Assembly: GCA_934121875.1 (NCBI GenBank)
Contig: CAKOVG010000003.1
Span: forward strand, 1 to 58,861
Direction: 5' to 3'
Length of the DNA: 58,861 nucleotides
Origin: an uncultured Clostridia bacterium
GTDB taxonomy: Bacteria; Bacillota; Clostridia; TANB77; CAG-508
Shown here: positions 1-58,861 of the stretch, piece by piece
How positions within the stretch are numbered: position 1 is the stretch's first letter
Layout of the letters: each line of letters begins with the position of its first letter
The notes under the pieces: model-generated
What the model saw: only the letters and a program-made list of their open reading frames with translations
Told to the model about the DNA's origin: nothing
The model's database searches: none
Position numbers and translations under genes: made by a program

Positions 1-360
1 AGGTTCTTTTAAATCTATTTTCTTTTTGTCAATTTCTATTTTATATTGTTCTTTTAAGTTTTCTGCAATTTCTTTTGAAGTAATTGAGCCAAATATCTTT
101 TTGTTTTCCCCTGATTTTACAGAAATTTTTAATGTTATACTTTTTAATTTTTCAGCGATTTCTTCTGCTTTTTCTTTTTCCACTGATTTTTTATACTTGT
201 TTGAATCTTGTTTTGCTTTTAATTTGCTCATATTTTCAGCATTTGCCTCAACACCCATTTTTTTAGGTATTAAAAAATTTCTTGCATATCCATCACTTGC
301 ATTTATTACATCATCTTTTTTGCCTACGCCTTTTATATCTTGTAACAAAATTACTTTCAT
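1..360 (-). CDS. rplI: 50S ribosomal protein L9, N-terminal part (gene runs off the left edge of the window)
   Basis: The reverse-strand ATG at 358-360 is preceded by AAGGAG 8 nt upstream. Translation reads MKVILLQDIKGVGKKDDVINASDGYARNFLIPKKMGVEANAENMSKLKAK..., a textbook L9 N-terminus. It is absent from the ORF track because no stop lies inside the window. Its position right after gdpP matches the conserved Firmicute gdpP-rplI order. Confidence 0.85.
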   Translation of the reverse strand, partial: MKVILLQDIKGVGKKDDVINASDGYARNFLIPKKMGVEANAENMSKLKAKQDSNKYKKSVEKEKAEEIAEKLKSITLKISVKSGENKKIFGSITSKEIAENLKEQYKIEIDKKKIDLKEP

Positions 361-404
361 GCGTTCTTCTCCTTTCGATTTTTATTATTCAATTATTTTT
401 TAAT

Positions 405-2405
405 TTAGTTAGCTACTTCGGAAAAATACTCATTAATCTTTTCAATTAAAAGATTTTTAACTTCACCAATACTCATTCCTTCAACTTGTGCACCAGCCAA
501 AGTAATATGTCCTCCGCCGCCAAGTTTTTCTAATATAATTTGTACATTTATGTCTCCAATTGAACGTCCACTAATGCAAACTTTATCTCCTAATTTGCCT
601 ATAACAAATGACGCTGTTATATCACTGATTGTTAGCAACTCATCTGCTGCTTTTGCGCAAATTACATTTGCATCTTTATCGTTTTCATCATAAATTGAAA
701 TTCCTATTGTTTCATTTATTATTTCTGCATTATCAATTATTTTTGAAATTTTAGTATATGTTTTCAAATCACTTTGAAACCATTTTTTTACTTTTATAAT
801 GTCTATACCACATTTTCTTAAATATGCTGCTGCTTCAAAGGTTCTAACTCCTGTCTTGAATGTAAAGTTTTTAGTATCCATCATAATTCCTGCATATAGA
901 GCCTCTGCTTCTAAAGTAGTTAATTCTATTTCTTTTGGTGCATATTCTAATATTTCGGTCACAAGTTCACATGCTGATGATGCATATACTTCATGAAAAG
1001 TAAGAATTGCCTCTTCAATAAAGTCTGGACTTTTTCTGTGGTGATCAATTATTACTATTTTATTGGTTTCTTCTAATAGCTCAGGTACTTCAACATAGCT
1101 TCTCTTATGAGTATCAACTATTATAAGTAATGTTTCTGGACTTATTTTTGACAAAGCTTCTGCTTTATTTATAATTACTTCTTGATATTCTTTTTCTGCT
1201 TTAGTTGCTTCTATAAAATTTTCTAAACTAATTCCTGTAGAATTATTCACAATGTATGCATCAACATTTAGACTCTTTGCTAAGCGGTAAAGTCCCATAC
1301 TAGCTCCCATAGAGTCTATGTCTCCATTAGTATGTCCCATTATCATAACATTTTTAGCTTTTTGCATTAGTTCTTGTAGCGCATGTGATACAATCCTTGC
1401 TTTTACCTTTGTTCTTTTTTCAACTTCTTGAGTTCTACCTCCAAAAAATTGATATTTTCCATTTTCTCTTACTATTGTTTGATCTCCACCTCTACCTAGT
1501 GCAATATCCAAACCTGCTTGTGCAAATTTATATTTTTCATAATTTGATTCTCCTTCTGTTGATACTGAAATGCTTAAAGTTATTTGTATTTTATCAGTCA
1601 ATTCTAGTTCTTTAATTGTATCTAATATATTAAATTTTTTCTCTTCTAATTCTTTTAAATACTTTTGTTCAAATATACACACAAAGGTATCTCTTTCCGC
1701 TTTTATTACTAATCCTTTAAATTCAGTTGCCCAATCATAAATTGTTTTTTCTATTTGAGCTGTCAACAATGGTTTTTCTTCATCACTAATTCTTTGGTTT
1801 ACCTCATCAAAGTTGTCAATCATAATAAGTCCAATACAAATTTGAGAATTGTGATACTCTTTTTCTAGTTCAACACATTTAGTTTCATCTATAAAATAGA
1901 TTGTACACATATATTCTTCCTTTGTTTTTGTGTACCTTCCAAGTATTTCATAAATTTTATTTCCTATTTCTAATTCTTTGTGAATACTACTTTCCAAATT
2001 TTCTTCATTATTTTCTATTTCTAGTTTTATTTGTTTTAGCAAATCTGTTAAAATAGTATTTATATCCACATTGGCAAATTCCTGTACAAATTTGTTGCTT
2101 TTCCAAATCATATTTCCATTTGTTTCAGATATAACTAATGGAAATGGCGAATTAACCATTGTGTTTTTAGCTAGCTTGTCTATGTCCAAAGTTAAGTCTT
2201 GTAAATGGTCTGATAATTCAGTTCTTCTTTTTTGGTTACTCCAATATGTGTACGCTAAAATTAATATATATAGTACAACTGCGGGAGTAAAGTATTTTAT
2301 ATCTAAGACACAAATTACTACTAAGAGTATAGCAATTAGAACTAAATAAATTTTAGTTCTTAATATTAAACCCTCAAATATTTTTTTACTGTTATTATTT
2401 TTCAT
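405..2405 (-). CDS. gdpP: GdpP-type cyclic-di-AMP phosphodiesterase (TM + PAS/degenerate GGDEF + DHH/DHHA1)
   Basis: The 666-aa ORF has two N-terminal hydrophobic helices. DHH-family motifs are present (MGHTNGDIDSMGAS, IVDTHKRSY, IIDHHRKS), as is the DHHA1 motif GGGGH near the C-terminus. An AAGGAG RBS precedes it, and rplI follows immediately downstream. Confidence 0.85.
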   Translation of the reverse strand: MKNNNSKKIFEGLILRTKIYLVLIAILLVVICVLDIKYFTPAVVLYILILAYTYWSNQKRRTELSDHLQDLTLDIDKLAKNTMVNSPFPLVISETNGNMIWKSNKFVQEFANVDINTILTDLLKQIKLEIENNEENLESSIHKELEIGNKIYEILGRYTKTKEEYMCTIYFIDETKCVELEKEYHNSQICIGLIMIDNFDEVNQRISDEEKPLLTAQIEKTIYDWATEFKGLVIKAERDTFVCIFEQKYLKELEEKKFNILDTIKELELTDKIQITLSISVSTEGESNYEKYKFAQAGLDIALGRGGDQTIVRENGKYQFFGGRTQEVEKRTKVKARIVSHALQELMQKAKNVMIMGHTNGDIDSMGASMGLYRLAKSLNVDAYIVNNSTGISLENFIEATKAEKEYQEVIINKAEALSKISPETLLIIVDTHKRSYVEVPELLEETNKIVIIDHHRKSPDFIEEAILTFHEVYASSACELVTEILEYAPKEIELTTLEAEALYAGIMMDTKNFTFKTGVRTFEAAAYLRKCGIDIIKVKKWFQSDLKTYTKISKIIDNAEIINETIGISIYDENDKDANVICAKAADELLTISDITASFVIGKLGDKVCISGRSIGDINVQIILEKLGGGGHITLAGAQVEGMSIGEVKNLLIEKINEYFSEVAN

Positions 2406-2432
2406 AAAATAAACTCCTTTTTTACGTTTACT

Positions 2433-2461
2433 ATTGTACTATTTTTACACGTTTTTGTCAA
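2433..2461 (-). promoter_or_regulatory. sigma-A type promoter for gdpP (TTGACA-17 nt-TACAAT)
   Basis: On the minus strand, TTGACA (2456-2461) is followed by a 17-nt spacer and TACAAT (2433-2438). This lies about 30 nt upstream of the gdpP start. Confidence 0.6.
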
Positions 2462-2496
2462 TTTTATTTAGGTATATCTATAAGTTTTCCGCTTTC

Positions 2497-2525
2497 TTTA
2501 CAAATTTTGTAAATTGTGGTATAAT
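2497..2525 (+). promoter_or_regulatory. strong sigma-A type promoter with extended -10 (TTTACA-17 nt-TGgTATAAT)
   Basis: TTTACA at 2497-2502 is followed by a 17-nt spacer ending in TG-G, then TATAAT at 2520-2525. It is divergent from the gdpP promoter and drives the 2.53-2.95 kb plus-strand unit. Confidence 0.6.
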
Positions 2526-2570
2526 AATATTATGCTCTTATGAGCAAATATATAAAAGGTGGTTAATTAC

Positions 2571-2903
2571 ATGACTTACTTCGAAAGCAACAATGATTTC
2601 AATTTTTGCAAGACTAACAATGTTTTAAGAGCAAGTGAAGCATTGCTTTGCTCTATTAACAAGTTCAAGTCTTCTCTTTGGAATTGGGTAGTTTGCACTG
2701 ATGTATTAACAAATGATGTTCTCTTTTTTATCCCGCGTTCATTTCTTGATGCTTCTCGTTGCTCTGAAGCTTTTTGGAATGATTTAAAGCGTTCTTGGAA
2801 TGAAACTGGATTTACCATTATCGATGAGAAAACAGATATTTGTTATGTTTGTAACGGAGAAACTACTTTATCTTGTATGTTTCGTTTACAGCCTTCTGCT
2901 TAA
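2571..2903 (+). CDS. hypothetical 110-aa Cys/Trp-rich protein (coding status uncertain; could instead be a structured RNA)
   Basis: ATG at 2571 has an AAGGTGG RBS 8 nt upstream, the strong promoter above, and an intrinsic terminator at 2911-2946. The product MTYFESNNDFNFCK... has three xWNx motifs and 7 Cys. Its composition is unlike the K/I/N/E-rich proteins elsewhere in the window. The opposite strand is also open, and local GC is visibly higher. Confidence 0.4.
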   Translation: MTYFESNNDFNFCKTNNVLRASEALLCSINKFKSSLWNWVVCTDVLTNDVLFFIPRSFLDASRCSEAFWNDLKRSWNETGFTIIDEKTDICYVCNGETTLSCMFRLQPSA

Positions 2904-2910
2904 ACCACAT

Positions 2911-2946
2911 AAAAGCAAACCGTCATATTTGACGGTTTGTTTTTTA
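2911..2946. terminator. bidirectional intrinsic terminator
   Basis: A 9-bp stem, CAAACCGTC (2916-2924) paired with GACGGTTTG (2931-2939), is flanked by an A-run on the left and a T-run on the right. It serves the minus-strand cohesin gene (stop at 2955) and the plus-strand 2571-2903 unit. Confidence 0.75.
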
Positions 2947-2954
2947 TTTATTTT

Positions 2955-3728
2955 TTATTTAATATCATGTATATTTCTATATTTAATAAGAAATACAACT
3001 GCTACAACTGCAAGTGTTGCTATTGCTACAGGTATAAATGTATATATACCTGTTTGTGGTAGTTTGCCTCCTGGCGTAGTATTATCTGTACTTGGCTTAT
3101 TTATATTGCCATTGTTGTTAGTATTAATACTAATATTGTTGTTTTTTACTTCTTCCACATTATTTTCTGGTTTTTCAGTATTATTAATATTATCTTGTTT
3201 ATTATCATCTTTTTTGTTGTCTTCTTCACTTGGTTTATTTGAAATTTTTTCTACTAGCTTTAATTTAGTAGATACATCACTTACTGCAATTTCGTTTTCA
3301 GTATCTGCTACGTCAAAATTAGTTATAGAAACAGTAGTTTCTTTATTTTCAGGAATAGAAATTACTTTAAAATTGACTTTAATAATATTTCCATTTGGTT
3401 TCATAACATCTGATCTTTCTGTAACAAATTCTTGGTTGTCTGCATTATAAACTGGTACAGACCATGAATTTGTTGCTTCACAAGATACATATTGTAATAC
3501 AGCTTTATCATAGTTTATTTTTGCGTGTACTGTAGCTACTCCTTCTACATTAGTTGCAGATTGTAACGCTAGTGTATAAGAAACAGTATCGTTTAAATTA
3601 GCTGTTTCTTTTGAGCATGTTAGTTTCATAGTAGCTCCATAATCCACAGCTTTACTAATATTAACTGTAGATAATAATATTATAAGCAATAAAAAAACTA
3701 TTTTTAAAATTTTATATATTTTTTTCAA
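2955..3728 (-). CDS. cell-wall-anchored (LPQTG) cohesin-domain protein, putative anchoring scaffold for the upstream dockerin-bearing adhesin
   Basis: A TTG start has an AGGAGG RBS 7 nt upstream. The signal peptide is MKKIYKILKIVFLLLIILLSTVNISKA. A roughly 130-aa beta-rich module carries a cohesin-like pattern (NDTVSYTLALQSATNVEGVATVHAKINYDKAVLQYV ... IIKVNFKVISIPENKETTVSITNF). An N/D/K/E-rich linker follows, then LPQTG, a hydrophobic stretch and the basic tail KYRNIHDIK. Confidence 0.8.
   Translation of the reverse strand: MKKIYKILKIVFLLLIILLSTVNISKAVDYGATMKLTCSKETANLNDTVSYTLALQSATNVEGVATVHAKINYDKAVLQYVSCEATNSWSVPVYNADNQEFVTERSDVMKPNGNIIKVNFKVISIPENKETTVSITNFDVADTENEIAVSDVSTKLKLVEKISNKPSEEDNKKDDNKQDNINNTEKPENNVEEVKNNNISINTNNNGNINKPSTDNTTPGGKLPQTGIYTFIPVAIATLAVVAVVFLIKYRNIHDIK
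3048..3062 (-). other. LPQTG sortase recognition motif within the cohesin protein
   Basis: CTA CCA CAA ACA GGT encodes L P Q T G. It is followed by a 21-residue hydrophobic segment and a basic tail, the classical tripartite sorting signal. Confidence 0.8.
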
Positions 3729-3784
3729 ATTTTATCCTCCTTTCTCTTTTGTTTATAATATTTTATATTTAATTTTTATAAATT

Positions 3785-3818
3785 GCAAGAGATATTATAA
3801 AATATCTCTTGCTTTTTT
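3785..3818. terminator. perfect 12-bp hairpin between the giant adhesin gene and the cohesin gene (weak or partial terminator or processing site on the minus strand)
   Basis: GCAAGAGATATT (3785-3796) pairs perfectly with AATATCTCTTGC (3801-3812). The T-run lies on the plus-strand side. In the gene direction only AATTTAT follows, so read-through into the cohesin gene is plausible. Confidence 0.45.
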
Positions 3819-3828
3819 GATTTTATTT

Positions 3829-6800
3829 TTATAATGTAATTTTTCCAACAATTGCTTGTTTTTCTTTAGAAATATCTAATGCTTTAATTACGCCATCATC
3901 ATTTATGTCACCTGCTAATAAGTAAGCTCCTTCTAATTTTTTCTTTCCTACTAGATGTTGTTTCATTAGAGAAATGTCAAGCGCTTTGATTAATCCATTT
4001 CCAGTTACATCTCCTATAACTGATAATGTTTTAGTAATACTTTCTGTACCTTTAGTTGCTACTATTTTCATTCCTGTTCCAACATAATTGTTATCTGCTA
4101 CTATATTTCCCTTATTGTCATATACTTTCATTTCTCCATTTGATTTCATATTAGCTAAATAATCTTTTACTGTTCTTGGTCCTGAAATTCTTTCGACATA
4201 TTTTTCGGTTACTCTATATATATCTGACTTCAAATATAATTCATCATCTGAACTTTCTAGTGGTTGATGTAATAAATTTATGGTCAATTCATTGTCTGAA
4301 GCGTTTACAATTTGAATATTTTGTCCTTGAGTTATTTCTACATTGTATAATGCTCTGCTATTATATATTTCTGTAACATGAGCTATTATTTTTTGTACTA
4401 ATGCTACTGTTTCATAACCATTTGGCTCTTGTGTTTCTTCTATATTAATTTCGAATTTAGCCAAGTCTGGTATTTGAAGACCTTGTAAAATTATTTTTCC
4501 TGTTTCATTTGATGTTATTTGTTTTGTTTCTCCATTTAGGGTTATATTTAATTTTACATTTTTGTCAGCAATTAATTTATTTGTTATTTTGTCTACTAAA
4601 TTAATTTGCATTGTGTATTGGTTAACTGCTGATTCACTTTGTACATATATAATTACAGTTCTGTTTGCTTCATCATATTTTGTTATTACATTTTCTGATT
4701 CTTTTATAGTAATATTTCCAGTTATTTGATTTCTATTCATTTTTACAAACATTTTATTATTGTTAATTTGGTAACCAAGTCCTACTTTAGTATTTTGTAA
4801 ATCTATTTTAATATCTCCTGCTCCATTTACTTTTAATGCTATTTCTCCGTTTTCGTTTGTTGTTTTTGTAGTTTCTAGTGATGTTGCTCCAACGGTTTGA
4901 TTAACTTTAATACTAAATTCTGAATCTTTAATAACTGCCTGATTATTGTTTTTGTTTACATTTATTACTTTAATAGTATATGGTAACACATTTAATTCTT
5001 TTTGTTTATTAGCAAATGAATATTTTACGTAGTTATTATTTTTATCCATAAGTTCTAATCCGTTTGTTTCAGATGCTTTTGTAATTTTTCCTTCTGAATC
5101 ATAATATAATGATATTTCTCTTGGGTTATTATCTAATTGATATCCTCCGCTTGCTAATATTTCAGTTAATTTATATTTTTTTGTTTCATTAAATGATTTT
5201 GGTAAAGCAAAATATGCAATTCCTTTGTTATCTGTAGTTGATGTATATTCGTTTCCTGAGCTTATATCTATTAATTTAAATTTAGTATTTACTATATTTA
5301 AATCATAATCGTTTTCATCAACTTTGTTAATAGCTAATCCTATTAAGTCTGTTCTATTAGGAACTTTTATGTTAATTGATTTATTGGCATTGTCAATATT
5401 TAATAAGTCTTCTTCTACATTTGCATAAACTTTTTGCAATACATCATTTTCTTTTTTTATTCCATATTTGTAATATCCATCAGTTTTACCTAATTCATAT
5501 CCAGCTGGAGGTACAATTTCTCTTATTTCAATAACAATGTTTCCACTACCAACTAAACCTTTTAAATTAATTTCACCATTTTCGTCTGTTGTAGCTGCTT
5601 GATATACTGGTATTCCAACATCTGGTGTTACTTTGACTTGGAATGGTACTCCTGCTATTCTTATATTAGAATCATTTTCATTTGTTTTTACAACTTTTAT
5701 TTCATAAGGTTTTGCATATTCTTCTAATTTATTAGTGATTTTTGCTTTAATATTAGTTTTGTTATAAGTGATATTTGCATTATTTTTTCCACTAATAAGT
5801 TTTGTACTTATAATTTCACCATTCTCATCAATTTCTGCTTCTATGGTAATTGGTGCTATTTGTTGATAGTATTCATTTTTTTCTTCTGTTAATATAATAA
5901 AAATAGATTTTGCATAATATTTGTTTTCAATTGCAGTTTGTATTGTTCCTGCTTGTGTTGTCGTAATTGTACCATAATCTATGATATTGCTTAAATTATT
6001 CTTTTCTTGCACTTTCATGTTAAATGATATTCCTGATAAACTGTTATTGTTTTCATCTACTTTGTCAATTTCAAGTTTTATAATTGGTTTATTACTTACT
6101 GTTATTGCAATTTCTCTTGTTTTATCATTCACTTGAATAGTTGCACTTTGAGAATTACATTTTTCATTACGAACAATTAGCTTAACATCATTTATATCTG
6201 TTTTATCTAATTTAACATCGAATTCAATATTGATTGGTATATTAATTAAACCTTCATGTCCTTCTGGTGCTTTTATTTCAGTTAATGTTAATTTTACCTT
6301 TCCTTCATATTGTAATTTTTTAATTTCAGCTACACCTTCTTCTACTACTTTTTCATTAACAAGTTTTGGTCCAGTTTGTAAAGCTTCGTATGTTTCCACA
6401 TTAGTTCCATTTACATTTAAGTTAACATTAAATATTGAACCATTAACTCTTTGAGAAGATGTTTCTGCCTGCTTAATTATTTTTATTTTGTAATTATCAA
6501 TATTTCCAAATGCTATAATAACATTCATAGTTAAACTATTACTATTGCTTACATTTTCAATTCTTGATGTTTCTCCATTTATTTTACTAATTAACCCATT
6601 TCCATCAAATTCTACTACAATGTATTGATCTTTTATTGCATTATATTTTCCATCTATATTATCTGGTGTAGTAGGTGTTGAAATTGTATACACTACCTTT
6701 TTATTAAATAATTTATATGTATTTCCTAAGTCAAATGATGTAATGGCATTTGAACTATTCTCAGGACCTTTTTGTAATAAAATATTATCATTTTTTGTTA

Positions 6801-9800
6801 GTATTGATGTTACTGTTTCATTAAGTTCACCATATTGTGCTTTTACCATATGGCTTCCGTTTTCTACTGTTTTACCAGTTTCACCATCAATATCTGCAAT
6901 ATTTAATAATAAGTTATTTTCATTTTTTAAATAAATTGTTACAATTCCTGTTTCGTTGTCAATAGTATAGTTTAAATTATCTGTACTAGATAAATATGTT
7001 AATTTATATTCTTTACTGCTCTTATTAATTTTAATATATCCAGAGTTTTGATTATTTACTTTATAGTTTTCTGGTATACTATTTTGACTAAAATAAAATG
7101 TTAAGTCACCATTTGCATTTATATTTTCAATTATTGCCTGTCCTTTTGCATTGGTTTTTATTGTATCTGCTTTAATTGTACCATCTATATTTTCAACTGA
7201 AAGTGAAAATTCTGAGTTTGCAATTGGTTTTTCTGTCCATACATCTTGATTTACTACCCTAAATGTTACTCTATTATCATTTGTTATTTTTAATTTCAAA
7301 TGTACACTTTCTTTAGAATCAGACATTGTACATAATTTGTCAGTAGCTAATTCTATTGTTGCATTTTCTGGTTGTTGTTCTATAGTATATGATGTAATTC
7401 TGCCTTCTGAATTATAACAAACTTTAATAATTGCATCTTCCATTTTTCTATATCCAGTTGGTGCTTGAAGTTCTGAAATTGTATATTCTATAGTTTTATT
7501 TTTTGGAATATCTCCAAGATATTTAGTTGTTTCTCCTTTAGTATTTGTCATAGCTCTCCAATTATTAGTATTATTTTCTTCTTTTGCAGTAATTATGTAT
7601 TCAACTCCGCTTAGTTTATTTCCATAAACATCAATTTTTTCTATTCCTACTCCTAATTGGCTTTCTCCTTTTATCTCTATTTGAACACCTTTTAATCTTG
7701 AAGATTTATATAGCTCTTCACTATATCCTTGTGTAATTTTTTCATTTTGTGGATTAATAATATATGTTCCTTTTTCTTTTACTGTTCCTAGATTTCCATA
7801 TGAAACTACTAATCTAATTGGTTTTATGGCTTTATATCCACCATAACTATTAGTTTGAGTAATTGTATAATTTACAATTCTATTTTCATAAGTTGGTGGA
7901 ACTGAAATTTTTAAAATTCCATTTTCATTTGTTTTACTATCAACTGTAGTTTCTATTCCAGTTAATTCATTTTTAATTTTGAATCCTAAACCATATACTC
8001 CACTATTATAATTTTTATCTATTACTTTTATAGCAATTTCTAATGTAGATTTACTATATAATTGTAGCATAATATTTGGTTCTGTTTGACTATTATTCTG
8101 TTGTGTTTTCTTAACAACTAATCTGTCTTTATTTAAAGGATTTACACTATTAATAGTTCCATCTAAACTATATTTTACTTCAAATTTTTGATCTTCAACT
8201 ATTTCATATCCTCTTTGTATTGATACTGGATGAATTACATATGTAATTTTTTCACCTGGATAAACTTTACCTAAATTTGTTATAGTATTTGTTAGTCCTG
8301 TTGATGATGATATTGTTGTTTTTTCTCCTTTATTTGAAGTTATTTCGTATTTACCTGTAATATTTACAGTGTGATTATGATAATCAGATGTTATAATAGA
8401 CATTGTAGTTATTTTCTTGGTACCAATTTCAAGTACTATACTTCTCGTTCCTATTCCACTTGCTACTACATATTCTGATTGATTTGTTGCAATTCTAGAA
8501 ATTCTTCCTAAATTATCATATGTTACATTAACAATAATATTTGGTAATTTCTCTATATTGGTATCTGTGTTTACATTTTGTTCAGATATATTATATGTTA
8601 TGGTATTTTCAGCTTTAATTTTTCCTGCATTGATGTTTAGTTTTCCTTGTGCATTTGTTGTTGTTTTTATAGTTTTTTCTAGTGCTGGTGAACTAATTGT
8701 TAATTCTCTTCCTGTAAGAGGTGTTTTTGTGCTAGTATTTGTTCTTTCAATTTGCATTTCTAAATTTGGTATATATTTTACATTTACTTCTACCGCTAAG
8801 CCACTTCCATATTTTACATCTATATATTCGCTATTTGATACACAATTTGTAATGTTTCCATTGCTTCCAAAGTATACTCTTATAGAGTGTTTACCTTTTT
8901 GAATTGCAGTGTTATATCCTGATTGTGTTGTTAATACAGTAACTTCATAATCTAAATAGCTATTTGCAATAGTAGAACCTAATATAGTATTTGCTTGCCC
9001 TTTTGAATCAGTTTTTACTGTAACACTTTGTTTGCTATAATTAACTTCTTTTAAGTATATTTGCATATTAGCTAACTTAATATTTCCGTCAAATGCATCT
9101 TGTGTAGAAATATAAAATTCAAATTTTTGCTTATTTTTTATTTCTATATTTAATTGATATGAGTCATATGTAATTGATTTAATTACTGTTCTGTCTGCAG
9201 TACTTGCAGAAACTATTTGATATGCATTTGTTATTTTTCCATCATTATTATATGTTACTCTAATAACAATATTTTTATTTAATGTATATCCTCTAGCAAC
9301 TTCTGTTTGTTTTAACACATAGTCTACATTTATACTTTTTGGTACAGACTCCAATATTGAGCTTGCCTCTCCATCTTTTGTTACTAAATTAATTTTTCCG
9401 TTAATACCACTTCCTGTTAACTCATATGTTGAATCAACTGTTAATGTGTCATCTCCATCAGATACATTTTTAATATTAAACTTTGTAACTGGATTGTTTT
9501 TAACTGTTATTTTGACAGTATAGGCTCCTGTTTGTTCAATAACATAAGCTTCACCATGTGTTGCATAATTTTTATTTGAAAATGGAGAAATTGATTTTAT
9601 TTTTCCGTTTTCGTCAAAGTTAATATCTAGTCTAATATTAGCAATAGCCATATAACTTCCTTCTATTTGAGATTGAGATATAATAAGTGTTTGTTTTGAA
9701 TTAATTGCTAATATTTTTCCAAAGTTAAGCATTCCTAGTCCAGTATCCTTATCTGTTGTAGTATCTTTGTATACACCTGTAGTTAATTGTCCGTGGAAAT

Positions 9801-12800
9801 TTGATTTTATTTTTTCAGTATTATCTAAAATATTTTGATTTTCAATAATTACTTTAAATTCATCTATTTCTTCATATTTAATTTGAATATCAATATCAAA
9901 TGAATTTGGTTTGTCTGTTCCTTGTTTTATTGAAATATATTCAAATCCTGATAATAGTACTGAATTTTGAGTAATTATTTTTCCTTCTCCATCACATCCA
10001 ATTTGAAGTGTTCCAATTACCTTGTTCATTGATTTATATTTGTATCCTAATGGTGCTTGTAATTCAATGATTTCATATACAGTTGTTTGTCCAGCAATTG
10101 TTTCTCCTACACTTGCATGTGCTAATTCTTCTGTTTTTGTTATAACTGTTCCTGCATTTGTAGTTTTATTTACTTGTCTTATTTGGTATTTTCCACCTGC
10201 TAATGGTTTATTAGTTTCTTTATCTACTGACTCTACACCTATAGTTAAAAGTGGTTTACTCTTAATTGTTATTATAATTTCTGTTTGATTATAATATTCT
10301 GAATTTTTATTTGGAATTTCTATTGTTAAATAATTTTGTGCACTAGTTGGAATTTCGCTTGCAATAATTTTTCCTTTTTCATTATATGTTAATGTAAATT
10401 CAGTATTTTGTATTTCCTTAAATCCAAAACCAGGCTTTGGATTTGTTATTTGATATGTAATCTTTTTAGAAATATAATATGGTCCTACATAAAGTTGTGC
10501 TCTACCATCAAGTGAAGTAACTTTTGTATCTCCATATACTTCTTCTTTTCCTTTTTGTATAATTTTAAAATTACTTCCTGCAATTGCACTTGTTGTATCT
10601 TCTTGATTTATATTATACACTTGCATTCTAGCTTTTACTCTATTTTTAGTAATTAGTTTTAATGTTGTAGTTCCAATTGAAGCTGTGTCATCAATTTGTA
10701 CATATCCATCACTTGCAATAATTCTTGCATCTGTAATTAAACCTTTATTATCATAAGTAACTGATATTTGAATATCTGAAGTATTAATCATATATTTTTC
10801 TTCAATCGCTGATTGTTTTAAAGTATATGTTATTGTTTGATTTTTGTATTTCTGACAAGAACCAACGTCTGCTTGTCCATTTCCATCTGATATCATTAAT
10901 GGATATCTACTATTTTTATCATTATTTACTGTTATATCATAAAGTGCTGATTGAATTATTTTTGTTTTGTCAGCATCATCTTGTAAATCTATATTAATTT
11001 GAGTTCTTTTACTTGGAATTACATACATTTTAATTTCCATATTAATATTTGTATCTGTGTCTTTTACGGTTGTAATTAAATCAAATACTCCTTCTTTGCT
11101 ATTAGGTGTGCAAGATGTAATTTTTCCATTTTCATCAAATACAACTGTTAAATCTATTTCTTTTGTAGGTTCATAATCAATTGCATTCGTCACTTGTTCA
11201 ATATGATAATTAATAGATTCTCCTTTGTATACTTCTCCAACTAATTCTATAACATCTCCAATATTATTGGTTTTTGTTGTTACATTTGAGTGTTCTCCTT
11301 TACTATTGGTAATGTCAAAAGTATACCCTGCTAAGCTATAATCTACTTCTTTATTAACACTTTCAACTCTTACTTTCATACGGAAATCTTCAACTCTAAT
11401 ATAGGTATTAATATAGTTTTGATTTTGTGAGAAATTTGTTCTTGTAATATAGTGACCTGTTGTAACTTGATTTTTTACATTTCCATATTCATCAAAGACT
11501 ATTTCTACTTTTCCTCTTTCTGTATATGTATTTCCTGTTTGTTCTGAAATTGTATATAAAACAGTTTGATTTCTATGTTCTGTTTTAAATCCAACTTCAG
11601 TACTATTCATATACATTTCTTTTGAAAGTCTTTCTTCTTCTATAACTTGATATGTTCCATCTTCATTTTTTACTTGTGAAACTGCTTTAAATATGTTTTT
11701 ATTATAAGTTTTGTATCCTTGTAATTCACTCTTATTAATTTTAATTTTAAAATATGGTTCTAATTCATTAATAATATTTAATTTTAATAGAGTATCCCCT
11801 ATTGGATCACCTTCTATTGATACTGTTGATATTGCTCCCTTGTTTGGCACATAAATATTTTGTTCAGTTAAAATTTGAGGTTTACTGATTATTTTTCCAT
11901 CTTTGTCATAAATAACTCTAATTAAAATATCTTTATTTGCTATATATGATTTTGAACTTTCAACTTCTTCAATTTTGTATATCATTGTTCTTAATGCATG
12001 TGCATTTTCAAAATAAATTTTACTTAATCCATTTTTATCTGTAGCTTGTGAATAACGAATTTCATTAATTGCTAAATTATTAACTGCATATTCTTCTTCA
12101 TCCCATACTGTAATTTTATATTTTGTACCACCTAATTTTATGGTATTATTTTCAGAATCTGTATTTGTAATTTGTAAAATAGGCTTTGCTTCTACTTGTT
12201 TATTCTTCATTTTAATATCAATAGAAGATATTTCTGTTGTTCCTTTTTCTACATTGTTTTTGCCTGTAATTACTGTATTACCTTCTTCATAATCTGAAAT
12301 TATCTGGCAATCTGTTACTGTTCCACTTGTACTAAATAATATTCTTATTTTTATTAATTCAATTGCTCTATAATTGTCTGGCACATAATATTCTTTTAAT
12401 ACAATATCTATTGTTTTTCCATAATATTTATATGATCCTGTTTCAGGTAATGATACTTTTAATTTTGTATTTCCATTTTCATCTGTTTTTTGAGAACCAT
12501 ATGCAAATACTTTATTTCCATTCCCTGTTGTGATGTTTGAGATATAATATGCTTCTGTTTGAATTCTTACATCTTTTAAAGGTTTGCCATTTTCATCTAC
12601 TTTTTTTACATTAATAGCAAAATTATAAATAATACTATTATATATTGTATATTCAACTCTATTATTACTTGAACCTACATATTCAACATTATCAGATATT
12701 GTTACTTGTTCTAATTTTTTTACATTTGCATCATCATCAAATGTTACGTCAAATTGTGTTGTTATTTTAGCTTCATTTTTATATGTTAAGTTTTCTCTTC

Positions 12801-15800
12801 TTCCATTTGAAATTTGTGCTAATTCAATTCTTAATGTTCTATTAGCATATGTATTATCTAATCTAGCTTTTCCTACTCCATTTGTAATTGTAGCTGTTTG
12901 ATATCCAAGTGGAATATATTCTTCTCCTCTTTTTTCACTTACAATAATACTTGCTTCTCCATTTAAATCGTAATTTGAATCAATATCTTTTAAATTAACT
13001 GTAATTTCTAGTGGATTTGATAATGCTTTATTCAATAATCCTATATTAATTGTATCTGTTCCCAAACTATTATATTTTTTAATTTCACCTATAGAATACT
13101 CAGTACTACCATTTCTTTCTACATAGCTTAAATATTTAATATTATCTACTATTCCTTGTGCACTAATTCCTCCTATTGCAAATTCTTCTGTATCATTTCC
13201 TTGTGTAATTTCTGCTGATTTCATTTTGCCATTTGCATCAAATTTTGCAATAAATTTGATATCTGTTGTATCTCTTTTATAATTATATGAAGGAACATTT
13301 TGTATTACAGTTATTTCAACTGTTTTATTTTTGTAGTTTTTATATAGATATATTGAATCTGTTCCATTTGTGTCATTAATATTAGTATTTCCTCTTGAAT
13401 TAGATGTTTCATAAATTTCCTTTGATATTACTCCATCTTCAACTAACCTAGTTTCTAAGGTAATTTCACTTCCAGTAATAAATTTAAATCCATGGCTTTG
13501 TGAATCTGAATTATCTTTGAAAATTCTTTCTAATTTTTGTGCATTTTCTAGTTGATAATAATGTGTTTCCCATCTATACCAATGCCAATACCAATATGAT
13601 GACCATCGATATGAATAACTTCTTGTCCAATTTCCATAAGATTTATTAAATATTTTTACAGCAACTGTTGCATTTTTGGGTCTTTCTTCTGCTGGTTTTT
13701 CTTTATCAGTGTCATTTGGAATGTCTGGAACGTTTGGAACATCTGGTTGTTCTGTTTCAGATGCTACTTTTGTAGGTACTGTTATTGTTACTACCTTTTT
13801 AGTTACCCCATCTACTGTTTTATTTATTATTTCAACTTTCAATTCTTTTGTAGTAGTATCTTGTAAGTATACAAGATTTCCATTTTCATCTATTTTTAAT
13901 GTAACTACTTTTATTTCTTCATCTAGTCCATAACCAACTGCTGCTTTAACTTCTTTTAATAGTATAGTAGTTTTATCTTGTCTAATTGCTAAATCACTAA
14001 CTTCTATTTCATCATTAACAAGTGTATTTGCACTTATTATACTGCTTTCTGCATATGGCCTAATTTCAACATCATATCTTGAACCTGGTATTTTTTCACC
14101 TTTTGAATTTACTTTTATTATGTCTATATCATAAAGGATTCCAGATAATATATCCTCTGTTGAATTCATTATTTTTAATGAAATATTTACTTGGTTTTTC
14201 TCTGCTTCATAGCTTACTAAACGATCTGATAAAAGTTCTTTTCCTTGTAAATAACTTATTCCTTTATATGTAACTATTTCCCCTTCTTTGGTAAAACGAA
14301 CTTCTACATTTATTGTTTCTCCTAATAATTTATATGGTTCTACTGTTTGTAATTCTTCTAATTTAAATATATAGCTTTTTCCTTCTTTTGCTACAAATTC
14401 TTCTCCAATTTCAACATATCCATTTGATGAAGTAGTAATTTCTTGGCTATAACCTGTTGTTTCTTCTGTTACTCTAAATTTAAACCCTCCAAGAGATAAC
14501 TTTTTGTTTGTATCTGTTTTTGCAACTTGAAATTTAACTCTACTATTTTTATTTGAATATACATTATCTTCTACTAATACATTACCATTTTCATCTATTT
14601 TAATTTGAGATGCATTAATATTATTGGTAGAATTTACCTGGTAAATTCCTTTATTGTTTTTAGTTAATAATATTGTTTTTGTTTTATCATCTATTAAGTA
14701 TCCATTTGCTGCCTTTGTTTGTGTTATTTGTATAGTAATATTTTTGTCATTTAATAATTCTGTATTTGCTTGTCCATTATCACCTGTTGATATAATTTTG
14801 GTTATAATTGAATTAGATGTTGACATTTTTATTTTGTATTGTGCACCTATAACAGCACTTTCAGAGTCTTTATCTTTTTGTGTAATTATTAATTTAGTGT
14901 CTCCGTTTATTGGATTCATTGTACCTTTTATTTGTATATTTGATACATATTTGAACATATCTGTATCATCATCTTCTGAATAAAATACATTAATATTTTC
15001 TAATTTTGACATTTGATATGTATCTACAATTTTATTATTTTCATATTTGATAACTATTATAGGTGTAATTCCTAATACATCATTTTCTATTTCTAATCTA
15101 TATATTACTTCTCCATTTCCATCATTTTGTATATTTATTAATTCTATATTTCCATTTTCATCTGTTACACCAGTTCCTATTAAACTGTTATCCAAAATTT
15201 TATAAATTTTAACACCAATTCCTTCTAATGCAACATCAGGATTTTGTTCTGAACTTATTTTTATTTTTATAGCATTTGTGCTTGTTTTTTTAACATTTGT
15301 TAATTTAACATATACAACACCATTTTCTGCTTTTTCAAATACACCACTCATAGATGCTTTATTATATTCAATACTTCCGTCATCTTTTCTATTAATAGTT
15401 ATATAACGATCTACAGTTTCTTTAGCATATCCGTTTGCTGATTCTTCATGAATAAATGTTAATTTTAATAATCCTTTTCCATATAGATTATCAATTATAA
15501 TGTTTCCATCAGCATTTGTTTCATATGTTTTGGTTGTATATTCTAGTCCATCTTCTGTTTCTACTTTAATTTTATATTTACTATCTTTAACTGGTGATCC
15601 ATCCTTGTAATCAGTTACAGAAATTTGAGTTGTAAATTTACTTGTTTCTTTTCTTTGGTTTGCAACTATTATATTTGCTTTTGTTTGGTTTTCAATTGTA
15701 ACTGCTTTATTTTCTGCAAATAGTTTTTGCTCTACTTTAGAAACCTCTCCATTTTGATCAAATGTTATTTTTAAATATGTTTTTCCACAACTTGTGTATT

Positions 15801-18726
15801 GTTCATTTACACTTACTTGTTCTAAAACATATTCTTTTGTTTTATTTACTCCTGCACTTTGAATATTAAATACTATTTTACCGTCTTTAGTAGTTCCCTC
15901 TGCTATTTGAGTTCCATTTTGTTTTAATACAAATACTGTACCAGATAATAAATTTTTAGTTTGTGCATCAATGTTTGTAATTTCAAAATTAAAAGCTGTT
16001 TTTTCAACAAAAACTTTTATTTGTATTGTTTGTCCATCTTCACTAACTTTTGCTTGCACTTTATCTGAGCTTTCAGAAGCATTAATTATTATCTTTGAAC
16101 CATTTGCATCTATTTTTACTGTTTGATAATCTGCTAGTTGATATCCTACTGCTTTTTCTACGTTTTCTATTTTTATACTGCTAACATCTTTTAATTTTGC
16201 TTTTTCTACAAATATTTTTCCATTTTTATCTGTTTGTACATTTTTGGCAATTTCTATAAGTATTCCATTTTCTTTTTCTCCAATAATATCATAGGTAGCA
16301 CCTGTTACTCCCATACCTGTTTCACTATCAGCTACTTGTAATTCAATTTTGTATGGATTAATGTAATATGGGCCTGTTACTTTTTCTTTAGAAACTGTTC
16401 CATCTTGATTTGTTGCTTTTATGTGTAAATATAGTACTTGATCTGTATAATCTCTAGAAAGTTTAACAGTTTGTTCTGTTGATTTTCCAGAAATGGCTAT
16501 TTCATCAGACCATTTGTCTATTGCAACTTCATCAGTGCTTTCTGTAAAAGCATATTTATATGCTTTTAAACCACTTTCATCATCCTTTATGTTTACCAAA
16601 ATATCAATTTCTTGATTTTGTGTTTCTGCTTCTATAGGATTTACAGTAATTAAGGGAGCTGTTTGATCCTTTATAATTTGAATACTTTGTGAAAATTCCT
16701 CAGAAGAAATTTTTATACCATTTATTATTTTTGAAACTACTAGACTCATTGTATAATTTCCAAGTCCATATGAACTATTAGCCTTTATTGAAAAATCTAA
16801 TAATGGTTGATTTCCACTATATACTTTTTTATTTTCTTTTTTTACAGTCCATTCATATGTTAATTCTGCTCCTGATGGATCATAAGATTCATCTATTACT
16901 TCCAATTTTTCATACATAGATATATTTTTATTTTTTACTTTATATGATGCTATTGGTTTTACTGTAGAGGCTCCTGTTGTTACATATTTTATTGCACTTG
17001 TTTCAACATCTTGGTAATCTGTTACAGTTAACCTAACCATATATCTAGTATTTGCTTCTAGTTCTTGTACTATTTCTGTTCTTATACTGTTAGAATTAAT
17101 TTTTTTCCAACTACTATCTGTAAGTTTTTTGTATTCCCATTTTTCTGTTTTTATTCCATTGGTTGCTTTTTGTTTTTCTGTGTTTTCTGTATTTGCCTCT
17201 ATATCTAAGTCATAAGAGTTGCTAGTTAATGCAACTTGATTTCCTACTACTTTCATATTAAAGGTAGCTACAGGTCTTCTATGAGCATATACTTGTGTTA
17301 TTAATTTGTCTTCACAATAAATATAATATTTTCCTACATTATCAAAACCTTTTATTAATTCATTAGTATATACTCCGTTTAATTCATATTGGTATTGTGG
17401 GTTTTCATAGTATTTTTCATCATGAATTACTTTCCAAACACCATTTGGATAAGCATCTGTTGGTGTTTCTACTCCTGTAGATGGAGATGTCACCTGAATA
17501 TTTACTGGTTCTCCTGCAATAACGGTGTTTCCAACTACTGGTTTTATAATTTTTTTAATATATTCTACTGTTTCTTTAATAGCATTTTCTGAAGAATTAC
17601 CTACATATATTCCTTTGTTATCATTTTTCTTAATAACATCTTCCATTTGTGCACGATTTTCTTCTGTTCCATATCCAATATAGTAAACGTCATTATTCAT
17701 TAGTTTTGCAATAATAGCTGTCAATTCTTCAGTATTAGAAAATTGTGAATTTGTTTTGTCTTCTGCATTAATTACTACGTGTAATGCACCATCTCTCCAT
17801 TCTGGTGCTTGTAAAACTTCTGTAAATTTCTTTACAGTTTGTGTTTTTAAATTAATGTTAGTTAGTGTAAAACTACCTATTGAATCACATCCATGACTAT
17901 AATGATCTGAGAAAAATCCATATCCCTCACCATAACTTTCGTCTGGTTTATATTCATATATATATTCTGATGATAATCCTCCACCATTAATTTTTATTGC
18001 TTTGTCTGTTACTTTTACAGTTAAATTTCCTGTTGGATTAATATTTAGTGATTTAATAAGTCGTATATCTGTACCTACTTTAAATGCAGTTCTATTATCA
18101 TTATCATATTTAAAATACCATAATGCTCCATTTGCATTAGATGATCCACTGTAAAAAGTTGCACTTGATTTATTAAAGCTTAACATATATCCTTCGAGTG
18201 TATTATTTGAATTTTTTTTCACTCTTAAAAGCATTCCAGCAGCATTAAAACTATCTCCAAAGTTTATATTGTATCCAAAATTAAAATCTTGTTCTTGATT
18301 TCCTCCTGGAATAATCCATATAGCATTTTTACCTGCTAGGGAGCTGTTACCTACCATGCTTACATTTTTTCCATTGTTCGTGAAAGATACTGAACCTATT
18401 GATGAATTTACACTTTCAACCCATTCAAAAGCTTCTTGTGTTACAACAGTTTGTGTATCAATAGCTGATATTTTTATTTTTCCACTATCAATCTCAGTTT
18501 GTGACATTACTTTTTGTGCAATTAATTCTTCTTTTAATTTCTTCTCAAATTCAGTAAAATTTGCACTTGTCTGTGATTTAGTTAAAACAACATCAACATT
18601 TGGTGTTTGACTTATTTCAAGTTTTACTTGTTGAGAAGCATATGAATAAATGCCTACACCCAATACTGCTGTAAGTAATATGCCACTAATTATTTTAATT
18701 AATCTTTTGTTTTTTAAGTCTTTCAT
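3829..18726 (-). CDS. giant (4,965 aa) secreted repeat adhesin: N-terminal lectin/PKD-like head, many SpaA/Cna-B-like ~100-aa modules, C-terminal dockerin
   Basis: This is a single uninterrupted 14.9-kb ORF with an AGGGGGA RBS. The signal-peptide-like N-terminus is KRLIKIISGILLTAVLGVGIYSYA. A PKD-like signature is present (ESYDPSGAELTYEWTV). More than 25 modules end in a (F/Y)D-x-NG-x-I signature. Repeated A-P-x-GY-type motifs (ELQAPTGYRK, IELQAPLGYKY, REIVPPAGYEL, ETQEPNGYET) are typical of Cna-B/SpaA prealbumin-fold domains. No LPXTG is present. Confidence 0.9.
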   Translation of the reverse strand: MKDLKNKRLIKIISGILLTAVLGVGIYSYASQQVKLEISQTPNVDVVLTKSQTSANFTEFEKKLKEELIAQKVMSQTEIDSGKIKISAIDTQTVVTQEAFEWVESVNSSIGSVSFTNNGKNVSMVGNSSLAGKNAIWIIPGGNQEQDFNFGYNINFGDSFNAAGMLLRVKKNSNNTLEGYMLSFNKSSATFYSGSSNANGALWYFKYDNDNRTAFKVGTDIRLIKSLNINPTGNLTVKVTDKAIKINGGGLSSEYIYEYKPDESYGEGYGFFSDHYSHGCDSIGSFTLTNINLKTQTVKKFTEVLQAPEWRDGALHVVINAEDKTNSQFSNTEELTAIIAKLMNNDVYYIGYGTEENRAQMEDVIKKNDNKGIYVGNSSENAIKETVEYIKKIIKPVVGNTVIAGEPVNIQVTSPSTGVETPTDAYPNGVWKVIHDEKYYENPQYQYELNGVYTNELIKGFDNVGKYYIYCEDKLITQVYAHRRPVATFNMKVVGNQVALTSNSYDLDIEANTENTEKQKATNGIKTEKWEYKKLTDSSWKKINSNSIRTEIVQELEANTRYMVRLTVTDYQDVETSAIKYVTTGASTVKPIASYKVKNKNISMYEKLEVIDESYDPSGAELTYEWTVKKENKKVYSGNQPLLDFSIKANSSYGLGNYTMSLVVSKIINGIKISSEEFSQSIQIIKDQTAPLITVNPIEAETQNQEIDILVNIKDDESGLKAYKYAFTESTDEVAIDKWSDEIAISGKSTEQTVKLSRDYTDQVLYLHIKATNQDGTVSKEKVTGPYYINPYKIELQVADSETGMGVTGATYDIIGEKENGILIEIAKNVQTDKNGKIFVEKAKLKDVSSIKIENVEKAVGYQLADYQTVKIDANGSKIIINASESSDKVQAKVSEDGQTIQIKVFVEKTAFNFEITNIDAQTKNLLSGTVFVLKQNGTQIAEGTTKDGKIVFNIQSAGVNKTKEYVLEQVSVNEQYTSCGKTYLKITFDQNGEVSKVEQKLFAENKAVTIENQTKANIIVANQRKETSKFTTQISVTDYKDGSPVKDSKYKIKVETEDGLEYTTKTYETNADGNIIIDNLYGKGLLKLTFIHEESANGYAKETVDRYITINRKDDGSIEYNKASMSGVFEKAENGVVYVKLTNVKKTSTNAIKIKISSEQNPDVALEGIGVKIYKILDNSLIGTGVTDENGNIELINIQNDGNGEVIYRLEIENDVLGITPIIVIKYENNKIVDTYQMSKLENINVFYSEDDDTDMFKYVSNIQIKGTMNPINGDTKLIITQKDKDSESAVIGAQYKIKMSTSNSIITKIISTGDNGQANTELLNDKNITIQITQTKAANGYLIDDKTKTILLTKNNKGIYQVNSTNNINASQIKIDENGNVLVEDNVYSNKNSRVKFQVAKTDTNKKLSLGGFKFRVTEETTGYSQEITTSSNGYVEIGEEFVAKEGKSYIFKLEELQTVEPYKLLGETINVEVRFTKEGEIVTYKGISYLQGKELLSDRLVSYEAEKNQVNISLKIMNSTEDILSGILYDIDIIKVNSKGEKIPGSRYDVEIRPYAESSIISANTLVNDEIEVSDLAIRQDKTTILLKEVKAAVGYGLDEEIKVVTLKIDENGNLVYLQDTTTKELKVEIINKTVDGVTKKVVTITVPTKVASETEQPDVPNVPDIPNDTDKEKPAEERPKNATVAVKIFNKSYGNWTRSYSYRWSSYWYWHWYRWETHYYQLENAQKLERIFKDNSDSQSHGFKFITGSEITLETRLVEDGVISKEIYETSNSRGNTNINDTNGTDSIYLYKNYKNKTVEITVIQNVPSYNYKRDTTDIKFIAKFDANGKMKSAEITQGNDTEEFAIGGISAQGIVDNIKYLSYVERNGSTEYSIGEIKKYNSLGTDTINIGLLNKALSNPLEITVNLKDIDSNYDLNGEASIIVSEKRGEEYIPLGYQTATITNGVGKARLDNTYANRTLRIELAQISNGRRENLTYKNEAKITTQFDVTFDDDANVKKLEQVTISDNVEYVGSSNNRVEYTIYNSIIYNFAINVKKVDENGKPLKDVRIQTEAYYISNITTGNGNKVFAYGSQKTDENGNTKLKVSLPETGSYKYYGKTIDIVLKEYYVPDNYRAIELIKIRILFSTSGTVTDCQIISDYEEGNTVITGKNNVEKGTTEISSIDIKMKNKQVEAKPILQITNTDSENNTIKLGGTKYKITVWDEEEYAVNNLAINEIRYSQATDKNGLSKIYFENAHALRTMIYKIEEVESSKSYIANKDILIRVIYDKDGKIISKPQILTEQNIYVPNKGAISTVSIEGDPIGDTLLKLNIINELEPYFKIKINKSELQGYKTYNKNIFKAVSQVKNEDGTYQVIEEERLSKEMYMNSTEVGFKTEHRNQTVLYTISEQTGNTYTERGKVEIVFDEYGNVKNQVTTGHYITRTNFSQNQNYINTYIRVEDFRMKVRVESVNKEVDYSLAGYTFDITNSKGEHSNVTTKTNNIGDVIELVGEVYKGESINYHIEQVTNAIDYEPTKEIDLTVVFDENGKITSCTPNSKEGVFDLITTVKDTDTNINMEIKMYVIPSKRTQINIDLQDDADKTKIIQSALYDITVNNDKNSRYPLMISDGNGQADVGSCQKYKNQTITYTLKQSAIEEKYMINTSDIQISVTYDNKGLITDARIIASDGYVQIDDTASIGTTTLKLITKNRVKARMQVYNINQEDTTSAIAGSNFKIIQKGKEEVYGDTKVTSLDGRAQLYVGPYYISKKITYQITNPKPGFGFKEIQNTEFTLTYNEKGKIIASEIPTSAQNYLTIEIPNKNSEYYNQTEIIITIKSKPLLTIGVESVDKETNKPLAGGKYQIRQVNKTTNAGTVITKTEELAHASVGETIAGQTTVYEIIELQAPLGYKYKSMNKVIGTLQIGCDGEGKIITQNSVLLSGFEYISIKQGTDKPNSFDIDIQIKYEEIDEFKVIIENQNILDNTEKIKSNFHGQLTTGVYKDTTTDKDTGLGMLNFGKILAINSKQTLIISQSQIEGSYMAIANIRLDINFDENGKIKSISPFSNKNYATHGEAYVIEQTGAYTVKITVKNNPVTKFNIKNVSDGDDTLTVDSTYELTGSGINGKINLVTKDGEASSILESVPKSINVDYVLKQTEVARGYTLNKNIVIRVTYNNDGKITNAYQIVSASTADRTVIKSITYDSYQLNIEIKNKQKFEFYISTQDAFDGNIKLANMQIYLKEVNYSKQSVTVKTDSKGQANTILGSTIANSYLDYEVTVLTTQSGYNTAIQKGKHSIRVYFGSNGNITNCVSNSEYIDVKYGSGLAVEVNVKYIPNLEMQIERTNTSTKTPLTGRELTISSPALEKTIKTTTNAQGKLNINAGKIKAENTITYNISEQNVNTDTNIEKLPNIIVNVTYDNLGRISRIATNQSEYVVASGIGTRSIVLEIGTKKITTMSIITSDYHNHTVNITGKYEITSNKGEKTTISSSTGLTNTITNLGKVYPGEKITYVIHPVSIQRGYEIVEDQKFEVKYSLDGTINSVNPLNKDRLVVKKTQQNNSQTEPNIMLQLYSKSTLEIAIKVIDKNYNSGVYGLGFKIKNELTGIETTVDSKTNENGILKISVPPTYENRIVNYTITQTNSYGGYKAIKPIRLVVSYGNLGTVKEKGTYIINPQNEKITQGYSEELYKSSRLKGVQIEIKGESQLGVGIEKIDVYGNKLSGVEYIITAKEENNTNNWRAMTNTKGETTKYLGDIPKNKTIEYTISELQAPTGYRKMEDAIIKVCYNSEGRITSYTIEQQPENATIELATDKLCTMSDSKESVHLKLKITNDNRVTFRVVNQDVWTEKPIANSEFSLSVENIDGTIKADTIKTNAKGQAIIENINANGDLTFYFSQNSIPENYKVNNQNSGYIKINKSSKEYKLTYLSSTDNLNYTIDNETGIVTIYLKNENNLLLNIADIDGETGKTVENGSHMVKAQYGELNETVTSILTKNDNILLQKGPENSSNAITSFDLGNTYKLFNKKVVYTISTPTTPDNIDGKYNAIKDQYIVVEFDGNGLISKINGETSRIENVSNSNSLTMNVIIAFGNIDNYKIKIIKQAETSSQRVNGSIFNVNLNVNGTNVETYEALQTGPKLVNEKVVEEGVAEIKKLQYEGKVKLTLTEIKAPEGHEGLINIPINIEFDVKLDKTDINDVKLIVRNEKCNSQSATIQVNDKTREIAITVSNKPIIKLEIDKVDENNNSLSGISFNMKVQEKNNLSNIIDYGTITTTQAGTIQTAIENKYYAKSIFIILTEEKNEYYQQIAPITIEAEIDENGEIISTKLISGKNNANITYNKTNIKAKITNKLEEYAKPYEIKVVKTNENDSNIRIAGVPFQVKVTPDVGIPVYQAATTDENGEINLKGLVGSGNIVIEIREIVPPAGYELGKTDGYYKYGIKKENDVLQKVYANVEEDLLNIDNANKSINIKVPNRTDLIGLAINKVDENDYDLNIVNTKFKLIDISSGNEYTSTTDNKGIAYFALPKSFNETKKYKLTEILASGGYQLDNNPREISLYYDSEGKITKASETNGLELMDKNNNYVKYSFANKQKELNVLPYTIKVINVNKNNNQAVIKDSEFSIKVNQTVGATSLETTKTTNENGEIALKVNGAGDIKIDLQNTKVGLGYQINNNKMFVKMNRNQITGNITIKESENVITKYDEANRTVIIYVQSESAVNQYTMQINLVDKITNKLIADKNVKLNITLNGETKQITSNETGKIILQGLQIPDLAKFEINIEETQEPNGYETVALVQKIIAHVTEIYNSRALYNVEITQGQNIQIVNASDNELTINLLHQPLESSDDELYLKSDIYRVTEKYVERISGPRTVKDYLANMKSNGEMKVYDNKGNIVADNNYVGTGMKIVATKGTESITKTLSVIGDVTGNGLIKALDISLMKQHLVGKKKLEGAYLLAGDINDDGVIKALDISKEKQAIVGKITL
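3832..4020 (-). other. C-terminal dockerin-like module (two duplicated Ca-loop segments)
   Basis: The last 63 aa are VIGDVTGNGLIKALDISLMKQHLVGKKKLEGAYLLAGDINDDGVIKALDISKEKQAIVGKITL. They contain two 23-aa repeats, each with the D-x-(T/N)-x-(N/D)-G-x-I-x-x-x-D spacing of type-I dockerin EF-hand-like loops. Confidence 0.7.
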
Positions 18727-18822
18727 CTTTTTCTTCCCCCTAAAAAATAAATACCTCTTGTTTTTATATTAACATATAGTATTTAACAATTCAAATGTAG
18801 TTTCTTCCATATTTACCATGTA

Positions 18823-18866
18823 TTATAAAAAGAGCCTTAAATTCCTTTACGGAAATTAACGCTCTT
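18823..18866 (-). terminator. probable intrinsic terminator after rpoC
   Basis: On the minus strand, AGAGCGTTAATTTCC - GTAAA - GGAATTTAAGGCTCT forms a 15-bp stem with 2 mismatches, followed by TTTTATAAT. It sits between the rpoC stop and the adhesin gene. Confidence 0.55.
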
Positions 18867-18952
18867 TGTTTCATATTTCTATTTTTTATAATTTCGTGAC
18901 ATTTTTGTAACAAATTGTCATATTTTTTTGGTTTTTCTTACGCATAGTAGCA

Positions 18953-18968
18953 TTTTGTCGTTTTTAGT
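18953..18968 (+). promoter_or_regulatory. copy A of the recurring motif TTTGTCGTTTTTAGT (0A-box-like core TTTGTCG)
   Basis: This is an exact match to the copies at 37781-37796 and 40298-40312. It lies 14 nt past the rpoC stop and about 228 nt upstream of the giant adhesin start. Confidence 0.5.
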
Positions 18969-18981
18969 TTTCTACTTTCTA

Positions 18982-21900
18982 TTAATTATTAGTATTAATA
19001 CTTTCTTTCTCTTCTTCATTTTCTTCTGTATTAATATGTGTATTTTTATATACAGGAAGTCCTGTTCCTGCAGGTATTAATTTACCAATAATAACGTTTT
19101 CTTTTAATCCAATCAAATCATCAACTTTGCCTTTAACAGCTGCTTCTGTTAATACTCTTGTTGTTTCTTGGAATGATGCTGCTGATAAGAAACTTTCTGT
19201 TGCTAATGATGCTTTTGTAATTCCTAGTAATATACGTTTTCCTGTTGCAGGACGTTTTCCTTCTGCCTCAACTAATGCGTTTTTGTCTTCAAAATCATGT
19301 ATATCTACTAATGAACCTGCAAACATATCTGTATCACCATTATCTTCTACTCTTACCTTTTTAAGCATTTGTCTACCAATTACCTCAATGTGTTTATCAT
19401 TAATATCAACACCTTGATTACGATAAACCTTTTGAACTTCTTGAATTAAATATTCATATACTCCGCTAGGTCCTTTAATTGCTAATATTTCAACTGGATT
19501 TAAAGCACCTTCAATTAAAGCATCTCCAGCTTTTACTTCATCTCCATCTTTTACACGTAATTTAGCTCTAAATGGTATTGCATAAGTTTTTGAATCATCT
19601 TTAGATGTAACAACAATTTCTTTCTTCTTTTTGTCTTCAACAATTTTAACTTTACCATCTATTTCTGTCATTACTGCTAATCCCTTTGGTTTACGAGCTT
19701 CAAATAGCTCCTCAACTCTAGGAAGACCTTGTGTAATATCGGCAACACCAGCAACACCACCAGAGTGAATAGTTCTCATTGTTAATTGTGTACCAGGCTC
19801 ACCAATTGATTGAGCTGCAATAATACCAACAGATTCGCCAATATTTACTTCATCACGAGTTGCTAATCCCATACCATAACATTTACGGCAAACTCCATGT
19901 CTTGTACGACATCCTAATACTGAACGAACTTTTACTGTTTCAATTCCTGCTGCTACAATTTGTTCGGCAATTTTATCTGTAATCATCATATTTGTATTTG
20001 CAATTATTTCATTTGTTTCAGGATTAATTATATCTTCTAATGGATATCTACCAACTAGTCTTTCTTCAATTTTTTCAACAACTTGGTTTCCATCTTTAAT
20101 ATCAAATACTGTTAGTCCTTCATGTGTTCCGCAGTCATCTTCACGAACTATAATATCTTGAGAAACATCAACTAGTCTTCTTGTTAAGTAACCAGAGTCG
20201 GCTGTTCTTAAAGCTGTATCTGCTAAACCTTTTCTAGCACCGTGTGCAGAAATAAAATATTCTAGTGCATCTAGACCCTCACGGAATGAAGATGTAATAG
20301 GGATTTCTACTGTTTTACCAGTTGTACTAGCCATAAGTCCACGCATACCAGCAATTTGTCTTAATTGGTTGATGTTACCTCTGGCTCCTGATTGGCTCAT
20401 CATGTATACTGGGTTCAAGTCATCAAAATTGCTTTTCATTGCTTCTGTAACTTCATCTGTTGCTTTTTCCCAAATTTTAATAACTGAGTTGTATCTTTCA
20501 TCCTCTGTTATTAAACCACGTTTATATTGTTTTAATACATTATTTACTTGCTCATTTGCTTCAGCAAGAATTTTCTTTTTAGCTTTTGGTACTTTAACAT
20601 CATCAACAGAAACTGTAATACCAGCTGTTGTAGAATGTTTAAAGCCTGTTGATTTAATATAGTCTAGTAATTCTGCTGTTGCACTTAAACCATTTGCATT
20701 TATAGATTTTGCAATTATTTTTCCTAAGTTTTTCTTAGATACTGCAAAGTTAAGTTCTGGTTCAAATAAGTTTTCTGGTTTTGTTCTATCAACAAATCCT
20801 AAGTTTTGTGGGATTCCTTCATTGTAAATTAATCTACCAACCGTTGTTTCTACTTTTCTTGTTTCTAATTTACCATTTACTTCTTTTTGAATTCTTACAA
20901 ATATTTTAGCATGTAATCCTAAGTCATGATTAAAGTATGCCATTTTAGCTTCTTCAGGTGATGAAAAATAGTTTCCTTCTCCCACTTCTCCAGGCACATC
21001 CATTGTTAAGTAATATGCACCTAATATCATATCTTGTGTAGGTACTGTTACTGGTTTACCATCTTGTGGTTTTAAAAGGTTATTTACAGAAAGCATTAAG
21101 TATCTTGCTTCTGCTTGTGCTTCTGGTGATAATGGTAAGTGAATAGCCATTTGGTCGCCGTCAAAGTCAGCGTTGAAAGCTGTACATACTAATGGATGTA
21201 ATTTTATGGCTCTACCTTCTACTAAAACTGGTTCAAATGCTTGAATACCAAGTCTATGTAATGTAGGAGCACGGTTTAGTAATACTGGGTGATCTTTTAT
21301 AACCTCCTCTAGTATATCCCATACTTCTGGTCTTAATCTTTCAACCATTCTTTTAGCATTTTTAATGTTATGTGCAATTCCGCGTCCAACTAATTCTTTC
21401 ATAACAAATGGTTTAAATAATTCAACTGCCATTTCTTTTGGAACACCACATTGGTATATTTTAAGTTCTGGTCCAACAACAATAACAGAACGACCTGAAT
21501 AGTCAACACGCTTTCCTAATAAGTTTTGACGGAATCTACCTTGTTTTCCTTTTAACAAATCTGATAAAGATTTTAATGCTCTACCACCAGCACCTGTAAC
21601 TGGTCTTCCTCGTCTGCTGTTATCAATTAAAGCATCAACTGCTTCTTGTAACATTCTTTTTTCATTACGTACAATAATTTCTGGTGCACCTAATTCTAAT
21701 AATCTTTTTAAACGATTATTTCTGTTTATAACTCTACGATATAAATCATTTAAATCTGATGTTGCAAATCTACCACCATCTAATTGTACCATTGGTCTTA
21801 AATCTGGTGGAATAACCGGTACTACATTCATTATCATCCATTCTGGTTTGTTTTCTGATAATCTAAATGCCTCTACTGTATCTAATCTTTTTATTAATTT

Positions 21901-22515
21901 TGCCTTTTTTTGTTCACTTGCTTTTTCAAGTTCTTTTTTTAGTTTTTCTGCTAATTTTTCTACATCTATTTTTGATAAAAGTTCTTCAAGTGCTTCTGCT
22001 CCCATCTTAGCCTCAAAAGATCCTCTACCATATTTTTCTTCTGCTTCACGATATTCTTTTTCAGATAATACTTGCCCAATTGTTAAATCTGTTGTTCCCT
22101 TATCTGTTACAATATATGATGCAAAATATATTACTTTTTCTAAGCTTCTTGGAGATACATCAAGCATTAATCCAATTCTACTTGGAATTCCTTTAAAATA
22201 CCAAATATGTGCAACTGGTGCAGCAAGTTCAATATGTCCCATTCTTTCACGTCTAACTTTTGATTTTGTTACTTCAACACCACATCTATCGCATACAATG
22301 CCTTTGTATCTTACTCTTTTATATTTTCCACAATGACATTCCCAGTCTTTTGTTGGTCCAAATATTTTTTCACAAAATAGACCGTCTTTTTCTGGCTTAA
22401 GTGTTCTGTAGTTAATAGTTTCTGGCTTTTTTACTTCACCTTTTGACCATTCTCTAATTTTCTCATCTGATGCTATTCCAATTTTAAGTTTGTTAAAAAT
22501 TTCTAATTCATCCAC
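18982..22515 (-). CDS. rpoC: DNA-directed RNA polymerase subunit beta'
   Basis: Beta' motifs are unmistakable: the zinc finger [23 protein letters not shown], the catalytic NADFDGDQM, and the trigger-loop/bridge regions. I place the start at the GTG at 22515, which has an AGGGGG RBS 9 nt upstream and gives [23 protein letters not shown], the usual N-terminal length. The ORF track extends it to an ATG at 22551, which has a poor RBS. Confidence 0.95.
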
Positions 22516-22555
22516 TTTATTTAGCCCCCTAAATATTTTTCTTTTCTTCATACTC

Positions 22556-22609
22556 GTTTAAACAAGTTGTACACTGCTGTGCAATTCCATATTGTAAACT
22601 TGTTTAAAC
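22556..22609 (-). promoter_or_regulatory. perfect 13-bp stem-loop in the rpoB-rpoC spacer
   Basis: GTTTAAACAAGTT (22556-22568) pairs perfectly with AACTTGTTTAAAC (22597-22609), with a 28-nt loop and no U-tract. It is a candidate RNA processing or stability element. Confidence 0.4.
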
Positions 22610-22630
22610 TTTTTGAATGGCTATTTAATT

Positions 22631-25600
22631 TTATTCTTCACTATCGTTAAATTCGTCTATATCTAACAAATCTTCATCATCAAGTAATAAGTCTTCATCA
22701 TCTATGCTATCTTCATCGTCCATGAATTCACTATCTTCTGAGTATCCGTCTGTCAACTCATCTTCGTCTACAATAGCAAGTTCTTCTTCCATTTTAGAAT
22801 TATCTTTAATATTATTAAAGTCTATTCCTTCATCAATGTTTTCTTTTAGTTCTAGTTCCCTATTATCTTCTGAAAGAAGTTTAATATCTAAACCTAAAGA
22901 TTGAAGTTCTTTTACTAGTACTTTAAATCCTTCTGGAACTCCTGGTTCTGGAACATTTTCTCCTTTAACAATTGCTTCATATGTTTTTACTCTTCCTACA
23001 ATGTCATCAGATTTAACTGTTAACATTTCTTGAAGTGTATATGCAGCACCATAAGCTTCTAATGCCCAAACTTCCATCTCTCCAAATCTTTGTCCACCAA
23101 ATTGTGCTTTACCACCAAGAGGTTGTTGTGTTACTAGTGAATATGGTCCAGTTGAACGAGCATGTATCTTGTCATCTACTAAATGATGTAGTTTTAACAT
23201 GTACATTACACCAACTGTAATAGGATGATCAAATGGTTCACCAGTTCTACCGTCATATACTACTGTTTTTCCATCTTCTCTTAATCCAGCTTGTTTAAAT
23301 AAGTCTCTAATTTCTTCGTTTGTAGCACTGTCAAATACTGGGGTTGCCACTTTAATTCCTAGAGCTTTAGCTGCCATACCTAAGTGTACTTCTAGTACTT
23401 GACCTAAGTTCATACGAGAAGGCACACCAAGTGGGTTTAATACTATATCTACTGGGGTACCATCTGGCATAAATGGCATATCTTCTTCTGGTAATATACG
23501 TGAAATAACACCTTTGTTACCATGACGTCCAGCCATTTTATCTCCAACAGATATTTTTCTTTTTGTTGCTATATAGCAACGGATTATTTGGTTTACTCCT
23601 GGTCCTAATTCATCAGAGTTTTCTCTTGTAAATATTTTAACATCTACAATAGTTCCAGCCTCTCCATGTGGAACACGAAGTGAGTTGTCTCTAACTTCTC
23701 TAGCTTTTTCTCCAAATATTGCACGAAGTAGTCTTTCTTCTGCTGTTAGGTCTGTTTCTCCTTTTGGAGTAACTTTACCTACTAATATATCTCCTGGTCT
23801 AACTTCTGCACCTATACGTATAATTCCGTTTTCATCAAGGTCTTTTAAGCTGTCATCTCCAACATTTGGAATATCTCTTGTAATCTCTTCTGGTCCCAAT
23901 TTTGTGTCTCTACATTCACAATCGTATTCTTCTATGTGAATTGATGTATAAACATCTTCTTTTACTAATCTTTCATTAATTAAAACAGCATCTTCGTAGT
24001 TGTAACCTTCCCAAGTTGTGAAAGCTATTAAAACGTTTTTTCCAAGAGCCATTTCTCCATCTTTTGTTCCAGGTCCATCAGCAATTAGTTCTCCTGCTTT
24101 AACTCTTTCTCCAACACTTACAACTGGTCTTTGATTTATGCATGTACCACCATTTGTTCTTTTGAATTTTCTTAAATGGTACACATCTAATTCGTCTTTT
24201 TTATTTCTAATTTGAATTTCTTCACCAGTTACTCTTTCAACTATACCGTCATTTTTGGCCATTACTGTAATTCCAGAATCTTTTGCTGCTCTATATTCCA
24301 TTCCTGTTCCAACTATTGGAGATTCTGTTGTAAGTAGTGGTACAGCTTGACGTTGCATGTTTGCACCCATTAGAGAACGTTTTACGTCGTCATGCTCTAA
24401 GAATGGAATCATTGCTGCTGCAACTGATACTAATTGTTTTGGAGATACTTCAACAAAGTCAACTTGGTCTTTATCAACCATAGTAATATCTGCTCTGTGA
24501 CGTACACGAATTCTTTCATTAATAAATTTTCCTTCTTTATCAAGCGGTTCTGATGCTTGTGCAACTATGTATTTATCCTCTTCATCAGCTGACATATATA
24601 TAACTTCATCAGTTACTACTCCATTTTCATGATCTACTTTTCTATATGGTGTTTCAATAAATCCATATTCATTTATAATTGCAAATGATGAAAGTGCTGA
24701 TATAAGTCCAATATTTGGTCCTTCTGGAGATTCTACTGGACATAATCTACCATAATGTGTATAGTGAATATCACGAACCTCAAATCCAGCTCTTTCACGA
24801 GATAAACCGCCAGGTCCTAAAGCAGAAATTCTTCTTTTATGAGTTAACTCTGAAAGTGGGTTTGTTTGATCCATGAATTGTGATAATTGCGAACTTCCAA
24901 AGAATTCTCTTATAGAAGATGTTATTGGTTTTGTATTTATTAATGATTGTGGTGTAACTATATCTAAATCTTGAATTGTCATTCTTTCACGAACAACTCT
25001 TTCTAGTCTTGTTAAACCAATTCTAAATTGATTTTGTAATAATTCACCAACACAACGAATACGACGGTTTCCTAAGTGGTCAATATCATCAACTGTTCCT
25101 AATCCATGTTCTAAGTTTAATAAATAACTTATTGAAGCAATAATATCTTCGTTTGTAACATGTTTTGGAATTAATTCATCTAATCTTGCCTTAATAACAT
25201 CGTGTAATTCTTTTTGTTCTGTAGTATCAATTATTGATTTTAGCACTACATAGTTTACCATTTCTTTAATATGTAAGTCACTTAAATCAACATTAGGTAA
25301 TATGCTGTGAATATTAACTGTTCCATTACCAATAATTCTTACTGGTTTGTCATCAACTTTTACGTCAACAATATTAATTCCGCTGTTTTGAATTGCAATT
25401 GCTGCATCTTCTGAAATACTGCTATCTTTTTCTGCTAATACTTCTCCAGTTTCTGGATCAATAATGTCATTGTATGCAATTCTTCCTTCAATTCTTGATG
25501 CTAAGCTTAGTTTTTTATTAAATTTATATCTACCTACTTTAGCTAAATCATATCTTCTATCATCAAAAAGTAAACCGTTAAATAAGTTTCTTGCAGCATC

Positions 25601-26344
25601 TGTTGTTGGTAATTCTCCTGGTCTTAATTTTTTATATATTTCAACTAAAGCTTCTTCTTGAGTTTTAATTGGATCTTTCATTAAAGTTTCTTTTATTTTA
25701 TTTTCTTCTCCGAACAACTCTGTAATTTGTTCATCTGTTACTATTCCTAATGCTCTTAAAAGTGTTGAAACTGGTATTTTTCTTGTTCTATCAACTCTGG
25801 CCCAAAACACGTCATTTCCATCAGTTTCATATTCTATCCATGCACCACGAATAGGCATAACAGTAGATGTGTAAATTCTTCTTCCTGTTTTGCTGTCAAA
25901 ATCTTGTGCATAGTAGCAGCCTGGTGAACGAACTAATTGGCTTACTACAACCCTTTCTGCACCATTGATTACAAAAGTACCACTATCTGTCATAAGTGGG
26001 AAATCGCCAAGATAAATTTCTTGTTCTTTGATTTCACCTGTTTCACGATTGATAAGTCTTACTTTTACATGTAATCTTGTAGAATAAGTTGCATCACGTT
26101 CTTTCGCTTCTTCTAATGTGTATTTTGTTTTTTCTTCTATGTAGTAGTCTAGAAATTCAAGTACTAAGTTTCCTGAATAATCAACTATTGGAGATATGTC
26201 TCTAAGAACTTCTCCTAAGCCTTCTTCGATGAACCAGTTGTATGAGTCTTTTTGAACTTGAATCAAGTTTGGCATTTCGATTGAATCGCCGATTTTTGCA
26301 AAAGTTTTACGAGTACATTTCTCGTGTTTAATCTCTTTTAACAA
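22631..26344 (-). CDS. rpoB: DNA-directed RNA polymerase subunit beta
   Basis: Diagnostic beta motifs are present ([23 protein letters not shown], the rifampicin-cluster region [25 protein letters not shown]). The likely start is the TTG at 26344, with AAGGAG 8 nt upstream. The track's GTG at 26353 abuts the RBS. There is an acidic C-terminal tail. Confidence 0.95.
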
Positions 26345-26536
26345 AAAAATCACTCCTTAAAAAAAATTAAGCAGAAGTTATAATATATGATTTTAATAAA
26401 AAGTCCTTCTTGTTTCTATAATTGGTTTACAGTTTGGCATATTTTCTGCTCTCTAAATACCCTTTCCGTAGGCAATTATATTGCAATTCCTCTTTTTATT
26501 AAATTAACATAATCTTGTTCAAAGGACAACAAAAAG

Positions 26537-26566
26537 ACGGTTGACACTTTTGTCAACTGTTTTGCT
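26537..26566 (-). terminator. terminator-like hairpin inside the rpoB 5' leader (possible attenuator)
   Basis: On the minus strand, ACAGTTGACA-AAAG-TGTCAACCGT is followed by CTTTTTGTTG. It lies about 90 nt downstream of the predicted rpoB promoter and about 190 nt upstream of the start codon. Confidence 0.4.
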
Positions 26567-26658
26567 TGTTGTTTATTTGATATAATTTATTTTTATATTA
26601 ATCATTACATCCACCTTAAATGTAGACTAGTAATGCTTAATAAAAGCATACCTATTTT

Positions 26659-26687
26659 AGTATACCACCTGTTGTTCCTGCTGTCAA
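26659..26687 (-). promoter_or_regulatory. sigma-A promoter for rpoBC (TTGACA-17 nt-TGgTATACT)
   Basis: On the minus strand, TTGACA (26682-26687) is followed by a 17-nt spacer ending in TG-G and TATACT (26659-26664). This implies a leader of about 300 nt. Confidence 0.65.
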
Positions 26688-26715
26688 CAATTTTGGTAAA
26701 ATTTAATAATTTTTG

Positions 26716-26744
26716 TAGACAAATAATATTTAGTATAGTACAAT
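26716..26744 (+). promoter_or_regulatory. possible sigma-A promoter for the 26778 gene (TAGACA-17 nt-TACAAT)
   Basis: These hexamers are spaced 17 nt apart, about 35 nt upstream of the ATG at 26778. Confidence 0.45.
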
Positions 26745-26777
26745 ATTTGCATTATTAATAGAAATGAGGTTAATTAT

Positions 26778-27269
26778 ATGTCTATAATTTTGAAATATTT
26801 AATTACATTCTTCGTTGGTATGGTTCCCATTTTAGAGTTAAGGGGTGCTATTCCAATAGGTGTTGGGCTTGGTCTTTCATATTTTGAAGCTTTTGTCTTT
26901 AGCTTTCTAGGAAATATTGTACCTATATATTTTATTGTTAAATATATTAAACCTTTATTCAATTTTTTTGGAAGATGGAAACCTTTTAAATTTATAATTG
27001 ACTGGGCCACTGAAAGAGCTACTAAAAAAATTGAAGAAAGTGAAAAATTACAAAATTATACAGCTTTAGGTCTATTTTTATTTGTAGCAATACCTCTACC
27101 TGGAACTGGTGCATGGGTTGGTTCTTTAATTGCTAACTTTTTAAATTTACCACCTAAAAAAGCTATTCCGCCAATTATAGCTGGTGTTATTGTTGCTGGT
27201 ATTATCGTTTTAGCAGTAACTGCAGTTGCTAATGGTGGTATTCAATATTTGTTTAATCACATTAATTAA
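26778..27269 (+). CDS. small multidrug-export family membrane protein (COG2426 / Sm_multidrug_ex-like)
   Basis: The 163-aa protein has 4 hydrophobic segments. The family-typical N-terminus (VGMVPILELRGAIPIGVGLGL) and the PLPGTGAWVGSL segment are present. A GAGG RBS precedes it. Confidence 0.7.
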   Translation: MSIILKYLITFFVGMVPILELRGAIPIGVGLGLSYFEAFVFSFLGNIVPIYFIVKYIKPLFNFFGRWKPFKFIIDWATERATKKIEESEKLQNYTALGLFLFVAIPLPGTGAWVGSLIANFLNLPPKKAIPPIIAGVIVAGIIVLAVTAVANGGIQYLFNHIN

Positions 27270-27274
27270 AATTA

Positions 27275-27330
27275 AAAAGATGTTGATATAATCTTCAAAT
27301 AAAATTATTATATTAACATCTTTTTATTTT
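27275..27330. terminator. bidirectional intrinsic terminator between convergent genes
   Basis: AAAAGATGTTGATATAAT (27275-27292) pairs with ATTATATTAACATCTTTT (27306-27323) with one wobble. A-runs and T-runs flank it on both sides. Confidence 0.75.
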
Positions 27331-27336
27331 ATTAAA

Positions 27337-28887
27337 TTATTCTAATAACATTTCAAATTCAATTATAACTTTAAATAAATCTCCATCTAAGTGTATATTG
27401 AACTGACCTCCTTGAAGTTTCGTTAAGCTCGATGCTATTGAAAGTCCTAATCCGCTTCCCTCTGTATTTCTTGAAGTTTCTCCTCTTACAAACCTTTGCA
27501 TTAATTCATCTACCGATATATTAAGCTCTTGTTTTGATATATTTTTCATATAGATTTGAACTTTATTTTTGCTTTTAATTACATCTAAATATACCCTTGT
27601 ATTTTCCATTGCATATTTAGCAACATTGGTATAAATATTTTCTAATATTCTATACATATATCTTCCATCTGCTTTTATATATATATCTTGCTCTGGAAAT
27701 GTTGTTATTTCTTCCAGTTCTTTTTCTTTAAATTTATCTTCAAATTCTCCTGACACCTGCTGTACAAGTTCTTTTACATTAAGTTTTTCCATATTTAATT
27801 TTATATTTCCTGAAGATGCTTTTGAAGCTTCTACTAAATCTTCTGTTAGCTTTTTTAATCTTTGAGATTTGTTATCTAATATCCTTAAATATTCAGCAGC
27901 TTTCTCATTTGGCATTTTTTCTTTTTTTAGTAAGTCCACATAATTAATAATTGATGTAAGCGGAGTTTTTATATCATGGGAAACATTTGTTATAAGCTCA
28001 GTTTTAAGTCTTTCACTCTTTAAACTTTGTTCAATTGCATTTGATAAACCTCCAGCAATATCATCAATATATATTGCCATCTGTTTTATAACTCCTTTTA
28101 ATTCGTTTGGATTTAAATCTATATTTGTATCTCCGTCATATATATTTTTTAAAGCTATTTGAATTTTATTAATTTCTTCCACTTTTTTGCACAATACATA
28201 AAATGTGCCTATTCCAAGCATTGCTAGTATTACTATATTAATTAAGTTCTTGTTAGCTGTATCATTTGGTATTGCCAATGTTATAAAAAAACCTATGATG
28301 CAAAATCCCCAGTAATATATAAATAGCTTTGTCATTATTTTGCGGTTATCTATCATCTTCTTAAATGCTTTATAAATAGAATATATTAAAGTTGTTTTCC
28401 ATAACATTCTAGCTTTTATTCTTTTTACTATAGTTTCTAATAATGCTATTGAGTCTACATATATTATTGCAGTTCCGCAACTTACTAGCATTATGCTTAT
28501 TGAATTCTCAAATGAATTCCAGCCCATTGTTAAAATATAAAATCCAGCTAAAAATAATATAAAAATTGTAATTAATACTATTTCTAATTTCCATTTATCA
28601 AACCAATTTAGTTTAACTGTATCATCATTTTTATTTTTTCCAATTCCATCTATAATTATTACTGCCAATATAGTTAGCATAACAATAGATGTAGGAATTA
28701 AAAATGGAGTTACCCCTTTTGTTGCACTTGCCAAGCCATCTGCCATTTGCCAGATATAATTTGAATCTTGTGTAATATTCATTTCTTCATCTATAATTTT
28801 AGTACCTAGTGTTGATAATATTAAAAGCAATACAAATATTGGTGCTAAAACATAAGATATATTTTTAGCAATTTTTGCTCCGTTCAT
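27337..28887 (-). CDS. multi-TM sensor histidine kinase
   Basis: The 516-aa protein has a hydrophobic N-terminal half. It carries the H-box VSHDIKTPLTSI and HATPase motifs (ILENIYTNVAKYA, EGSGLGLSIA). It starts 11 nt after the response-regulator stop. Confidence 0.85.
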   Translation of the reverse strand: MNGAKIAKNISYVLAPIFVLLLILSTLGTKIIDEEMNITQDSNYIWQMADGLASATKGVTPFLIPTSIVMLTILAVIIIDGIGKNKNDDTVKLNWFDKWKLEIVLITIFILFLAGFYILTMGWNSFENSISIMLVSCGTAIIYVDSIALLETIVKRIKARMLWKTTLIYSIYKAFKKMIDNRKIMTKLFIYYWGFCIIGFFITLAIPNDTANKNLINIVILAMLGIGTFYVLCKKVEEINKIQIALKNIYDGDTNIDLNPNELKGVIKQMAIYIDDIAGGLSNAIEQSLKSERLKTELITNVSHDIKTPLTSIINYVDLLKKEKMPNEKAAEYLRILDNKSQRLKKLTEDLVEASKASSGNIKLNMEKLNVKELVQQVSGEFEDKFKEKELEEITTFPEQDIYIKADGRYMYRILENIYTNVAKYAMENTRVYLDVIKSKNKVQIYMKNISKQELNISVDELMQRFVRGETSRNTEGSGLGLSIASSLTKLQGGQFNIHLDGDLFKVIIEFEMLLE

Positions 28888-28898
28888 TTTTCTCCCTT

Positions 28899-29606
28899 CT
28901 ATTTCTCCAAATTTTCAATTTTATATCCTATTCCCCAAATTACCTTTAAGTATTTTGGTTCTCTTGGGTTTATTTCTATTTTTTCTCTTATGTGCCTAAT
29001 ATGTACTGCTATAATATTTTCTGCACCATAGCACTCGTCTTCCCATACGTTTTGGTAAATTTGTTCAATTGAATACACTATTCCTTTATTTTTAGTTAAA
29101 AATTTTAAAATATTATATTCTGTTGGTGTTAGTTTTACATCTCTTCCCTCAACTGTTACTTGTTTTGTATCGTCATTTATTATTAAGTCACCTGACCAAT
29201 ATGTATTTCCATCTTTACTTTTATCTGCTATTGATCCTAAGTGTGTATATCTACGAATTTGTGAGTTGACTCTTGCAATTAATTCCAATGGGTTAAATGG
29301 TTTTGTAATATAGTCATCTGCTCCATTATTTAATCCTGTAATTTTATCATAGTCTTCTGATTTTGCAGAAAGCATTATTATTGGAATTGATTTATCTTTT
29401 CGAATTAAATTTGCTGTGCTAATTCCATCAAGTTTTGGCATCATTATATCTAGCAAAATCAAATGAATATCATCAGTTTTTTCTACAATTTTTAATGCTT
29501 CCATTCCATCATATGCTTTTAATATGTTGTACCCTTCTTTGCTCAAATATACTTCTATTGCATTTACAATTTCCTTATCATCATCTACTACCAAAATATT
29601 GTACAT
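28899..29606 (-). CDS. OmpR/PhoB-family response regulator
   Basis: The receiver domain (ILVVDDD..., LLDIMMPKLDG, SAKSED) is followed by a winged-helix C-terminus (LTPTEYNILKFL..., VIWGIGYK). The start is set at the ATG at 29606 (MYNILVVDDD), which has an AAAGGGGA RBS. The track's longer version lacks an RBS. Confidence 0.85.
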   Translation of the reverse strand: MYNILVVDDDKEIVNAIEVYLSKEGYNILKAYDGMEALKIVEKTDDIHLILLDIMMPKLDGISTANLIRKDKSIPIIMLSAKSEDYDKITGLNNGADDYITKPFNPLELIARVNSQIRRYTHLGSIADKSKDGNTYWSGDLIINDDTKQVTVEGRDVKLTPTEYNILKFLTKNKGIVYSIEQIYQNVWEDECYGAENIIAVHIRHIREKIEINPREPKYLKVIWGIGYKIENLEK

Positions 29607-29693
29607 AGTTTTCCCCTTTTTGTTTATTACATATAAATTATACCACAAATTTATTAAGAAAAAAGTAGTTAAATTATTAAGTTATTCTTAACA

Positions 29694-29727
29694 GCAAAAC
29701 CAGCACTTTAATTGTTGCTGGTTTTGT
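29694..29727 (-). terminator. probable terminator overlapping the AI-2E transporter stop codon
   Basis: AAAACCAGCA (29696-29705) pairs with TGCTGGTTTT (29716-29725). The U-rich end lies in the gene direction. Confidence 0.5.
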
Positions 29728-30820
29728 ATGTTATATATTCTTCAATTAATAATTTAATTACTGTAGCAATTGGTACCGCTAAAAACATACCTAGTACTCC
29801 AAAATATGCTCCGCCTATAGTTACTGCAAATATTACTAAAAGTGGGCTTATTGATAACGAACTTCCCAATATTTTAGGATTTATAATGTTTGCATCAATT
29901 TGTTGTAATACTATTACTACTATTGCCATTATAATTGTTTGCCCTATACCGCCTGTAAATATGGTAATAAGTATAGCTACTGCTACTGCAATAATTGCGC
30001 CAAAATATGGTATTAAGTTAAATAAACCTATCATAAATCCAAGTAATATAGAATATTTTACTCCTATTATTGACATAGCAATTGATGTTAATATTCCTAC
30101 GACTATTGCATCTAATACTTGCCCAGCTATAAAATTAAAAAATACTTCATTTGATTTATTAAAATACTTTCCTATCATCTTATATGTTTCTTCTTTAAAT
30201 ATAGCTGATGATAATCTTTTCAAAAAATTTAGTATTCTTCTTCTTTCTGTTAATAAATATACAGAAACTATGAATGAAACAAATACATCAAATATGCTAT
30301 TTACAATATTTATTGCTCCTTTTGCATATTCGCTTAATTTTTCTATGTTTATATACTGTTTAAAATCAATTTCGCTTATACCTTTTATTGCATTTATAAC
30401 TGTTTCATTTTTAAATATTGAATCTTCTGGTAATTCATTTATTGTTTTCATTGTGTTGCTATAATAATTTCCAAAATTAGCAACAAGATCCACCACACTT
30501 TTTGATATTGCTGGTATTACAAAATTTAGTACTAATATAATCAGTAAAATTGCAATAATATATACTGTTACAATTGATAATACTCTTGCTCTTTTTGAAA
30601 TCGGTTTTACATTTTTATACCAGTTTTCTACTTTTCTGCATGGAATATAAAATAAATATGCTATAAGTAAACCTGCAATAAATGGCATTAGAATGCCAAG
30701 TAAACCAGCAAACCATGTTGTTATGGGTCCAAAATTGTCTAGTAATTTATATACTGCAATAATTGCAACACTTAGACTAAACCAGTACAGCCATTTTAAA
30801 CTTCTTTTTTTCTCTTCCAT
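29708..30820 (-). CDS. AI-2E family (PerM/UPF0118) transporter
   Basis: The 370-aa polytopic membrane protein has the family-typical C-terminal region NPKILGSSLSISPLLVIFAVTIGGAYFGVLGMFLAVPIA. Its AGGAGG RBS overlaps the xth stop, which suggests co-transcription. Confidence 0.85.
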   Translation of the reverse strand: MEEKKRSLKWLYWFSLSVAIIAVYKLLDNFGPITTWFAGLLGILMPFIAGLLIAYLFYIPCRKVENWYKNVKPISKRARVLSIVTVYIIAILLIILVLNFVIPAISKSVVDLVANFGNYYSNTMKTINELPEDSIFKNETVINAIKGISEIDFKQYINIEKLSEYAKGAINIVNSIFDVFVSFIVSVYLLTERRRILNFLKRLSSAIFKEETYKMIGKYFNKSNEVFFNFIAGQVLDAIVVGILTSIAMSIIGVKYSILLGFMIGLFNLIPYFGAIIAVAVAILITIFTGGIGQTIIMAIVVIVLQQIDANIINPKILGSSLSISPLLVIFAVTIGGAYFGVLGMFLAVPIATVIKLLIEEYITYKTSNN

Positions 30821-30829
30821 TTTAACCTC

Positions 30830-31591
30830 CTACAATTCTAATCCAACCGGGCAATGGTCGCTTCCCATAACCTCTGAATAAATTATTGCCTCTCTTATGT
30901 CTTTTTCAAGTGACTTTGATACTATAAAGTAATCTATTCTCCAACCCGCATTATTAGCTCTTGCATTAAACATATATGACCACCAAGTATAGCAATTTTC
31001 TTTTGTAGGGTATAAATATCTAAAGGAATCTGTAAAACCTGAGTCTAATAACTCTGTCATTTTTCCTCTTTCTTCATCAGTAAATCCAGCATTATGTCTA
31101 TTAGATTTTGGATTTTTCAAATCTATTTCCATATGTGCTACATTTAAGTCTCCACATAGAATAATTGGTTTAGTTTCATTTAGTTTTAATAAGTAATTTC
31201 TAATTTCATCTTCCCACTTTATTCTATATTCTAATCTCTCTAATTCTCTTTTAGAATTTGGAGTATAGCAATTTACCAAATAAAACTTTTTAAACTCTAA
31301 TGTTATTATTCTTCCTTCTTGATCATGTTCTTCTATTCCTATACCATAGGTAACATTAATAGGTTTTTCCTTTGTAAATACCGCTGTACCTGAATACCCT
31401 TTCTTCCTTGCACTATTCCAGTAGCAATTATATTTACTAACTACATTTTTTATTTCATCATCTATTTGGTCTTGTTGCATTTTTGTTTCTTGTATACAAA
31501 ATATATCTGCATTTTCATCTTCAAAAAATTCTTTAAAGCCCTTTTTCATTGCAGCCCTTAATCCATTTACATTCCACGAAATTAATTTCAT
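30830..31591 (-). CDS. xth: exodeoxyribonuclease III (AP endonuclease)
   Basis: The sequence runs MKLISWNVNGLRAAMKKGF...IQETK...GDLNVAH...SDHCPVGLEL. The start is at the ATG at 31591, with a GGAGAG RBS. The track's upstream extension has no RBS. Confidence 0.9.
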   Translation of the reverse strand: MKLISWNVNGLRAAMKKGFKEFFEDENADIFCIQETKMQQDQIDDEIKNVVSKYNCYWNSARKKGYSGTAVFTKEKPINVTYGIGIEEHDQEGRIITLEFKKFYLVNCYTPNSKRELERLEYRIKWEDEIRNYLLKLNETKPIILCGDLNVAHMEIDLKNPKSNRHNAGFTDEERGKMTELLDSGFTDSFRYLYPTKENCYTWWSYMFNARANNAGWRIDYFIVSKSLEKDIREAIIYSEVMGSDHCPVGLEL

Positions 31592-31614
31592 AGTTATTCT
31601 CTCCTTGTGCAAAT

Positions 31615-31643
31615 AATATATCATAAAACTTTTACTAATTCAA
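31615..31643 (-). promoter_or_regulatory. sigma-A promoter for xth (TTGAAT-17 nt-TGaTATATT)
   Basis: On the minus strand, TTGAAT (31638-31643) is followed by a 17-nt spacer and an extended -10 TG-A-TATATT (31615-31623). The -35 lies 2 nt from the palindrome below. Confidence 0.55.
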
Positions 31644-31645
31644 GA

Positions 31646-31773
31646 GGGTGACTTCGGGTGACTTTGGGGACGGGGTCAAAAAGCACCTTTTTTCAAATTT
31701 AGCTCTTTTTTAAAATATAATTTTTACTTTGGGTGCTTTTTGACCCCGTCCCCAAAGTCACCCGAAATCACCC
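31646..31773. repeat. GC-rich 128-bp near-perfect palindrome (42-bp arms, 44-bp spacer)
   Basis: The left arm is GGGTGACTTCGGGTGACTTTGGGGACGGGGTCAAAAAGCACC (31646-31687). The right arm (31732-31773) is its reverse complement with a single mismatch. Each arm contains a tandem GGGTGACTT / TCACCCGAA direct repeat. Its composition is strikingly unlike the surrounding AT-rich DNA. Confidence 0.85.
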
Positions 31774-31782
31774 GAAAGTAAT

Positions 31783-31811
31783 AAAAAAAGTTCCTGTTTA
31801 GGAACTCTTTT
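31783..31811 (-). terminator. intrinsic terminator of the G5 hydrolase gene
   Basis: On the minus strand, AGTTCC-TAAACA-GGAACT is followed by TTTTTTTAT, directly after the stop at 31816. Confidence 0.7.
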
Positions 31812-31815
31812 TATA

Positions 31816-32817
31816 TTACATTGCATTAAAGTATACATTACCACCAATATTTGCACCCCTTGCATAACCTGCTGATCTAAATGATAAATAATTGTGATTT
31901 CTTTTACCATTTAAAGCATCTACAACGGCTTGTTTTACATATGATGGGTAATTTCCATTTAGTCTCCTTCTCCAGTGATTATCTATTGAGTAACAGAATT
32001 GACCTCTTGCTTTGTATTGACTTAATGGGTCTGTTCCATTATATCTCCATCTTTTACTTTCTGCTCTGTTTGCAGCACAAGTTATAACTGCTAATGCTGC
32101 ATTATAACTTGAACAAGCTTCTTGTGCTGTAATAGCACATAATAGGTCAAGTTCTGCTTCTGAATAAGTCCATTTTCCACCATATCTTGTAGTTGTACCA
32201 CCTCTTGATGTAACTTGTTTGTTTCTTACTTCTACAATTTTATTTACTGGTTTTTTAATAATTTTTGAAGAAATTTCTTTCTTCTCAATTTCTACTTCAT
32301 TTTGATATTTTACTTTATATGTAACTTCTTTTATGCCGTCCATACCATATTGTACAATTTGGTTTTGTTTTGAGCTAGAGCCTGTTGCTTTGTTCTTTGT
32401 AATTGTTTCATATGGTATTTTTACTTTTTCTACTACAATTTTTTCAATAATAGTATCATAGTTTTTTAAAACTTCTTCCTTTGTAACTGTTTCTGATGTT
32501 TCTATGACTTCTGGTGCTTGAATTTCTTGATCTGTAATTTTAGAAATTCTGATTGTATTGTTATCTGGTAATTCTGATTCTAAATCAGGTGATACCTTTT
32601 CATCTTCAAGTAATATAATATGATTGTCATCTAATATATCGGCTACCTTAGTTTTGCTAGTTAGCACACTCATTTCATAGCCACTAGCTAAAATAATTTT
32701 AACATTATTTAATTTTACATTTCCAGCTACTACTGCAGCTGTCATTATAAAAATAAATAAAATGCTAATAGTAATTATTTTTTTCAGCGATATTGATGCT
32801 TTATCATCATTTTTCAT
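31816..32817 (-). CDS. membrane-anchored DUF348 + G5 domain protein with C-terminal SleB/Hydrolase_2-like cell-wall hydrolase domain (YabE/Rpf-like architecture)
   Basis: There is an N-terminal TM segment and a DUF348-like segment (VKIILASGYEMSVLTSKTKVADILDDN). A G5-like region follows (ETITKNKATGSSSKQNQIVQYGMDGIKEVTYKVKYQNEVEIEKKEIS). The C-terminus (ELDLLCAITAQEACSSYNAALAVITCAANRAES...QYKARGQFC) resembles SleB-family hydrolases. Its position near tatD matches yabD-yabE in Bacillus. Confidence 0.7.
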   Translation of the reverse strand: MKNDDKASISLKKIITISILFIFIMTAAVVAGNVKLNNVKIILASGYEMSVLTSKTKVADILDDNHIILLEDEKVSPDLESELPDNNTIRISKITDQEIQAPEVIETSETVTKEEVLKNYDTIIEKIVVEKVKIPYETITKNKATGSSSKQNQIVQYGMDGIKEVTYKVKYQNEVEIEKKEISSKIIKKPVNKIVEVRNKQVTSRGGTTTRYGGKWTYSEAELDLLCAITAQEACSSYNAALAVITCAANRAESKRWRYNGTDPLSQYKARGQFCYSIDNHWRRRLNGNYPSYVKQAVVDALNGKRNHNYLSFRSAGYARGANIGGNVYFNAM

Positions 32818-32852
32818 TTTTATTTGTTCCCTCCTTTAAAAGCAACATGTAT

Positions 32853-32881
32853 ATTATATCATTTTTTAGTAATATTGTCAA
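32853..32881 (-). promoter_or_regulatory. consensus sigma-A promoter for the G5 hydrolase gene (TTGACA-17 nt-TATAAT)
   Basis: On the minus strand, TTGACA (32876-32881) is followed by a 17-nt spacer and TATAAT (32853-32858). CTAAAAAT precedes it, the same A-tract seen upstream of other -35 boxes in this window. Confidence 0.65.
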
Positions 32882-33083
32882 ATTTTTAGCTCTTTAAGCT
32901 ATCTTGCTATGCTCTAGGCTTGTATCATTTTGCAACTTTTGTAATATTCTTCAAACCTTTACATATACTATTATTGTATGCTTGCTCGTACAAAATTATG
33001 ATTTATTTTTGTTATTTTTATTGTATATTGGTTTAATCTATGTTATTATTGTTTCATAATATTAATATAAAGGAGTGAATTTT

Positions 33084-33641
33084 ATGTGGTGGATTATTAT
33101 TTTAGCTATTATTGTTATTTTAGTATTATTTATTATTTCTGTGTACAATAGTTTAGTAACACTAAAACAACGCGTAAAAAATGCTTTTGGACAAATGGAT
33201 GTACAATTACAAAGAAGGTTTGATTTAATTCCTAATTTAGTTGAAACTGTTAAAGGTTATATGAATCATGAAAATGATACCTTAACTAAGGTAACTGAAT
33301 TGCGCTCAGCTTGGGCAAATGCTACAACAGTTGATGAAAAAGCCAAATTGGATAATGAATTATCTAATTCCTTAAAAACAATTATGGCAGTGGCTGAAGC
33401 TTACCCAGATTTAAAAGCAAATCAAAATTTTTCAAGCTTACAAAATGAATTAACAGAAACAGAAGATAAAATTTCTTACTCAAGACAATTCTATAACGAT
33501 ACAGTTACAAGATACAATACAAAATTACAATTATTTCCATCAAATATTATTGCGGGCATGTTCCACTTTACAGCTGAAAGTTTATTTGAAGTTGATAATG
33601 CAGAAGCTAGAAAAAATGTTAAAGTTGATTTTAATAAATAA
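33084..33641 (+). CDS. lemA: LemA family protein
   Basis: There is one N-terminal TM segment, then YNSLVTLKQRVKNAFGQMDVQLQRRFDLIPNLVETVKGY...YPDLKANQNF...RQFYNDTVTRYNT, which is canonical LemA. The ATG at 33084 has an AAGGAG RBS 8 nt upstream. Confidence 0.85.
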   Translation: MWWIIILAIIVILVLFIISVYNSLVTLKQRVKNAFGQMDVQLQRRFDLIPNLVETVKGYMNHENDTLTKVTELRSAWANATTVDEKAKLDNELSNSLKTIMAVAEAYPDLKANQNFSSLQNELTETEDKISYSRQFYNDTVTRYNTKLQLFPSNIIAGMFHFTAESLFEVDNAEARKNVKVDFNK

Positions 33642-33646
33642 TTTAA

Positions 33647-33682
33647 AACCACCAATTGAAATATCAATTGGTGGTTATTTTA
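33647..33682. terminator. bidirectional hairpin terminator between lemA and tatD
   Basis: AACCACCAATTGA (33647-33659) pairs perfectly with TCAATTGGTGGTT (33664-33676). The right arm overlaps the last codons of tatD. Confidence 0.7.
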
Positions 33683-34485
33683 AATATATTTTTTGCATTA
33701 TTATATGTAATTTCTGCTATTTCTTCTATAGAAATTTGTTTTACATCTGCTATTTTTTGAAGCATATATACTAAATTTGAAGAATCATTTCTCGTCCCAC
33801 GCTTTGGTTCAGGAGCTAAATACGGGCTATCAGTTTCTACTAAAATTTTATTTAACGGCACCAAACTTATTGCTTCCGTAGCGTTTTTTGAATTTTTAAA
33901 AGTGATTGGGCCTGCAAAGGAAATGTAAAATCCTAATTTTAATGCTTCTCTAATCAAATCCAAATTTAATGGGCAGCAATGGAATACTCCCTTATTTACA
34001 ACTGTAATTTGATTTTTTAATATATCTATTGTATCTGCCACTGCTTCTCTAGTATGTATTACTATGGGCAAGTTAAGTTCATTTGCAATTTCTATTTGTT
34101 TTATAAAAGCATATTTTTGATTTTGTTTATTTTCCTTATTCCAGTAATAATCTAAACCTATTTCCCCAATTGCAATTACTTTATCATTTTTTGCTATTTT
34201 TTTTATTTCTTTTAGCTGTTCATTTATTATTTCTTCAAAAAAGAATTCTTTCACATCAACATTCTCATTTTCAAATATTGGTATGTCATTTGGTGAAATA
34301 CCTGCTGTTGCATATATATAGTCATGTTCATTTGCAATTTTTATAGCTTGTTTTGAAGATTCAACACTATATCCTGCGCATATTAGTTTTTTTACACCTG
34401 TATTATAAACTTTTTGTAGTGTTTCTTCCATATCAAGTTCAAATTTTTCATCATTATAATGTGCATGTGAATCAAAAATTTGCAT
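33664..34485 (-). CDS. tatD: TatD-family metal-dependent hydrolase/DNase (YabD-like)
   Basis: The sequence shows MQIFDSHAHYNDEKF (HxH), IGEIGLDYYW, VIHTREA and VETDSPYLAP. A GGAGG RBS precedes it. Confidence 0.85.
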   Translation of the reverse strand: MQIFDSHAHYNDEKFELDMEETLQKVYNTGVKKLICAGYSVESSKQAIKIANEHDYIYATAGISPNDIPIFENENVDVKEFFFEEIINEQLKEIKKIAKNDKVIAIGEIGLDYYWNKENKQNQKYAFIKQIEIANELNLPIVIHTREAVADTIDILKNQITVVNKGVFHCCPLNLDLIREALKLGFYISFAGPITFKNSKNATEAISLVPLNKILVETDSPYLAPEPKRGTRNDSSNLVYMLQKIADVKQISIEEIAEITYNNAKNIFKITTN

Positions 34486-34536
34486 ATTCTCCTCCTTATA
34501 TATAGCGGTAGTAATTTAATATTACTACCGCCTTAG

Positions 34537-34911
34537 TTATTTAAATATTATACTAAAAGAGGCAATTGCATAATTTTTGATATGTGATAAACTTAGATCC
34601 ATTGATTCAATATTTTGAATATGTAAGGCTTCTAAATTTACAACTGGTCTGCCTTTTTCAGTATTTGTAATTTCTATTTTGTTTAAAATGTCTTCTTCAT
34701 TTGGAGATATGACCTCTGAAATTGCTTTATATATAGCTTCTTTAGCTGCAAATCTAGCTGCATAATGTTGGTATGCCATTTTTCCTGTGTTACTGCAATA
34801 TTCAATTTCATTTGTAGTGTAAACCTTTTTTAAAAATCTTGCTCCCTGATTTTCAACTGCCTCCTGTACTCTGTCAACCTCAATTATATCTACACCTGTT
34901 TTTATTTTCAC
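34537..34911 (-). CDS. acpS: holo-[acyl-carrier-protein] synthase
   Basis: The 124-aa protein shows GVDIIEVDRV, FTTNEIEYC-type and FAAKEAIYKA motifs typical of AcpS. Confidence 0.85.
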   Translation of the reverse strand: MKIKTGVDIIEVDRVQEAVENQGARFLKKVYTTNEIEYCSNTGKMAYQHYAARFAAKEAIYKAISEVISPNEEDILNKIEITNTEKGRPVVNLEALHIQNIESMDLSLSHIKNYAIASFSIIFK

Positions 34912-34916
34912 TTAAA

Positions 34917-36149
34917 CTATCCTCCAAATTTAAACAATAACTTAATTAGCCACATTATAATTGCCGCTCCTATAATTGCAATTATCCAATTGTTGTACTT
35001 GTTTGTTTTTTCAACTTCATAATCCTTATATAGCAAATCATATTTGGCTTTAATCCTCATAAATGTATCATCTAGCTCTAGTTCTTTTTTATAATATTTA
35101 TCTAGAATTACTCCTGTTATATTATTGGTAACTTCATAAATCCAGTCATTTTTGGCAAAATTAATAAATCTTGATTTTATATTTTCAAAGTTTTTTGCTT
35201 GCTTTATTTCATAATTTAATTTATTTAAATATATTTTTTGATGCAAACAATATATATAATGGTAAAGTTGTACATTCTCGTATTCAAATAAAAGTTCAGT
35301 ATAATTTTGTATATTTTTAGTGGTTGTAAGTAACACTGTTGAATTTTTAGAAAATCCATAATATACATATTTCTCTTTATATACACTGTCTGTATGATAT
35401 GTTATATCATTAATTTGCTCGTTTGCTGGCTTTACAGTACGATACTTTTCAAATTCTTTTTGTAAATTTAAAATATCAGATTCTTCATTCCAAAGTTCTT
35501 GATCTAAGCACACATATGAATATGTTATTAGCCTGTTTGTATCTAAATTAATTTTAGGTGCAATAATATTTTTTCCTGTAATTTGCATTAAAAAGTCTGA
35601 AAATTTTTGCATATTATCAAATTGCTGTGTTTGTATTTTTATTTTCTCATATTCTTTAGTATGGTGTACTTTTGATTGAATGTCTCTAAATTTGTAATTG
35701 AAATTTAAAACATCTGAAAAACTTGCTCCAGTTTGCAAAGCAGTTTTCATAATCAAAAAGCAAATTCCTGTATTAAAGCACACTATTTCAACCTTATTTA
35801 TATCAAAGAAAATCCCATCTTTTTCTCCAATTTTTCCTGGTATATCTTTTTCTATACAATACTCAAAAACTGTACAATATTTTTTGCTAAGCAATGTTGC
35901 TTTCATTTTTAAATCTAGAGTTTGATAATTTTTTAAGTATTCTTTATTCATATTTAATGGCCAAAACATTTTACTTTTTATTTCTGGTAAGAAATATGAA
36001 TCAAGTTTTATATCTCTTTCAGGTTCAAAAATTTTCAAATTGCATTTTTTGTTTTTTAATAATTTGTATATATAATTTTTGTAATGATTTTCTTCAATTA
36101 AATATGGATAAATAAAATATGTGTATTGGTATTTTGTCTTTAGCTCCAT
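34917..36149 (-). CDS. hypothetical 410-aa protein with a single C-terminal TM anchor
   Basis: It has good coding appearance and an AGAGGAAAAG RBS. It is tightly packed between the WG-repeat gene (11-nt gap) and acpS (5-nt gap). The C-terminus NNWIIAIIGAAIIMWLIKLLFKFGG is hydrophobic. I recognise no family. Confidence 0.6.
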   Translation of the reverse strand: MELKTKYQYTYFIYPYLIEENHYKNYIYKLLKNKKCNLKIFEPERDIKLDSYFLPEIKSKMFWPLNMNKEYLKNYQTLDLKMKATLLSKKYCTVFEYCIEKDIPGKIGEKDGIFFDINKVEIVCFNTGICFLIMKTALQTGASFSDVLNFNYKFRDIQSKVHHTKEYEKIKIQTQQFDNMQKFSDFLMQITGKNIIAPKINLDTNRLITYSYVCLDQELWNEESDILNLQKEFEKYRTVKPANEQINDITYHTDSVYKEKYVYYGFSKNSTVLLTTTKNIQNYTELLFEYENVQLYHYIYCLHQKIYLNKLNYEIKQAKNFENIKSRFINFAKNDWIYEVTNNITGVILDKYYKKELELDDTFMRIKAKYDLLYKDYEVEKTNKYNNWIIAIIGAAIIMWLIKLLFKFGG

Positions 36150-36160
36150 TTTCTTTTCCT

Positions 36161-37687
36161 CTATTTATCTGTATAGTAATTTAAATTTAAATCTTCTCCT
36201 ATATGCCATTTGTTAATAAATTCAATCAAAGAATTGTTTTCTAGTTGGTATGCTGGTGCAATAGCTACTTGTCCTTTTGAGTTTACACAACCCCACATTC
36301 CGTTCTTTTTAACACTAGCATATCCATATTCATTTTGTTCTCTAGCATCATCATAAATGTAGTCCACTACTACAATTCCGTTTTTATTTACAAATCCATA
36401 TTTTCCATCTTTTTTGTCTAAGAATATTGTATTTGATGTTAATACTTCTTTGTTTGTTTTTTCTTCAAATTTAAAATTATAGTATTTGTATTCATTTTCA
36501 ACTCTAACTCTCATATATCCAGCTTCAACATTTATTTCAGATAAAATTCCTGTTAGTTTTGTAAATAATGAATGATCCATGAATTCTGTATTCACTTCGT
36601 TAGCCTTTGTTCCTTCTATGAAACCAGCATCAGCTCTATAAATTAAACTTTCATATGTTGGTAAAATTAATTCTTCGCCTTGTAAATTTGTAACACCATA
36701 TTTATTATTTAATTTTACAATATATTTGTCGTCAAATAAATAACTAATTTCTTGATATTTTGTTGCAATTTTAGTATCTCCAGCTAATGTTACAACTCCA
36801 TATTTTCCATTATTCTTAATTATTACATTTTCTCCGTTTATAGAGACAACATCCTCCATTTTACCTTTTAAATATGTATTTCCTTCTGTATCTATTACTT
36901 GCCATTTTCCAGATTCTTTTACTACATATTTTCCACTTCCACCTATTGCTTTAATATCTTGATATTTAACTTCTAATGCAGTAGTTTTATCATGGTTTAT
37001 AACTCCTACTTTTTTATCTGTACTTGTTACAATATATCCATCTTCATATTTGTCTGAAATTGGTGCAATTTGACTGTATTCATTTTCAATAAGAGTTGAT
37101 CCTATATTATCTACTAAGCCATATTTTTGGTCTTTTTTTGTTAATATGCTGCTTTTTACACCTTTTAATGCTGTAATTTCATCATATTCACATTTTAATA
37201 ATTCTTTTCCTTTAAAATCAACTAGTCCATATTTTCTGTCTTTTGAAACTAATAGCACATCCTTTTCATACCATATGTTGTTTTCATTATCATAGTTTTC
37301 TAAAGCAGTAATTGTTTCATATCCTGTTACAATTTCTTCTCCTTTTGCATTTATTGCCTTAGTTTTATATGTATTTTTTGCATAATCTACATCATATGTA
37401 CATATAAATAGTTCTTTACTATTGTCCGGAATAATGATTGCCTCACTGTATTCTGGTTTTATAATGGTTTCCCCTTTTGAATTTATTACTCCCCACTTTC
37501 CACTTGTATATACTGCAAAGTAACGATTTGGTACTTTCTTTTCTTCAGCTTTGGTTTCTCCATTAAATAGCTTAGTTACTCCTATAATTGCCATTATTAT
37601 TACTGCAAATACAAATATAACTGCTATTACTTTTTTAATGTTTAGCTTTGGTTTTTGTGAATTATATCTTCTTCCTGAACTTGACAT
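36161..37687 (-). CDS. membrane-anchored WG/KWG-repeat protein
   Basis: After an N-terminal TM segment there are at least 8 repeats of the form (K/G)(K/W)(Y/W)G(V/L)(I/V)(N/D)xxGxxΦΦxxxYxxΦ. Examples are SGKWGVINSKGETIIKPEYSE, DRKYGLVDFKGKELLKCEYDEI and NGMWGCVNSKGQVAIAPAY. Confidence 0.75.
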   Translation of the reverse strand: MSSSGRRYNSQKPKLNIKKVIAVIFVFAVIIMAIIGVTKLFNGETKAEEKKVPNRYFAVYTSGKWGVINSKGETIIKPEYSEAIIIPDNSKELFICTYDVDYAKNTYKTKAINAKGEEIVTGYETITALENYDNENNIWYEKDVLLVSKDRKYGLVDFKGKELLKCEYDEITALKGVKSSILTKKDQKYGLVDNIGSTLIENEYSQIAPISDKYEDGYIVTSTDKKVGVINHDKTTALEVKYQDIKAIGGSGKYVVKESGKWQVIDTEGNTYLKGKMEDVVSINGENVIIKNNGKYGVVTLAGDTKIATKYQEISYLFDDKYIVKLNNKYGVTNLQGEELILPTYESLIYRADAGFIEGTKANEVNTEFMDHSLFTKLTGILSEINVEAGYMRVRVENEYKYYNFKFEEKTNKEVLTSNTIFLDKKDGKYGFVNKNGIVVVDYIYDDAREQNEYGYASVKKNGMWGCVNSKGQVAIAPAYQLENNSLIEFINKWHIGEDLNLNYYTDK

Positions 37688-37780
37688 TTTTCACTTTCCT
37701 CCTTAAACCCATACAAAAAAATATAGTACGGCTAATTTTATAGCTATACTATATCACATTTATATATACAATTACAATAT

Positions 37781-37796
37781 TTTTGTCGTTTTTAGT
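37781..37796 (+). promoter_or_regulatory. copy B of the recurring motif TTTGTCGTTTTTAGT
   Basis: This is an exact copy lying 2 nt past the spoIIE stop codon and about 95 nt upstream of the WG-repeat gene start. On the gene strand, several -10-like hexamers (TATATA / TATAAA, TGaTATAGT) follow it. Confidence 0.5.
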
Positions 37797-37797
37797 A

Positions 37798-40239
37798 TTA
37801 AGTTTTTTTATTTATTTTAGTAACTATTACTGTCATGTCGTCCTTTTTCATTCCAAATTCACTGTCTATTGCTTCATTTAATATCATATTTGCTATTTGT
37901 TGTGCATCATCTGAATTTATATCTTCTAGCAAATATTTTATCCATAGTTCCTTATTTATATATTCTGTATTAGCATCTATAACTCCATCTGAACACATTA
38001 CTATAATATCTCCATCTTCTATGTCATAGTCATATACTATCAAATCGTTTTTTTCCATAATTCCTGCTGGCAATGTAAGTGATTTTAATAATTGTACTTC
38101 TTTATTTCTTTTTACAAATGTTGGACATGCTCCATTTTTTATAAATTCCATATTGCCTGCATATAGGTCTAATATTTGTATATCCAATGTTGTATACATA
38201 TCTTCTTTTGTATTTGCTATTAGGCTTGAGTTAATTAGCTTTACAGACGTTTCTTTATTAAAACCAGCTTTTAATAATTTTGATAGCATATTTATTGCAA
38301 TTTTGCTACTTCTGTTGGCATCTTCTCCTGACCCCATTCCATCACTTAATGCCAATAAGTATTTTCCATCTTCTAGTTTTGCCTCTATATTGCTGTCTCC
38401 TGAAACTTTTGAGCCTTCTTTTGTTGAAGTTGCCACCCCTACTTGTAGTTTATATTTGTCTTCTGAATAATATGTAAATCTACAAGTGTTAGTTTGTTCT
38501 CTTAAACTACAGCTTTGCGCTTGTATTATAAATTTTGTTTGTAGCACTTTTTCTAATATTTTGCTTATTTTTTTTATATTGCATTTTTTACCATCTATGT
38601 CATCACATTCTGGTGTAAACACTTCTACAAAGTATCTACCTGATGTGGCTTTTTTTATTTTTATGTTATTTATTTTAATTTCTTTTTGCTGTAGCAGGTT
38701 TATAATTTCTTGTTTTTGGTCTTCAAAAGGATCTTTTTCTTCTTGTTTTATACTTTCTGCCATTTGAGATATTGCTTCTGATACTCCTTCTAATTGTGAA
38801 GATACATTCTTTTTATTTTCTTCCATTTTCATTTTCCATATAAAATTTACTTTGCTAACTCTATATGCTGAATTTATTGCTTTTATCATTTTTAATATAT
38901 CGTTTTCAGCTGTACTTCCACTTTGTTTAAAACCTACTATATACAAATTGTGTTTTTCAAAAATATTTGCCAATTCTTTTTCTGTAATAATTTCATTTTT
39001 TAATAAATGTTTGAATATTTCATCTACAATCCCACAATTATTTTGTGCTATATCTTCATATAGCAAGTTATTTTCTAAGTCTGATATGTTTACATCTAGT
39101 TCTTCTTTAAATACCTGTTCATTTGATAGTTCTTGTGCTTTTATGTCTTTTTCTTCTAATACTGTACTAGCTGCTTCTTCATAGCTTTTAGCTAAATCTG
39201 CTATTGTTTGTGACATACTATTTAGTTTAAATACTGTATCTTCATTTTCTGTTAAAGCTCTAGTTGTAGTCTCTGGAAGTAATTTATCTTTTCCAAACAA
39301 ATCTTGTATATCTATACTAAATCTTTTTGGCACTGCTAATAAACCGAGTGAAGCTATTAGTATTTCTTGAATTAGAATTACTGGTACTGTGTTTCCATTT
39401 GCTGCATATGTTAGTATAACATTTCCTATAATGAAACCTACTATTACTCCTATTTTTCCTAATTTGTAGAATATTCCTGCCACTAATCCTGATATTGCAT
39501 AAGATGCTACCATAACTGGTTCATTGCCCGCAATTATTCCTAATACTGTTCCTATTGTTATACCACTTGTAGCTCCTACTAACATTCCGTTTTTCCAGCC
39601 TAATATTAGCACTAATAATATACTTAGGATATTTTGTATACTAAATCCAAATATTTTTAGGTCGCCTAATGCACAAAAAGTAATTGCTAATAATAGGCTT
39701 GTTCCTATTACTTCTTCTATTGAGAATGCTTTTTTTGTTCCTATTTCTTGTAGCATTGTTATTGAGTTTGTAAATATTTTATAAAATACATAACTTGATA
39801 TTGCTAACATTATACTTGTTAATAAATCATACACATAAAAATTTGTAAAGAACATTGGCACTATTTGCACCATTAATACTGCAAATAATAGATGAATTCC
39901 TACTTTTTTTTGCTCGTTTAATTCTTCTTGTTCTTTTGGCTTTTTTATTAGTAGTAATACAAAAAATACTAATGTTGTTAAAAAATATGTAAGTAAGCTG
40001 TTACTCCCAAAAGCAACAAAAGTACCTACTAATGTTAGTATGTATACAAAACCTATTGGCATACGGTTGCTCAGCATTGCCGCTAAAAAACTAATAGCAA
40101 AAGGACTTATGCTAAGTATAAGGCTTTGACTTCTAAATCCTACCATTGAAATCATTATTGATATTATATAAATAACAATATTTTGTACATTAAAAAGATT
40201 TTTTAATATTTGTTTTGCTGTTTCGTTATTATTAAACAC
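37798..40239 (-). CDS. spoIIE: stage II sporulation protein E (membrane PP2C phosphatase)
   Basis: The N-terminal ~330 aa of the 813-aa protein are polytopic membrane. A central regulatory region follows, then a C-terminal PP2C domain (LALSDGMGSGEDA..., IIVMCSDGV..., DDMTVIV). It has a GTG start with an AGGGGTGG RBS. Confidence 0.85.
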   Translation of the reverse strand: MFNNNETAKQILKNLFNVQNIVIYIISIMISMVGFRSQSLILSISPFAISFLAAMLSNRMPIGFVYILTLVGTFVAFGSNSLLTYFLTTLVFFVLLLIKKPKEQEELNEQKKVGIHLLFAVLMVQIVPMFFTNFYVYDLLTSIMLAISSYVFYKIFTNSITMLQEIGTKKAFSIEEVIGTSLLLAITFCALGDLKIFGFSIQNILSILLVLILGWKNGMLVGATSGITIGTVLGIIAGNEPVMVASYAISGLVAGIFYKLGKIGVIVGFIIGNVILTYAANGNTVPVILIQEILIASLGLLAVPKRFSIDIQDLFGKDKLLPETTTRALTENEDTVFKLNSMSQTIADLAKSYEEAASTVLEEKDIKAQELSNEQVFKEELDVNISDLENNLLYEDIAQNNCGIVDEIFKHLLKNEIITEKELANIFEKHNLYIVGFKQSGSTAENDILKMIKAINSAYRVSKVNFIWKMKMEENKKNVSSQLEGVSEAISQMAESIKQEEKDPFEDQKQEIINLLQQKEIKINNIKIKKATSGRYFVEVFTPECDDIDGKKCNIKKISKILEKVLQTKFIIQAQSCSLREQTNTCRFTYYSEDKYKLQVGVATSTKEGSKVSGDSNIEAKLEDGKYLLALSDGMGSGEDANRSSKIAINMLSKLLKAGFNKETSVKLINSSLIANTKEDMYTTLDIQILDLYAGNMEFIKNGACPTFVKRNKEVQLLKSLTLPAGIMEKNDLIVYDYDIEDGDIIVMCSDGVIDANTEYINKELWIKYLLEDINSDDAQQIANMILNEAIDSEFGMKKDDMTVIVTKINKKT

Positions 40240-40297
40240 TTTTTACCACCCCTACTTTTTTAATTTGCATATATTTTAGTACAAGCTGTTTAAAATG

Positions 40298-40312
40298 TTT
40301 GTCGTTTTTAGT
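40298..40312 (+). promoter_or_regulatory. copy C of the recurring motif TTTGTCGTTTTTAGT in the spoIIE promoter region (candidate Spo0A box)
   Basis: It lies about 59 nt upstream of the spoIIE start. On the gene strand, AACGACAAA is followed about 20-21 nt later by TAAAAT. This is an over-long spacing like the Spo0A-activated spoIIE/spoIIG promoters of Bacillus. Confidence 0.5.
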
Positions 40313-40424
40313 ATGCAAATAAAAAAAGTTTTCTATCTTTTTTGCTATCTTTAGTGTTTTTATTTATTTTTTCTTTTTATACTTGATATATTTTACATTA
40401 TTTTTACTGTTTTTTCAATACAAA

Positions 40425-40466
40425 CAAAAAGAAACTCTATAAATTTCTTTATAGAATTTCTTTTTT
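40425..40466 (-). terminator. intrinsic terminator of the two-gene surface-protein operon
   Basis: GAAACTCTATAAA (40431-40443) pairs with TTTATAGAATTTC (40448-40460) with one mismatch. A-runs and T-runs flank it, and it lies just past the stop at 40473. Confidence 0.6.
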
Positions 40467-40472
40467 GGTTAT

Positions 40473-43400
40473 TTATTTTTTAAGAACTTTTTTCTTAATG
40501 AATATTACTGCTCCTGCAAGTATTACTACTACCGCTATTCCTATGCCGTAATATAAGTAGGTATCACCAAATGGTGGTAGTATTACTACTGGCTCTGCCA
40601 TGCTTGAGTCTGACTCTTGTGGCTTTTCACTTGGTTTTTGGTTACCTTGTATTGAGAATGCCATTCTTCTACCTACAGTGTTTGTTGTTGCTACAATTTC
40701 AGCTATGTTGTTATATACCATGTCGTCCTGATCATTTTGCGCTGTAATTGTTTGAGTTAGTATTAACTGTGTTTTTGTATATGTATCCGCATTTCCTTTT
40801 ACGCTTTCTGTTGCAGGAATTAATTTTTTATTTAGTGCTTCTGTTGTAATTATTGTATTATAATTTTTTAATTCCTTTCCAACATCGTCATTTACATATT
40901 TTCCATTTGTGTATAGTTCTTGTGTTGTTACAGCTTTCCAACCCCATTCAGCTTTGTTGCTTGCTTGTCTATATTGTAAGTTATTAGCTACATAGTCTGC
41001 TATTAAATCTGCTGAAGTTCTTACTATATTAGCTGCATTTCCTATTTTTCCAGTATAATAGAATTTTGTTTCGTTATAGTCTACTTCGCCAATATTTTTT
41101 ACTGTCATAATATATGTTATTTGAATTGTTGCACCATGTGTTAGCTCTTTATCCATTGTTGCTTGAATTAACCCTTCTGGTTGTTTACTTATGTTTTGTA
41201 ATATTTTATTTCTTAAATTGTCATAAACTTTTGTTGGATTATTTTTGTCTGTTCCATATGTTGGATAATAATTATTTTTCTTTTCTGAGCTTACATCATA
41301 TGGGTTCTTTACAATCCATCCCATGTTATCTACAGTTTGGTTCGCATCAAATAATATATTTTGATTTGCTAGTACTATTTTTACATTACTTACTTTTTTG
41401 TCAAGTTCTAATTGAGCTTTTGGTCTTTCTTCTAGACCAAAGTCTACATTTTGAATATGATATTTACCATTTCTGTCGTTTCCATTTAGGTAGTTAATAT
41501 TGTTATAACCATTACTACTAATTTCGTCTTTTTCACTGTTTACTCTGTTGTATTCTCCTTCAATTGCTATTACTCCAGTATCTGCAATCATTTGTAAATT
41601 ACTGTCTTTTAATGTTTTATCATTATTCAATCGATTTGCAAGATCATATTTCATACTTCCATTAGAATAGTTATTTACAGCTTGTCTGCGTGACCAAATA
41701 TCTTTTGCATCTGAATATTGGTTTTTAGCTGCATCTGCCTTTTCAATATCATATCCATATGTTCCTGTTTCGTTTTGTTTTTCTATATCAGTATATCCAT
41801 AATATGTCGAATCATTTCCAGTATTTGTCTTTCCACTTTGATTTATTTCAGCTTGATATGTTGTTGATTTAAAGTCTTGTCCATTATAGCCTTTAGTTGT
41901 TGCTGTTACATCTCCTCCATATGTAAATCTTATAATGTAGTTACCTGGAATAAATCCTTCAAAACTATATGCACCTTCTTTGTTAGTTTCCATTGAATTT
42001 TTTTGCATAACAGCTGGTTTTTGTAGTTTTCCATCTTTTAGTACTTCTAACATTTCAACTTTTATTCCTGGAATTCGTAATTCTTTATTTTCTTTGATTC
42101 CATTTCCAATATATGCATCATTTACTTTAGTATTTCTCTTATCTTCCCAAGTTGTTCCACTTATTTTTCTTATTAAAGCGTTATCAACCCATACTCTAAT
42201 TCCTTTAGCACGGTCTGTATCATCTTCAAATGTATATTCATATGTTCCGTCTCTTAGAGTTCCTGTCACTCTAAAGTTGCCTGGTTTAGAATCATAATCA
42301 ATAATTCCTGCTACATCTCTTGAATTTTTAGTAATTCCATTTGGTAGTTTTGTTCCATTTGCATAAAATGTTGAATAACCATTAATTTCTGCAATATTGT
42401 GTTTATCATTATCAATATCAACTTTATTTGCCTTTTCATTTACTTTAAATGTCAAATACAAGTATGCATCATCTCCAGCTGCTAATTTTGTATTTGCTAA
42501 TCCATTTAAATATATTTTATCATAACCTGATAAGCTATATTTTGTTTCTTGAGCATATTCTCCGTTTAAGTTTGTTGAAGCAGTTTTAAATTTTCCACTT
42601 CCAACTTTAGTTTCTCCTGTTAGTATACTATAGTACTCACTTGGCTTAATTTTTACATCATCCCACATTGCCCATGAGTATTGTGGTGTATATGTGTAAG
42701 TATTATCATAGTAGTCTACTACTTCATCTATTCTAGTTAATATACCTTCTGATTGGTTTCTTATTCTAATTTTATATGTTATATATACCTCAAGTTTATT
42801 AACTCCACTATATTGGTAATCAGATGGATATAATGCTCTATTATATGTTGTTCCATAGTATGTTCCATTTTCTAATCTTGTTTGAATTTCCCAATAAGCA
42901 TCTTGGTCTGTTCGTTTATCATATTGGTATGTTTCTGTTTTGCCATTAATTTTTATTGTAGCTTTATATACATCTTTTTGTAATGCTAAATCTGCTTTTG
43001 GTCTTCTCCATAAACCACAGTTTACGAAAAGCTGTCCTTCATATACGTTTTTATAAGTTATATTACCCTTTGATAGTGCTAGTTCTCCAAAGTATTTTAT
43101 CTCTCTATTATCTGCTGGATCTAATGCATCACCATTTACTCCATTTTTTACTAATGTATAATTAGAATATGTAGTTACACCACTTGCATATGTTCCTTTT
43201 GAATAACTGTTATTAGGCGCTTTATTTCCTGCTACAATATATGTTGTAAAGTAATCTATAGTTGGATATTGATCAAATGCTCTTGCGTTACTTGCTGCTT
43301 GATTTTTAGTCCAAGCACTAATTTTACAATCTTCTATAAACTGAAATTTCTTCCATAATTGAGTATCTCTTCCGGCTATTTTACTATATATTTCTTGTAA

Positions 43401-45605
43401 ATCTGGATATTTTCGGTTTGTTTTTATATACTCTCTAATTGCTTTACTAATTAAACCTTCTTTAAATGTTCCATTTTCATTTATTTTTCCATTTTTCACT
43501 TCCAAATATGTATCAATAAGTTGATTATTTGCATTATATACATATTTGCCATTTGGTTGTAAAGTAATTCCTGCTAGTTCGTAAATTGTAAATACTTCAT
43601 TATATTTACCATTTAAGTATCCTAGTGAATTTTCTGATATATAGTTATGTGGTGTAGAACCTATAGAAGCAAATTTTTCATCATACTCATTTCTTTCTCC
43701 AGTTATTTCAGTTACCTTTGATGTCGAGTTCCATATATCATTAGAAGTTACAGAACTATATTGTCCATTTTTTGCTATTTGTTTAGCATTTGTTCCACTT
43801 GCTCCCTTAAAATATTCTGTTGGTGTATATGTTTGCCCATTATATGTAAATTTAACTACATAGTCTTTAGTTGGGTCTAGTCCTCTAAATTCATAATATC
43901 CTTTTTCATCTGTTAATGTTGGATTTATTCTACGAGTATAATCGGCTGGATCATTTATTTCAGCTTGAGTTGCAGATAATTTTTCTTGTTTTAATGTTGC
44001 AAGTTTTGCTAATGTTAATGTACCATTTTTTTCTACTTTATATAGTGTAACTTCTACATTTTTTAACATTTTGTCATTGTTTTTATTTAATGTTCCACTT
44101 GCTACATTGTCTTTTCCTGATAAGGCATCTTCAAATACAAATCCTCCAATTTTCATACTTGTATTAAATAAGTCTTCTCTACATGTAATTTCAAATTCTT
44201 CTTCTATATAATATCTGCGTGCATATTCTACTGTTAAACCTGGCTGTGAATCAGTTGTAAAATTTATTTTTGCTTTTCTTCCTCTACAGTCATCACATCT
44301 TCTAGTATGTCCTCCACAATTTTTCTTGCCACAAGTATAAGTGTGTGTATGTCTGTTTGTATGTCCTTTGCAATAGTCATCAACATAATATCTTCCTGCT
44401 TCTCTTTCACATATTTCCATTTCACATTTTAAATATTTAAAGTCAATATGTAATTTTACCGACCCTACTATTTCTTCTGGAAAATCAAATTCAACATAAA
44501 ACTCATCGTTTGGATGTGGATATGCTTTTTGAAAAGCTAAAAAGTCAATTAGGTTTATATTATAAACTTGTTCTTTTCTTATCCAATTGCTAAAGTATGA
44601 TGAATTTTTTCCTTCTTCTGAATCAGCAGGATACATTTTAACTATATTTGCATTAGCATAAACTTGAGATGCAGTATAATCTATAGCTTTTTTAATTATA
44701 AGATTTTTAATTTCTATTTTATTTCCTGCTGCATCTACTAAATACATATTAGTAATTCCTCCAAAAGATGCTGCTTCTACTACTGAACCACTTTCATATA
44801 CATAACCATCAACATAATCAATTTTAAAAGGTCCTAGTTTTCCAACTTTATCAACTTTATCTATGTTTAGAGCAACTTCGTCTTCACTTAGTAGAGATTT
44901 TGGTTTCATTCCAGTTTTTCCGTCTTTGACCTCTAATATTTTTTCATAGAACTTTTGATATTCTCTTGAAGCCTTTAAAACCCATCTACCTTCTTCTTCT
45001 TGATAACTTTTTCCTGATTTACTTGCAGCATATTGGTGTGGGTTTACTAATTGAGACTGCCATATTGCCTGTTGTTTTGCTGGTGCCCATACAGCTTCTG
45101 GAAGTTTACTATCTGGCTTATAGGAAATTATGAATGCAATATCATGTAAATTGCTATAATAATTTCCATCCTTTCCATAATATGTAGATGTTTCAGTAAA
45201 ATGTCGTCCTATACATCTATAATATGTATCACTATAATATTTTAAATATGTATTCACATGTGGTGCTTCTCCGCATGCAGTATATGGACTATCTGGAGTT
45301 GTATTTACTATATTTTGAATTTGTTGTTTTGTTTTTGCATAATCATTCGCCATTCTTACACGAGTTCCTGGCGATATACAATAAAGTTCTTTTTTTCCTT
45401 CTGCCTCTGGTCTCCAAAGCCTAGTTCCCATTTTTATTTCAGCATTTAATTTTACTTCACTACAAGTTCCATTAAATGTTTCATTTTTATTTAAGTTTCT
45501 TTCTTCATATTCTAATGGAATTGCAAAACTAATTCCAAATACTAATATAAACATGGCTACTACACTTAAACTAAAATATTTTAATATGCATAATATTTTA
45601 TTCAT
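40473..45605 (-). CDS. 1,710-aa surface protein: thioester-domain-like N-terminus, Cys/His cluster, SdrD-B-like and DUF11/TIGR01451-like modules, C-terminal TM anchor
   Basis: After a signal/TM N-terminus come LYCISPG (Cys76) and KQQAIW (Gln178/179). SdrD-B-like modules are present (GGFVFEDALSGKDN...TDEKGYYEFRGLDPTKDYVVKFTYNGQ; ISGTTWEDKRN...NKEGAYSFEGFIPGNYIIRFTYGG). A DUF11-like ending (IIDYDSKPGN...EDDTDRA) is also present. The C-terminus is VILPPFGDTYLYYGIGIAVVVILAGAVIFIKKKVLKK. An AAGGAGG RBS lies 18 nt after the upstream stop. Confidence 0.85.
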   Translation of the reverse strand: MNKILCILKYFSLSVVAMFILVFGISFAIPLEYEERNLNKNETFNGTCSEVKLNAEIKMGTRLWRPEAEGKKELYCISPGTRVRMANDYAKTKQQIQNIVNTTPDSPYTACGEAPHVNTYLKYYSDTYYRCIGRHFTETSTYYGKDGNYYSNLHDIAFIISYKPDSKLPEAVWAPAKQQAIWQSQLVNPHQYAASKSGKSYQEEEGRWVLKASREYQKFYEKILEVKDGKTGMKPKSLLSEDEVALNIDKVDKVGKLGPFKIDYVDGYVYESGSVVEAASFGGITNMYLVDAAGNKIEIKNLIIKKAIDYTASQVYANANIVKMYPADSEEGKNSSYFSNWIRKEQVYNINLIDFLAFQKAYPHPNDEFYVEFDFPEEIVGSVKLHIDFKYLKCEMEICEREAGRYYVDDYCKGHTNRHTHTYTCGKKNCGGHTRRCDDCRGRKAKINFTTDSQPGLTVEYARRYYIEEEFEITCREDLFNTSMKIGGFVFEDALSGKDNVASGTLNKNNDKMLKNVEVTLYKVEKNGTLTLAKLATLKQEKLSATQAEINDPADYTRRINPTLTDEKGYYEFRGLDPTKDYVVKFTYNGQTYTPTEYFKGASGTNAKQIAKNGQYSSVTSNDIWNSTSKVTEITGERNEYDEKFASIGSTPHNYISENSLGYLNGKYNEVFTIYELAGITLQPNGKYVYNANNQLIDTYLEVKNGKINENGTFKEGLISKAIREYIKTNRKYPDLQEIYSKIAGRDTQLWKKFQFIEDCKISAWTKNQAASNARAFDQYPTIDYFTTYIVAGNKAPNNSYSKGTYASGVTTYSNYTLVKNGVNGDALDPADNREIKYFGELALSKGNITYKNVYEGQLFVNCGLWRRPKADLALQKDVYKATIKINGKTETYQYDKRTDQDAYWEIQTRLENGTYYGTTYNRALYPSDYQYSGVNKLEVYITYKIRIRNQSEGILTRIDEVVDYYDNTYTYTPQYSWAMWDDVKIKPSEYYSILTGETKVGSGKFKTASTNLNGEYAQETKYSLSGYDKIYLNGLANTKLAAGDDAYLYLTFKVNEKANKVDIDNDKHNIAEINGYSTFYANGTKLPNGITKNSRDVAGIIDYDSKPGNFRVTGTLRDGTYEYTFEDDTDRAKGIRVWVDNALIRKISGTTWEDKRNTKVNDAYIGNGIKENKELRIPGIKVEMLEVLKDGKLQKPAVMQKNSMETNKEGAYSFEGFIPGNYIIRFTYGGDVTATTKGYNGQDFKSTTYQAEINQSGKTNTGNDSTYYGYTDIEKQNETGTYGYDIEKADAAKNQYSDAKDIWSRRQAVNNYSNGSMKYDLANRLNNDKTLKDSNLQMIADTGVIAIEGEYNRVNSEKDEISSNGYNNINYLNGNDRNGKYHIQNVDFGLEERPKAQLELDKKVSNVKIVLANQNILFDANQTVDNMGWIVKNPYDVSSEKKNNYYPTYGTDKNNPTKVYDNLRNKILQNISKQPEGLIQATMDKELTHGATIQITYIMTVKNIGEVDYNETKFYYTGKIGNAANIVRTSADLIADYVANNLQYRQASNKAEWGWKAVTTQELYTNGKYVNDDVGKELKNYNTIITTEALNKKLIPATESVKGNADTYTKTQLILTQTITAQNDQDDMVYNNIAEIVATTNTVGRRMAFSIQGNQKPSEKPQESDSSMAEPVVILPPFGDTYLYYGIGIAVVVILAGAVIFIKKKVLKK

Positions 45606-45623
45606 TTATATTTCCTCCTTTCT

Positions 45624-48600
45624 TTAAGATTTTAAAACTCTTTTTTTGATTTCATAAGTACCTATTACTAATATTGCAATAACTGCTAATGTAATTCCTA
45701 TATTTAGTACTATTCTACCAGTTGCTACTGTTAATATTATATCTGCCTTTGACATATCGTCTTCTTGGCTAAGCATATTTCCTGGTGTTGAATCTATATC
45801 TGCTAATCCAAGTTTGTTATAGCTTTCGTAAATTTCTGCATTGTTGTTTATTATTGTTCCTATGTTTTTGTCTGTAATGCTATAACTTAATACTAATGTA
45901 AGTTCTTTGCTTTCTCCTGGTTTGATTTCTGTTTCTGCTAAACTTGCATTAAATACTGTGTTGTTTTTATCAGACTTATACCAGTTTTTATTTATTTCTG
46001 TATTGAATTTAGCGTCTGTTGGTATATAATCTACTACTTTTTTAGCATATCCTGCTACTTGTCCTTCATTTGTAATTACTATTTTGTATTCTACAACTAT
46101 ACTGCTTTTATTTATGTTTTGTTTTAATACTTCAACTTTTTCTAATTTAGATTTATTGTATTCTGTCACTCTTGTTCCAATTGTAGGAGTTGTTAATGTA
46201 ATTTTACTAATATATTTATCTAATTTTAGGTCAAATTTTTCGGCCTCATATAATCCTATATCAATATCTCTAACATTTCCATTTGAAACTGTTATTGTAT
46301 CTGAAACACCTGCTTTAGTATTTTTTCCATCTAGTATTACAGTCATATCTATTGCATCTGAATTGTAACTTTCTCCTACATTATCTTTTTGATATTCTGT
46401 AATGTTATATTTTCCTGCATCATATAGAAATACTACCAAGTATTGATCTGGTTTTATATTTGAAAATTCGTATTCACCATTATCATTTGTTGTTGTTATT
46501 TTATTTTCTCCAGATTTTATATCTTTTACTATTGCACTATTATTTTTGTATATTAACATTACTTTTACATTTGCAAGCAGTTTTTCTGACTCTTCTCTTT
46601 CACCATTTTTATTAATATCTATCCATGCTTTTCCTGTAATTTTATATGTATTTTCATATGATGGATTATCTGGATTATTTGGATTTTCTGGTAAATCTGT
46701 TCCTCCTGGTCTTAAATGATATTCTGGTACATATTCTATATAGTTTGTTACATTTTCTAAATTAGTTAGTTGTGTTTGAGTAGATTTTAATGTTGCAATG
46801 TTTACTATTTGTTTACCACTTTTTTCATTGTCTTCTAATTTTCCTATTACATTTAATGTAATATCCACTGTACTATTTCCTGGTAATGCACTTATTTTTA
46901 CATATACTTTTCCTTCTGTATCTTTATTTACTATACTTACAGCATTACTATAATCTAATCCATTTGTACTTGTAACTTTTGCTTCACCACCAATATACAT
47001 TACATTTGATGGTAAACTGTCTTCAAGCACTATGTCATTTTGTGTTCCACCTGTAGTAGTTAATTTAAATTTATATTTAAATGTTTCTTGTTCTTTTACA
47101 TATATTTTTTCTGGTTTTAATTGTTCTCCATTAATTAATGATTTTTGAACATTTATAAATCTTTCATTTGAATAGTGTTTTTCAACATCATCTGCTTCTA
47201 CATAAATTTTAGTAGAATATCTTTGATCAACACTATCTTTTAGTATAAACTCAAAGTTTAAATAACTTTCTTCCTGATTACTTATTTTAGGTAGTTCAAT
47301 AATAGCTTCGTTTGCTGTTCTTGTTACCTTGGCTTCTATTTTTGCATCTCTTTCCCAATAAGCATTTTTTATTTCAGCCCCTGTTGGTAATGGAATGTGA
47401 ACCTTTAAATTTGTCATTTCATTTTTTGGTTTAATATATATTCCATATCTAATATTAATTCCACTTGAGTAAATTACTTTTTCAAATGTATTTGTTGCAT
47501 TTGTTAATCTTTCAAATTCAGATTTGTCTATTACAAAATTTAATTTATTTGAATTAGCTGTAGCTTGTGTATTATCTGCCATTACTTCTATTTTTATTTC
47601 TTTTTCATCCCAACTATTATTTTTAGTGGTTTCTACTTTTAATTCAAACTCAATATTTTTTGTTTCTCCTGGTTCAATATTTCCTACTTCTATAATGTTT
47701 GTTGTTTCTTCATAACTTCCTAATGCTTCATCATATAAAACAACTTTAGTTTCTGTTGGTAAATTTATTTTAGCTTTAACATTTTTTGCTACTATTGTAT
47801 TGGTATTTTTTATTGTTGCAAAAAATCTTGATGTTAAATAATTACTTATATAATAAGTTTCCTTATCTTCAACTATTCCTTCACTATTTTCTACTTCAGT
47901 TGTTTTTCTATCCATATTTGTAGTTAAGTTTACTGTTAGTTGTGCACTTTCTCCTGTTAATAATTTAATAAGTCCTGCTGTTTTTGTAGTTCCAATTGTT
48001 GCTGTTGCAGTTTTATTATCAAAATATACTTTATAGCCTAAGTAACCATTGTTATTATAATCCAAGTTTGCTGGTATTTCTGCATTATAGCTAAATGAAA
48101 CTTGTGCTCCTTGTTCTAGTTCTCCTGCTATAGCAATTAAATAACTTTTTACTTGTGATAAATCTGTTGGATTTTCTAACCAATTATTTTCTGTATTTAT
48201 TAGGTCTTTGGTTGCATCTGCTTTTGTACTATAATAAATTTTATAATTTTTATTTGCTGTTACATTAATTTTACTTTTCATTATCATATCAAATGTGTTG
48301 CCAAAACTTTCTGTTGAGTCAAATTGTTTGCTTTGCGTAGATGGTATTCTTCCTAATATAAATACATTTTCTATAATGTTTTGATAATTATTTGTTATAA
48401 TTCCTTTTATTGTTGTCTCTTTTTTTTCTGTTGCAACTGGAATTCTCACTTCCTTAGTTGTTGTTTCTGAATTAGAAACTGTTGTTGTTGTAGTTGTAAA
48501 ATTGCTTATTTCATTTACAGTTGTTACTTCTTCTGGAACAACTATATCAACACCTATTGTTGTTAATCCTTTTAACATTTTATTGTTTGCTCTTAATTTT

Positions 48601-50699
48601 CTTGCTTTATTATCTGTTTGTTCAAATAATGTTGAATTTTGATTTGTGTAGTACATATTTATTGTTTCATTTTTCGTTTTTAGTACTTTATCTAATTCAA
48701 TTTCTGTGTTGATTATTATATTTGCTCCTTTGGCAATAACATTTTTTTGTTCTATATTTTCAGCTGAGAAATATTTTGTTTGTTCTCCTTCTAGTTCTAT
48801 TACAATAACCTGTTTATCATTTTTATTTTTTACTGAATAACTTTTTATTTTTAATTCTTCTTCTAGTAAAAGATTAATATCTTTTATTGTTGCCTTTTTG
48901 ATTTGTGTAGGTAATTCAATTTCTATCGTAGGATTTTTGTATAATGCACTTGTTGCATTTAATGTATTTAATACTGCTCTTATTTCAACTACATTATTTT
49001 TTGTAGCAGTACTTAAGGTTGTTTTATTTATTAATAATTCTGCTGATGATACTGGTTCTTTAAAATTTACATCTATTGATTTTGTTTCTGATGTATTTTC
49101 AGCTGTCATTTTTGCTTGTATTGATAATTTAGTAAAGTTTTGAAATTGATTTTTACTATAATCAATTTTTCCTTTTATTGCCTTTTCAACATCAATTTCG
49201 ATAGTTCCTTCTAAAATTGGTTTACTTGTTATTAATGTTATTTGGTTTGTATTTGTTTTGCTAATATCTAATACATAGTTTTCGTCTGTTACTTGTGTAT
49301 CTTTATTAATTGTGCCTATTTTTTCATTGTTAATGTTGTTATATATTTCAACGTTTCCATCTTCTCCAAGTATTTTTTGGAACATTTTTTGATTTATTTT
49401 TATTGTTTTGTTGTATGCATAATTATTTCCTGCAACTGTTGTTGCACTTTTACTGTTATTTGTACTTATAAATTTGTCAATTTCTTGTACAAATGTTAAT
49501 TTTTCTGTTAGTTCGGCATTATTTACTTGTGCCTTATAACGAACTGCATATGCAGTTTCTTTTTGCTCTTTTGCCACATTGTTTGCATATATTTGACCTT
49601 TATTTATGTATTGTACTGATAATATTGTAAAGTCTGTAATTGTTCCTTTTGTTTCATCTGCTTTTATTTCTACAGTTTTGCTTTGTGTTAGGTTATTTTC
49701 TGTTCCATATACATTTATTTTTGTGTCCACTTTAGCTGTTGTATTTATATTGTTTGCTTTTACATAATCATATATTTCTTTACTTTCAAAATTTAGGTTA
49801 ACTAAATATTCATCTTGTACATTTTTTAGCCATGATATTTGCTCTTGATTATTTGATACTGTAACTTTTATTTTTCCTGTTGTATTATCATATTGATAAT
49901 TTTGAGAATTAAAGTTCAAGCCATTTGATTCTCCGTTAGTTGCTTTTGTTTGGCTAGCAATTACATTTACATTACTTGGTTTTACTCCATTTATTTCTGG
50001 CACTTGAATATTAATTTCTGTACTTTTAACTGGTAATTTGCTATCTTCTATTCCAGTTTTTATTTTAGTTTGTAATATAACACCATATTTTTCATTTACT
50101 TTGTATGGTACATATTTAGTAAACTCTGTTTCCAAAGTGCTTTCAGCAGTTCCTTCCCATGTAAGTTTATTTGTAATTTGTTTTGCTATTTGTTTTTGTT
50201 TACCATTTGCATCGATATATTTTGCACTAAAGTTTGTAATTGTTTCCTTTGCAAAATTATCTATTGCTACTTGTTCAGAAGCTAACATACTTACTGGTAC
50301 TTCAATAGTTATGTCTGAACCATTATTAATTTTATTTAAAATTATTTTATTTTCTTTTAAATTTATGCTTTGAATGTATTCATTTTGAATTTTATCGCTT
50401 ATTTCAAAGTTAACATTTTCAAAACTGATAACTGCATTTTCTAGGTATCCTGCATTTTTGACTTTTATATTTAAAAGTAATTTGGCAGTGTTGCTAATGT
50501 TTTCAGTTTTGCTATGTAATTCTCCTTCAAAATATGAGTTAAATTCTACATTGGCATTTTGCGTTTTTGAGTTTTGGGATATAATTTCATTTTCTGATAA
50601 TGCCTGTACTACTCCATAAAATCCAATTGTAGATAAGTTTGCACTCACTAAGCATATAAGTAATAGTGTTGCTACTAATTTTTTTAATAATTTGTTCAT
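45624..50699 (-). CDS. 1,691-aa surface protein: long beta-rich N-terminal region, SdrD-B-like and DUF11-like modules, C-terminal TM anchor
   Basis: The signal peptide is MNKLLKKLVATLLLICLVSANLS. There is an SdrD-B-like module (ITGKAWIDINKNGEREE...TNDNGEYEFSNIKPDQYLVVFLYDAG). A DUF11-like module follows (VVEYKIVITNEGQVAGYAKKVVDYIP...NNNAEIYESYNKLGLADIDSTPGN...EDDMSKA). The C-terminus is DIILTVATGRIVLNIGITLAVIAILVIGTYEIKKRVLKS. Confidence 0.85.
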   Translation of the reverse strand: MNKLLKKLVATLLLICLVSANLSTIGFYGVVQALSENEIISQNSKTQNANVEFNSYFEGELHSKTENISNTAKLLLNIKVKNAGYLENAVISFENVNFEISDKIQNEYIQSINLKENKIILNKINNGSDITIEVPVSMLASEQVAIDNFAKETITNFSAKYIDANGKQKQIAKQITNKLTWEGTAESTLETEFTKYVPYKVNEKYGVILQTKIKTGIEDSKLPVKSTEINIQVPEINGVKPSNVNVIASQTKATNGESNGLNFNSQNYQYDNTTGKIKVTVSNNQEQISWLKNVQDEYLVNLNFESKEIYDYVKANNINTTAKVDTKINVYGTENNLTQSKTVEIKADETKGTITDFTILSVQYINKGQIYANNVAKEQKETAYAVRYKAQVNNAELTEKLTFVQEIDKFISTNNSKSATTVAGNNYAYNKTIKINQKMFQKILGEDGNVEIYNNINNEKIGTINKDTQVTDENYVLDISKTNTNQITLITSKPILEGTIEIDVEKAIKGKIDYSKNQFQNFTKLSIQAKMTAENTSETKSIDVNFKEPVSSAELLINKTTLSTATKNNVVEIRAVLNTLNATSALYKNPTIEIELPTQIKKATIKDINLLLEEELKIKSYSVKNKNDKQVIVIELEGEQTKYFSAENIEQKNVIAKGANIIINTEIELDKVLKTKNETINMYYTNQNSTLFEQTDNKARKLRANNKMLKGLTTIGVDIVVPEEVTTVNEISNFTTTTTTVSNSETTTKEVRIPVATEKKETTIKGIITNNYQNIIENVFILGRIPSTQSKQFDSTESFGNTFDMIMKSKINVTANKNYKIYYSTKADATKDLINTENNWLENPTDLSQVKSYLIAIAGELEQGAQVSFSYNAEIPANLDYNNNGYLGYKVYFDNKTATATIGTTKTAGLIKLLTGESAQLTVNLTTNMDRKTTEVENSEGIVEDKETYYISNYLTSRFFATIKNTNTIVAKNVKAKINLPTETKVVLYDEALGSYEETTNIIEVGNIEPGETKNIEFELKVETTKNNSWDEKEIKIEVMADNTQATANSNKLNFVIDKSEFERLTNATNTFEKVIYSSGINIRYGIYIKPKNEMTNLKVHIPLPTGAEIKNAYWERDAKIEAKVTRTANEAIIELPKISNQEESYLNFEFILKDSVDQRYSTKIYVEADDVEKHYSNERFINVQKSLINGEQLKPEKIYVKEQETFKYKFKLTTTGGTQNDIVLEDSLPSNVMYIGGEAKVTSTNGLDYSNAVSIVNKDTEGKVYVKISALPGNSTVDITLNVIGKLEDNEKSGKQIVNIATLKSTQTQLTNLENVTNYIEYVPEYHLRPGGTDLPENPNNPDNPSYENTYKITGKAWIDINKNGEREESEKLLANVKVMLIYKNNSAIVKDIKSGENKITTTNDNGEYEFSNIKPDQYLVVFLYDAGKYNITEYQKDNVGESYNSDAIDMTVILDGKNTKAGVSDTITVSNGNVRDIDIGLYEAEKFDLKLDKYISKITLTTPTIGTRVTEYNKSKLEKVEVLKQNINKSSIVVEYKIVITNEGQVAGYAKKVVDYIPTDAKFNTEINKNWYKSDKNNTVFNASLAETEIKPGESKELTLVLSYSITDKNIGTIINNNAEIYESYNKLGLADIDSTPGNMLSQEDDMSKADIILTVATGRIVLNIGITLAVIAILVIGTYEIKKRVLKS

Positions 50700-50735
50700 A
50701 GCTTCCTCCTTAATTTTTATGTTACCTCACATTTT

Positions 50736-50764
50736 ATTATACGACATTTTGACGTATTTTTCAA
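50736..50764 (-). promoter_or_regulatory. sigma-A promoter of the surface-protein operon (TTGAAA-17 nt-TATAAT)
   Basis: On the minus strand, TTGAAA (50759-50764) is followed by a 17-nt spacer and TATAAT (50736-50741). GCTAAAAACA precedes it. It lies about 37 nt upstream of the start at 50699. Confidence 0.6.
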
Positions 50765-51021
50765 TGTTTTTAGCGTTTTTATTTATTTTTTTTACTTTTT
50801 CCACCTATATTTATAATTATATACTTATATTTTATCATTTTTATGCCATTTTTCAACAATAATTTTCTTTCTATCATAGTATATATTGCTTTTTATCTTA
50901 CGGGTATTCTTAGATTATTAAAAATATTAAATTTGTATTACATTAAATTTATTCACACTTTTTTAGTTTGTCACATATAATATTATAGTTTTAAATACAT
51001 ATATTTTATTGAGGTGATTAA

Positions 51022-51180
51022 ATGGATAGTAAAATGGATATGGCTCAACTTATGAATATGCTTTCTAAAATGGATAAAAAAGAGTTAGAAGCAAATCTTA
51101 CAAAAGTTAGTAAACTGCTTAATTCTAAAGAAGCAGACAATGTTATAAACCAAATTAAAAAGAACAATAACATTAATTAG
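51022..51180 (+). CDS. small hypothetical protein (52 aa), first of a three-gene cluster
   Basis: It falls below the 60-aa cut-off of the ORF track. The ATG at 51022 has a GAGGTG RBS. The product is MDSKMDMAQLMNMLSKMDKKELEANLTKVSKLLNSKEADNVINQIKKNNNIN. The stop is TAG at 51178-51180, and the RBS of the next gene (GGAGG) follows immediately. Confidence 0.5.
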   Translation: MDSKMDMAQLMNMLSKMDKKELEANLTKVSKLLNSKEADNVINQIKKNNNIN

Positions 51181-51190
51181 GAGGTTTTTT

Positions 51191-51580
51191 ATGAGTGAAG
51201 ATATGTCAGATATTTTTAAAAAAATAAATGAAATGATTAAAAATGATGAAATTCCAGATTCTATAAAAAATATGATGAATGGTTTGAATTCTAATAATAA
51301 TGGCATGTCTTCAACTGATTCTTCTAGGGAACAAAGTGGTTCAGAAAATTCTTCTGACATTCCTAACTTTGACATGGCTACCATGTTAAAGATGAAGTCT
51401 ATAATTGATAATATTAACAAAAGTCAAAATGACCCTCGTGCTAATTTATTAAAATCTTTAAAACCATATTTAAAACCTAGTAGAAAAGATAAAGTAGATC
51501 AGTATATAAAACTTTTTAGTATGGGTAAAGCTTTTGAAGTGTTAAACCCTTTAGGTGGTGAAAAGAAAAATGATGTATAG
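51191..51580 (+). CDS. hypothetical 129-aa protein (S/N-rich centre, conserved-looking C-terminal helix region DPRANLLKSLKPYLKPSRKDKVDQYIKLF)
   Basis: It has a good RBS (TAGGAGG) and plausible coding composition. It is translationally coupled to its neighbours. I could not assign a family by eye. Confidence 0.6.
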   Translation: MSEDMSDIFKKINEMIKNDEIPDSIKNMMNGLNSNNNGMSSTDSSREQSGSENSSDIPNFDMATMLKMKSIIDNINKSQNDPRANLLKSLKPYLKPSRKDKVDQYIKLFSMGKAFEVLNPLGGEKKNDV

Positions 51581-51941
51581 TTATCCATTTTCTAGTTTTC
51601 CATATTTCAGAAGATACTCTTCCGGCTCTTCTATTTATTATAATAGACCAACCTTTCAGGCTACTCAAAAAAAATCCTCTAATTATGTTTCTAAACATAA
51701 ATTAGAGGAAAATCCAGTTACTGATAATGAACGTTCTTCTAGGACATATTCCGGTTTTAGTTTTTTAAATAACTTTTTTAATCAAAATGATAGAGACAAT
51801 AATGAAAGTTATTTTGATTTATTTGGTTTAAAGCTATACAATGATGATTTATTGCTTATTGGGCTTATTTTCTTTTTATACAAAGAAGATGTAAAGGACC
51901 AATACTTGTTTATTGCACTTATATTATTGTTATTAAGTTAG
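51570..51941 (+). CDS. hypothetical ~123-aa Y/S/F/N-rich protein with a hydrophobic C-terminus
   Basis: The ATG at 51570 has an AGGTGGTG RBS and overlaps the previous stop by 11 nt. The product is MMYSYPFSSFPYFRRYSS...DDLLLIGLIFFLYKEDVKDQYLFIALILLLLS. Its 3' end overlaps the convergent minC stop by 9 nt. Confidence 0.5.
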   Translation: MMYSYPFSSFPYFRRYSSGSSIYYNRPTFQATQKKSSNYVSKHKLEENPVTDNERSSRTYSGFSFLNNFFNQNDRDNNESYFDLFGLKLYNDDLLLIGLIFFLYKEDVKDQYLFIALILLLLS

Positions 51942-52310
51942 TATTAATTCATTTTCGTCCACATATGCGTATGTTTTTATTACTTTTTCGTCTTCTTTTT
52001 CAATTTCTTTTACAATATCCGCAATACGAATTTGTAAAGATTCAATAGAGGCTGCAGCTATTATAGCCTCTTTGTTTCCTTTTGCTCCAGCATGTGCTAC
52101 ACCTCTTAATATGCCTAGTATTACTATGTTGTCTTCTGCTAATACTTCTGCGCCTGCATTTACATCTCCTATTATTACCAAACTTCCTTCAAATTCTAGC
52201 TTTTGTCCTGATCGAAGTGAACCTTTATAAAACTTTGTTTTCGATGTTGCAATTTCCTTTTTAAAGCTTTGCTTAATTCCATGTAAACCTAATTCGTTTA
52301 ATTCTTCCAT
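51933..52310 (-). CDS. minC: short MinC (C-terminal beta-helix domain only, 125 aa)
   Basis: LRSGQKLEFEGSLVIIGDVNAGAEVLAEDNIVILGILRGVAHAGAKGNKEAIIAA is the MinC C-terminal (MinD-binding/dimerisation) domain signature. Only about 30 residues precede it, and the PBP2 stop lies 18 nt upstream, so no longer version is possible. Confidence 0.75.
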   Translation of the reverse strand: MEELNELGLHGIKQSFKKEIATSKTKFYKGSLRSGQKLEFEGSLVIIGDVNAGAEVLAEDNIVILGILRGVAHAGAKGNKEAIIAAASIESLQIRIADIVKEIEKEDEKVIKTYAYVDENELILT

Positions 52311-52328
52311 TTTAGTAATCCTTTCAAT

Positions 52329-54416
52329 TTAATTATTAACTTGTGTAGAAGGAATTGCATTAAGGTCTTCCTTCACATTTTTTGCATTCATTCCTAAATA
52401 TTCTCTTATTATAGTTTTAGCACAATCTCCAACATTTCCACCAGCTCCTGCATTTTCTATAAATACTACTACTGCAATTTCTGGGTTGTCATATGGTGCA
52501 AAACCTGCGAACCATCCATTTACCTGATTATTTATTCCTGTTTCTGCAGAGCCTGTTTTTCCGCCAATTTCCACATCTAGGTCTGAAAATACATAATATG
52601 CTGTTCCTCCAACTTCACTTGTAACTCCCTTCATTCCCTTTAATATGGCATCTAAGTTTTCTTTCTTTATATTTAAGTCGCCAACTTTTTGAATATCCTT
52701 AAGCCCTAACTTTTTATTTATGCTTTTTTCATATTCTTCTTTTTTTACTTTATTTCCATTTGCATCTATAATAGATTTTATTAAAGTAACATCTACTGCT
52801 TTTCCGCCATTTGCGAGCATACTAGTATATCTTGCTATTTGGATTGGTGTGTAATCGTTATAACTTTGTCCTATAACAGCTGATAATGTATCTCCTAGTT
52901 GCCACTTTTGTCCATATAAATCTTCACATTGTTTTTTTAGGTCAGCTATTCCTGTTGCTTCACCAGATAATTCAATTCCTGTTTTTATTCCTAGCCCATA
53001 TAATTTGGCATATTTTACTACTTCATCAATTCCCATTCTATATCCTAGTTCGTAGAAAAAGTAATTACATGATTTTTTTATTGCCTCTGTTACATTTAAA
53101 TATCCATGTCCATAGTGTCTATCTGTGTATATCCAACAAGCAGGTTTGTGACCTCTAGGATAAATACCAGTATCATTTATTGTAGTTTGTGTAGTTATTA
53201 CCTTGTTTTCTAATGCTGCTGTTGCAACTACCATTTTAAATACAGACCCTGGTGCATATGTTCCTGAAATTGCTGTATTATAACAATTTTTGTTTTTATT
53301 ATATTCATTTAATTTTGATTGACTTATTCCATTGGTAAATAGTTCTGGTTCATAGTCTGGATAACTTGCTAACGCCAAAATTTCTCCTGTTTTTACATTC
53401 ATTACAATAGCAGCTCCGGTTTTAGCATTATATTTTTTTCCATATGCTCCATTGGCTATTTTCTTTATATTCTGTGCAAGTGCTTTTTCTGTTACTTTTT
53501 GCAAGTTAGAATCAATAGTTAATACTACATTGTTTCCTGCTACTGCTTCCTGTGAAATATATTCATCTGTAATGGTTCCATCTACTGACATGTCAATTTG
53601 CCTAACTCCATCTTGTCCTTTTAAATATTCTTCTAAAGTATACTGTATTCCTGTTTTTCCTATAGTATCATTCATTCCATATTTTTCTTTATTTGCTTTA
53701 TATTCTTCTGCTGATATTGCACCAACATATCCCAAAATGTGAGATGCTAAACTACCATATGGGTATGTTACTACTGGTACTGTTACTACTGCTGTTCCTG
53801 GAAAGCTATTGCTTTGTTCTTTTATTTGATTTGCACTTAAGTAACTAATATTATTAGATATTATTACTGGTTTAATACTGCTATATCCATTTCTAGAAAT
53901 TTCATATCTAACTGTCATTATTTTTCTTGCTTTTTCTGGGTCTTTTTGTTTTATATCATACTTATTTTTAAAAAAATTAAATGACTCTTCTGCTGTTGCA
54001 TTTTCATCAATTTCATATTCCTTTTTCCATTTCTTTTGAGTTTCTTCATCCTTATCTTTAAAGGCATATGGATTAACTGTTATTGGAAGATTGTCATTAT
54101 ATTGATCTTTGTTTTTTTCTAGTAATACTATTAGGTTGTATATTGAATTATTGAAAACATCATTGTCAATTTTAGTTTTATATAATTCTAGACTAAAACC
54201 TGTTTTAGTTGTTACTAATTTATTTCCTGAGCTATCTGTTATATTTCCTCTTGCAGCTTTTACTGTCGATTCTCTAGTTAATCTGGTATTTGAAGTTTCT
54301 CTATATTCACTGCCTTTTATTACTTGCAAATTAAATAGTTGAAGCAATAAAATAATACCAACTATATATGTTATTACTATCATTATATTGTATCTCAGTT
54401 TTCTAGTTTGCTCCAA
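52329..54416 (-). CDS. mrdA: penicillin-binding protein 2 (elongation-specific class B transpeptidase)
   Basis: The 695-aa protein has an N-terminal TM segment. The SxxK (GSVFK), SxN (KSCN) and KTG (GGKTGSAE) motifs are all present. It sits directly after mreBCD. Confidence 0.9.
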   Translation of the reverse strand: MEQTRKLRYNIMIVITYIVGIILLLQLFNLQVIKGSEYRETSNTRLTRESTVKAARGNITDSSGNKLVTTKTGFSLELYKTKIDNDVFNNSIYNLIVLLEKNKDQYNDNLPITVNPYAFKDKDEETQKKWKKEYEIDENATAEESFNFFKNKYDIKQKDPEKARKIMTVRYEISRNGYSSIKPVIISNNISYLSANQIKEQSNSFPGTAVVTVPVVTYPYGSLASHILGYVGAISAEEYKANKEKYGMNDTIGKTGIQYTLEEYLKGQDGVRQIDMSVDGTITDEYISQEAVAGNNVVLTIDSNLQKVTEKALAQNIKKIANGAYGKKYNAKTGAAIVMNVKTGEILALASYPDYEPELFTNGISQSKLNEYNKNKNCYNTAISGTYAPGSVFKMVVATAALENKVITTQTTINDTGIYPRGHKPACWIYTDRHYGHGYLNVTEAIKKSCNYFFYELGYRMGIDEVVKYAKLYGLGIKTGIELSGEATGIADLKKQCEDLYGQKWQLGDTLSAVIGQSYNDYTPIQIARYTSMLANGGKAVDVTLIKSIIDANGNKVKKEEYEKSINKKLGLKDIQKVGDLNIKKENLDAILKGMKGVTSEVGGTAYYVFSDLDVEIGGKTGSAETGINNQVNGWFAGFAPYDNPEIAVVVFIENAGAGGNVGDCAKTIIREYLGMNAKNVKEDLNAIPSTQVNN

Positions 54417-54426
54417 CTTATCCTCC

Positions 54427-54960
54427 TTAATAATATCTTGATAATATTTTTTTGTCTTTAAATATTTCTTCTAGTTTATTTCCTGCATTTTGTATAATTG
54501 GATATAGTATTATTGTTATAATAATGTTAAATGTTATTTCTATTAATAATATTTTTATAAATGGTGCGAATTCAAATGCTGCACCGTATTTTAATATTTT
54601 AAATATGTAGTAACCAGTTTCATAAAAAATAGTTCCAACAGTTACTACCATCATTAACATTATTCTGCTATCTTTAGAAAAACCTTTATCTAAATATTCT
54701 GTAGCGAGTCCAATTATTGCTAAGAAAAATGCTGAGATTCCTATTGATTGCCCAATTAGAAGGTCTAAAATTATTCCAAATATAGTTCCTAGTATAAAGC
54801 CTACCTTTTTTCCTACAAACATTCCTATAAATAGTACTAGTATTATAAATAAATTTGGCATTATTCCTCCTATTGTAAACCATGTAAAAAAGTTAGTTTG
54901 TAAAAAATATATTATAAAAAATATAGCTATTAAACTTATTATCGCTATTGCTTTTTTCAT
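54427..54960 (-). CDS. mreD: rod shape-determining protein MreD
   Basis: The 177-aa protein has 5 hydrophobic segments and lies immediately downstream of mreC. Confidence 0.8.
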   Translation of the reverse strand: MKKAIAIISLIAIFFIIYFLQTNFFTWFTIGGIMPNLFIILVLFIGMFVGKKVGFILGTIFGIILDLLIGQSIGISAFFLAIIGLATEYLDKGFSKDSRIMLMMVVTVGTIFYETGYYIFKILKYGAAFEFAPFIKILLIEITFNIIITIILYPIIQNAGNKLEEIFKDKKILSRYY

Positions 54961-54970
54961 ATTTTCCCTT

Positions 54971-55789
54971 TCACTCGTTAGTTATAACCAATACTGTTTG
55001 TAGCTTTGAAAAGTCAACTGCTGTTTCTATATATGCATAACGGTCTATGTTATTTTTAGTATTAACTACTTGTTTGATATTTCCTATATGAATTCCTTTA
55101 GGATAAATTCCTCCTATCCCAGAAGTTTCTACACTATCATTTTCTATTATATCCGCTTCTGTAGGTATATATGATGCTTTTAATATAGAGTTACCTTTCA
55201 AAGTTCCTGTAGCAATAATTGCTTCTTTTGAAGTACTAATAATACTACTTACAGATGTTGAGTTATCTACAATAGTTTGTACTTTTGAAGTATTTTCTGT
55301 AGTAGATATTATATATCCAACTAATCCTTTATCTGCAATTACTGTCATATTTGGTTTTATACCGTTTTTGCTTCCAACATTTATAACTAAAGTTTTTTCG
55401 TAATTATTTATATTTTTGTTTATAATATATGCAGGTAGAGTTTTGTATTCTAGGTATTTATCTTTTAAATTAACATATTCTTTCAATGTTTCATTTTCAG
55501 ATTTAATAATTTCTAGTTCTCGTAGCGATTGTTCTAACTCACTATTTTTCTTTTTTAATTCTTCATTTTCATTTTGCAAGTTTTTTACATCTGCAAAAAA
55601 GCTGTCATTTCCTTCTATTTTATTTTTTAAGTAGGTAAGTCCATTTTGAATTGGCATTACAATACTACTAAAAATATTTTCTATAAATGATGCTTTTTTA
55701 ATATCTGTATTAGATAATATAACAATTGATATTAGAATAATTGTAGTTATTATAATACCTACTATACCTGTTTTTTTGTTTTTATACAT
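54971..55789 (-). CDS. mreC: rod shape-determining protein MreC
   Basis: After an N-terminal TM segment there is a coiled coil (LQNENEELKKKNSELEQSLRELE). Beta-barrel domains carry the GLVGYI and GGIYPKGIHIG motifs. Confidence 0.85.
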   Translation of the reverse strand: MYKNKKTGIVGIIITTIILISIVILSNTDIKKASFIENIFSSIVMPIQNGLTYLKNKIEGNDSFFADVKNLQNENEELKKKNSELEQSLRELEIIKSENETLKEYVNLKDKYLEYKTLPAYIINKNINNYEKTLVINVGSKNGIKPNMTVIADKGLVGYIISTTENTSKVQTIVDNSTSVSSIISTSKEAIIATGTLKGNSILKASYIPTEADIIENDSVETSGIGGIYPKGIHIGNIKQVVNTKNNIDRYAYIETAVDFSKLQTVLVITNE

Positions 55790-55805
55790 TACTACTCCTT
55801 AAAAA

Positions 55806-56834
55806 TTATCTTTTCCTAGATCTGTTCAATACTGTTCTTAGTTTTTCTAAATCTTCTAATGTTTTTTCTGCTCCTTTTGCTACACATTCTAATGGGTGGT
55901 CTGCTATATATACTGGCATTTCTGTTCTTTCTGCTAGTAAACTGTCAAAGTTTCTAATTAAAGCTCCACCGCCCGTTAATACTATTCCTCTTTCCATAAT
56001 GTCTGATGCTAGTTCTGGAGGTGTTTTTTCTAGTGTTTGCTTTATAATATCTACTATTTTTTCAATTGAATCATGCATTGCTTCTTGTGCTTGTGTTGAG
56101 GTTATATGCTTTATTTCTGGAAGTCCATTGTTTAAATTTCTCCCTCTAATTTCCATGCTTTCTTCTGTTAATAATGGTTTTGCACATCCTATATTTATTT
56201 TTACTTGTTCTGCTGTTGTTTCTCCAATAGCTAAGTTCATTTCTCTCTTCACATAGTTAATAATATCCTCATTTAATTCGTCTCCTGCTATGCGTAATGA
56301 ATTACTAGTTACAATTCCTCCTAATGAAATAACTGCTACCTCTGTAGTTCCTCCACCAATATCTACAACTATATTTCCATTAGGTTCCGCTACTTCTAGG
56401 TTAGCACCTATTGCAGCTGCCATTGGTTCTTCAATTATATATACTTCTTTAGCTCCTGCTTGCATTACAGATTCTTCTACAGCTCTTTCCTCTACTTCTG
56501 TAATTCCTGATGGCACTCCTACTACAACTCTTGGTCTATTTACATTATATCTTTGACATACTTTTTTTATCATAATTTTTAACATAAGTTGTGTTGCGGT
56601 ATAGTCTGCAATTACTCCATCTTTTAGTGGTCTGATAGCCATAATATCGTTTGGTGTTCTTCCAAGCATTTCTTTGGCTTCTGAACCTGTAGCTAATATT
56701 GTTCCATTATTTTTATCTATTGCAACTACAGATGGCTCATTTAGTACTATTCCTTTTCCTTTTATAGTAATTATAATGTTTGCTGTACCTAAGTCTACTC
56801 CTATATCTTTTGAGTTCCATCCCATTAATTTCAT
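55806..56834 (-). CDS. mreB: rod shape-determining actin homologue MreB
   Basis: DIGVDLGTANIII, VVVGVPSGITEVEERAV, VDIGGGTTEVAVISLGG and GIVLTGGGALI are the canonical MreB phosphate/adenosine motifs. Its start overlaps the radC stop. Confidence 0.95.
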   Translation of the reverse strand: MKLMGWNSKDIGVDLGTANIIITIKGKGIVLNEPSVVAIDKNNGTILATGSEAKEMLGRTPNDIMAIRPLKDGVIADYTATQLMLKIMIKKVCQRYNVNRPRVVVGVPSGITEVEERAVEESVMQAGAKEVYIIEEPMAAAIGANLEVAEPNGNIVVDIGGGTTEVAVISLGGIVTSNSLRIAGDELNEDIINYVKREMNLAIGETTAEQVKINIGCAKPLLTEESMEIRGRNLNNGLPEIKHITSTQAQEAMHDSIEKIVDIIKQTLEKTPPELASDIMERGIVLTGGGALIRNFDSLLAERTEMPVYIADHPLECVAKGAEKTLEDLEKLRTVLNRSRKR

Positions 56835-57548
56835 TTTAAATTCTTCCTTTCTAATAAATATGATTTAATACTTGTATATTCATTATACCCAATTACTATA
56901 TGATCTAATAGTTGGATTCCTAATATTTTTGAAGCTTCTTCCATTCTTTCTGTAAATTCTATATCTTGATTACTCGGCATTGAGTTTCCACTTGGGTGGT
57001 TATGTACCATTATTATTTTAGGTGCTCCTGCTTTTATTGCTTCTGCATATAAATCTTTTGGGTCAACATTTGCTGAGTTAGTTCCTCCAAGAGATATATT
57101 CTGAATTTTTATTATGACATTTTGGGAATTTAATATTATTACTTTCACTATTTCTCTTTTTTCTAATTTTAGTTCATTCATCACTAAATTTGATATATCT
57201 TGCGGGGTTTTTACTTTTATTTTTTGCCTATCAATCGGCATTGAAATTCTTTTTGCAAGTTCACATACTGCTTTTATTTGTATTGCTTTTACTTTGCCAA
57301 TTCCGTTTGATTTGCATTAGTTCATTAATAGATAATTCTTGCAAAAATGTGAAACTATCTTGTTTATATGTTTTTCCATTTCCTAGTGAAAGTATTTTTT
57401 GTGCTAGCGTAACTGAGCTTTCCTCTTTTGTACCACTTTTTATAATTATCGCTAGTAATTCTGCGTTTGATAATGTATTTTCTCCATACATTTCTAATTT
57501 TTCATATGGTCTCTCTGAAATTGGGAGCTGTTTCATTTTAATTGGCAT
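56831..57548 (-). pseudogene. radC: radC (JAB/MPN-domain DNA repair protein family) interrupted by a +1 frameshift
   Basis: The N-terminal ORF (57261-57548) reads MPIKMKQLPISERPYEKLEMYGENTLSNAELLAIIIKSGTKEES...ELMQIK, then goes out of frame. The next frame reads GIGKVKAIQIKAVCELAKRISMPIDRQ...HNHPSGNSMPS (JAMM motif) through to 56831. One extra base at about 57305 (AAA-C-GGA) separates the two frames. Confidence 0.8.
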
Positions 57549-57653
57549 ATAAATCCATCCTTTCTATATAGCCCCCAATATTAAATTATTTTTGAATAAA
57601 TTTTTTTGTTTAACAAAAGTATATTTTCCCCTATTTTATCTTTTATTCATTTA

Positions 57654-57911
57654 CTAGATTTTTTTGTAAATAAATATTGCTAATACAATACCAATTATGC
57701 TTGCTATATTTATTTTGAACATAAGGCCAAATGTTAATTTTACTACGTTTAGGTCTAATTCTACTGGTGTAGATAGTCCAAATTGTTCTCCATATGCAAG
57801 CCATGATAAAAAATCTACACGTGCTGCTAAGTTTCCCAATAGACCTCCTACTACAATTCCTGATAAAATAAATAAAAGTAATATCCATATATTTTTTTCT
57901 CTTGTTGCCAT
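57654..57911 (-). CDS. DUF4321-family small membrane protein
   Basis: The 85-aa protein has two hydrophobic segments flanking FGLSTPVELDLNVVKLTFGLMFKIN. An AAGGAGG RBS precedes it. Its location upstream of radC-mreB is typical of this family in Clostridia, a call made from memory of the family. Confidence 0.7.
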   Translation of the reverse strand: MATREKNIWILLLFILSGIVVGGLLGNLAARVDFLSWLAYGEQFGLSTPVELDLNVVKLTFGLMFKINIASIIGIVLAIFIYKKI

Positions 57912-57949
57912 TTATATTTCCTCCTTAGCATTTAAATTAGCATGTTAGT

Positions 57950-57978
57950 ATTATATATGCATTTAGTGTTTTTTTCAA
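57950..57978 (-). promoter_or_regulatory. sigma-A promoter for the DUF4321-radC-mreBCD operon (TTGAAA-17 nt-TATAAT)
   Basis: On the minus strand, TTGAAA (57973-57978) is followed by a 17-nt spacer and TATAAT (57950-57955). Confidence 0.65.
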
Positions 57979-58130
57979 GATAAATTACAATATTTTCACA
58001 CAAAAGTATTTTATTTTTTTCAATTATATGTTATACATAATATACCTTTAAAAATTTCCATAAATTGTTGGTTCCATTTAGGGGGTATTAGTAGTATAAT
58101 ATTATTAGATTGATATATGGAGGACACCTA

Positions 58131-58766
58131 ATGAAATTTGAAAAACTAAATGAAAATAAGATAAGAATAATTTTAACGATACAAGACTTAGTAGATAAAG
58201 AAATTGACTTTCATGCTTTTATGTCTAATTCTATTGAAGTTCAGGATATTTTAATAGATATGTTGGAACAGGCAAAAAAAGAGACTGGTTTTGATCCAGA
58301 AGATTCTAATTTAAAGGTTGAGGCATTGTCCATGGCTGATACTGATTTTGTTTTTACTATTACTAAGGTTCCTACTGACGGAAGGGCAAAGGCTAATAGA
58401 AAAAAATTTACTGTAAAGAGAAAAAGTATTTCTCCTAGTTCCACTCAAGCATTATATTGCTTTAATTCTTTTGATGACTTTAACGATTTTTTAGTTTTTT
58501 TTAGTAAAAATGAATTAATTAAATATACTAAAAAACTGGCTAAATCTATTACTTTGTATGAATATAAAGAAAAGTATTATTTGTTATTAAATAACATAAA
58601 TACTGAATTAATGGATGCAATAAAATTTTATACTTGCATTACTGAATTTGCTAAATGTATTACAAGTGCAAAAGTTTTTTCAAGTAAATTATCAGAATGT
58701 GGTAGTCTAATTATGAAAAATAATGCAATAGAAATTGGACTTAAACACTTTGTAATATCAAAATAA
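58131..58766 (+). CDS. mecA: adaptor protein MecA (ClpC adaptor)
   Basis: The ATG at 58131 has a TGGAGGA RBS. The product starts MKFEKLNENKIRIILTIQDLVDKEIDFHAF...LIDMLEQAKKETGFD, which parallels the MecA N-terminal domain. Its ~211-aa length is right for MecA. Confidence 0.8.
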   Translation: MKFEKLNENKIRIILTIQDLVDKEIDFHAFMSNSIEVQDILIDMLEQAKKETGFDPEDSNLKVEALSMADTDFVFTITKVPTDGRAKANRKKFTVKRKSISPSSTQALYCFNSFDDFNDFLVFFSKNELIKYTKKLAKSITLYEYKEKYYLLLNNINTELMDAIKFYTCITEFAKCITSAKVFSSKLSECGSLIMKNNAIEIGLKHFVISK

Positions 58767-58794
58767 AAAAAATCTCCAGATTAACTGAAGTGGT

Positions 58795-58832
58795 AAAATG
58801 AAAGTAGACACAAAAAGTCTGCTTTCATTTTT
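58795..58832 (+). terminator. intrinsic terminator of mecA
   Basis: AAATGAAAGTAGAC (58795-58808) pairs with GTCTGCTTTCATTT (58816-58829) with one G-U pair, followed by a T-run. Confidence 0.7.
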
Positions 58833-58861
58833 TGTGTTAAAATAATTTCATAGGAGGATAA

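Follow-up and report, generated by a model that had tools for sequence, protein, structure and literature searches.

A candidate cohesin-dockerin tether for a giant SpaA-type adhesin in an uncultured gut Clostridia bacterium

Described cohesin-dockerin systems and the present locus

Cohesin-dockerin pairs have been studied mostly as the glue of polysaccharide-degrading enzyme complexes. The arrangement closest to the one reported here is that of CttA and ScaE, which are encoded by adjacent genes in Ruminococcus flavefaciens and R. champanellensis (PMC3672088 Table 1; PMC2930009). CttA is a protein of about 740 aa by gene coordinates, with two cellulose-binding modules, encoded in a cellulosome gene cluster (PMC3672088 Table 1). 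The complex between its X module plus dockerin (X-Doc) and the ScaE cohesin ruptures only at about 600 pN (PMC4266597), under a load that runs from the N-terminus of the X-Doc to the C-terminus of the cohesin (PMC4266597, PMC7456326).

Cohesins and dockerins also occur outside cellulosomes, as in the cohesin-dockerin pairs of Clostridium perfringens (GH84C/NagJ and GH33/NanJ cohesins), a low-GC, non-cellulolytic host. These modules join secreted glycoside hydrolase toxins to one another, and none of these pairs is known to join an adhesin to a sortase-anchored stub as proposed here. Sca2 of the R. bromii amylosome is, like the anchor protein described below, a sortase-signal protein of a human-gut Firmicute with a single cohesin, to which dockerin proteins bind, non-amylases among them (PMC4611034). 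However, Sca2 measures 534 aa, its known cargo consists of amylases and peptidases, and it has neither a giant fibrillar adhesin nor a conserved two-gene module. In Cellulosilyticum lentocellum the products of two neighbouring genes, one for a cohesin and one for a dockerin, make up a minimal pair, the ClcC/ClcD heterodimer, whose cellulase activity was measured and is reported to be about 2-fold higher once the complex has formed (PMC13487519), whereas nothing enzymatic was detected in the present pair. Finally, sortase-anchored SpaA/Cna-B fibrillar adhesins consist of an N-terminal head, a long SpaA/prealbumin-like stalk and a C-terminal anchor. The giant protein described here follows the same order, but where these adhesins have a covalent LPXTG anchor it carries a dockerin, which would attach it non-covalently, and a sorting signal is found instead on a separate 257-aa protein. 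Literature searches on dockerins with fibrillar adhesins, SpaA or Cna returned no description of such a module. The "dockerin-type giant proteins" of Omnitrophota (bioRxiv 10.1101/2023.11.21.568195) were considered as relatives and rejected, as their architecture is different, with TM anchors and numerous dockerin/thrombospondin-like repeats inside the protein.

Here, we describe a gene pair in a 58.9-kb window, meaning the whole stretch of DNA that was analysed, in which a gene for a 4,965-aa giant surface protein is followed by a gene for a 257-aa cohesin protein (Table 1). An initial annotation had proposed this pair as a non-cellulosomal tether, and all of the features that it described in the two proteins are present where it had placed them. 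We consider it likely that the pair is a two-gene surface-display module, in which a wall-anchored cohesin holds the giant adhesin by its X-Doc. A plug-and-socket pair of the cellulosome type would then probably hold an adhesin, and not enzymes, on the cell surface. The same annotation regarded the pair as the least conventional feature of the window, which was an overstatement given that an X-dockerin adhesin on a sortase-anchored single cohesin from an adjacent gene is already known from CttA/ScaE (PMC2930009, PMC3672088, PMC4266597).

Table 1. Features of the giant protein and anchor protein genes, in window coordinates; residues are those of the encoded proteins
Feature	Position	Strand	Description
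Giant surface protein gene	3829..18726	minus	4,965 aa: signal peptide, head, ~30 SpaA repeats, X module, dockerin
Giant signal peptide	18631..18726	minus	Residues 1 to ~32, ...SYA/SQQ; predicted by reading the sequence
Giant non-repeat head	16327..18630	minus	Residues ~33-800
Giant stalk	4369..16296	minus	~30 tandem SpaA/prealbumin-type domains, period ~125 aa; residues 811-4786
X module	4018..4239	minus	Residues ~4830-4903; small beta domain packed on dockerin (AF2)
Type-I dockerin	3832..4014	minus	Residues 4905-4965; two Ca-loop/helix repeats with identical IKALDIS segment
Palindrome/hairpin between the two genes	3785..3812		GCAAGAGATAT-loop-ATATCTCTTGC; 12-bp stem
Ribosome-binding site of cohesin gene	3736..3743	minus	AAAGGAGG; 7 nt before TTG start
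Anchor protein gene	2955..3728	minus	257 aa: signal peptide, cohesin, stalk, LPQTG sorting signal
Cohesin module	3249..3647	minus	Residues 28-160
Anchor low-complexity stalk	3066..3248	minus	Residues 161-221; N/D/K-rich, predicted disordered
Sorting signal	2958..3062	minus	LPQTG at residues 223-227, TM helix, basic tail
Terminator-like hairpin after cohesin gene	2916..2939	minus	

The giant protein and its X-dockerin tail

The open reading frame of the giant is judged intact because homologues measure 4,962-4,981 aa. Its N-terminus has a basic n-region, a hydrophobic core and an AXA-like cleavage site. The non-repeat head that follows is made up of a jelly-roll-like N domain, an alpha/beta region, two PKD domains and an Ig-like domain. 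The N domain carries the motifs GDSFNAAGMLLRV and, further along, GFFSDHYSHGC, and the pattern GFFSDHYSH...IGxFxLxNI may resemble that of ConA-like/DUF1080 jelly rolls. The first ~500 residues of the head have no match in Pfam or, by sequence, in the PDB (phmmer), the head has no NCBIfam match, and a profile search with the head family recognised only the PKD domains, at ~567-657. Although the head contains no annotated binding domain, it is presumed to be the ligand-binding end of the protein, the ligand being perhaps a glycan. Homology along the entire length of the head extends to more than 80 proteins, which are 1,000-1,300 aa long, and sorting signals (LPYTG, LLYTG, IPQTG or IPKTG) are found at the end of about 17 of 91 head homologues elsewhere. 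Because the same head is thus anchored directly by sortase signals in other proteins, the dockerin of the giant occupies the usual place of the LPXTG.

The stalk matches SpaA (PF17802) in 15 stretches (1.9e-54, Pfam), and an iterative self-HMM resolved 30 repeat copies of ~125 aa each. The giant therefore has the architecture of a SpaA fibrillar adhesin, namely a long tandem SpaA array behind a non-repeat head. The initial annotation had described it as free of LPXTG, SLH and choline-binding anchors. This is correct insofar as there is no C-terminal LPXTG and no SLH or choline-binding match in Pfam, but one internal LPETG does exist at residue 2093. That motif was rejected as a sorting signal, as it lies in the middle of the protein and no TM helix comes after it.

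At the opposite end of the protein, residues 4830-4965 are predicted by AF2 to fold as a single unit (pLDDT 97.2, pTM 0.89). The two duplicated 23-aa segments that had been reported here start at residue 4905 and residue 4939 and are identical at 14 of 23 positions. The PF00404 (Dockerin_1) search that had been proposed for this tail gave 36.7 bits over residues 4905-4953, above the gathering cut-off of 22.9, and the dockerin sequence matched PDB dockerins by phmmer at 5.5e-11 to 1e-4. In the AF2 model this part forms a three-helix type-I dockerin, with helices at model residues 86-96, 104-110 and 120-130 (pLDDT 97), that superimposes on the solved dockerins 2ccl_B, 4uyp_B and 4fl4_J with TM 0.77-0.90 and rmsd 1.0-1.6 A (Foldseek), the closest being 2ccl_B (TM 0.90, rmsd 1.0 A). 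As read from the sequence, calcium loop 2 (DINDDGVIKALD) is canonical, and in loop 1 (DVTGNGLIKALD) position 3 is occupied by Thr instead of the usual Asp or Asn; this substitution counts against the tether.

Similar to the present giant, CttA is a non-enzymatic protein with a C-terminal X module and dockerin; it is held by a small single-cohesin protein with a sortase signal, as is proposed for the giant, and in both cases the monovalent anchor is encoded alongside its cargo. However, CttA binds cellulose, whereas here a fibre of 4,965 aa, with ~30 SpaA domains behind an unrelated head, would be the cargo. A further protein anchored by ScaE is the ScaB scaffoldin. No cellulosomal genes are found near the present pair. 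In dockerins of the CttA group, three sequence inserts make contact with the X module (PMC4266597), but the dockerin of the giant is compact and type-I-like. Foldseek matched the dockerin half of the X-Doc model to compact cellulosomal dockerins, most of which are labelled type I, and found no PDB fold for the X half. Neither 4IU3 (the CttA X-Doc complex) nor 2B59 (a type II X-Doc complex) appears among the Foldseek matches of the X-Doc model, in which homology to the R. flavefaciens group 4a/type III X-Doc was not detected. Given these absent matches, the compact dockerin and the unmatched X half, the likeness to CttA/ScaE is one of analogy and not of membership.

Conservation along the giant is highest in the X-Doc, with 72-93% identity between loci compared to 57-78% for the stalk. 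An exhaustive HMMER search found the X module and dockerin together in hundreds of protein clusters. The proteins that bear this tail are LRR, Cna_B, SpaA, DUF285 and Flg_new proteins, not glycoside hydrolases, and among 10 sampled relatives we found LRR, Cna_B, SpaA, DUF285, Flg_new, SLH or BNR and no glycoside hydrolase catalytic domain.

The cohesin anchor protein and the surrounding window

The anchor gene begins with a TTG codon at 3726-3728, where homologues have ATG. Its product had been described as a protein with a signal peptide, one cohesin-like module, a low-complexity stalk and a classical LPQTG signal, all of which were found by Pfam, AF2 and inspection. The suggested PF00963 (Cohesin) search placed the domain on residues 35-151 (profile positions 2-130 of 139) with 35.5 bits against a gathering cut-off of 24.1, and PF00963 was likewise present in 20 of 20 anchor homologues. 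Judged by its sequence, the cohesin is only distantly related to those with solved structures, which is a point against the tether: the 257-aa protein gave nothing meaningful against PDB sequences (phmmer), and a profile of the anchor family gave weak cohesin matches only (E = 0.011-0.02). Its identity as a cohesin was settled by fold comparison, which returned cohesins where the sequence search was weak. The AF2 model of residues 30-160 (pLDDT >95) has the cohesin beta-sandwich (jelly-roll), as had been anticipated, and its top Foldseek matches comprise more than 40 structures, all of them cohesins, with E about 1e-8 and TM up to 0.86. The best are the C. perfringens cohesins 2jh2, 2vo8 and 2w1n (TM 0.80-0.86), and 5n5p, the only type III cohesin among the matches listed, falls behind these with TM 0.72.

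Identity between loci is 59-83% for the cohesin module, and conservation is highest at residues 64-72, 100-109 and 130-149, corresponding to strands 3, 5 and 7/8. Solved cohesins bind dockerin through the 8-3-6-5 strand face, which the conserved strands would fit. C-terminal to the cohesin, residues 168-231 have pLDDT <50 in the AF2 model, and the stalk varies in both length and sequence among homologues. The protein ends in a hydrophobic helix (residues 228-255) and the basic tail KYRNIHDIK. Across the anchor family (20 clusters), all members have the signal peptide, the cohesin and a variable stalk, none has any other domain, and 19 of the 20 have [LI]P[QK][TA]G followed by a TM helix and basic tail, the exception being P0009, in which the whole tail is absent. 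The NCBIfam model EF0750_LPXTG matched the anchor weakly, with 18.7 bits, under its cut-off of 47. LPQTGS is the motif preferred by SrtD of C. perfringens (PMC4498605), and judging from the motif the LPQTG of the anchor fits what a clostridial sortase of class D prefers, rather than one of class A.

The gap between the two genes, put at about 100 nt in the initial annotation, is exactly 100 nt on the same strand and contains a hairpin. The palindrome at 3785-3812 occurs once in the window, and its exact core is found ~65-95 nt upstream of the cohesin start in four other close-family loci (six contigs). A plain intrinsic terminator of the giant gene is not supported, because no U-run follows the hairpin on the coding strand and because the position of the hairpin is fixed relative to the start of the cohesin gene and not to the stop of the giant. 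Promoter-like hexamers are also present in this interval, and together with the hairpin they count against assuming that the two genes are co-transcribed.

Outside the pair, no glycoside hydrolase, sortase, or further cohesin or dockerin was detected among the window ORFs scanned, namely 21 out of 26 with a length of 150 aa or more and two shorter ones; three that were left unscanned are antisense inside scanned genes. This agrees with the earlier statement that no glycoside hydrolase or other cellulosomal gene is visible in the window. A six-frame search of the window found no dockerin-loop motif other than the giant's own. None of the hallmarks of a cellulosome or amylosome, namely a GH, a CBM or a multi-cohesin protein, was detected in the window. 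The lack of a sortase gene within the 58.9 kb counts against the tether.

Recurrence of the pair, the proposed tether and its alternatives

In 6 of 6 distinct close-family loci (9 contigs), a SpaA and Dockerin_1 gene of 3,230-4,981 aa lies directly upstream of the cohesin gene, and the neighbours downstream of these pairs vary (GdpP, CoatF, IMS polymerase, adh_short). Two more distant lineages also keep the two genes together, with giants across the close family and these lineages spanning 3,200-5,300 aa. In one of them (L014/L015), a 4,319-aa giant is followed by a 269-aa cohesin-IPKTG protein. In the other (L013), a 5,300-aa giant is followed by an adaptor consisting of cohesin, Flg_new and X-Doc, and then by a 230-aa cohesin-LPKTG anchor. 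The dockerin helix residues and the cohesins change together from lineage to lineage, as expected of cognate pairs. Chance is excluded as an explanation of the pair, because HMM scores exceed curated cut-offs, the fold matches are confident, and the gene pair recurs in unrelated contigs.

From the computed domain identities, folds, architecture, synteny and pattern of conservation, we infer the following arrangement. The 257-aa protein would be secreted and its LPQTG cleaved by a sortase, which would join the anchor covalently to peptidoglycan, so that a short disordered stalk would keep a single cohesin at a distance from the wall. The giant, having no anchor of its own, would be secreted via its N-terminal signal peptide, and its X module plus dockerin would bind the anchor cohesin in a calcium-dependent manner. 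The C-terminus of the fibre would thereby be fixed to the wall, with the N-terminal head displayed at the far end of ~30 SpaA-type domains, at a length of roughly 100 nm or more. By analogy, load would then run from the N-terminus of the X-Doc to the C-terminus of the cohesin, a pull that matches the mechanostable CttA X-Doc/ScaE cohesin geometry. Support for the tether comes from the synteny of the pair in every context examined, from the X-Doc being the best conserved part of the giant, from Pfam scores above the cut-offs and models that match solved cohesins and type-I dockerins, and from an anchor family in which the cohesin is the sole domain before the sorting signal. It comes also from the X-Doc taking the anchor position in the head-stalk-anchor order of sortase-anchored fibrillar adhesins, from the joint divergence of dockerin and cohesin, from the CttA/ScaE precedent, and from the presence of the tail on LRR, Cna_B, SpaA, DUF285 and Flg_new proteins rather than glycoside hydrolases.

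Binding could still occur without being one-to-one. The LPQTG cohesin might be a general wall socket for several X-Doc proteins, in the manner of ScaE or R. bromii Sca2, or the dockerin of the giant might prefer a cohesin or adaptor encoded elsewhere. X-Doc tails are found on many adhesin-like proteins of differing kinds, in L013 an adaptor with both a cohesin and an X-Doc is encoded between the giant and the anchor, and Sca2 binds dockerins of several protein types (PMC4611034). Nevertheless, we regard this as unlikely, given that giant and anchor are strictly adjacent in every locus seen across three diverged lineages, that dockerin and cohesin diverge in step, and that the window contains no other dockerin or cohesin. 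Other cohesins or X-Doc proteins may be encoded in the genome, in which case the pairing would not be exclusive, and L013 shows that adaptors exist.

It is very improbable that the two proteins do not interact at all, with the giant released or otherwise held, its dockerin-like tail serving as a calcium-stabilised or ligand-binding end, and the cohesin-like protein being an independent small surface protein. Such modules do occur in number outside cellulosomes without a known partner, and "single-cohesin" proteins have been recognised as a class without an assigned function (PMC11557425), but this would leave unexplained the adjacency of the genes at different genomic sites, the X-Doc as the best conserved part of the giant, the cohesin as the sole domain of the anchor, and the sortase signals at the same position in head homologues. 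Least to be expected is a giant that loops, with an uncleaved N-terminal signal anchor in the membrane and its C-terminus docked on the wall cohesin, or one that docks on cohesins of neighbouring cells and bridges them into aggregates. The N-terminal hydrophobic segment could serve as a signal anchor, and the cohesin might be provided by the same or by another cell. However, the AXA-like site (SYA/SQ) at the N-terminus argues for cleavage, and the conserved head is common to sortase-anchored proteins with a distal head, pointing to a free distal head in the giant as well.

A broader interpretation, which we offer tentatively and hold to be somewhat doubtful, is that the tether proposed above is one case of a general plug-and-socket display system that would be widespread among gut Clostridia and is so far undescribed. 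Adhesins without an enzymatic role (SpaA giants as well as LRR, Cna_B, DUF285 and Flg_new proteins) that share a rigid X-Doc tail of a new type would be held on sortase-anchored monovalent cohesins, either directly or via cohesin-plus-X-Doc adaptors as in L013. This would provide exchangeable or releasable, force-resistant fibres of 100 nm or longer, and would represent a non-covalent alternative to LPXTG anchoring and not a cellulosome remnant.

In these uncultured human-gut Clostridia, a cohesin-dockerin pair appears to serve as the wall anchor of a fibrillar adhesin of ~5,000 residues, and adhesin-like proteins from hundreds of clusters share its X-Doc tail. If the two modules do bind each other, the CttA/ScaE principle would widen from cellulose adhesion to general surface display, and a new compact X-Doc:cohesin pair, with possible high-force or catch-bond behaviour, would be available for mechanobiology and protein-display engineering. 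It would also provide a testable account of how anchorless giant surface proteins of gut Firmicutes remain on the cell.

The giant surface protein and its predicted wall-anchored neighbor

The 4,965-aa SpaA-repeat surface protein (hereafter, the giant) is followed after exactly 100 nt, spanned in part by a hairpin, by the gene for a 257-aa protein (the anchor protein). The initial annotation proposed that the two form a cohesin-dockerin tether, and all of the features it described are present, since the ORFs, the gap, the duplicated C-terminal segments and the LPQTG motif were each located as it had stated. Every computational test that could be run favors its interpretation, beginning with the profile scores and predicted folds of the two domains described here. 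Coordinates are collected in the table.

Coordinates of the gene pair, its domains and associated elements (window positions unless stated otherwise)
Feature	Location	Strand	Details
Giant ORF	3829..18726	-	4,965 aa
Anchor protein ORF	2955..3728	-	257 aa
Hairpin, 12-bp stem	3785-3812		in the 100-nt gap between the two genes
Ribosome-binding site AAAGGAGG	7 nt before the TTG start of the cohesin gene		in the 100-nt gap
Signal peptide	giant residues 1 to ~32		read from sequence
Non-repeat head	giant residues ~33-800
30 SpaA-type repeats, period ~125 aa	giant residues 811-4786		iterative HMM built on the protein
X module	giant residues 4830-4903		structure model and fold comparison
Dockerin	giant residues 4905-4965		Pfam, phmmer, fold comparison
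Two large surface proteins	40473-45605 and 45624-50699	-	1,710 and 1,691 aa; SdrD_B, DUF11 and CarboxypepD_reg matches; signal peptides
Palindrome in related loci	L001 9907-9932; L003/L004 9906-9931; L009/L010 9905-9930; L011 9912-9937		positions on the respective contigs

Pfam recognizes SpaA/prealbumin-like domains in 15 stretches of the giant (E = 1.9e-54) and Dockerin_1 at residues 4905-4953 (36.7 bits against a gathering cut-off of 22.9). The two 23-aa C-terminal segments start at residues 4905 and 4939 and are identical at 14 of 23 positions; judging from their sequence, the near-identical helices of the two dockerin repeats would permit a dual binding mode. A phmmer search of the PDB matched this dockerin to the Clostridium thermocellum double dockerin 8x39 (5.5e-11) and to the Acetivibrio cellulolyticus DocCel5 and ScaB dockerins (~1e-4). 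Modeling the last 136 residues with 19 relatives gave one rigid unit (pLDDT 97.2, pTM 0.89), referred to as X-Doc, in which a small beta module (X) packs against a three-helix dockerin. The dockerin half superimposes on solved dockerins, mostly labeled type I, with TM 0.77-0.90 and rmsd 1.0-1.6 Å. The X half has no counterpart in the PDB, and the model's matches include neither 4IU3 (CttA X-Doc complex) nor 2B59 (type II X-Doc complex). The giant keeps the order of a classical Gram-positive fibrillar adhesin, from distal head through stalk to proximal anchor, but with the anchor position filled by X-Doc. No C-terminal LPXTG is present. The sole LPETG, at residue 2093 (window ~12445-12459), was rejected as a sorting signal because it lies inside a SpaA repeat with no transmembrane (TM) helix after it, and is taken as a chance occurrence.

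The anchor protein matches the Pfam Cohesin family over residues 35-151 (35.5 bits against a gathering cut-off of 24.1), but this cohesin is too diverged to be matched to the PDB by sequence. An AlphaFold2 model built with 20 family members has pLDDT above 95 over residues 30-160, a disordered stalk (168-231) and a helical C-terminus. More than 40 cohesin structures head the Foldseek list for this model, led by the non-cellulosomal C. perfringens cohesins 2jh2, 2vo8 and 2w1n (TM 0.80-0.86) and followed by Ruminococcus flavefaciens ScaB cohesin 5 (5n5p), C. thermocellum OlpC and a C. cellulolyticum scaffoldin cohesin. LPQTG at residue 223 precedes a hydrophobic helix and a basic tail. Homologues fall into 19 clusters (44-70% identity, 211-282 aa), all with PF00963, and all 20 sequences share a signal peptide, the cohesin and a variable N/D-rich stalk. 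In 19 of the 20, [LI]P[QK][TA]G and a TM helix with a basic tail close the protein; the exception, cluster P0009, is divergent past the cohesin and has no tail. Cohesin conservation is highest in strands 64-72, 100-109 and 130-149, and lowest in strand 152-159 and the stalk. The two named genomes with homologues are uncultured Clostridia MAGs, one of them, by its isolate name, from a Hadza human-gut dataset.

Genomic setting and conservation of the pair

The window is low in G+C (26-33%), and nearly all of its genes lie on the minus strand. The genes rpoB and rpoC are located 5' of the giant and a GdpP-type c-di-AMP phosphodiesterase gene 3' of the cohesin gene, with a two-component system, an AI-2E transporter, SpoIIE, mreBCD, a PBP and two further large surface proteins elsewhere. 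Consistent with the initial annotation, which saw no cellulosomal gene, no glycoside hydrolase, CBM, sortase or additional cohesin or dockerin was found among the ORFs scanned (apart from the pair, 21 of the 26 that reach 150 aa, and two shorter; the three unscanned ORFs are antisense within scanned genes). The distance from rpoC to the giant is 255 nt (18727-18981), and no terminator-like site was detected there on the minus strand. Ribosomal protein genes follow rpoC in many Firmicutes, so the two-gene module looks like an insertion at this point.

The palindrome forming the hairpin, with core CAAGAGA...TCTCTTG, occurs once in the window (0 expected). Its exact core recurs ~65-95 nt 5' of the cohesin start in four other close-family loci (six contigs), it lies anywhere between ~40 and ~185 nt from the stop codon of the giant, and compensatory stem changes are seen in loci L007 and L011. 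There is no consistent U-run 3' of it; possible roles are those of an operator, a 5'-UTR element or a weak terminator.

In every close-family context retrieved (L001, L002/L005, L003/L004, L007/L008, L009/L010 and L011; six distinct loci, nine contigs), a SpaA plus Dockerin_1 gene of 3,230-4,981 aa ends 110-280 nt 5' of the cohesin gene. The genes downstream vary (GdpP, CoatF, Y-family polymerase, short-chain dehydrogenase), and identity between loci is 72-93% for X-Doc, 57-78% for the stalk and 59-83% for the cohesin module. Two distant giants could also be placed in context. At L014/L015, the gene for a 269-aa protein composed of signal peptide, cohesin, stalk and IPKTG anchor begins 72 nt past the end of a 4,319-aa SpaA plus dockerin gene. 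At L013 (1808-20019) the module takes a hierarchical, three-gene form. A 5,300-aa SpaA plus dockerin giant comes first. The second protein, of 465 aa, resembles an adaptor scaffoldin: behind its signal peptide it has an N-terminal cohesin-like module, then Flg_new repeats and an X-Doc of its own. The third, of 230 aa, consists of signal peptide, cohesin and LPKTG anchor. On one side of the L013 module lies a G5/3D gene (415-1356), on the other are Exo_endo_phos and AI-2E transporter genes (20258-22166). Similarly annotated genes are direct neighbors in the window (29708-32817), where the module lies instead between rpoC and gdpP; its chromosomal site therefore seems to differ among related genomes. 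The dockerin helices vary in sequence by lineage (IKALDIS in the window, ISTADIA in L014, LNTADIL/INQKDIL in L013) and the cohesins vary along with them, a pattern that would be expected of cognate pairs.

Head homologues and the breadth of the X-Doc family

The giant's head, a conserved module of ~770 aa (residues 33-800; window 16327-18630), is homologous over its full length to more than 80 protein clusters of ~1,000-1,300 aa at ~40% identity (set P0192-P0282), including a hypothetical protein of Marasmitruncus massiliensis. Two PKD domains are the only recognizable domains in it; its N-terminal domain, marked by the motifs GDSFNAAGMLLRV and GFGFFSDHYSHxC, is not assigned to any Pfam family or PDB structure. 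By manual inspection of C-termini, approximately 17 of the 91 homologues end in a sorting signal (LPYTG, LLYTG, LAYTG, IPQTG or IPKTG with a TM helix and basic tail), a few terminate in a TM helix alone, most have no recognizable anchor and none ends in a dockerin. P0216 and P0234, which lack a dockerin, have an X-module-like segment and, after it, a stalk and LPYTG. One head type would thus be mounted on the cell in two ways, covalently through a sortase signal or, in the giants, through X-Doc, and the covalent signals elsewhere support X-Doc as an anchoring device.

At L014, the head (913 aa, P0259; 3287-6028) and the stalk with dockerin (4,319 aa, P0076; 6001-18960) are called as two genes overlapping by 28 nt, which could reflect a frameshift, an assembly error or a truly split giant. 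The 1,710- and 1,691-aa surface proteins of the window end in a TM helix and KKK tail with no LPXTG (...ILPPFGDTYLYYGIGIAVVV..., ...DIILTVATGRIVLNIG...), and P0275 and P0276, which share the giant's N-terminal jelly-roll-like domain, have a similar 'D-M-I-I-G-I-V-T-G', TM and KKYIL ending. Such endings may be a non-canonical sorting signal.

Exhaustive HMMER searching with X-Doc returned 4,352 representative clusters at E <=1e-3 and 352 at <=1e-10, including giants 93% and 78% identical, whereas a word-indexed search found a single 106-aa fragment; giant proteins seem poorly represented in the latter. Many matches cover the full 136 residues and lie at the C-terminal end of proteins that range in length from 130 to 5,300 aa. 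Ten relatives that were scanned combine the dockerin with BspA-type LRR, Cna_B, SpaA, DUF285, Flg_new, SLH or BNR domains, and none of the ten has a glycoside hydrolase catalytic domain.

A proposed tether and its relation to known systems

The best-supported explanation is a wall-anchored cohesin that holds the giant through X-Doc. Sortase would join the anchor protein to peptidoglycan, displaying a single cohesin on a short flexible stalk, and the secreted giant would dock onto it via its Ca-binding dockerin, stiffened by the X module. The cell would thus bear a fiber of ~30 Ig-like domains, with an estimated length of around 100 nm, tipped by a binding head that would serve adhesion. C. perfringens SrtD prefers the motif LPQTG (PMC4498605), so a class D sortase is at least as likely as class A. 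The anchor cohesin might instead be a shared socket for several X-Doc proteins, the giant might loop back or bridge cells, or the two proteins might not interact at all; each of these fits less well with the synteny and conservation of the pair than does the wall-anchored tether.

The nearest known parallel is the CttA/ScaE pair of R. flavefaciens and R. champanellensis. There, the X-Doc of CttA, a cellulose-binding protein without enzymatic function, pairs with the single cohesin of sortase-anchored ScaE (PMC2930009), the genes are neighbors (PMC3672088 Table 1), and the complex, with its dockerin stabilized by the X module, holds to ~600 pN (PMC4266597, PMC7456326). The pair described here would work like CttA/ScaE, yet is not a member of that system: it has a compact, type-I-like dockerin, an X module of a different fold and an unrelated cargo, its cohesin is structurally closest to those of C. 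perfringens and no cellulosomal genes lie alongside. R. bromii Sca2 is a precedent for a cohesin protein with a sortase signal (PMC4611034), and Cellulosilyticum lentocellum has a gene pair of one cohesin and one dockerin (PMC13487519). 'nonSLH-anchoring' and 'single-cohesin' scaffoldin classes and non-cellulolytic scaffoldin-containing microbes are also recognized (PMC11557425). The tether principle would not greatly surprise a specialist. In the full-text literature searched, of incomplete coverage, for dockerins with fibrillar adhesins, SpaA or Cna, the module is undescribed. What is new is a probable CttA/ScaE-like tether serving a giant SpaA-repeat adhesin outside any visible cellulosome, and an X-Doc type that is widespread on adhesin-like proteins. 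The two- and three-gene modules are conserved, the X-Doc family is broad and the tether would have mechanical implications, all of which makes the pair a worthwhile lead that can be tested directly.

Follow-up and report, generated by a model that had tools for sequence, protein, structure and literature searches.

In this study, we describe two large adjacent genes from an uncultured lineage of low-GC, spore-forming gut Clostridia; they probably encode a pair of fibrillar adhesins that are coupled and vary between strains. Like all features given below, both genes lie on the minus strand of the window, i.e., the whole 58.8-kb stretch of DNA that was analysed. Gene A (ORF 45624..50699) specifies a 1,691-aa surface stalk protein. 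In this protein, a signal peptide precedes about 12 beta-sandwich domains, which are followed by one SdrD_B domain, one domain of the CnaA/CLIPPER-like type and a sorting-type C-terminus. Gene B (ORF 40473..45605) specifies a 1,710-aa adhesin-like partner, where a signal peptide and a variable Cys-rich head are followed by two SdrD_B plus CnaA-like modules and a sorting-type C-terminus as well. According to the scenario that we favour, the two-gene unit would be expressed vegetatively, and both products would be exported via Sec-type signal peptides and retained at the cell surface by paralogous C-terminal modules. Protein A would then form a stalk of ~50 nm if extended, and B would serve as the adhesive partner presenting an exchangeable N-terminal head (here Cys-bearing and possibly thioester-type) on a base of ~850 aa. 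The architecture and linkage suggest adhesion as the function and a physical cooperation of A and B, for which a heterodimeric stalk plus tip could be a suitable form.

The initial annotation presented the pair as a self-contained two-gene unit with a promoter, two ORFs 18 nt apart with an AAGGAGG element, and a terminator. The ORF calls, promoter conservation and hairpin folding all agree with this description. The 18-nt gap harbours the putative ribosome-binding site of gene B (AAGGAGG, 45614..45620), and the same AAGGAGG at 50705..50711, kept in relatives, would serve gene A; both were read from the sequence. A consensus scan revealed two promoter-like sites upstream of A: P1 (50736..50764), which comprises TTGAAA, a 17-nt spacer and TATAAT, matches 11 of the 12 consensus positions and is the top-scoring site of the region, and the upstream P2 (50829..50856), comprising TTGAAA, a 16-nt spacer and TAAAAT with the TG of an extended −10. 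The number of promoter-like sites was not above that in shuffled sequence (71 found vs. 79 expected). P1 is nevertheless credible because it does not vary among six relatives, although the identity of their A proteins is as low as ~44–64%; P2 is likewise invariant, so that each site is unchanged in the 6–7 relatives aligned, and sigma-70-like promoters are kept across differing A types. At the opposite end, folding and sequence point to an intrinsic-terminator-like structure (40426..40465), an 18-bp AU-rich hairpin followed by UUGUUUGU, with a folding energy of −18.1 kcal/mol (z = −6.4 vs. shuffled sequence). This terminator was missed by the consensus scanner, since its stem is too AT-rich. 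The tight gene spacing might ensure a stoichiometric production of A and B.

The presence of its own signals bears on whether the pair may function in sporulation, as a spore-surface appendage or a forespore envelope protein, a role suggested by spoIIE, which adjoins the pair in nearly all loci. We consider this very improbable, since the pair has its own conserved tandem promoters of the sigma-70-like type and its own terminator. Moreover, the proteins are built like vegetative fibrillar adhesins, and in one relative (L057) the pair is found beside the dcw cluster (mraZ, rsmH) instead.

The comparison with related loci, most of which come from contigs labelled as human gut and others from buffalo rumen samples, clearly showed that the two genes go together. 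A scan of a genome collection with a single protein yielded 4 loci. Among ~80 related loci, 73 A-like ORFs have a B-like ORF directly downstream, mostly after a gap of 14–21 nt and in some cases with an overlap. For seven other A-like ORFs with downstream sequence, a large secreted-protein ORF comes next, which is interrupted by the end of the contig, carries a frameshift or has diverged too far to be matched. Thus, the test of co-occurrence and adjacency proposed at the outset was in favour of pairing, with no A alone where the downstream sequence is present. The loci hold 1–3 pairs, sometimes 2–3 in tandem, plus an occasional extra paralogue, and duplication copies whole pairs. Such an arrangement, together with the fact that the anchor module is the only part common to A and B, could also be expected if they were independent membrane-anchored adhesins, neighbours merely by tandem duplication with no partnership; adhesin genes are indeed clustered in many Gram-positive genomes. 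However, the strict A-then-B order with its short gaps or overlaps is preserved in all 73 pairs over a very deep divergence, the pair is always copied together and no lone A was found, so that we regard the independence of the two proteins as unlikely.

Where a locus extends far enough to reveal its neighbours, the pair nearly always resides between mreBCD-pbp2-minC and spoIIE, L057 being one exception. The same synteny is observed even where the relatives' PBP2 is only ~50–60% identical to that of the window, and the GC content is flat across the region, thus ruling out a mobile insertion. The earlier proposal that the pair had been inserted between spoIIE and the mre/min genes should therefore be abandoned; judging from the sequence comparison, the minC-spoIIE position is ancestral for the lineage. 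Despite this fixed position, the pair differs sharply from strain to strain. The flanking proteins of relatives are 87–93% identical to those of the window, vs. 45% for A and 38% for B. In the loci of one species, the flanks are 96–100% identical, but the orthologous copy of A is only 81% identical and one extra pair is inserted. At least six A types are present among close relatives, and a part of this hypervariability may result from differential retention of paralogous pairs and not from divergence of a single orthologue. Probably, whole pairs undergo duplication, loss and exchange as single units and evolve far faster than their neighbours, as would be expected of an exposed adhesin or antigen under host or phage pressure. 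The slpA locus of C. difficile, a strain-variable surface-layer cassette, likewise brings highly divergent surface-protein alleles to a fixed site amid housekeeping genes. In contrast to slpA, A and B bear no SLH or CWB2 wall-binding domains and are fibre-type rather than lattice-type proteins, and the variation of the pair includes gain and loss of the pair as a whole.

The stalk-like nature of A follows from its predicted structure. The AF2 model of residues 35–1234 is all-beta with a mean pLDDT of 88, and its Foldseek matches are strings of Ig-like domains, e.g., PrgB, integrin legs and macroglobulin-domain proteins. Overall, A is a stalk of ~13–14 different beta-sandwich domains with a fixed length. 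When the 8,000 best candidates were scored, 538 matches to A were obtained at E ≤ 0.001 (90%-identity clusters), and the best 120 of the 538 are all full-length. The homologues are ~1,640–1,750 aa long, and this length is kept across more than 100 of them; mapping of the variable cores showed that the ends are conserved and the middle is variable. The constant length, along with a weak Pfam bMG10 match in A (E 0.009) and Foldseek matches to E. coli alpha-2-macroglobulin, human A2M, complement C3/C5 and CD109, would suit a bacterial alpha-2-macroglobulin-like protease trap. Yet the bMG10 match is under its cut-off, the TM-scores to A2M and ECAM are just 0.08–0.15, as for generic beta-sandwich strings, and A carries an SdrD_B domain and an adhesin-type anchor module. 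Furthermore, the sole Cys of A is located inside the signal peptide, so that the mature protein has no Cys and no CxEQ thioester is possible. The A2M reading is thus largely refuted, and we consider it extremely improbable.

The SdrD_B domain of A (residues 1357–1464, 46308..46631; WIDINKNG ... GEYEF) was recognised by Pfam with E 2.3e-9, above the curated cut-off. The PF17210 scores are 37.9 bits for A and 33.9 bits for B (cut-off 29.7), and the C-terminal module of A, when searched as a profile, matches solved SdrD structures with E 4.5e-19; phmmer searches of the PDB with the whole A and the whole B gave no matches. These data confirm the SdrD-B-like modules originally noticed in both proteins. 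Domains with the same WxDxNxNG...GxYxF signature are found in staphylococcal SdrD and other Sdr/MSCRAMM proteins, but A and B possess one or two B-type domains instead of tandem repeats and have no N2-N3 ligand-binding region, Ser-Asp repeat or LPXTG.

The last domain of A (~residues 1485–1650, 45750..46247) is CnaA/CLIPPER-like according to an alignment of 15 diverse A C-termini, where K1521, D1557 and N1619 are invariant. Their spacing resembles that in the CLIPPER (DUF11) fibrillar adhesins (Costa et al. 2025, PDB 9IFR), and by analogy with the structure described there these candidate isopeptide residues may constitute a Lys/Asp/Asn triad. Pfam gave no match on the last domain of the window's A, and the profile of the A C-terminal module gave no sequence match to 9IFR in the PDB. 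Precomputed PF01345 matches exist in most A homologues, while in the window's A the Pfam DUF11 (PF01345) match is sub-cut-off (23.3 bits vs. 24.6) and lies elsewhere, at residues 957–1027. Unlike CLIPPER domains, the last domain of A has an additional DxDSxPGN...EDD hairpin. The initial annotation assigned this motif to the ends of DUF11-like modules in both proteins. The motif itself is real and occurs once per protein, at residues 1634–1648 of A (DIDSTPGN...EDD, just before the anchor) and 1103–1129 of B (mid-protein), but its assignment to DUF11 is weaker, given the sub-cut-off match at another place in A and no Pfam PF01345 match in B.

Protein B is organised as a variable head on a conserved base. 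The C-terminal ~850 aa are common to at least 120 proteins with differing heads, SpaA, Cna_B and VWA domains included. Module 1 (residues 484–1135, 42201..44156) starts with an SdrD_B/transthyretin-like domain, which an insert separates from a CnaA-like domain with DYDSKPGN...EDD at its end, a layout supported by the consensus of the family alignment. Module 2 (residues 1145–1675, 40581..42173) combines an SdrD_B domain with large inserts (Pfam SdrD_B at residues 1167–1245) and a CnaA-like domain. This second module and the C-terminal module of A are paralogues, as shown by hhalign with a probability of 99.9% and E 1.6e-33.

The head of B (residues 35–480, 44166..45503) belongs to a rare family, with 27 cluster representatives among 1.84 billion proteins. 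It is possibly of the thioester type, as suggested by two of the three motifs of thioester domains, defined as [YFL]C-hydrophobic-hydrophilic and a helical TQxx(hydrophobic)W (PMC4450167). In YC76ISPG (45366..45383), Y75-C76-I-S fits the former, and C76 shows no variation among close relatives and is kept in 95% of 41 diverse heads. The latter is resembled by KQ178QAIW (45060..45077), predicted to be helical (AF2 helix at residues 174–183), with Lys in place of Thr and no variation at Q, A and W among 12 heads. As for the third motif, a hydrophobic-Q-hydrophilic-hydrophobic-hydrophobic strand with the bond-forming Gln, the only other conserved Gln is Q454 (75–100%), which is 378 residues past Cys76 and fits the motif poorly. 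The Cys76-Gln178 pairing implied by the initial annotation was rejected, since in known domains the Gln of TQxA(I/V)W is not the bond-forming one (PMC4450167). Pfam TED (PF08341) matched none of 41 heads in one scan and one of 12 (E 0.013) in another, NCBIfam (TQXA) gave no match to the head, and phmmer and profile searches of the PDB revealed no significant thioester-domain match. Because the alignment comprised only nine sequences, the AF2 model of the head is poor (mean pLDDT 58). Therefore, its best Foldseek match, the thioester domain 6fwy, which is not significant (E 0.027, TM 0.1–0.17), is just a hint.

Thioester-domain adhesins (TIE proteins, SfbI, Cpa; E. faecium TIE86, 6fwy) share with B the placement of an N-terminal head on an isopeptide-type Ig-like stalk, as well as the similarity of YC76IS and the helical KQQAIW ~100 residues downstream to TED motifs. 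In contrast to them, B has a larger head (~450 aa) with a Cys/His-rich beta-hairpin region (residues 394–440, 44286..44426), ends with LPPFG instead of LPXTG, and is missed by the TED/TQXA models. If the head of B is a real thioester domain, covalent adhesion chemistry would extend to a new sequence family undetectable by current HMMs.

The surface location of A and B and the mode of their anchoring can be judged from their termini. On inspection, both N-termini show a basic n-region followed by a hydrophobic stretch, as expected of signal peptides. Both C-termini have the three-part layout of a sorting signal, with a pentapeptide at the position of LPXTG, a transmembrane helix and a KK(R/K)VL tail: TVATG, a 21-residue hydrophobic helix and EIKKRVLKS in A (45627..45731), and LPPFG, a hydrophobic helix and KKKVLKK in B (40476..40580), where LPPFG aligns with the TVATG of A (hhalign). 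In the A family (SIVTG, SVKTG, GVQTG, TVATG and others), T-G is invariant in 15 diverse proteins and present in at least 90% of 89; the TVATG of the window has neither L nor P. The 77 members of the B family end with LPPFG (46), TPPTG (6), MPPFG (5), TPATG (5), LPPTG (1) or other variants, and SPNTG is also seen among relatives. Thus, LPPFG has Phe where Thr precedes the cleaved bond. To our knowledge, Thr is the residue after which every characterised sortase cleaves, and LPPFG lacks it; we found no mention of LPPFG in the literature in a surface-anchor context. The LPXTG_anchor HMM (TIGR01167) gave no match to either C-terminus of the window but did recognise those of distant relatives (17.9 and 16.4 bits, cut-off 15.9). 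Judging from these sequences, the anchor signals of A and B are worn-down sortase-type signals. An x-V-x-T-G pentapeptide, as in the A family, is also present in the clostridial surface protein CbpA of C. difficile (NVQTG), but this is a single, unpaired collagen-binding protein with no sequence kinship to A. The NVQTG of CbpA is not cleaved by SrtB in vitro, and its anchoring route is unresolved (PMC4155245).

The initial annotation also reported the absence of LPXTG, YPKN and sortase. Literally and within the window this holds, as a regular-expression search found no LPXTG or YPKN in A or B and there was no Sortase match among the window's ORFs of at least 120 aa; however, the sorting-signal layout of both C-termini and the LPPTG/TPxTG versions in relatives speak against its broader sense. 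The conclusion drawn from it, that the proteins are membrane-anchored, is unsafe in view of the relatives that pass TIGR01167, the sortase of L057, and a cohesin protein encoded in the window which ends with LPQTG, a transmembrane helix and a basic tail. The latter suggests that a sortase is probably encoded in the source genome. In L057, A (SVETG) and B (LPPTG) are directly followed by a sortase gene, and the best NCBIfam match of its product, at 64 bits vs. the class C cut-off of 160, points to class C only tentatively.

These data bring to the fore the possibility that A and B form an ordinary sortase-assembled Gram-positive pilus, with B as the tip adhesin and A as the shaft or base pilin, both polymerised and attached to the wall by a pilus (class C) sortase whose gene lies elsewhere. 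Known pili of this kind that carry a tip adhesin, such as S. pyogenes Cpa/Spy0128, SpaCBA and those of the RrgA type, are likewise specified by adjacent adhesive and structural genes, contain CnaA/CnaB-type domains and have three-part C-termini. Known tip pilins have heads of the types seen in the B family (thioester-like here, VWA in P0286), T-G is invariant in A at the place of sortase cleavage, and both the A-B-sortase row in L057 with its class C best match and the canonical LPQTG protein agree with this possibility. Nevertheless, we consider a common pilus rather unlikely. No YPKN-type pilin motif is present in A or B, the subunits are 3–5 times larger than those of pili, A with its fixed length of 1,691 aa being several times the size of a shaft pilin, and B has Phe instead of Thr before the cleavage site. 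Finally, no sortase was found within ~10 kb of the pair in more than 70 loci of the main clade.

In terms of the fibrillar adhesin pair, the C-terminal modules would have originated from a sortase sorting signal that drifted in this clade, becoming TVATG in A and LPPFG in B, and therefore the proteins would be substrates of a sortase with an unusual specificity or else be anchored simply by their helices. A bolder version, which we think quite unlikely, is that LPPFG of B and [S/G][I/V]xTG of A, along with the conserved KK(R/K)VL tail, define a new sorting branch, where a dedicated transpeptidase would covalently join B onto A. The resulting two-subunit fibre of ~3,400 aa would expose the exchangeable (possibly thioester-type) head ~100 nm from the cell and, being strain-variable, might be what host immunity and phage chiefly target in this uncultured but abundant lineage of gut Clostridia. 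In either case, LPPFG and xVxTG provide a tractable test case of how far sortase-type signals can drift.

The A/B family is large, and its members are essentially unannotated, bearing in databases no name, 'hypothetical protein' or 'SdrD B-like domain-containing protein'. What is added here is the obligate pairing, the fixed chromosomal site and the exchangeable heads on one partner, along with a sharp difference at the locus even between strains whose flanks are 96–100% identical. Taken together, these features allow us to suggest that the pair probably forms the dominant variable structure on the surface of these uncultured commensals and, as such, may help to determine which niche a strain occupies, how it is recognised by the immune system and how susceptible it is to phage.

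Gene A (45624..50699, minus strand; 1,691 aa) and gene B (40473..45605, minus strand; 1,710 aa), encoding the surface stalk and its partner, are very long ORFs, and at these lengths they are not chance open frames in DNA of about 27% GC. The gap between them is 18 nt and contains AAGGAGG. A promoter-like site, TTGAAA-17-TATAAT (50764..50736, minus strand), is the top match in the region; the count of such sites does not exceed the shuffled-sequence level, so that the consensus match alone is little proof. What really supports the promoter is its invariance: an alignment with six relatives, in which the A proteins share only about 44-64% identity, shows no change in this site, in another promoter-like site further upstream with an extended -10 (50856..50829, minus strand) or in the ribosome-binding site. 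Downstream of gene B, folding revealed an AU-rich hairpin of 18 bp followed by a U-rich tail (-18.1 kcal/mol, z = -6.4), missed by a consensus terminator scanner because its stem is poor in G-C pairs. Thus, the promoter, the two genes and the terminator form a real unit, just as the initial annotation described it.

The co-occurrence and adjacency of the two genes also hold across genomes. In the 84 fetched loci, 73 A-like ORFs have a B-like ORF directly downstream, mostly after a gap of 14-21 nt and with some pairs overlapping; for the 7 other A-like ORFs whose downstream sequence is available, the ORF that begins immediately behind them encodes a large secreted protein and is truncated by the end of the contig, frameshifted or too diverged for a match to B. 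Many loci bear the pair two or three times in tandem, and A and B were always duplicated together. Full-length homologues in the large A family fall within a narrow range (about 1,640-1,750 aa), and B-type proteins share a conserved C-terminal base of about 850 aa carrying very different heads, including SpaA, Cna_B and VWA domains. The idea that A and B are independent adhesins that happen to be neighbours has to be weighed against this obligate pairing, which suggests that the two may cooperate physically, either in a heteromer or through the joining of B to A.

Where a locus extends far enough, mreB-mreC-mreD-pbp2-minC nearly always lies upstream of the pair, and spoIIE with a WG-repeat gene downstream. 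This shared gene order argues that the pair is an ancestral part of the minC-spoIIE neighbourhood, and not an insertion between spoIIE and the mre/min cluster as originally proposed. Because spoIIE is adjacent, A and B might be taken for spore structures; the best-supported reading is that of a vegetatively expressed, stoichiometrically coupled surface-fibre pair.

Several features of this neighbourhood deserve mention. After spoIIE, the window encodes a 508-aa WG-repeat protein (36161..37687, minus strand) and a 410-aa unannotated protein (34917..36149, minus strand), in an order that distant relatives (L008 and L009, for example) share, so the conserved block reaches beyond the pair. The window MinC (51933..52310, minus strand; 125 aa) is the C-terminal domain alone, compared with about 205-210 aa in more distant relatives, and no minD or minE follows its gene. 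Two small, divergently transcribed ORFs lie between minC and gene A (51191..51580, 129 aa, and 51555..51941, 128 aa, both plus strand); they gave no match in Pfam and are conserved in relatives at 58-84% identity. In two metagenome contigs (L017 and L064, both 6091..8179), two ORFs of 393 and 309 aa stand in place of a single PBP2 gene upstream of the pair, reflecting either a frameshift or an assembly error.

As to domain content, Pfam placed SdrD_B above the cut-off in both A and B, thus bearing out the SdrD-B-like modules of the initial annotation; for its DUF11-like modules, Pfam gave a single DUF11/CLIPPER match, in another part of A (residues 957-1027) and under the cut-off. Transthyretin-like matches in Pfam were weak, and neither protein matched NCBIfam. 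The profile of the A C-terminal module hit solved SdrD structures with E 4.5e-19, and the DxDSxPGN...EDD motif occurs once per protein (A 1634-1648, B 1103-1129). Using 89 sequences, AlphaFold2 modelled residues 35-1234 of A with confidence (mean pLDDT 88) as an all-beta structure of about 11 beta-sandwich domains; counting SdrD_B and the terminal CnaA/CLIPPER-like domain, A has about 13-14. In this last domain, the invariant K1521, D1557 and N1619 show a spacing resembling the isopeptide triad of a solved CLIPPER domain and are candidates for such a triad. Foldseek matched the model to PrgB, integrin legs, macroglobulin-domain proteins and an archaeal S-layer, which are all built of Ig-like domains in a row. 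The macroglobulin matches could speak for a macroglobulin-like trap; since TM-scores are just 0.1-0.17 despite E-values down to 1e-19, the pattern rather indicates a generic stalk architecture than one specific family.

By BLAST, the similarity between A and B is limited to the last ~90 residues, but by hhalign the whole 350-aa C-terminal module of A is homologous to that of B (probability 99.9%, E 1.6e-33), with TVATG of A aligned opposite LPPFG of B. Both C-termini have the three-part build of a sortase sorting signal: the pentapeptide is followed by a hydrophobic helix of some 21 residues and then by a basic tail, EIKKRVLKS in A and KKKVLKK in B. In the A family, all of 15 diverse members share the T-G pair, and its conservation among 89 is at least 90%. 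Among 77 B-family pentapeptides, 46 are LPPFG and 5 MPPFG, and the rest include TPPTG, TPATG, TPNTG, TPSTG, LPPTG and SPNTG. Although the window's own A and B C-termini did not match TIGR01167, those of distant relatives exceed the cut-off of this LPXTG-anchor model (17.9 and 16.4 vs. 15.9 bits). Hence, it is not safe to view the two proteins as membrane-anchored without sortase signals: no window ORF of at least 120 aa matched Sortase, but the anchors are not plain ones and descend from sortase signals.

No sortase is known to accept a Phe before the cleavage site; the strict conservation of this Phe in LPPFG nevertheless argues that something reads the motif. The x-V-x-T-G motif of the A family resembles NVQTG in C. 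difficile CbpA, a signal of unsettled processing that SrtB did not cleave in vitro (PMC4155245). At the distant locus L057 (3540..14842), the A-like protein ends in SVETG and the B-like one in LPPTG, and a sortase gene lies 222 nt past the B-like gene (Pfam Sortase E 2.7e-26); NCBIfam models assigned no class to this 249-aa sortase. The L057 pair adjoins the dcw cluster (mraZ, rsmH), not spoIIE. Such signals and a neighbouring sortase would suit an ordinary pilus, to be set beside the LPPFG motif and the lack of a Sortase match in the window; we regard the pair as a variant that belongs with known fibrillar or thioester-type adhesins and pilus-like pairs. A 257-aa cohesin protein of the window (2955..3728, minus strand) carries LPQTG at its C-terminus, with a hydrophobic helix and a basic tail behind it, and so the organism very probably has a sortase somewhere in its genome. 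Its gene is the next one downstream of that for a 4,965-aa protein (3829..18726, minus strand) with SpaA-type repeats (Pfam E 1.9e-54) and a C-terminal type I dockerin. The cohesin looks like a sortase-anchored dock for a giant dockerin-tagged fibre, and the two like a second, different surface-display system within the window.

The head of B (residues 35-480) is rare: when 1.84 billion cluster representatives were searched exhaustively with HMMER, only 27 relatives turned up, all large proteins or fragments. Close relatives share Y-C76-I-S-P-G and K-Q178-Q-A-I-W without change, and across 41 B-type heads of great diversity (mean identity 15%) C76 is 95% conserved. Thioester domains carry a [YFL]C-hydrophobic-hydrophilic motif, a central helical TQxx(hydrophobic)W motif, whose Gln is not the bond-former, and a weak strand motif bearing the bond-forming Gln (PMC4450167). 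The B head has the first two, correctly ordered, and residues 174-183 are predicted to be helical; the third could not be placed, Q454 being the sole other conserved Gln. Searches of B heads with Pfam TED, NCBIfam TQXA and PDB profiles gave nothing significant. The AlphaFold2 model of the head is poor (pLDDT 58), and its best Foldseek match, a thioester domain (6fwy), is not significant (E 0.027). The putative thioester head thus keeps two of its three motifs and lacks the profile matches; we put the odds of a thioester-type head at roughly even.

Mature A has no cysteines and B has 13. Residues 394-440 of B (44286..44426) are Cys/His-rich (CEMEIC...CKGHTNRHTHTYTCGKKNCGGHTRRCDDC) with long beta-hairpins predicted, and close relatives all share C399 and H419; this segment could be a metal-binding or disulfide-rich element. 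Some distant B-type proteins (L066 and L070, both 5880..9794; L079, 9156..13070) have a single Cys in the mature protein, within an FCLEHG motif near the N-terminus, a placement as expected for a putative lone reactive Cys, making them good minimal test cases for the thioester hypothesis. In other loci, a thioredoxin-like gene (AhpC-TSA/Redoxin), not found in the window, lies directly upstream of gene A (L001 8999..9637, L002 1784..2422, L009 4133..4681) and may be linked to the many cysteines in B-type heads.

The pair varies strongly between strains. In relatives whose MreB, MreC, PBP2 and SpoIIE are 87-93% identical to those of the window, A is 45% and B 38% identical, no better than where PBP2 is only ~60% identical. 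At least six A types, mutually 44-66% identical, occur among loci with flanks averaging 78-90% identity to the window. Even in L012 and L021, evidently one species with flanks 96-100% identical, orthologous A copies are only 81% identical, and one locus has an extra inserted pair. Variability is highest in the middle of A (~600-1350) and the head half of B (1-860), and lower in the promoter, at the two ends of A and in the B base. This pattern points to an exposed, selected surface structure, and part of the variability seems to reflect gain, loss and exchange of paralogous pairs.

Taken together, A would serve as a fixed-length stalk protein and B as an adhesin with an exchangeable head, both held at the surface via paralogous modules derived from sortase signals. 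We found no prior study of any family member; the sources leave them unnamed or list them only as 'hypothetical protein' or 'SdrD B-like domain-containing protein'. The finding would gain weight if LPPFG and xVxTG turned out to mark a new route of processing, and also if the B head turned out to be a cryptic thioester domain.
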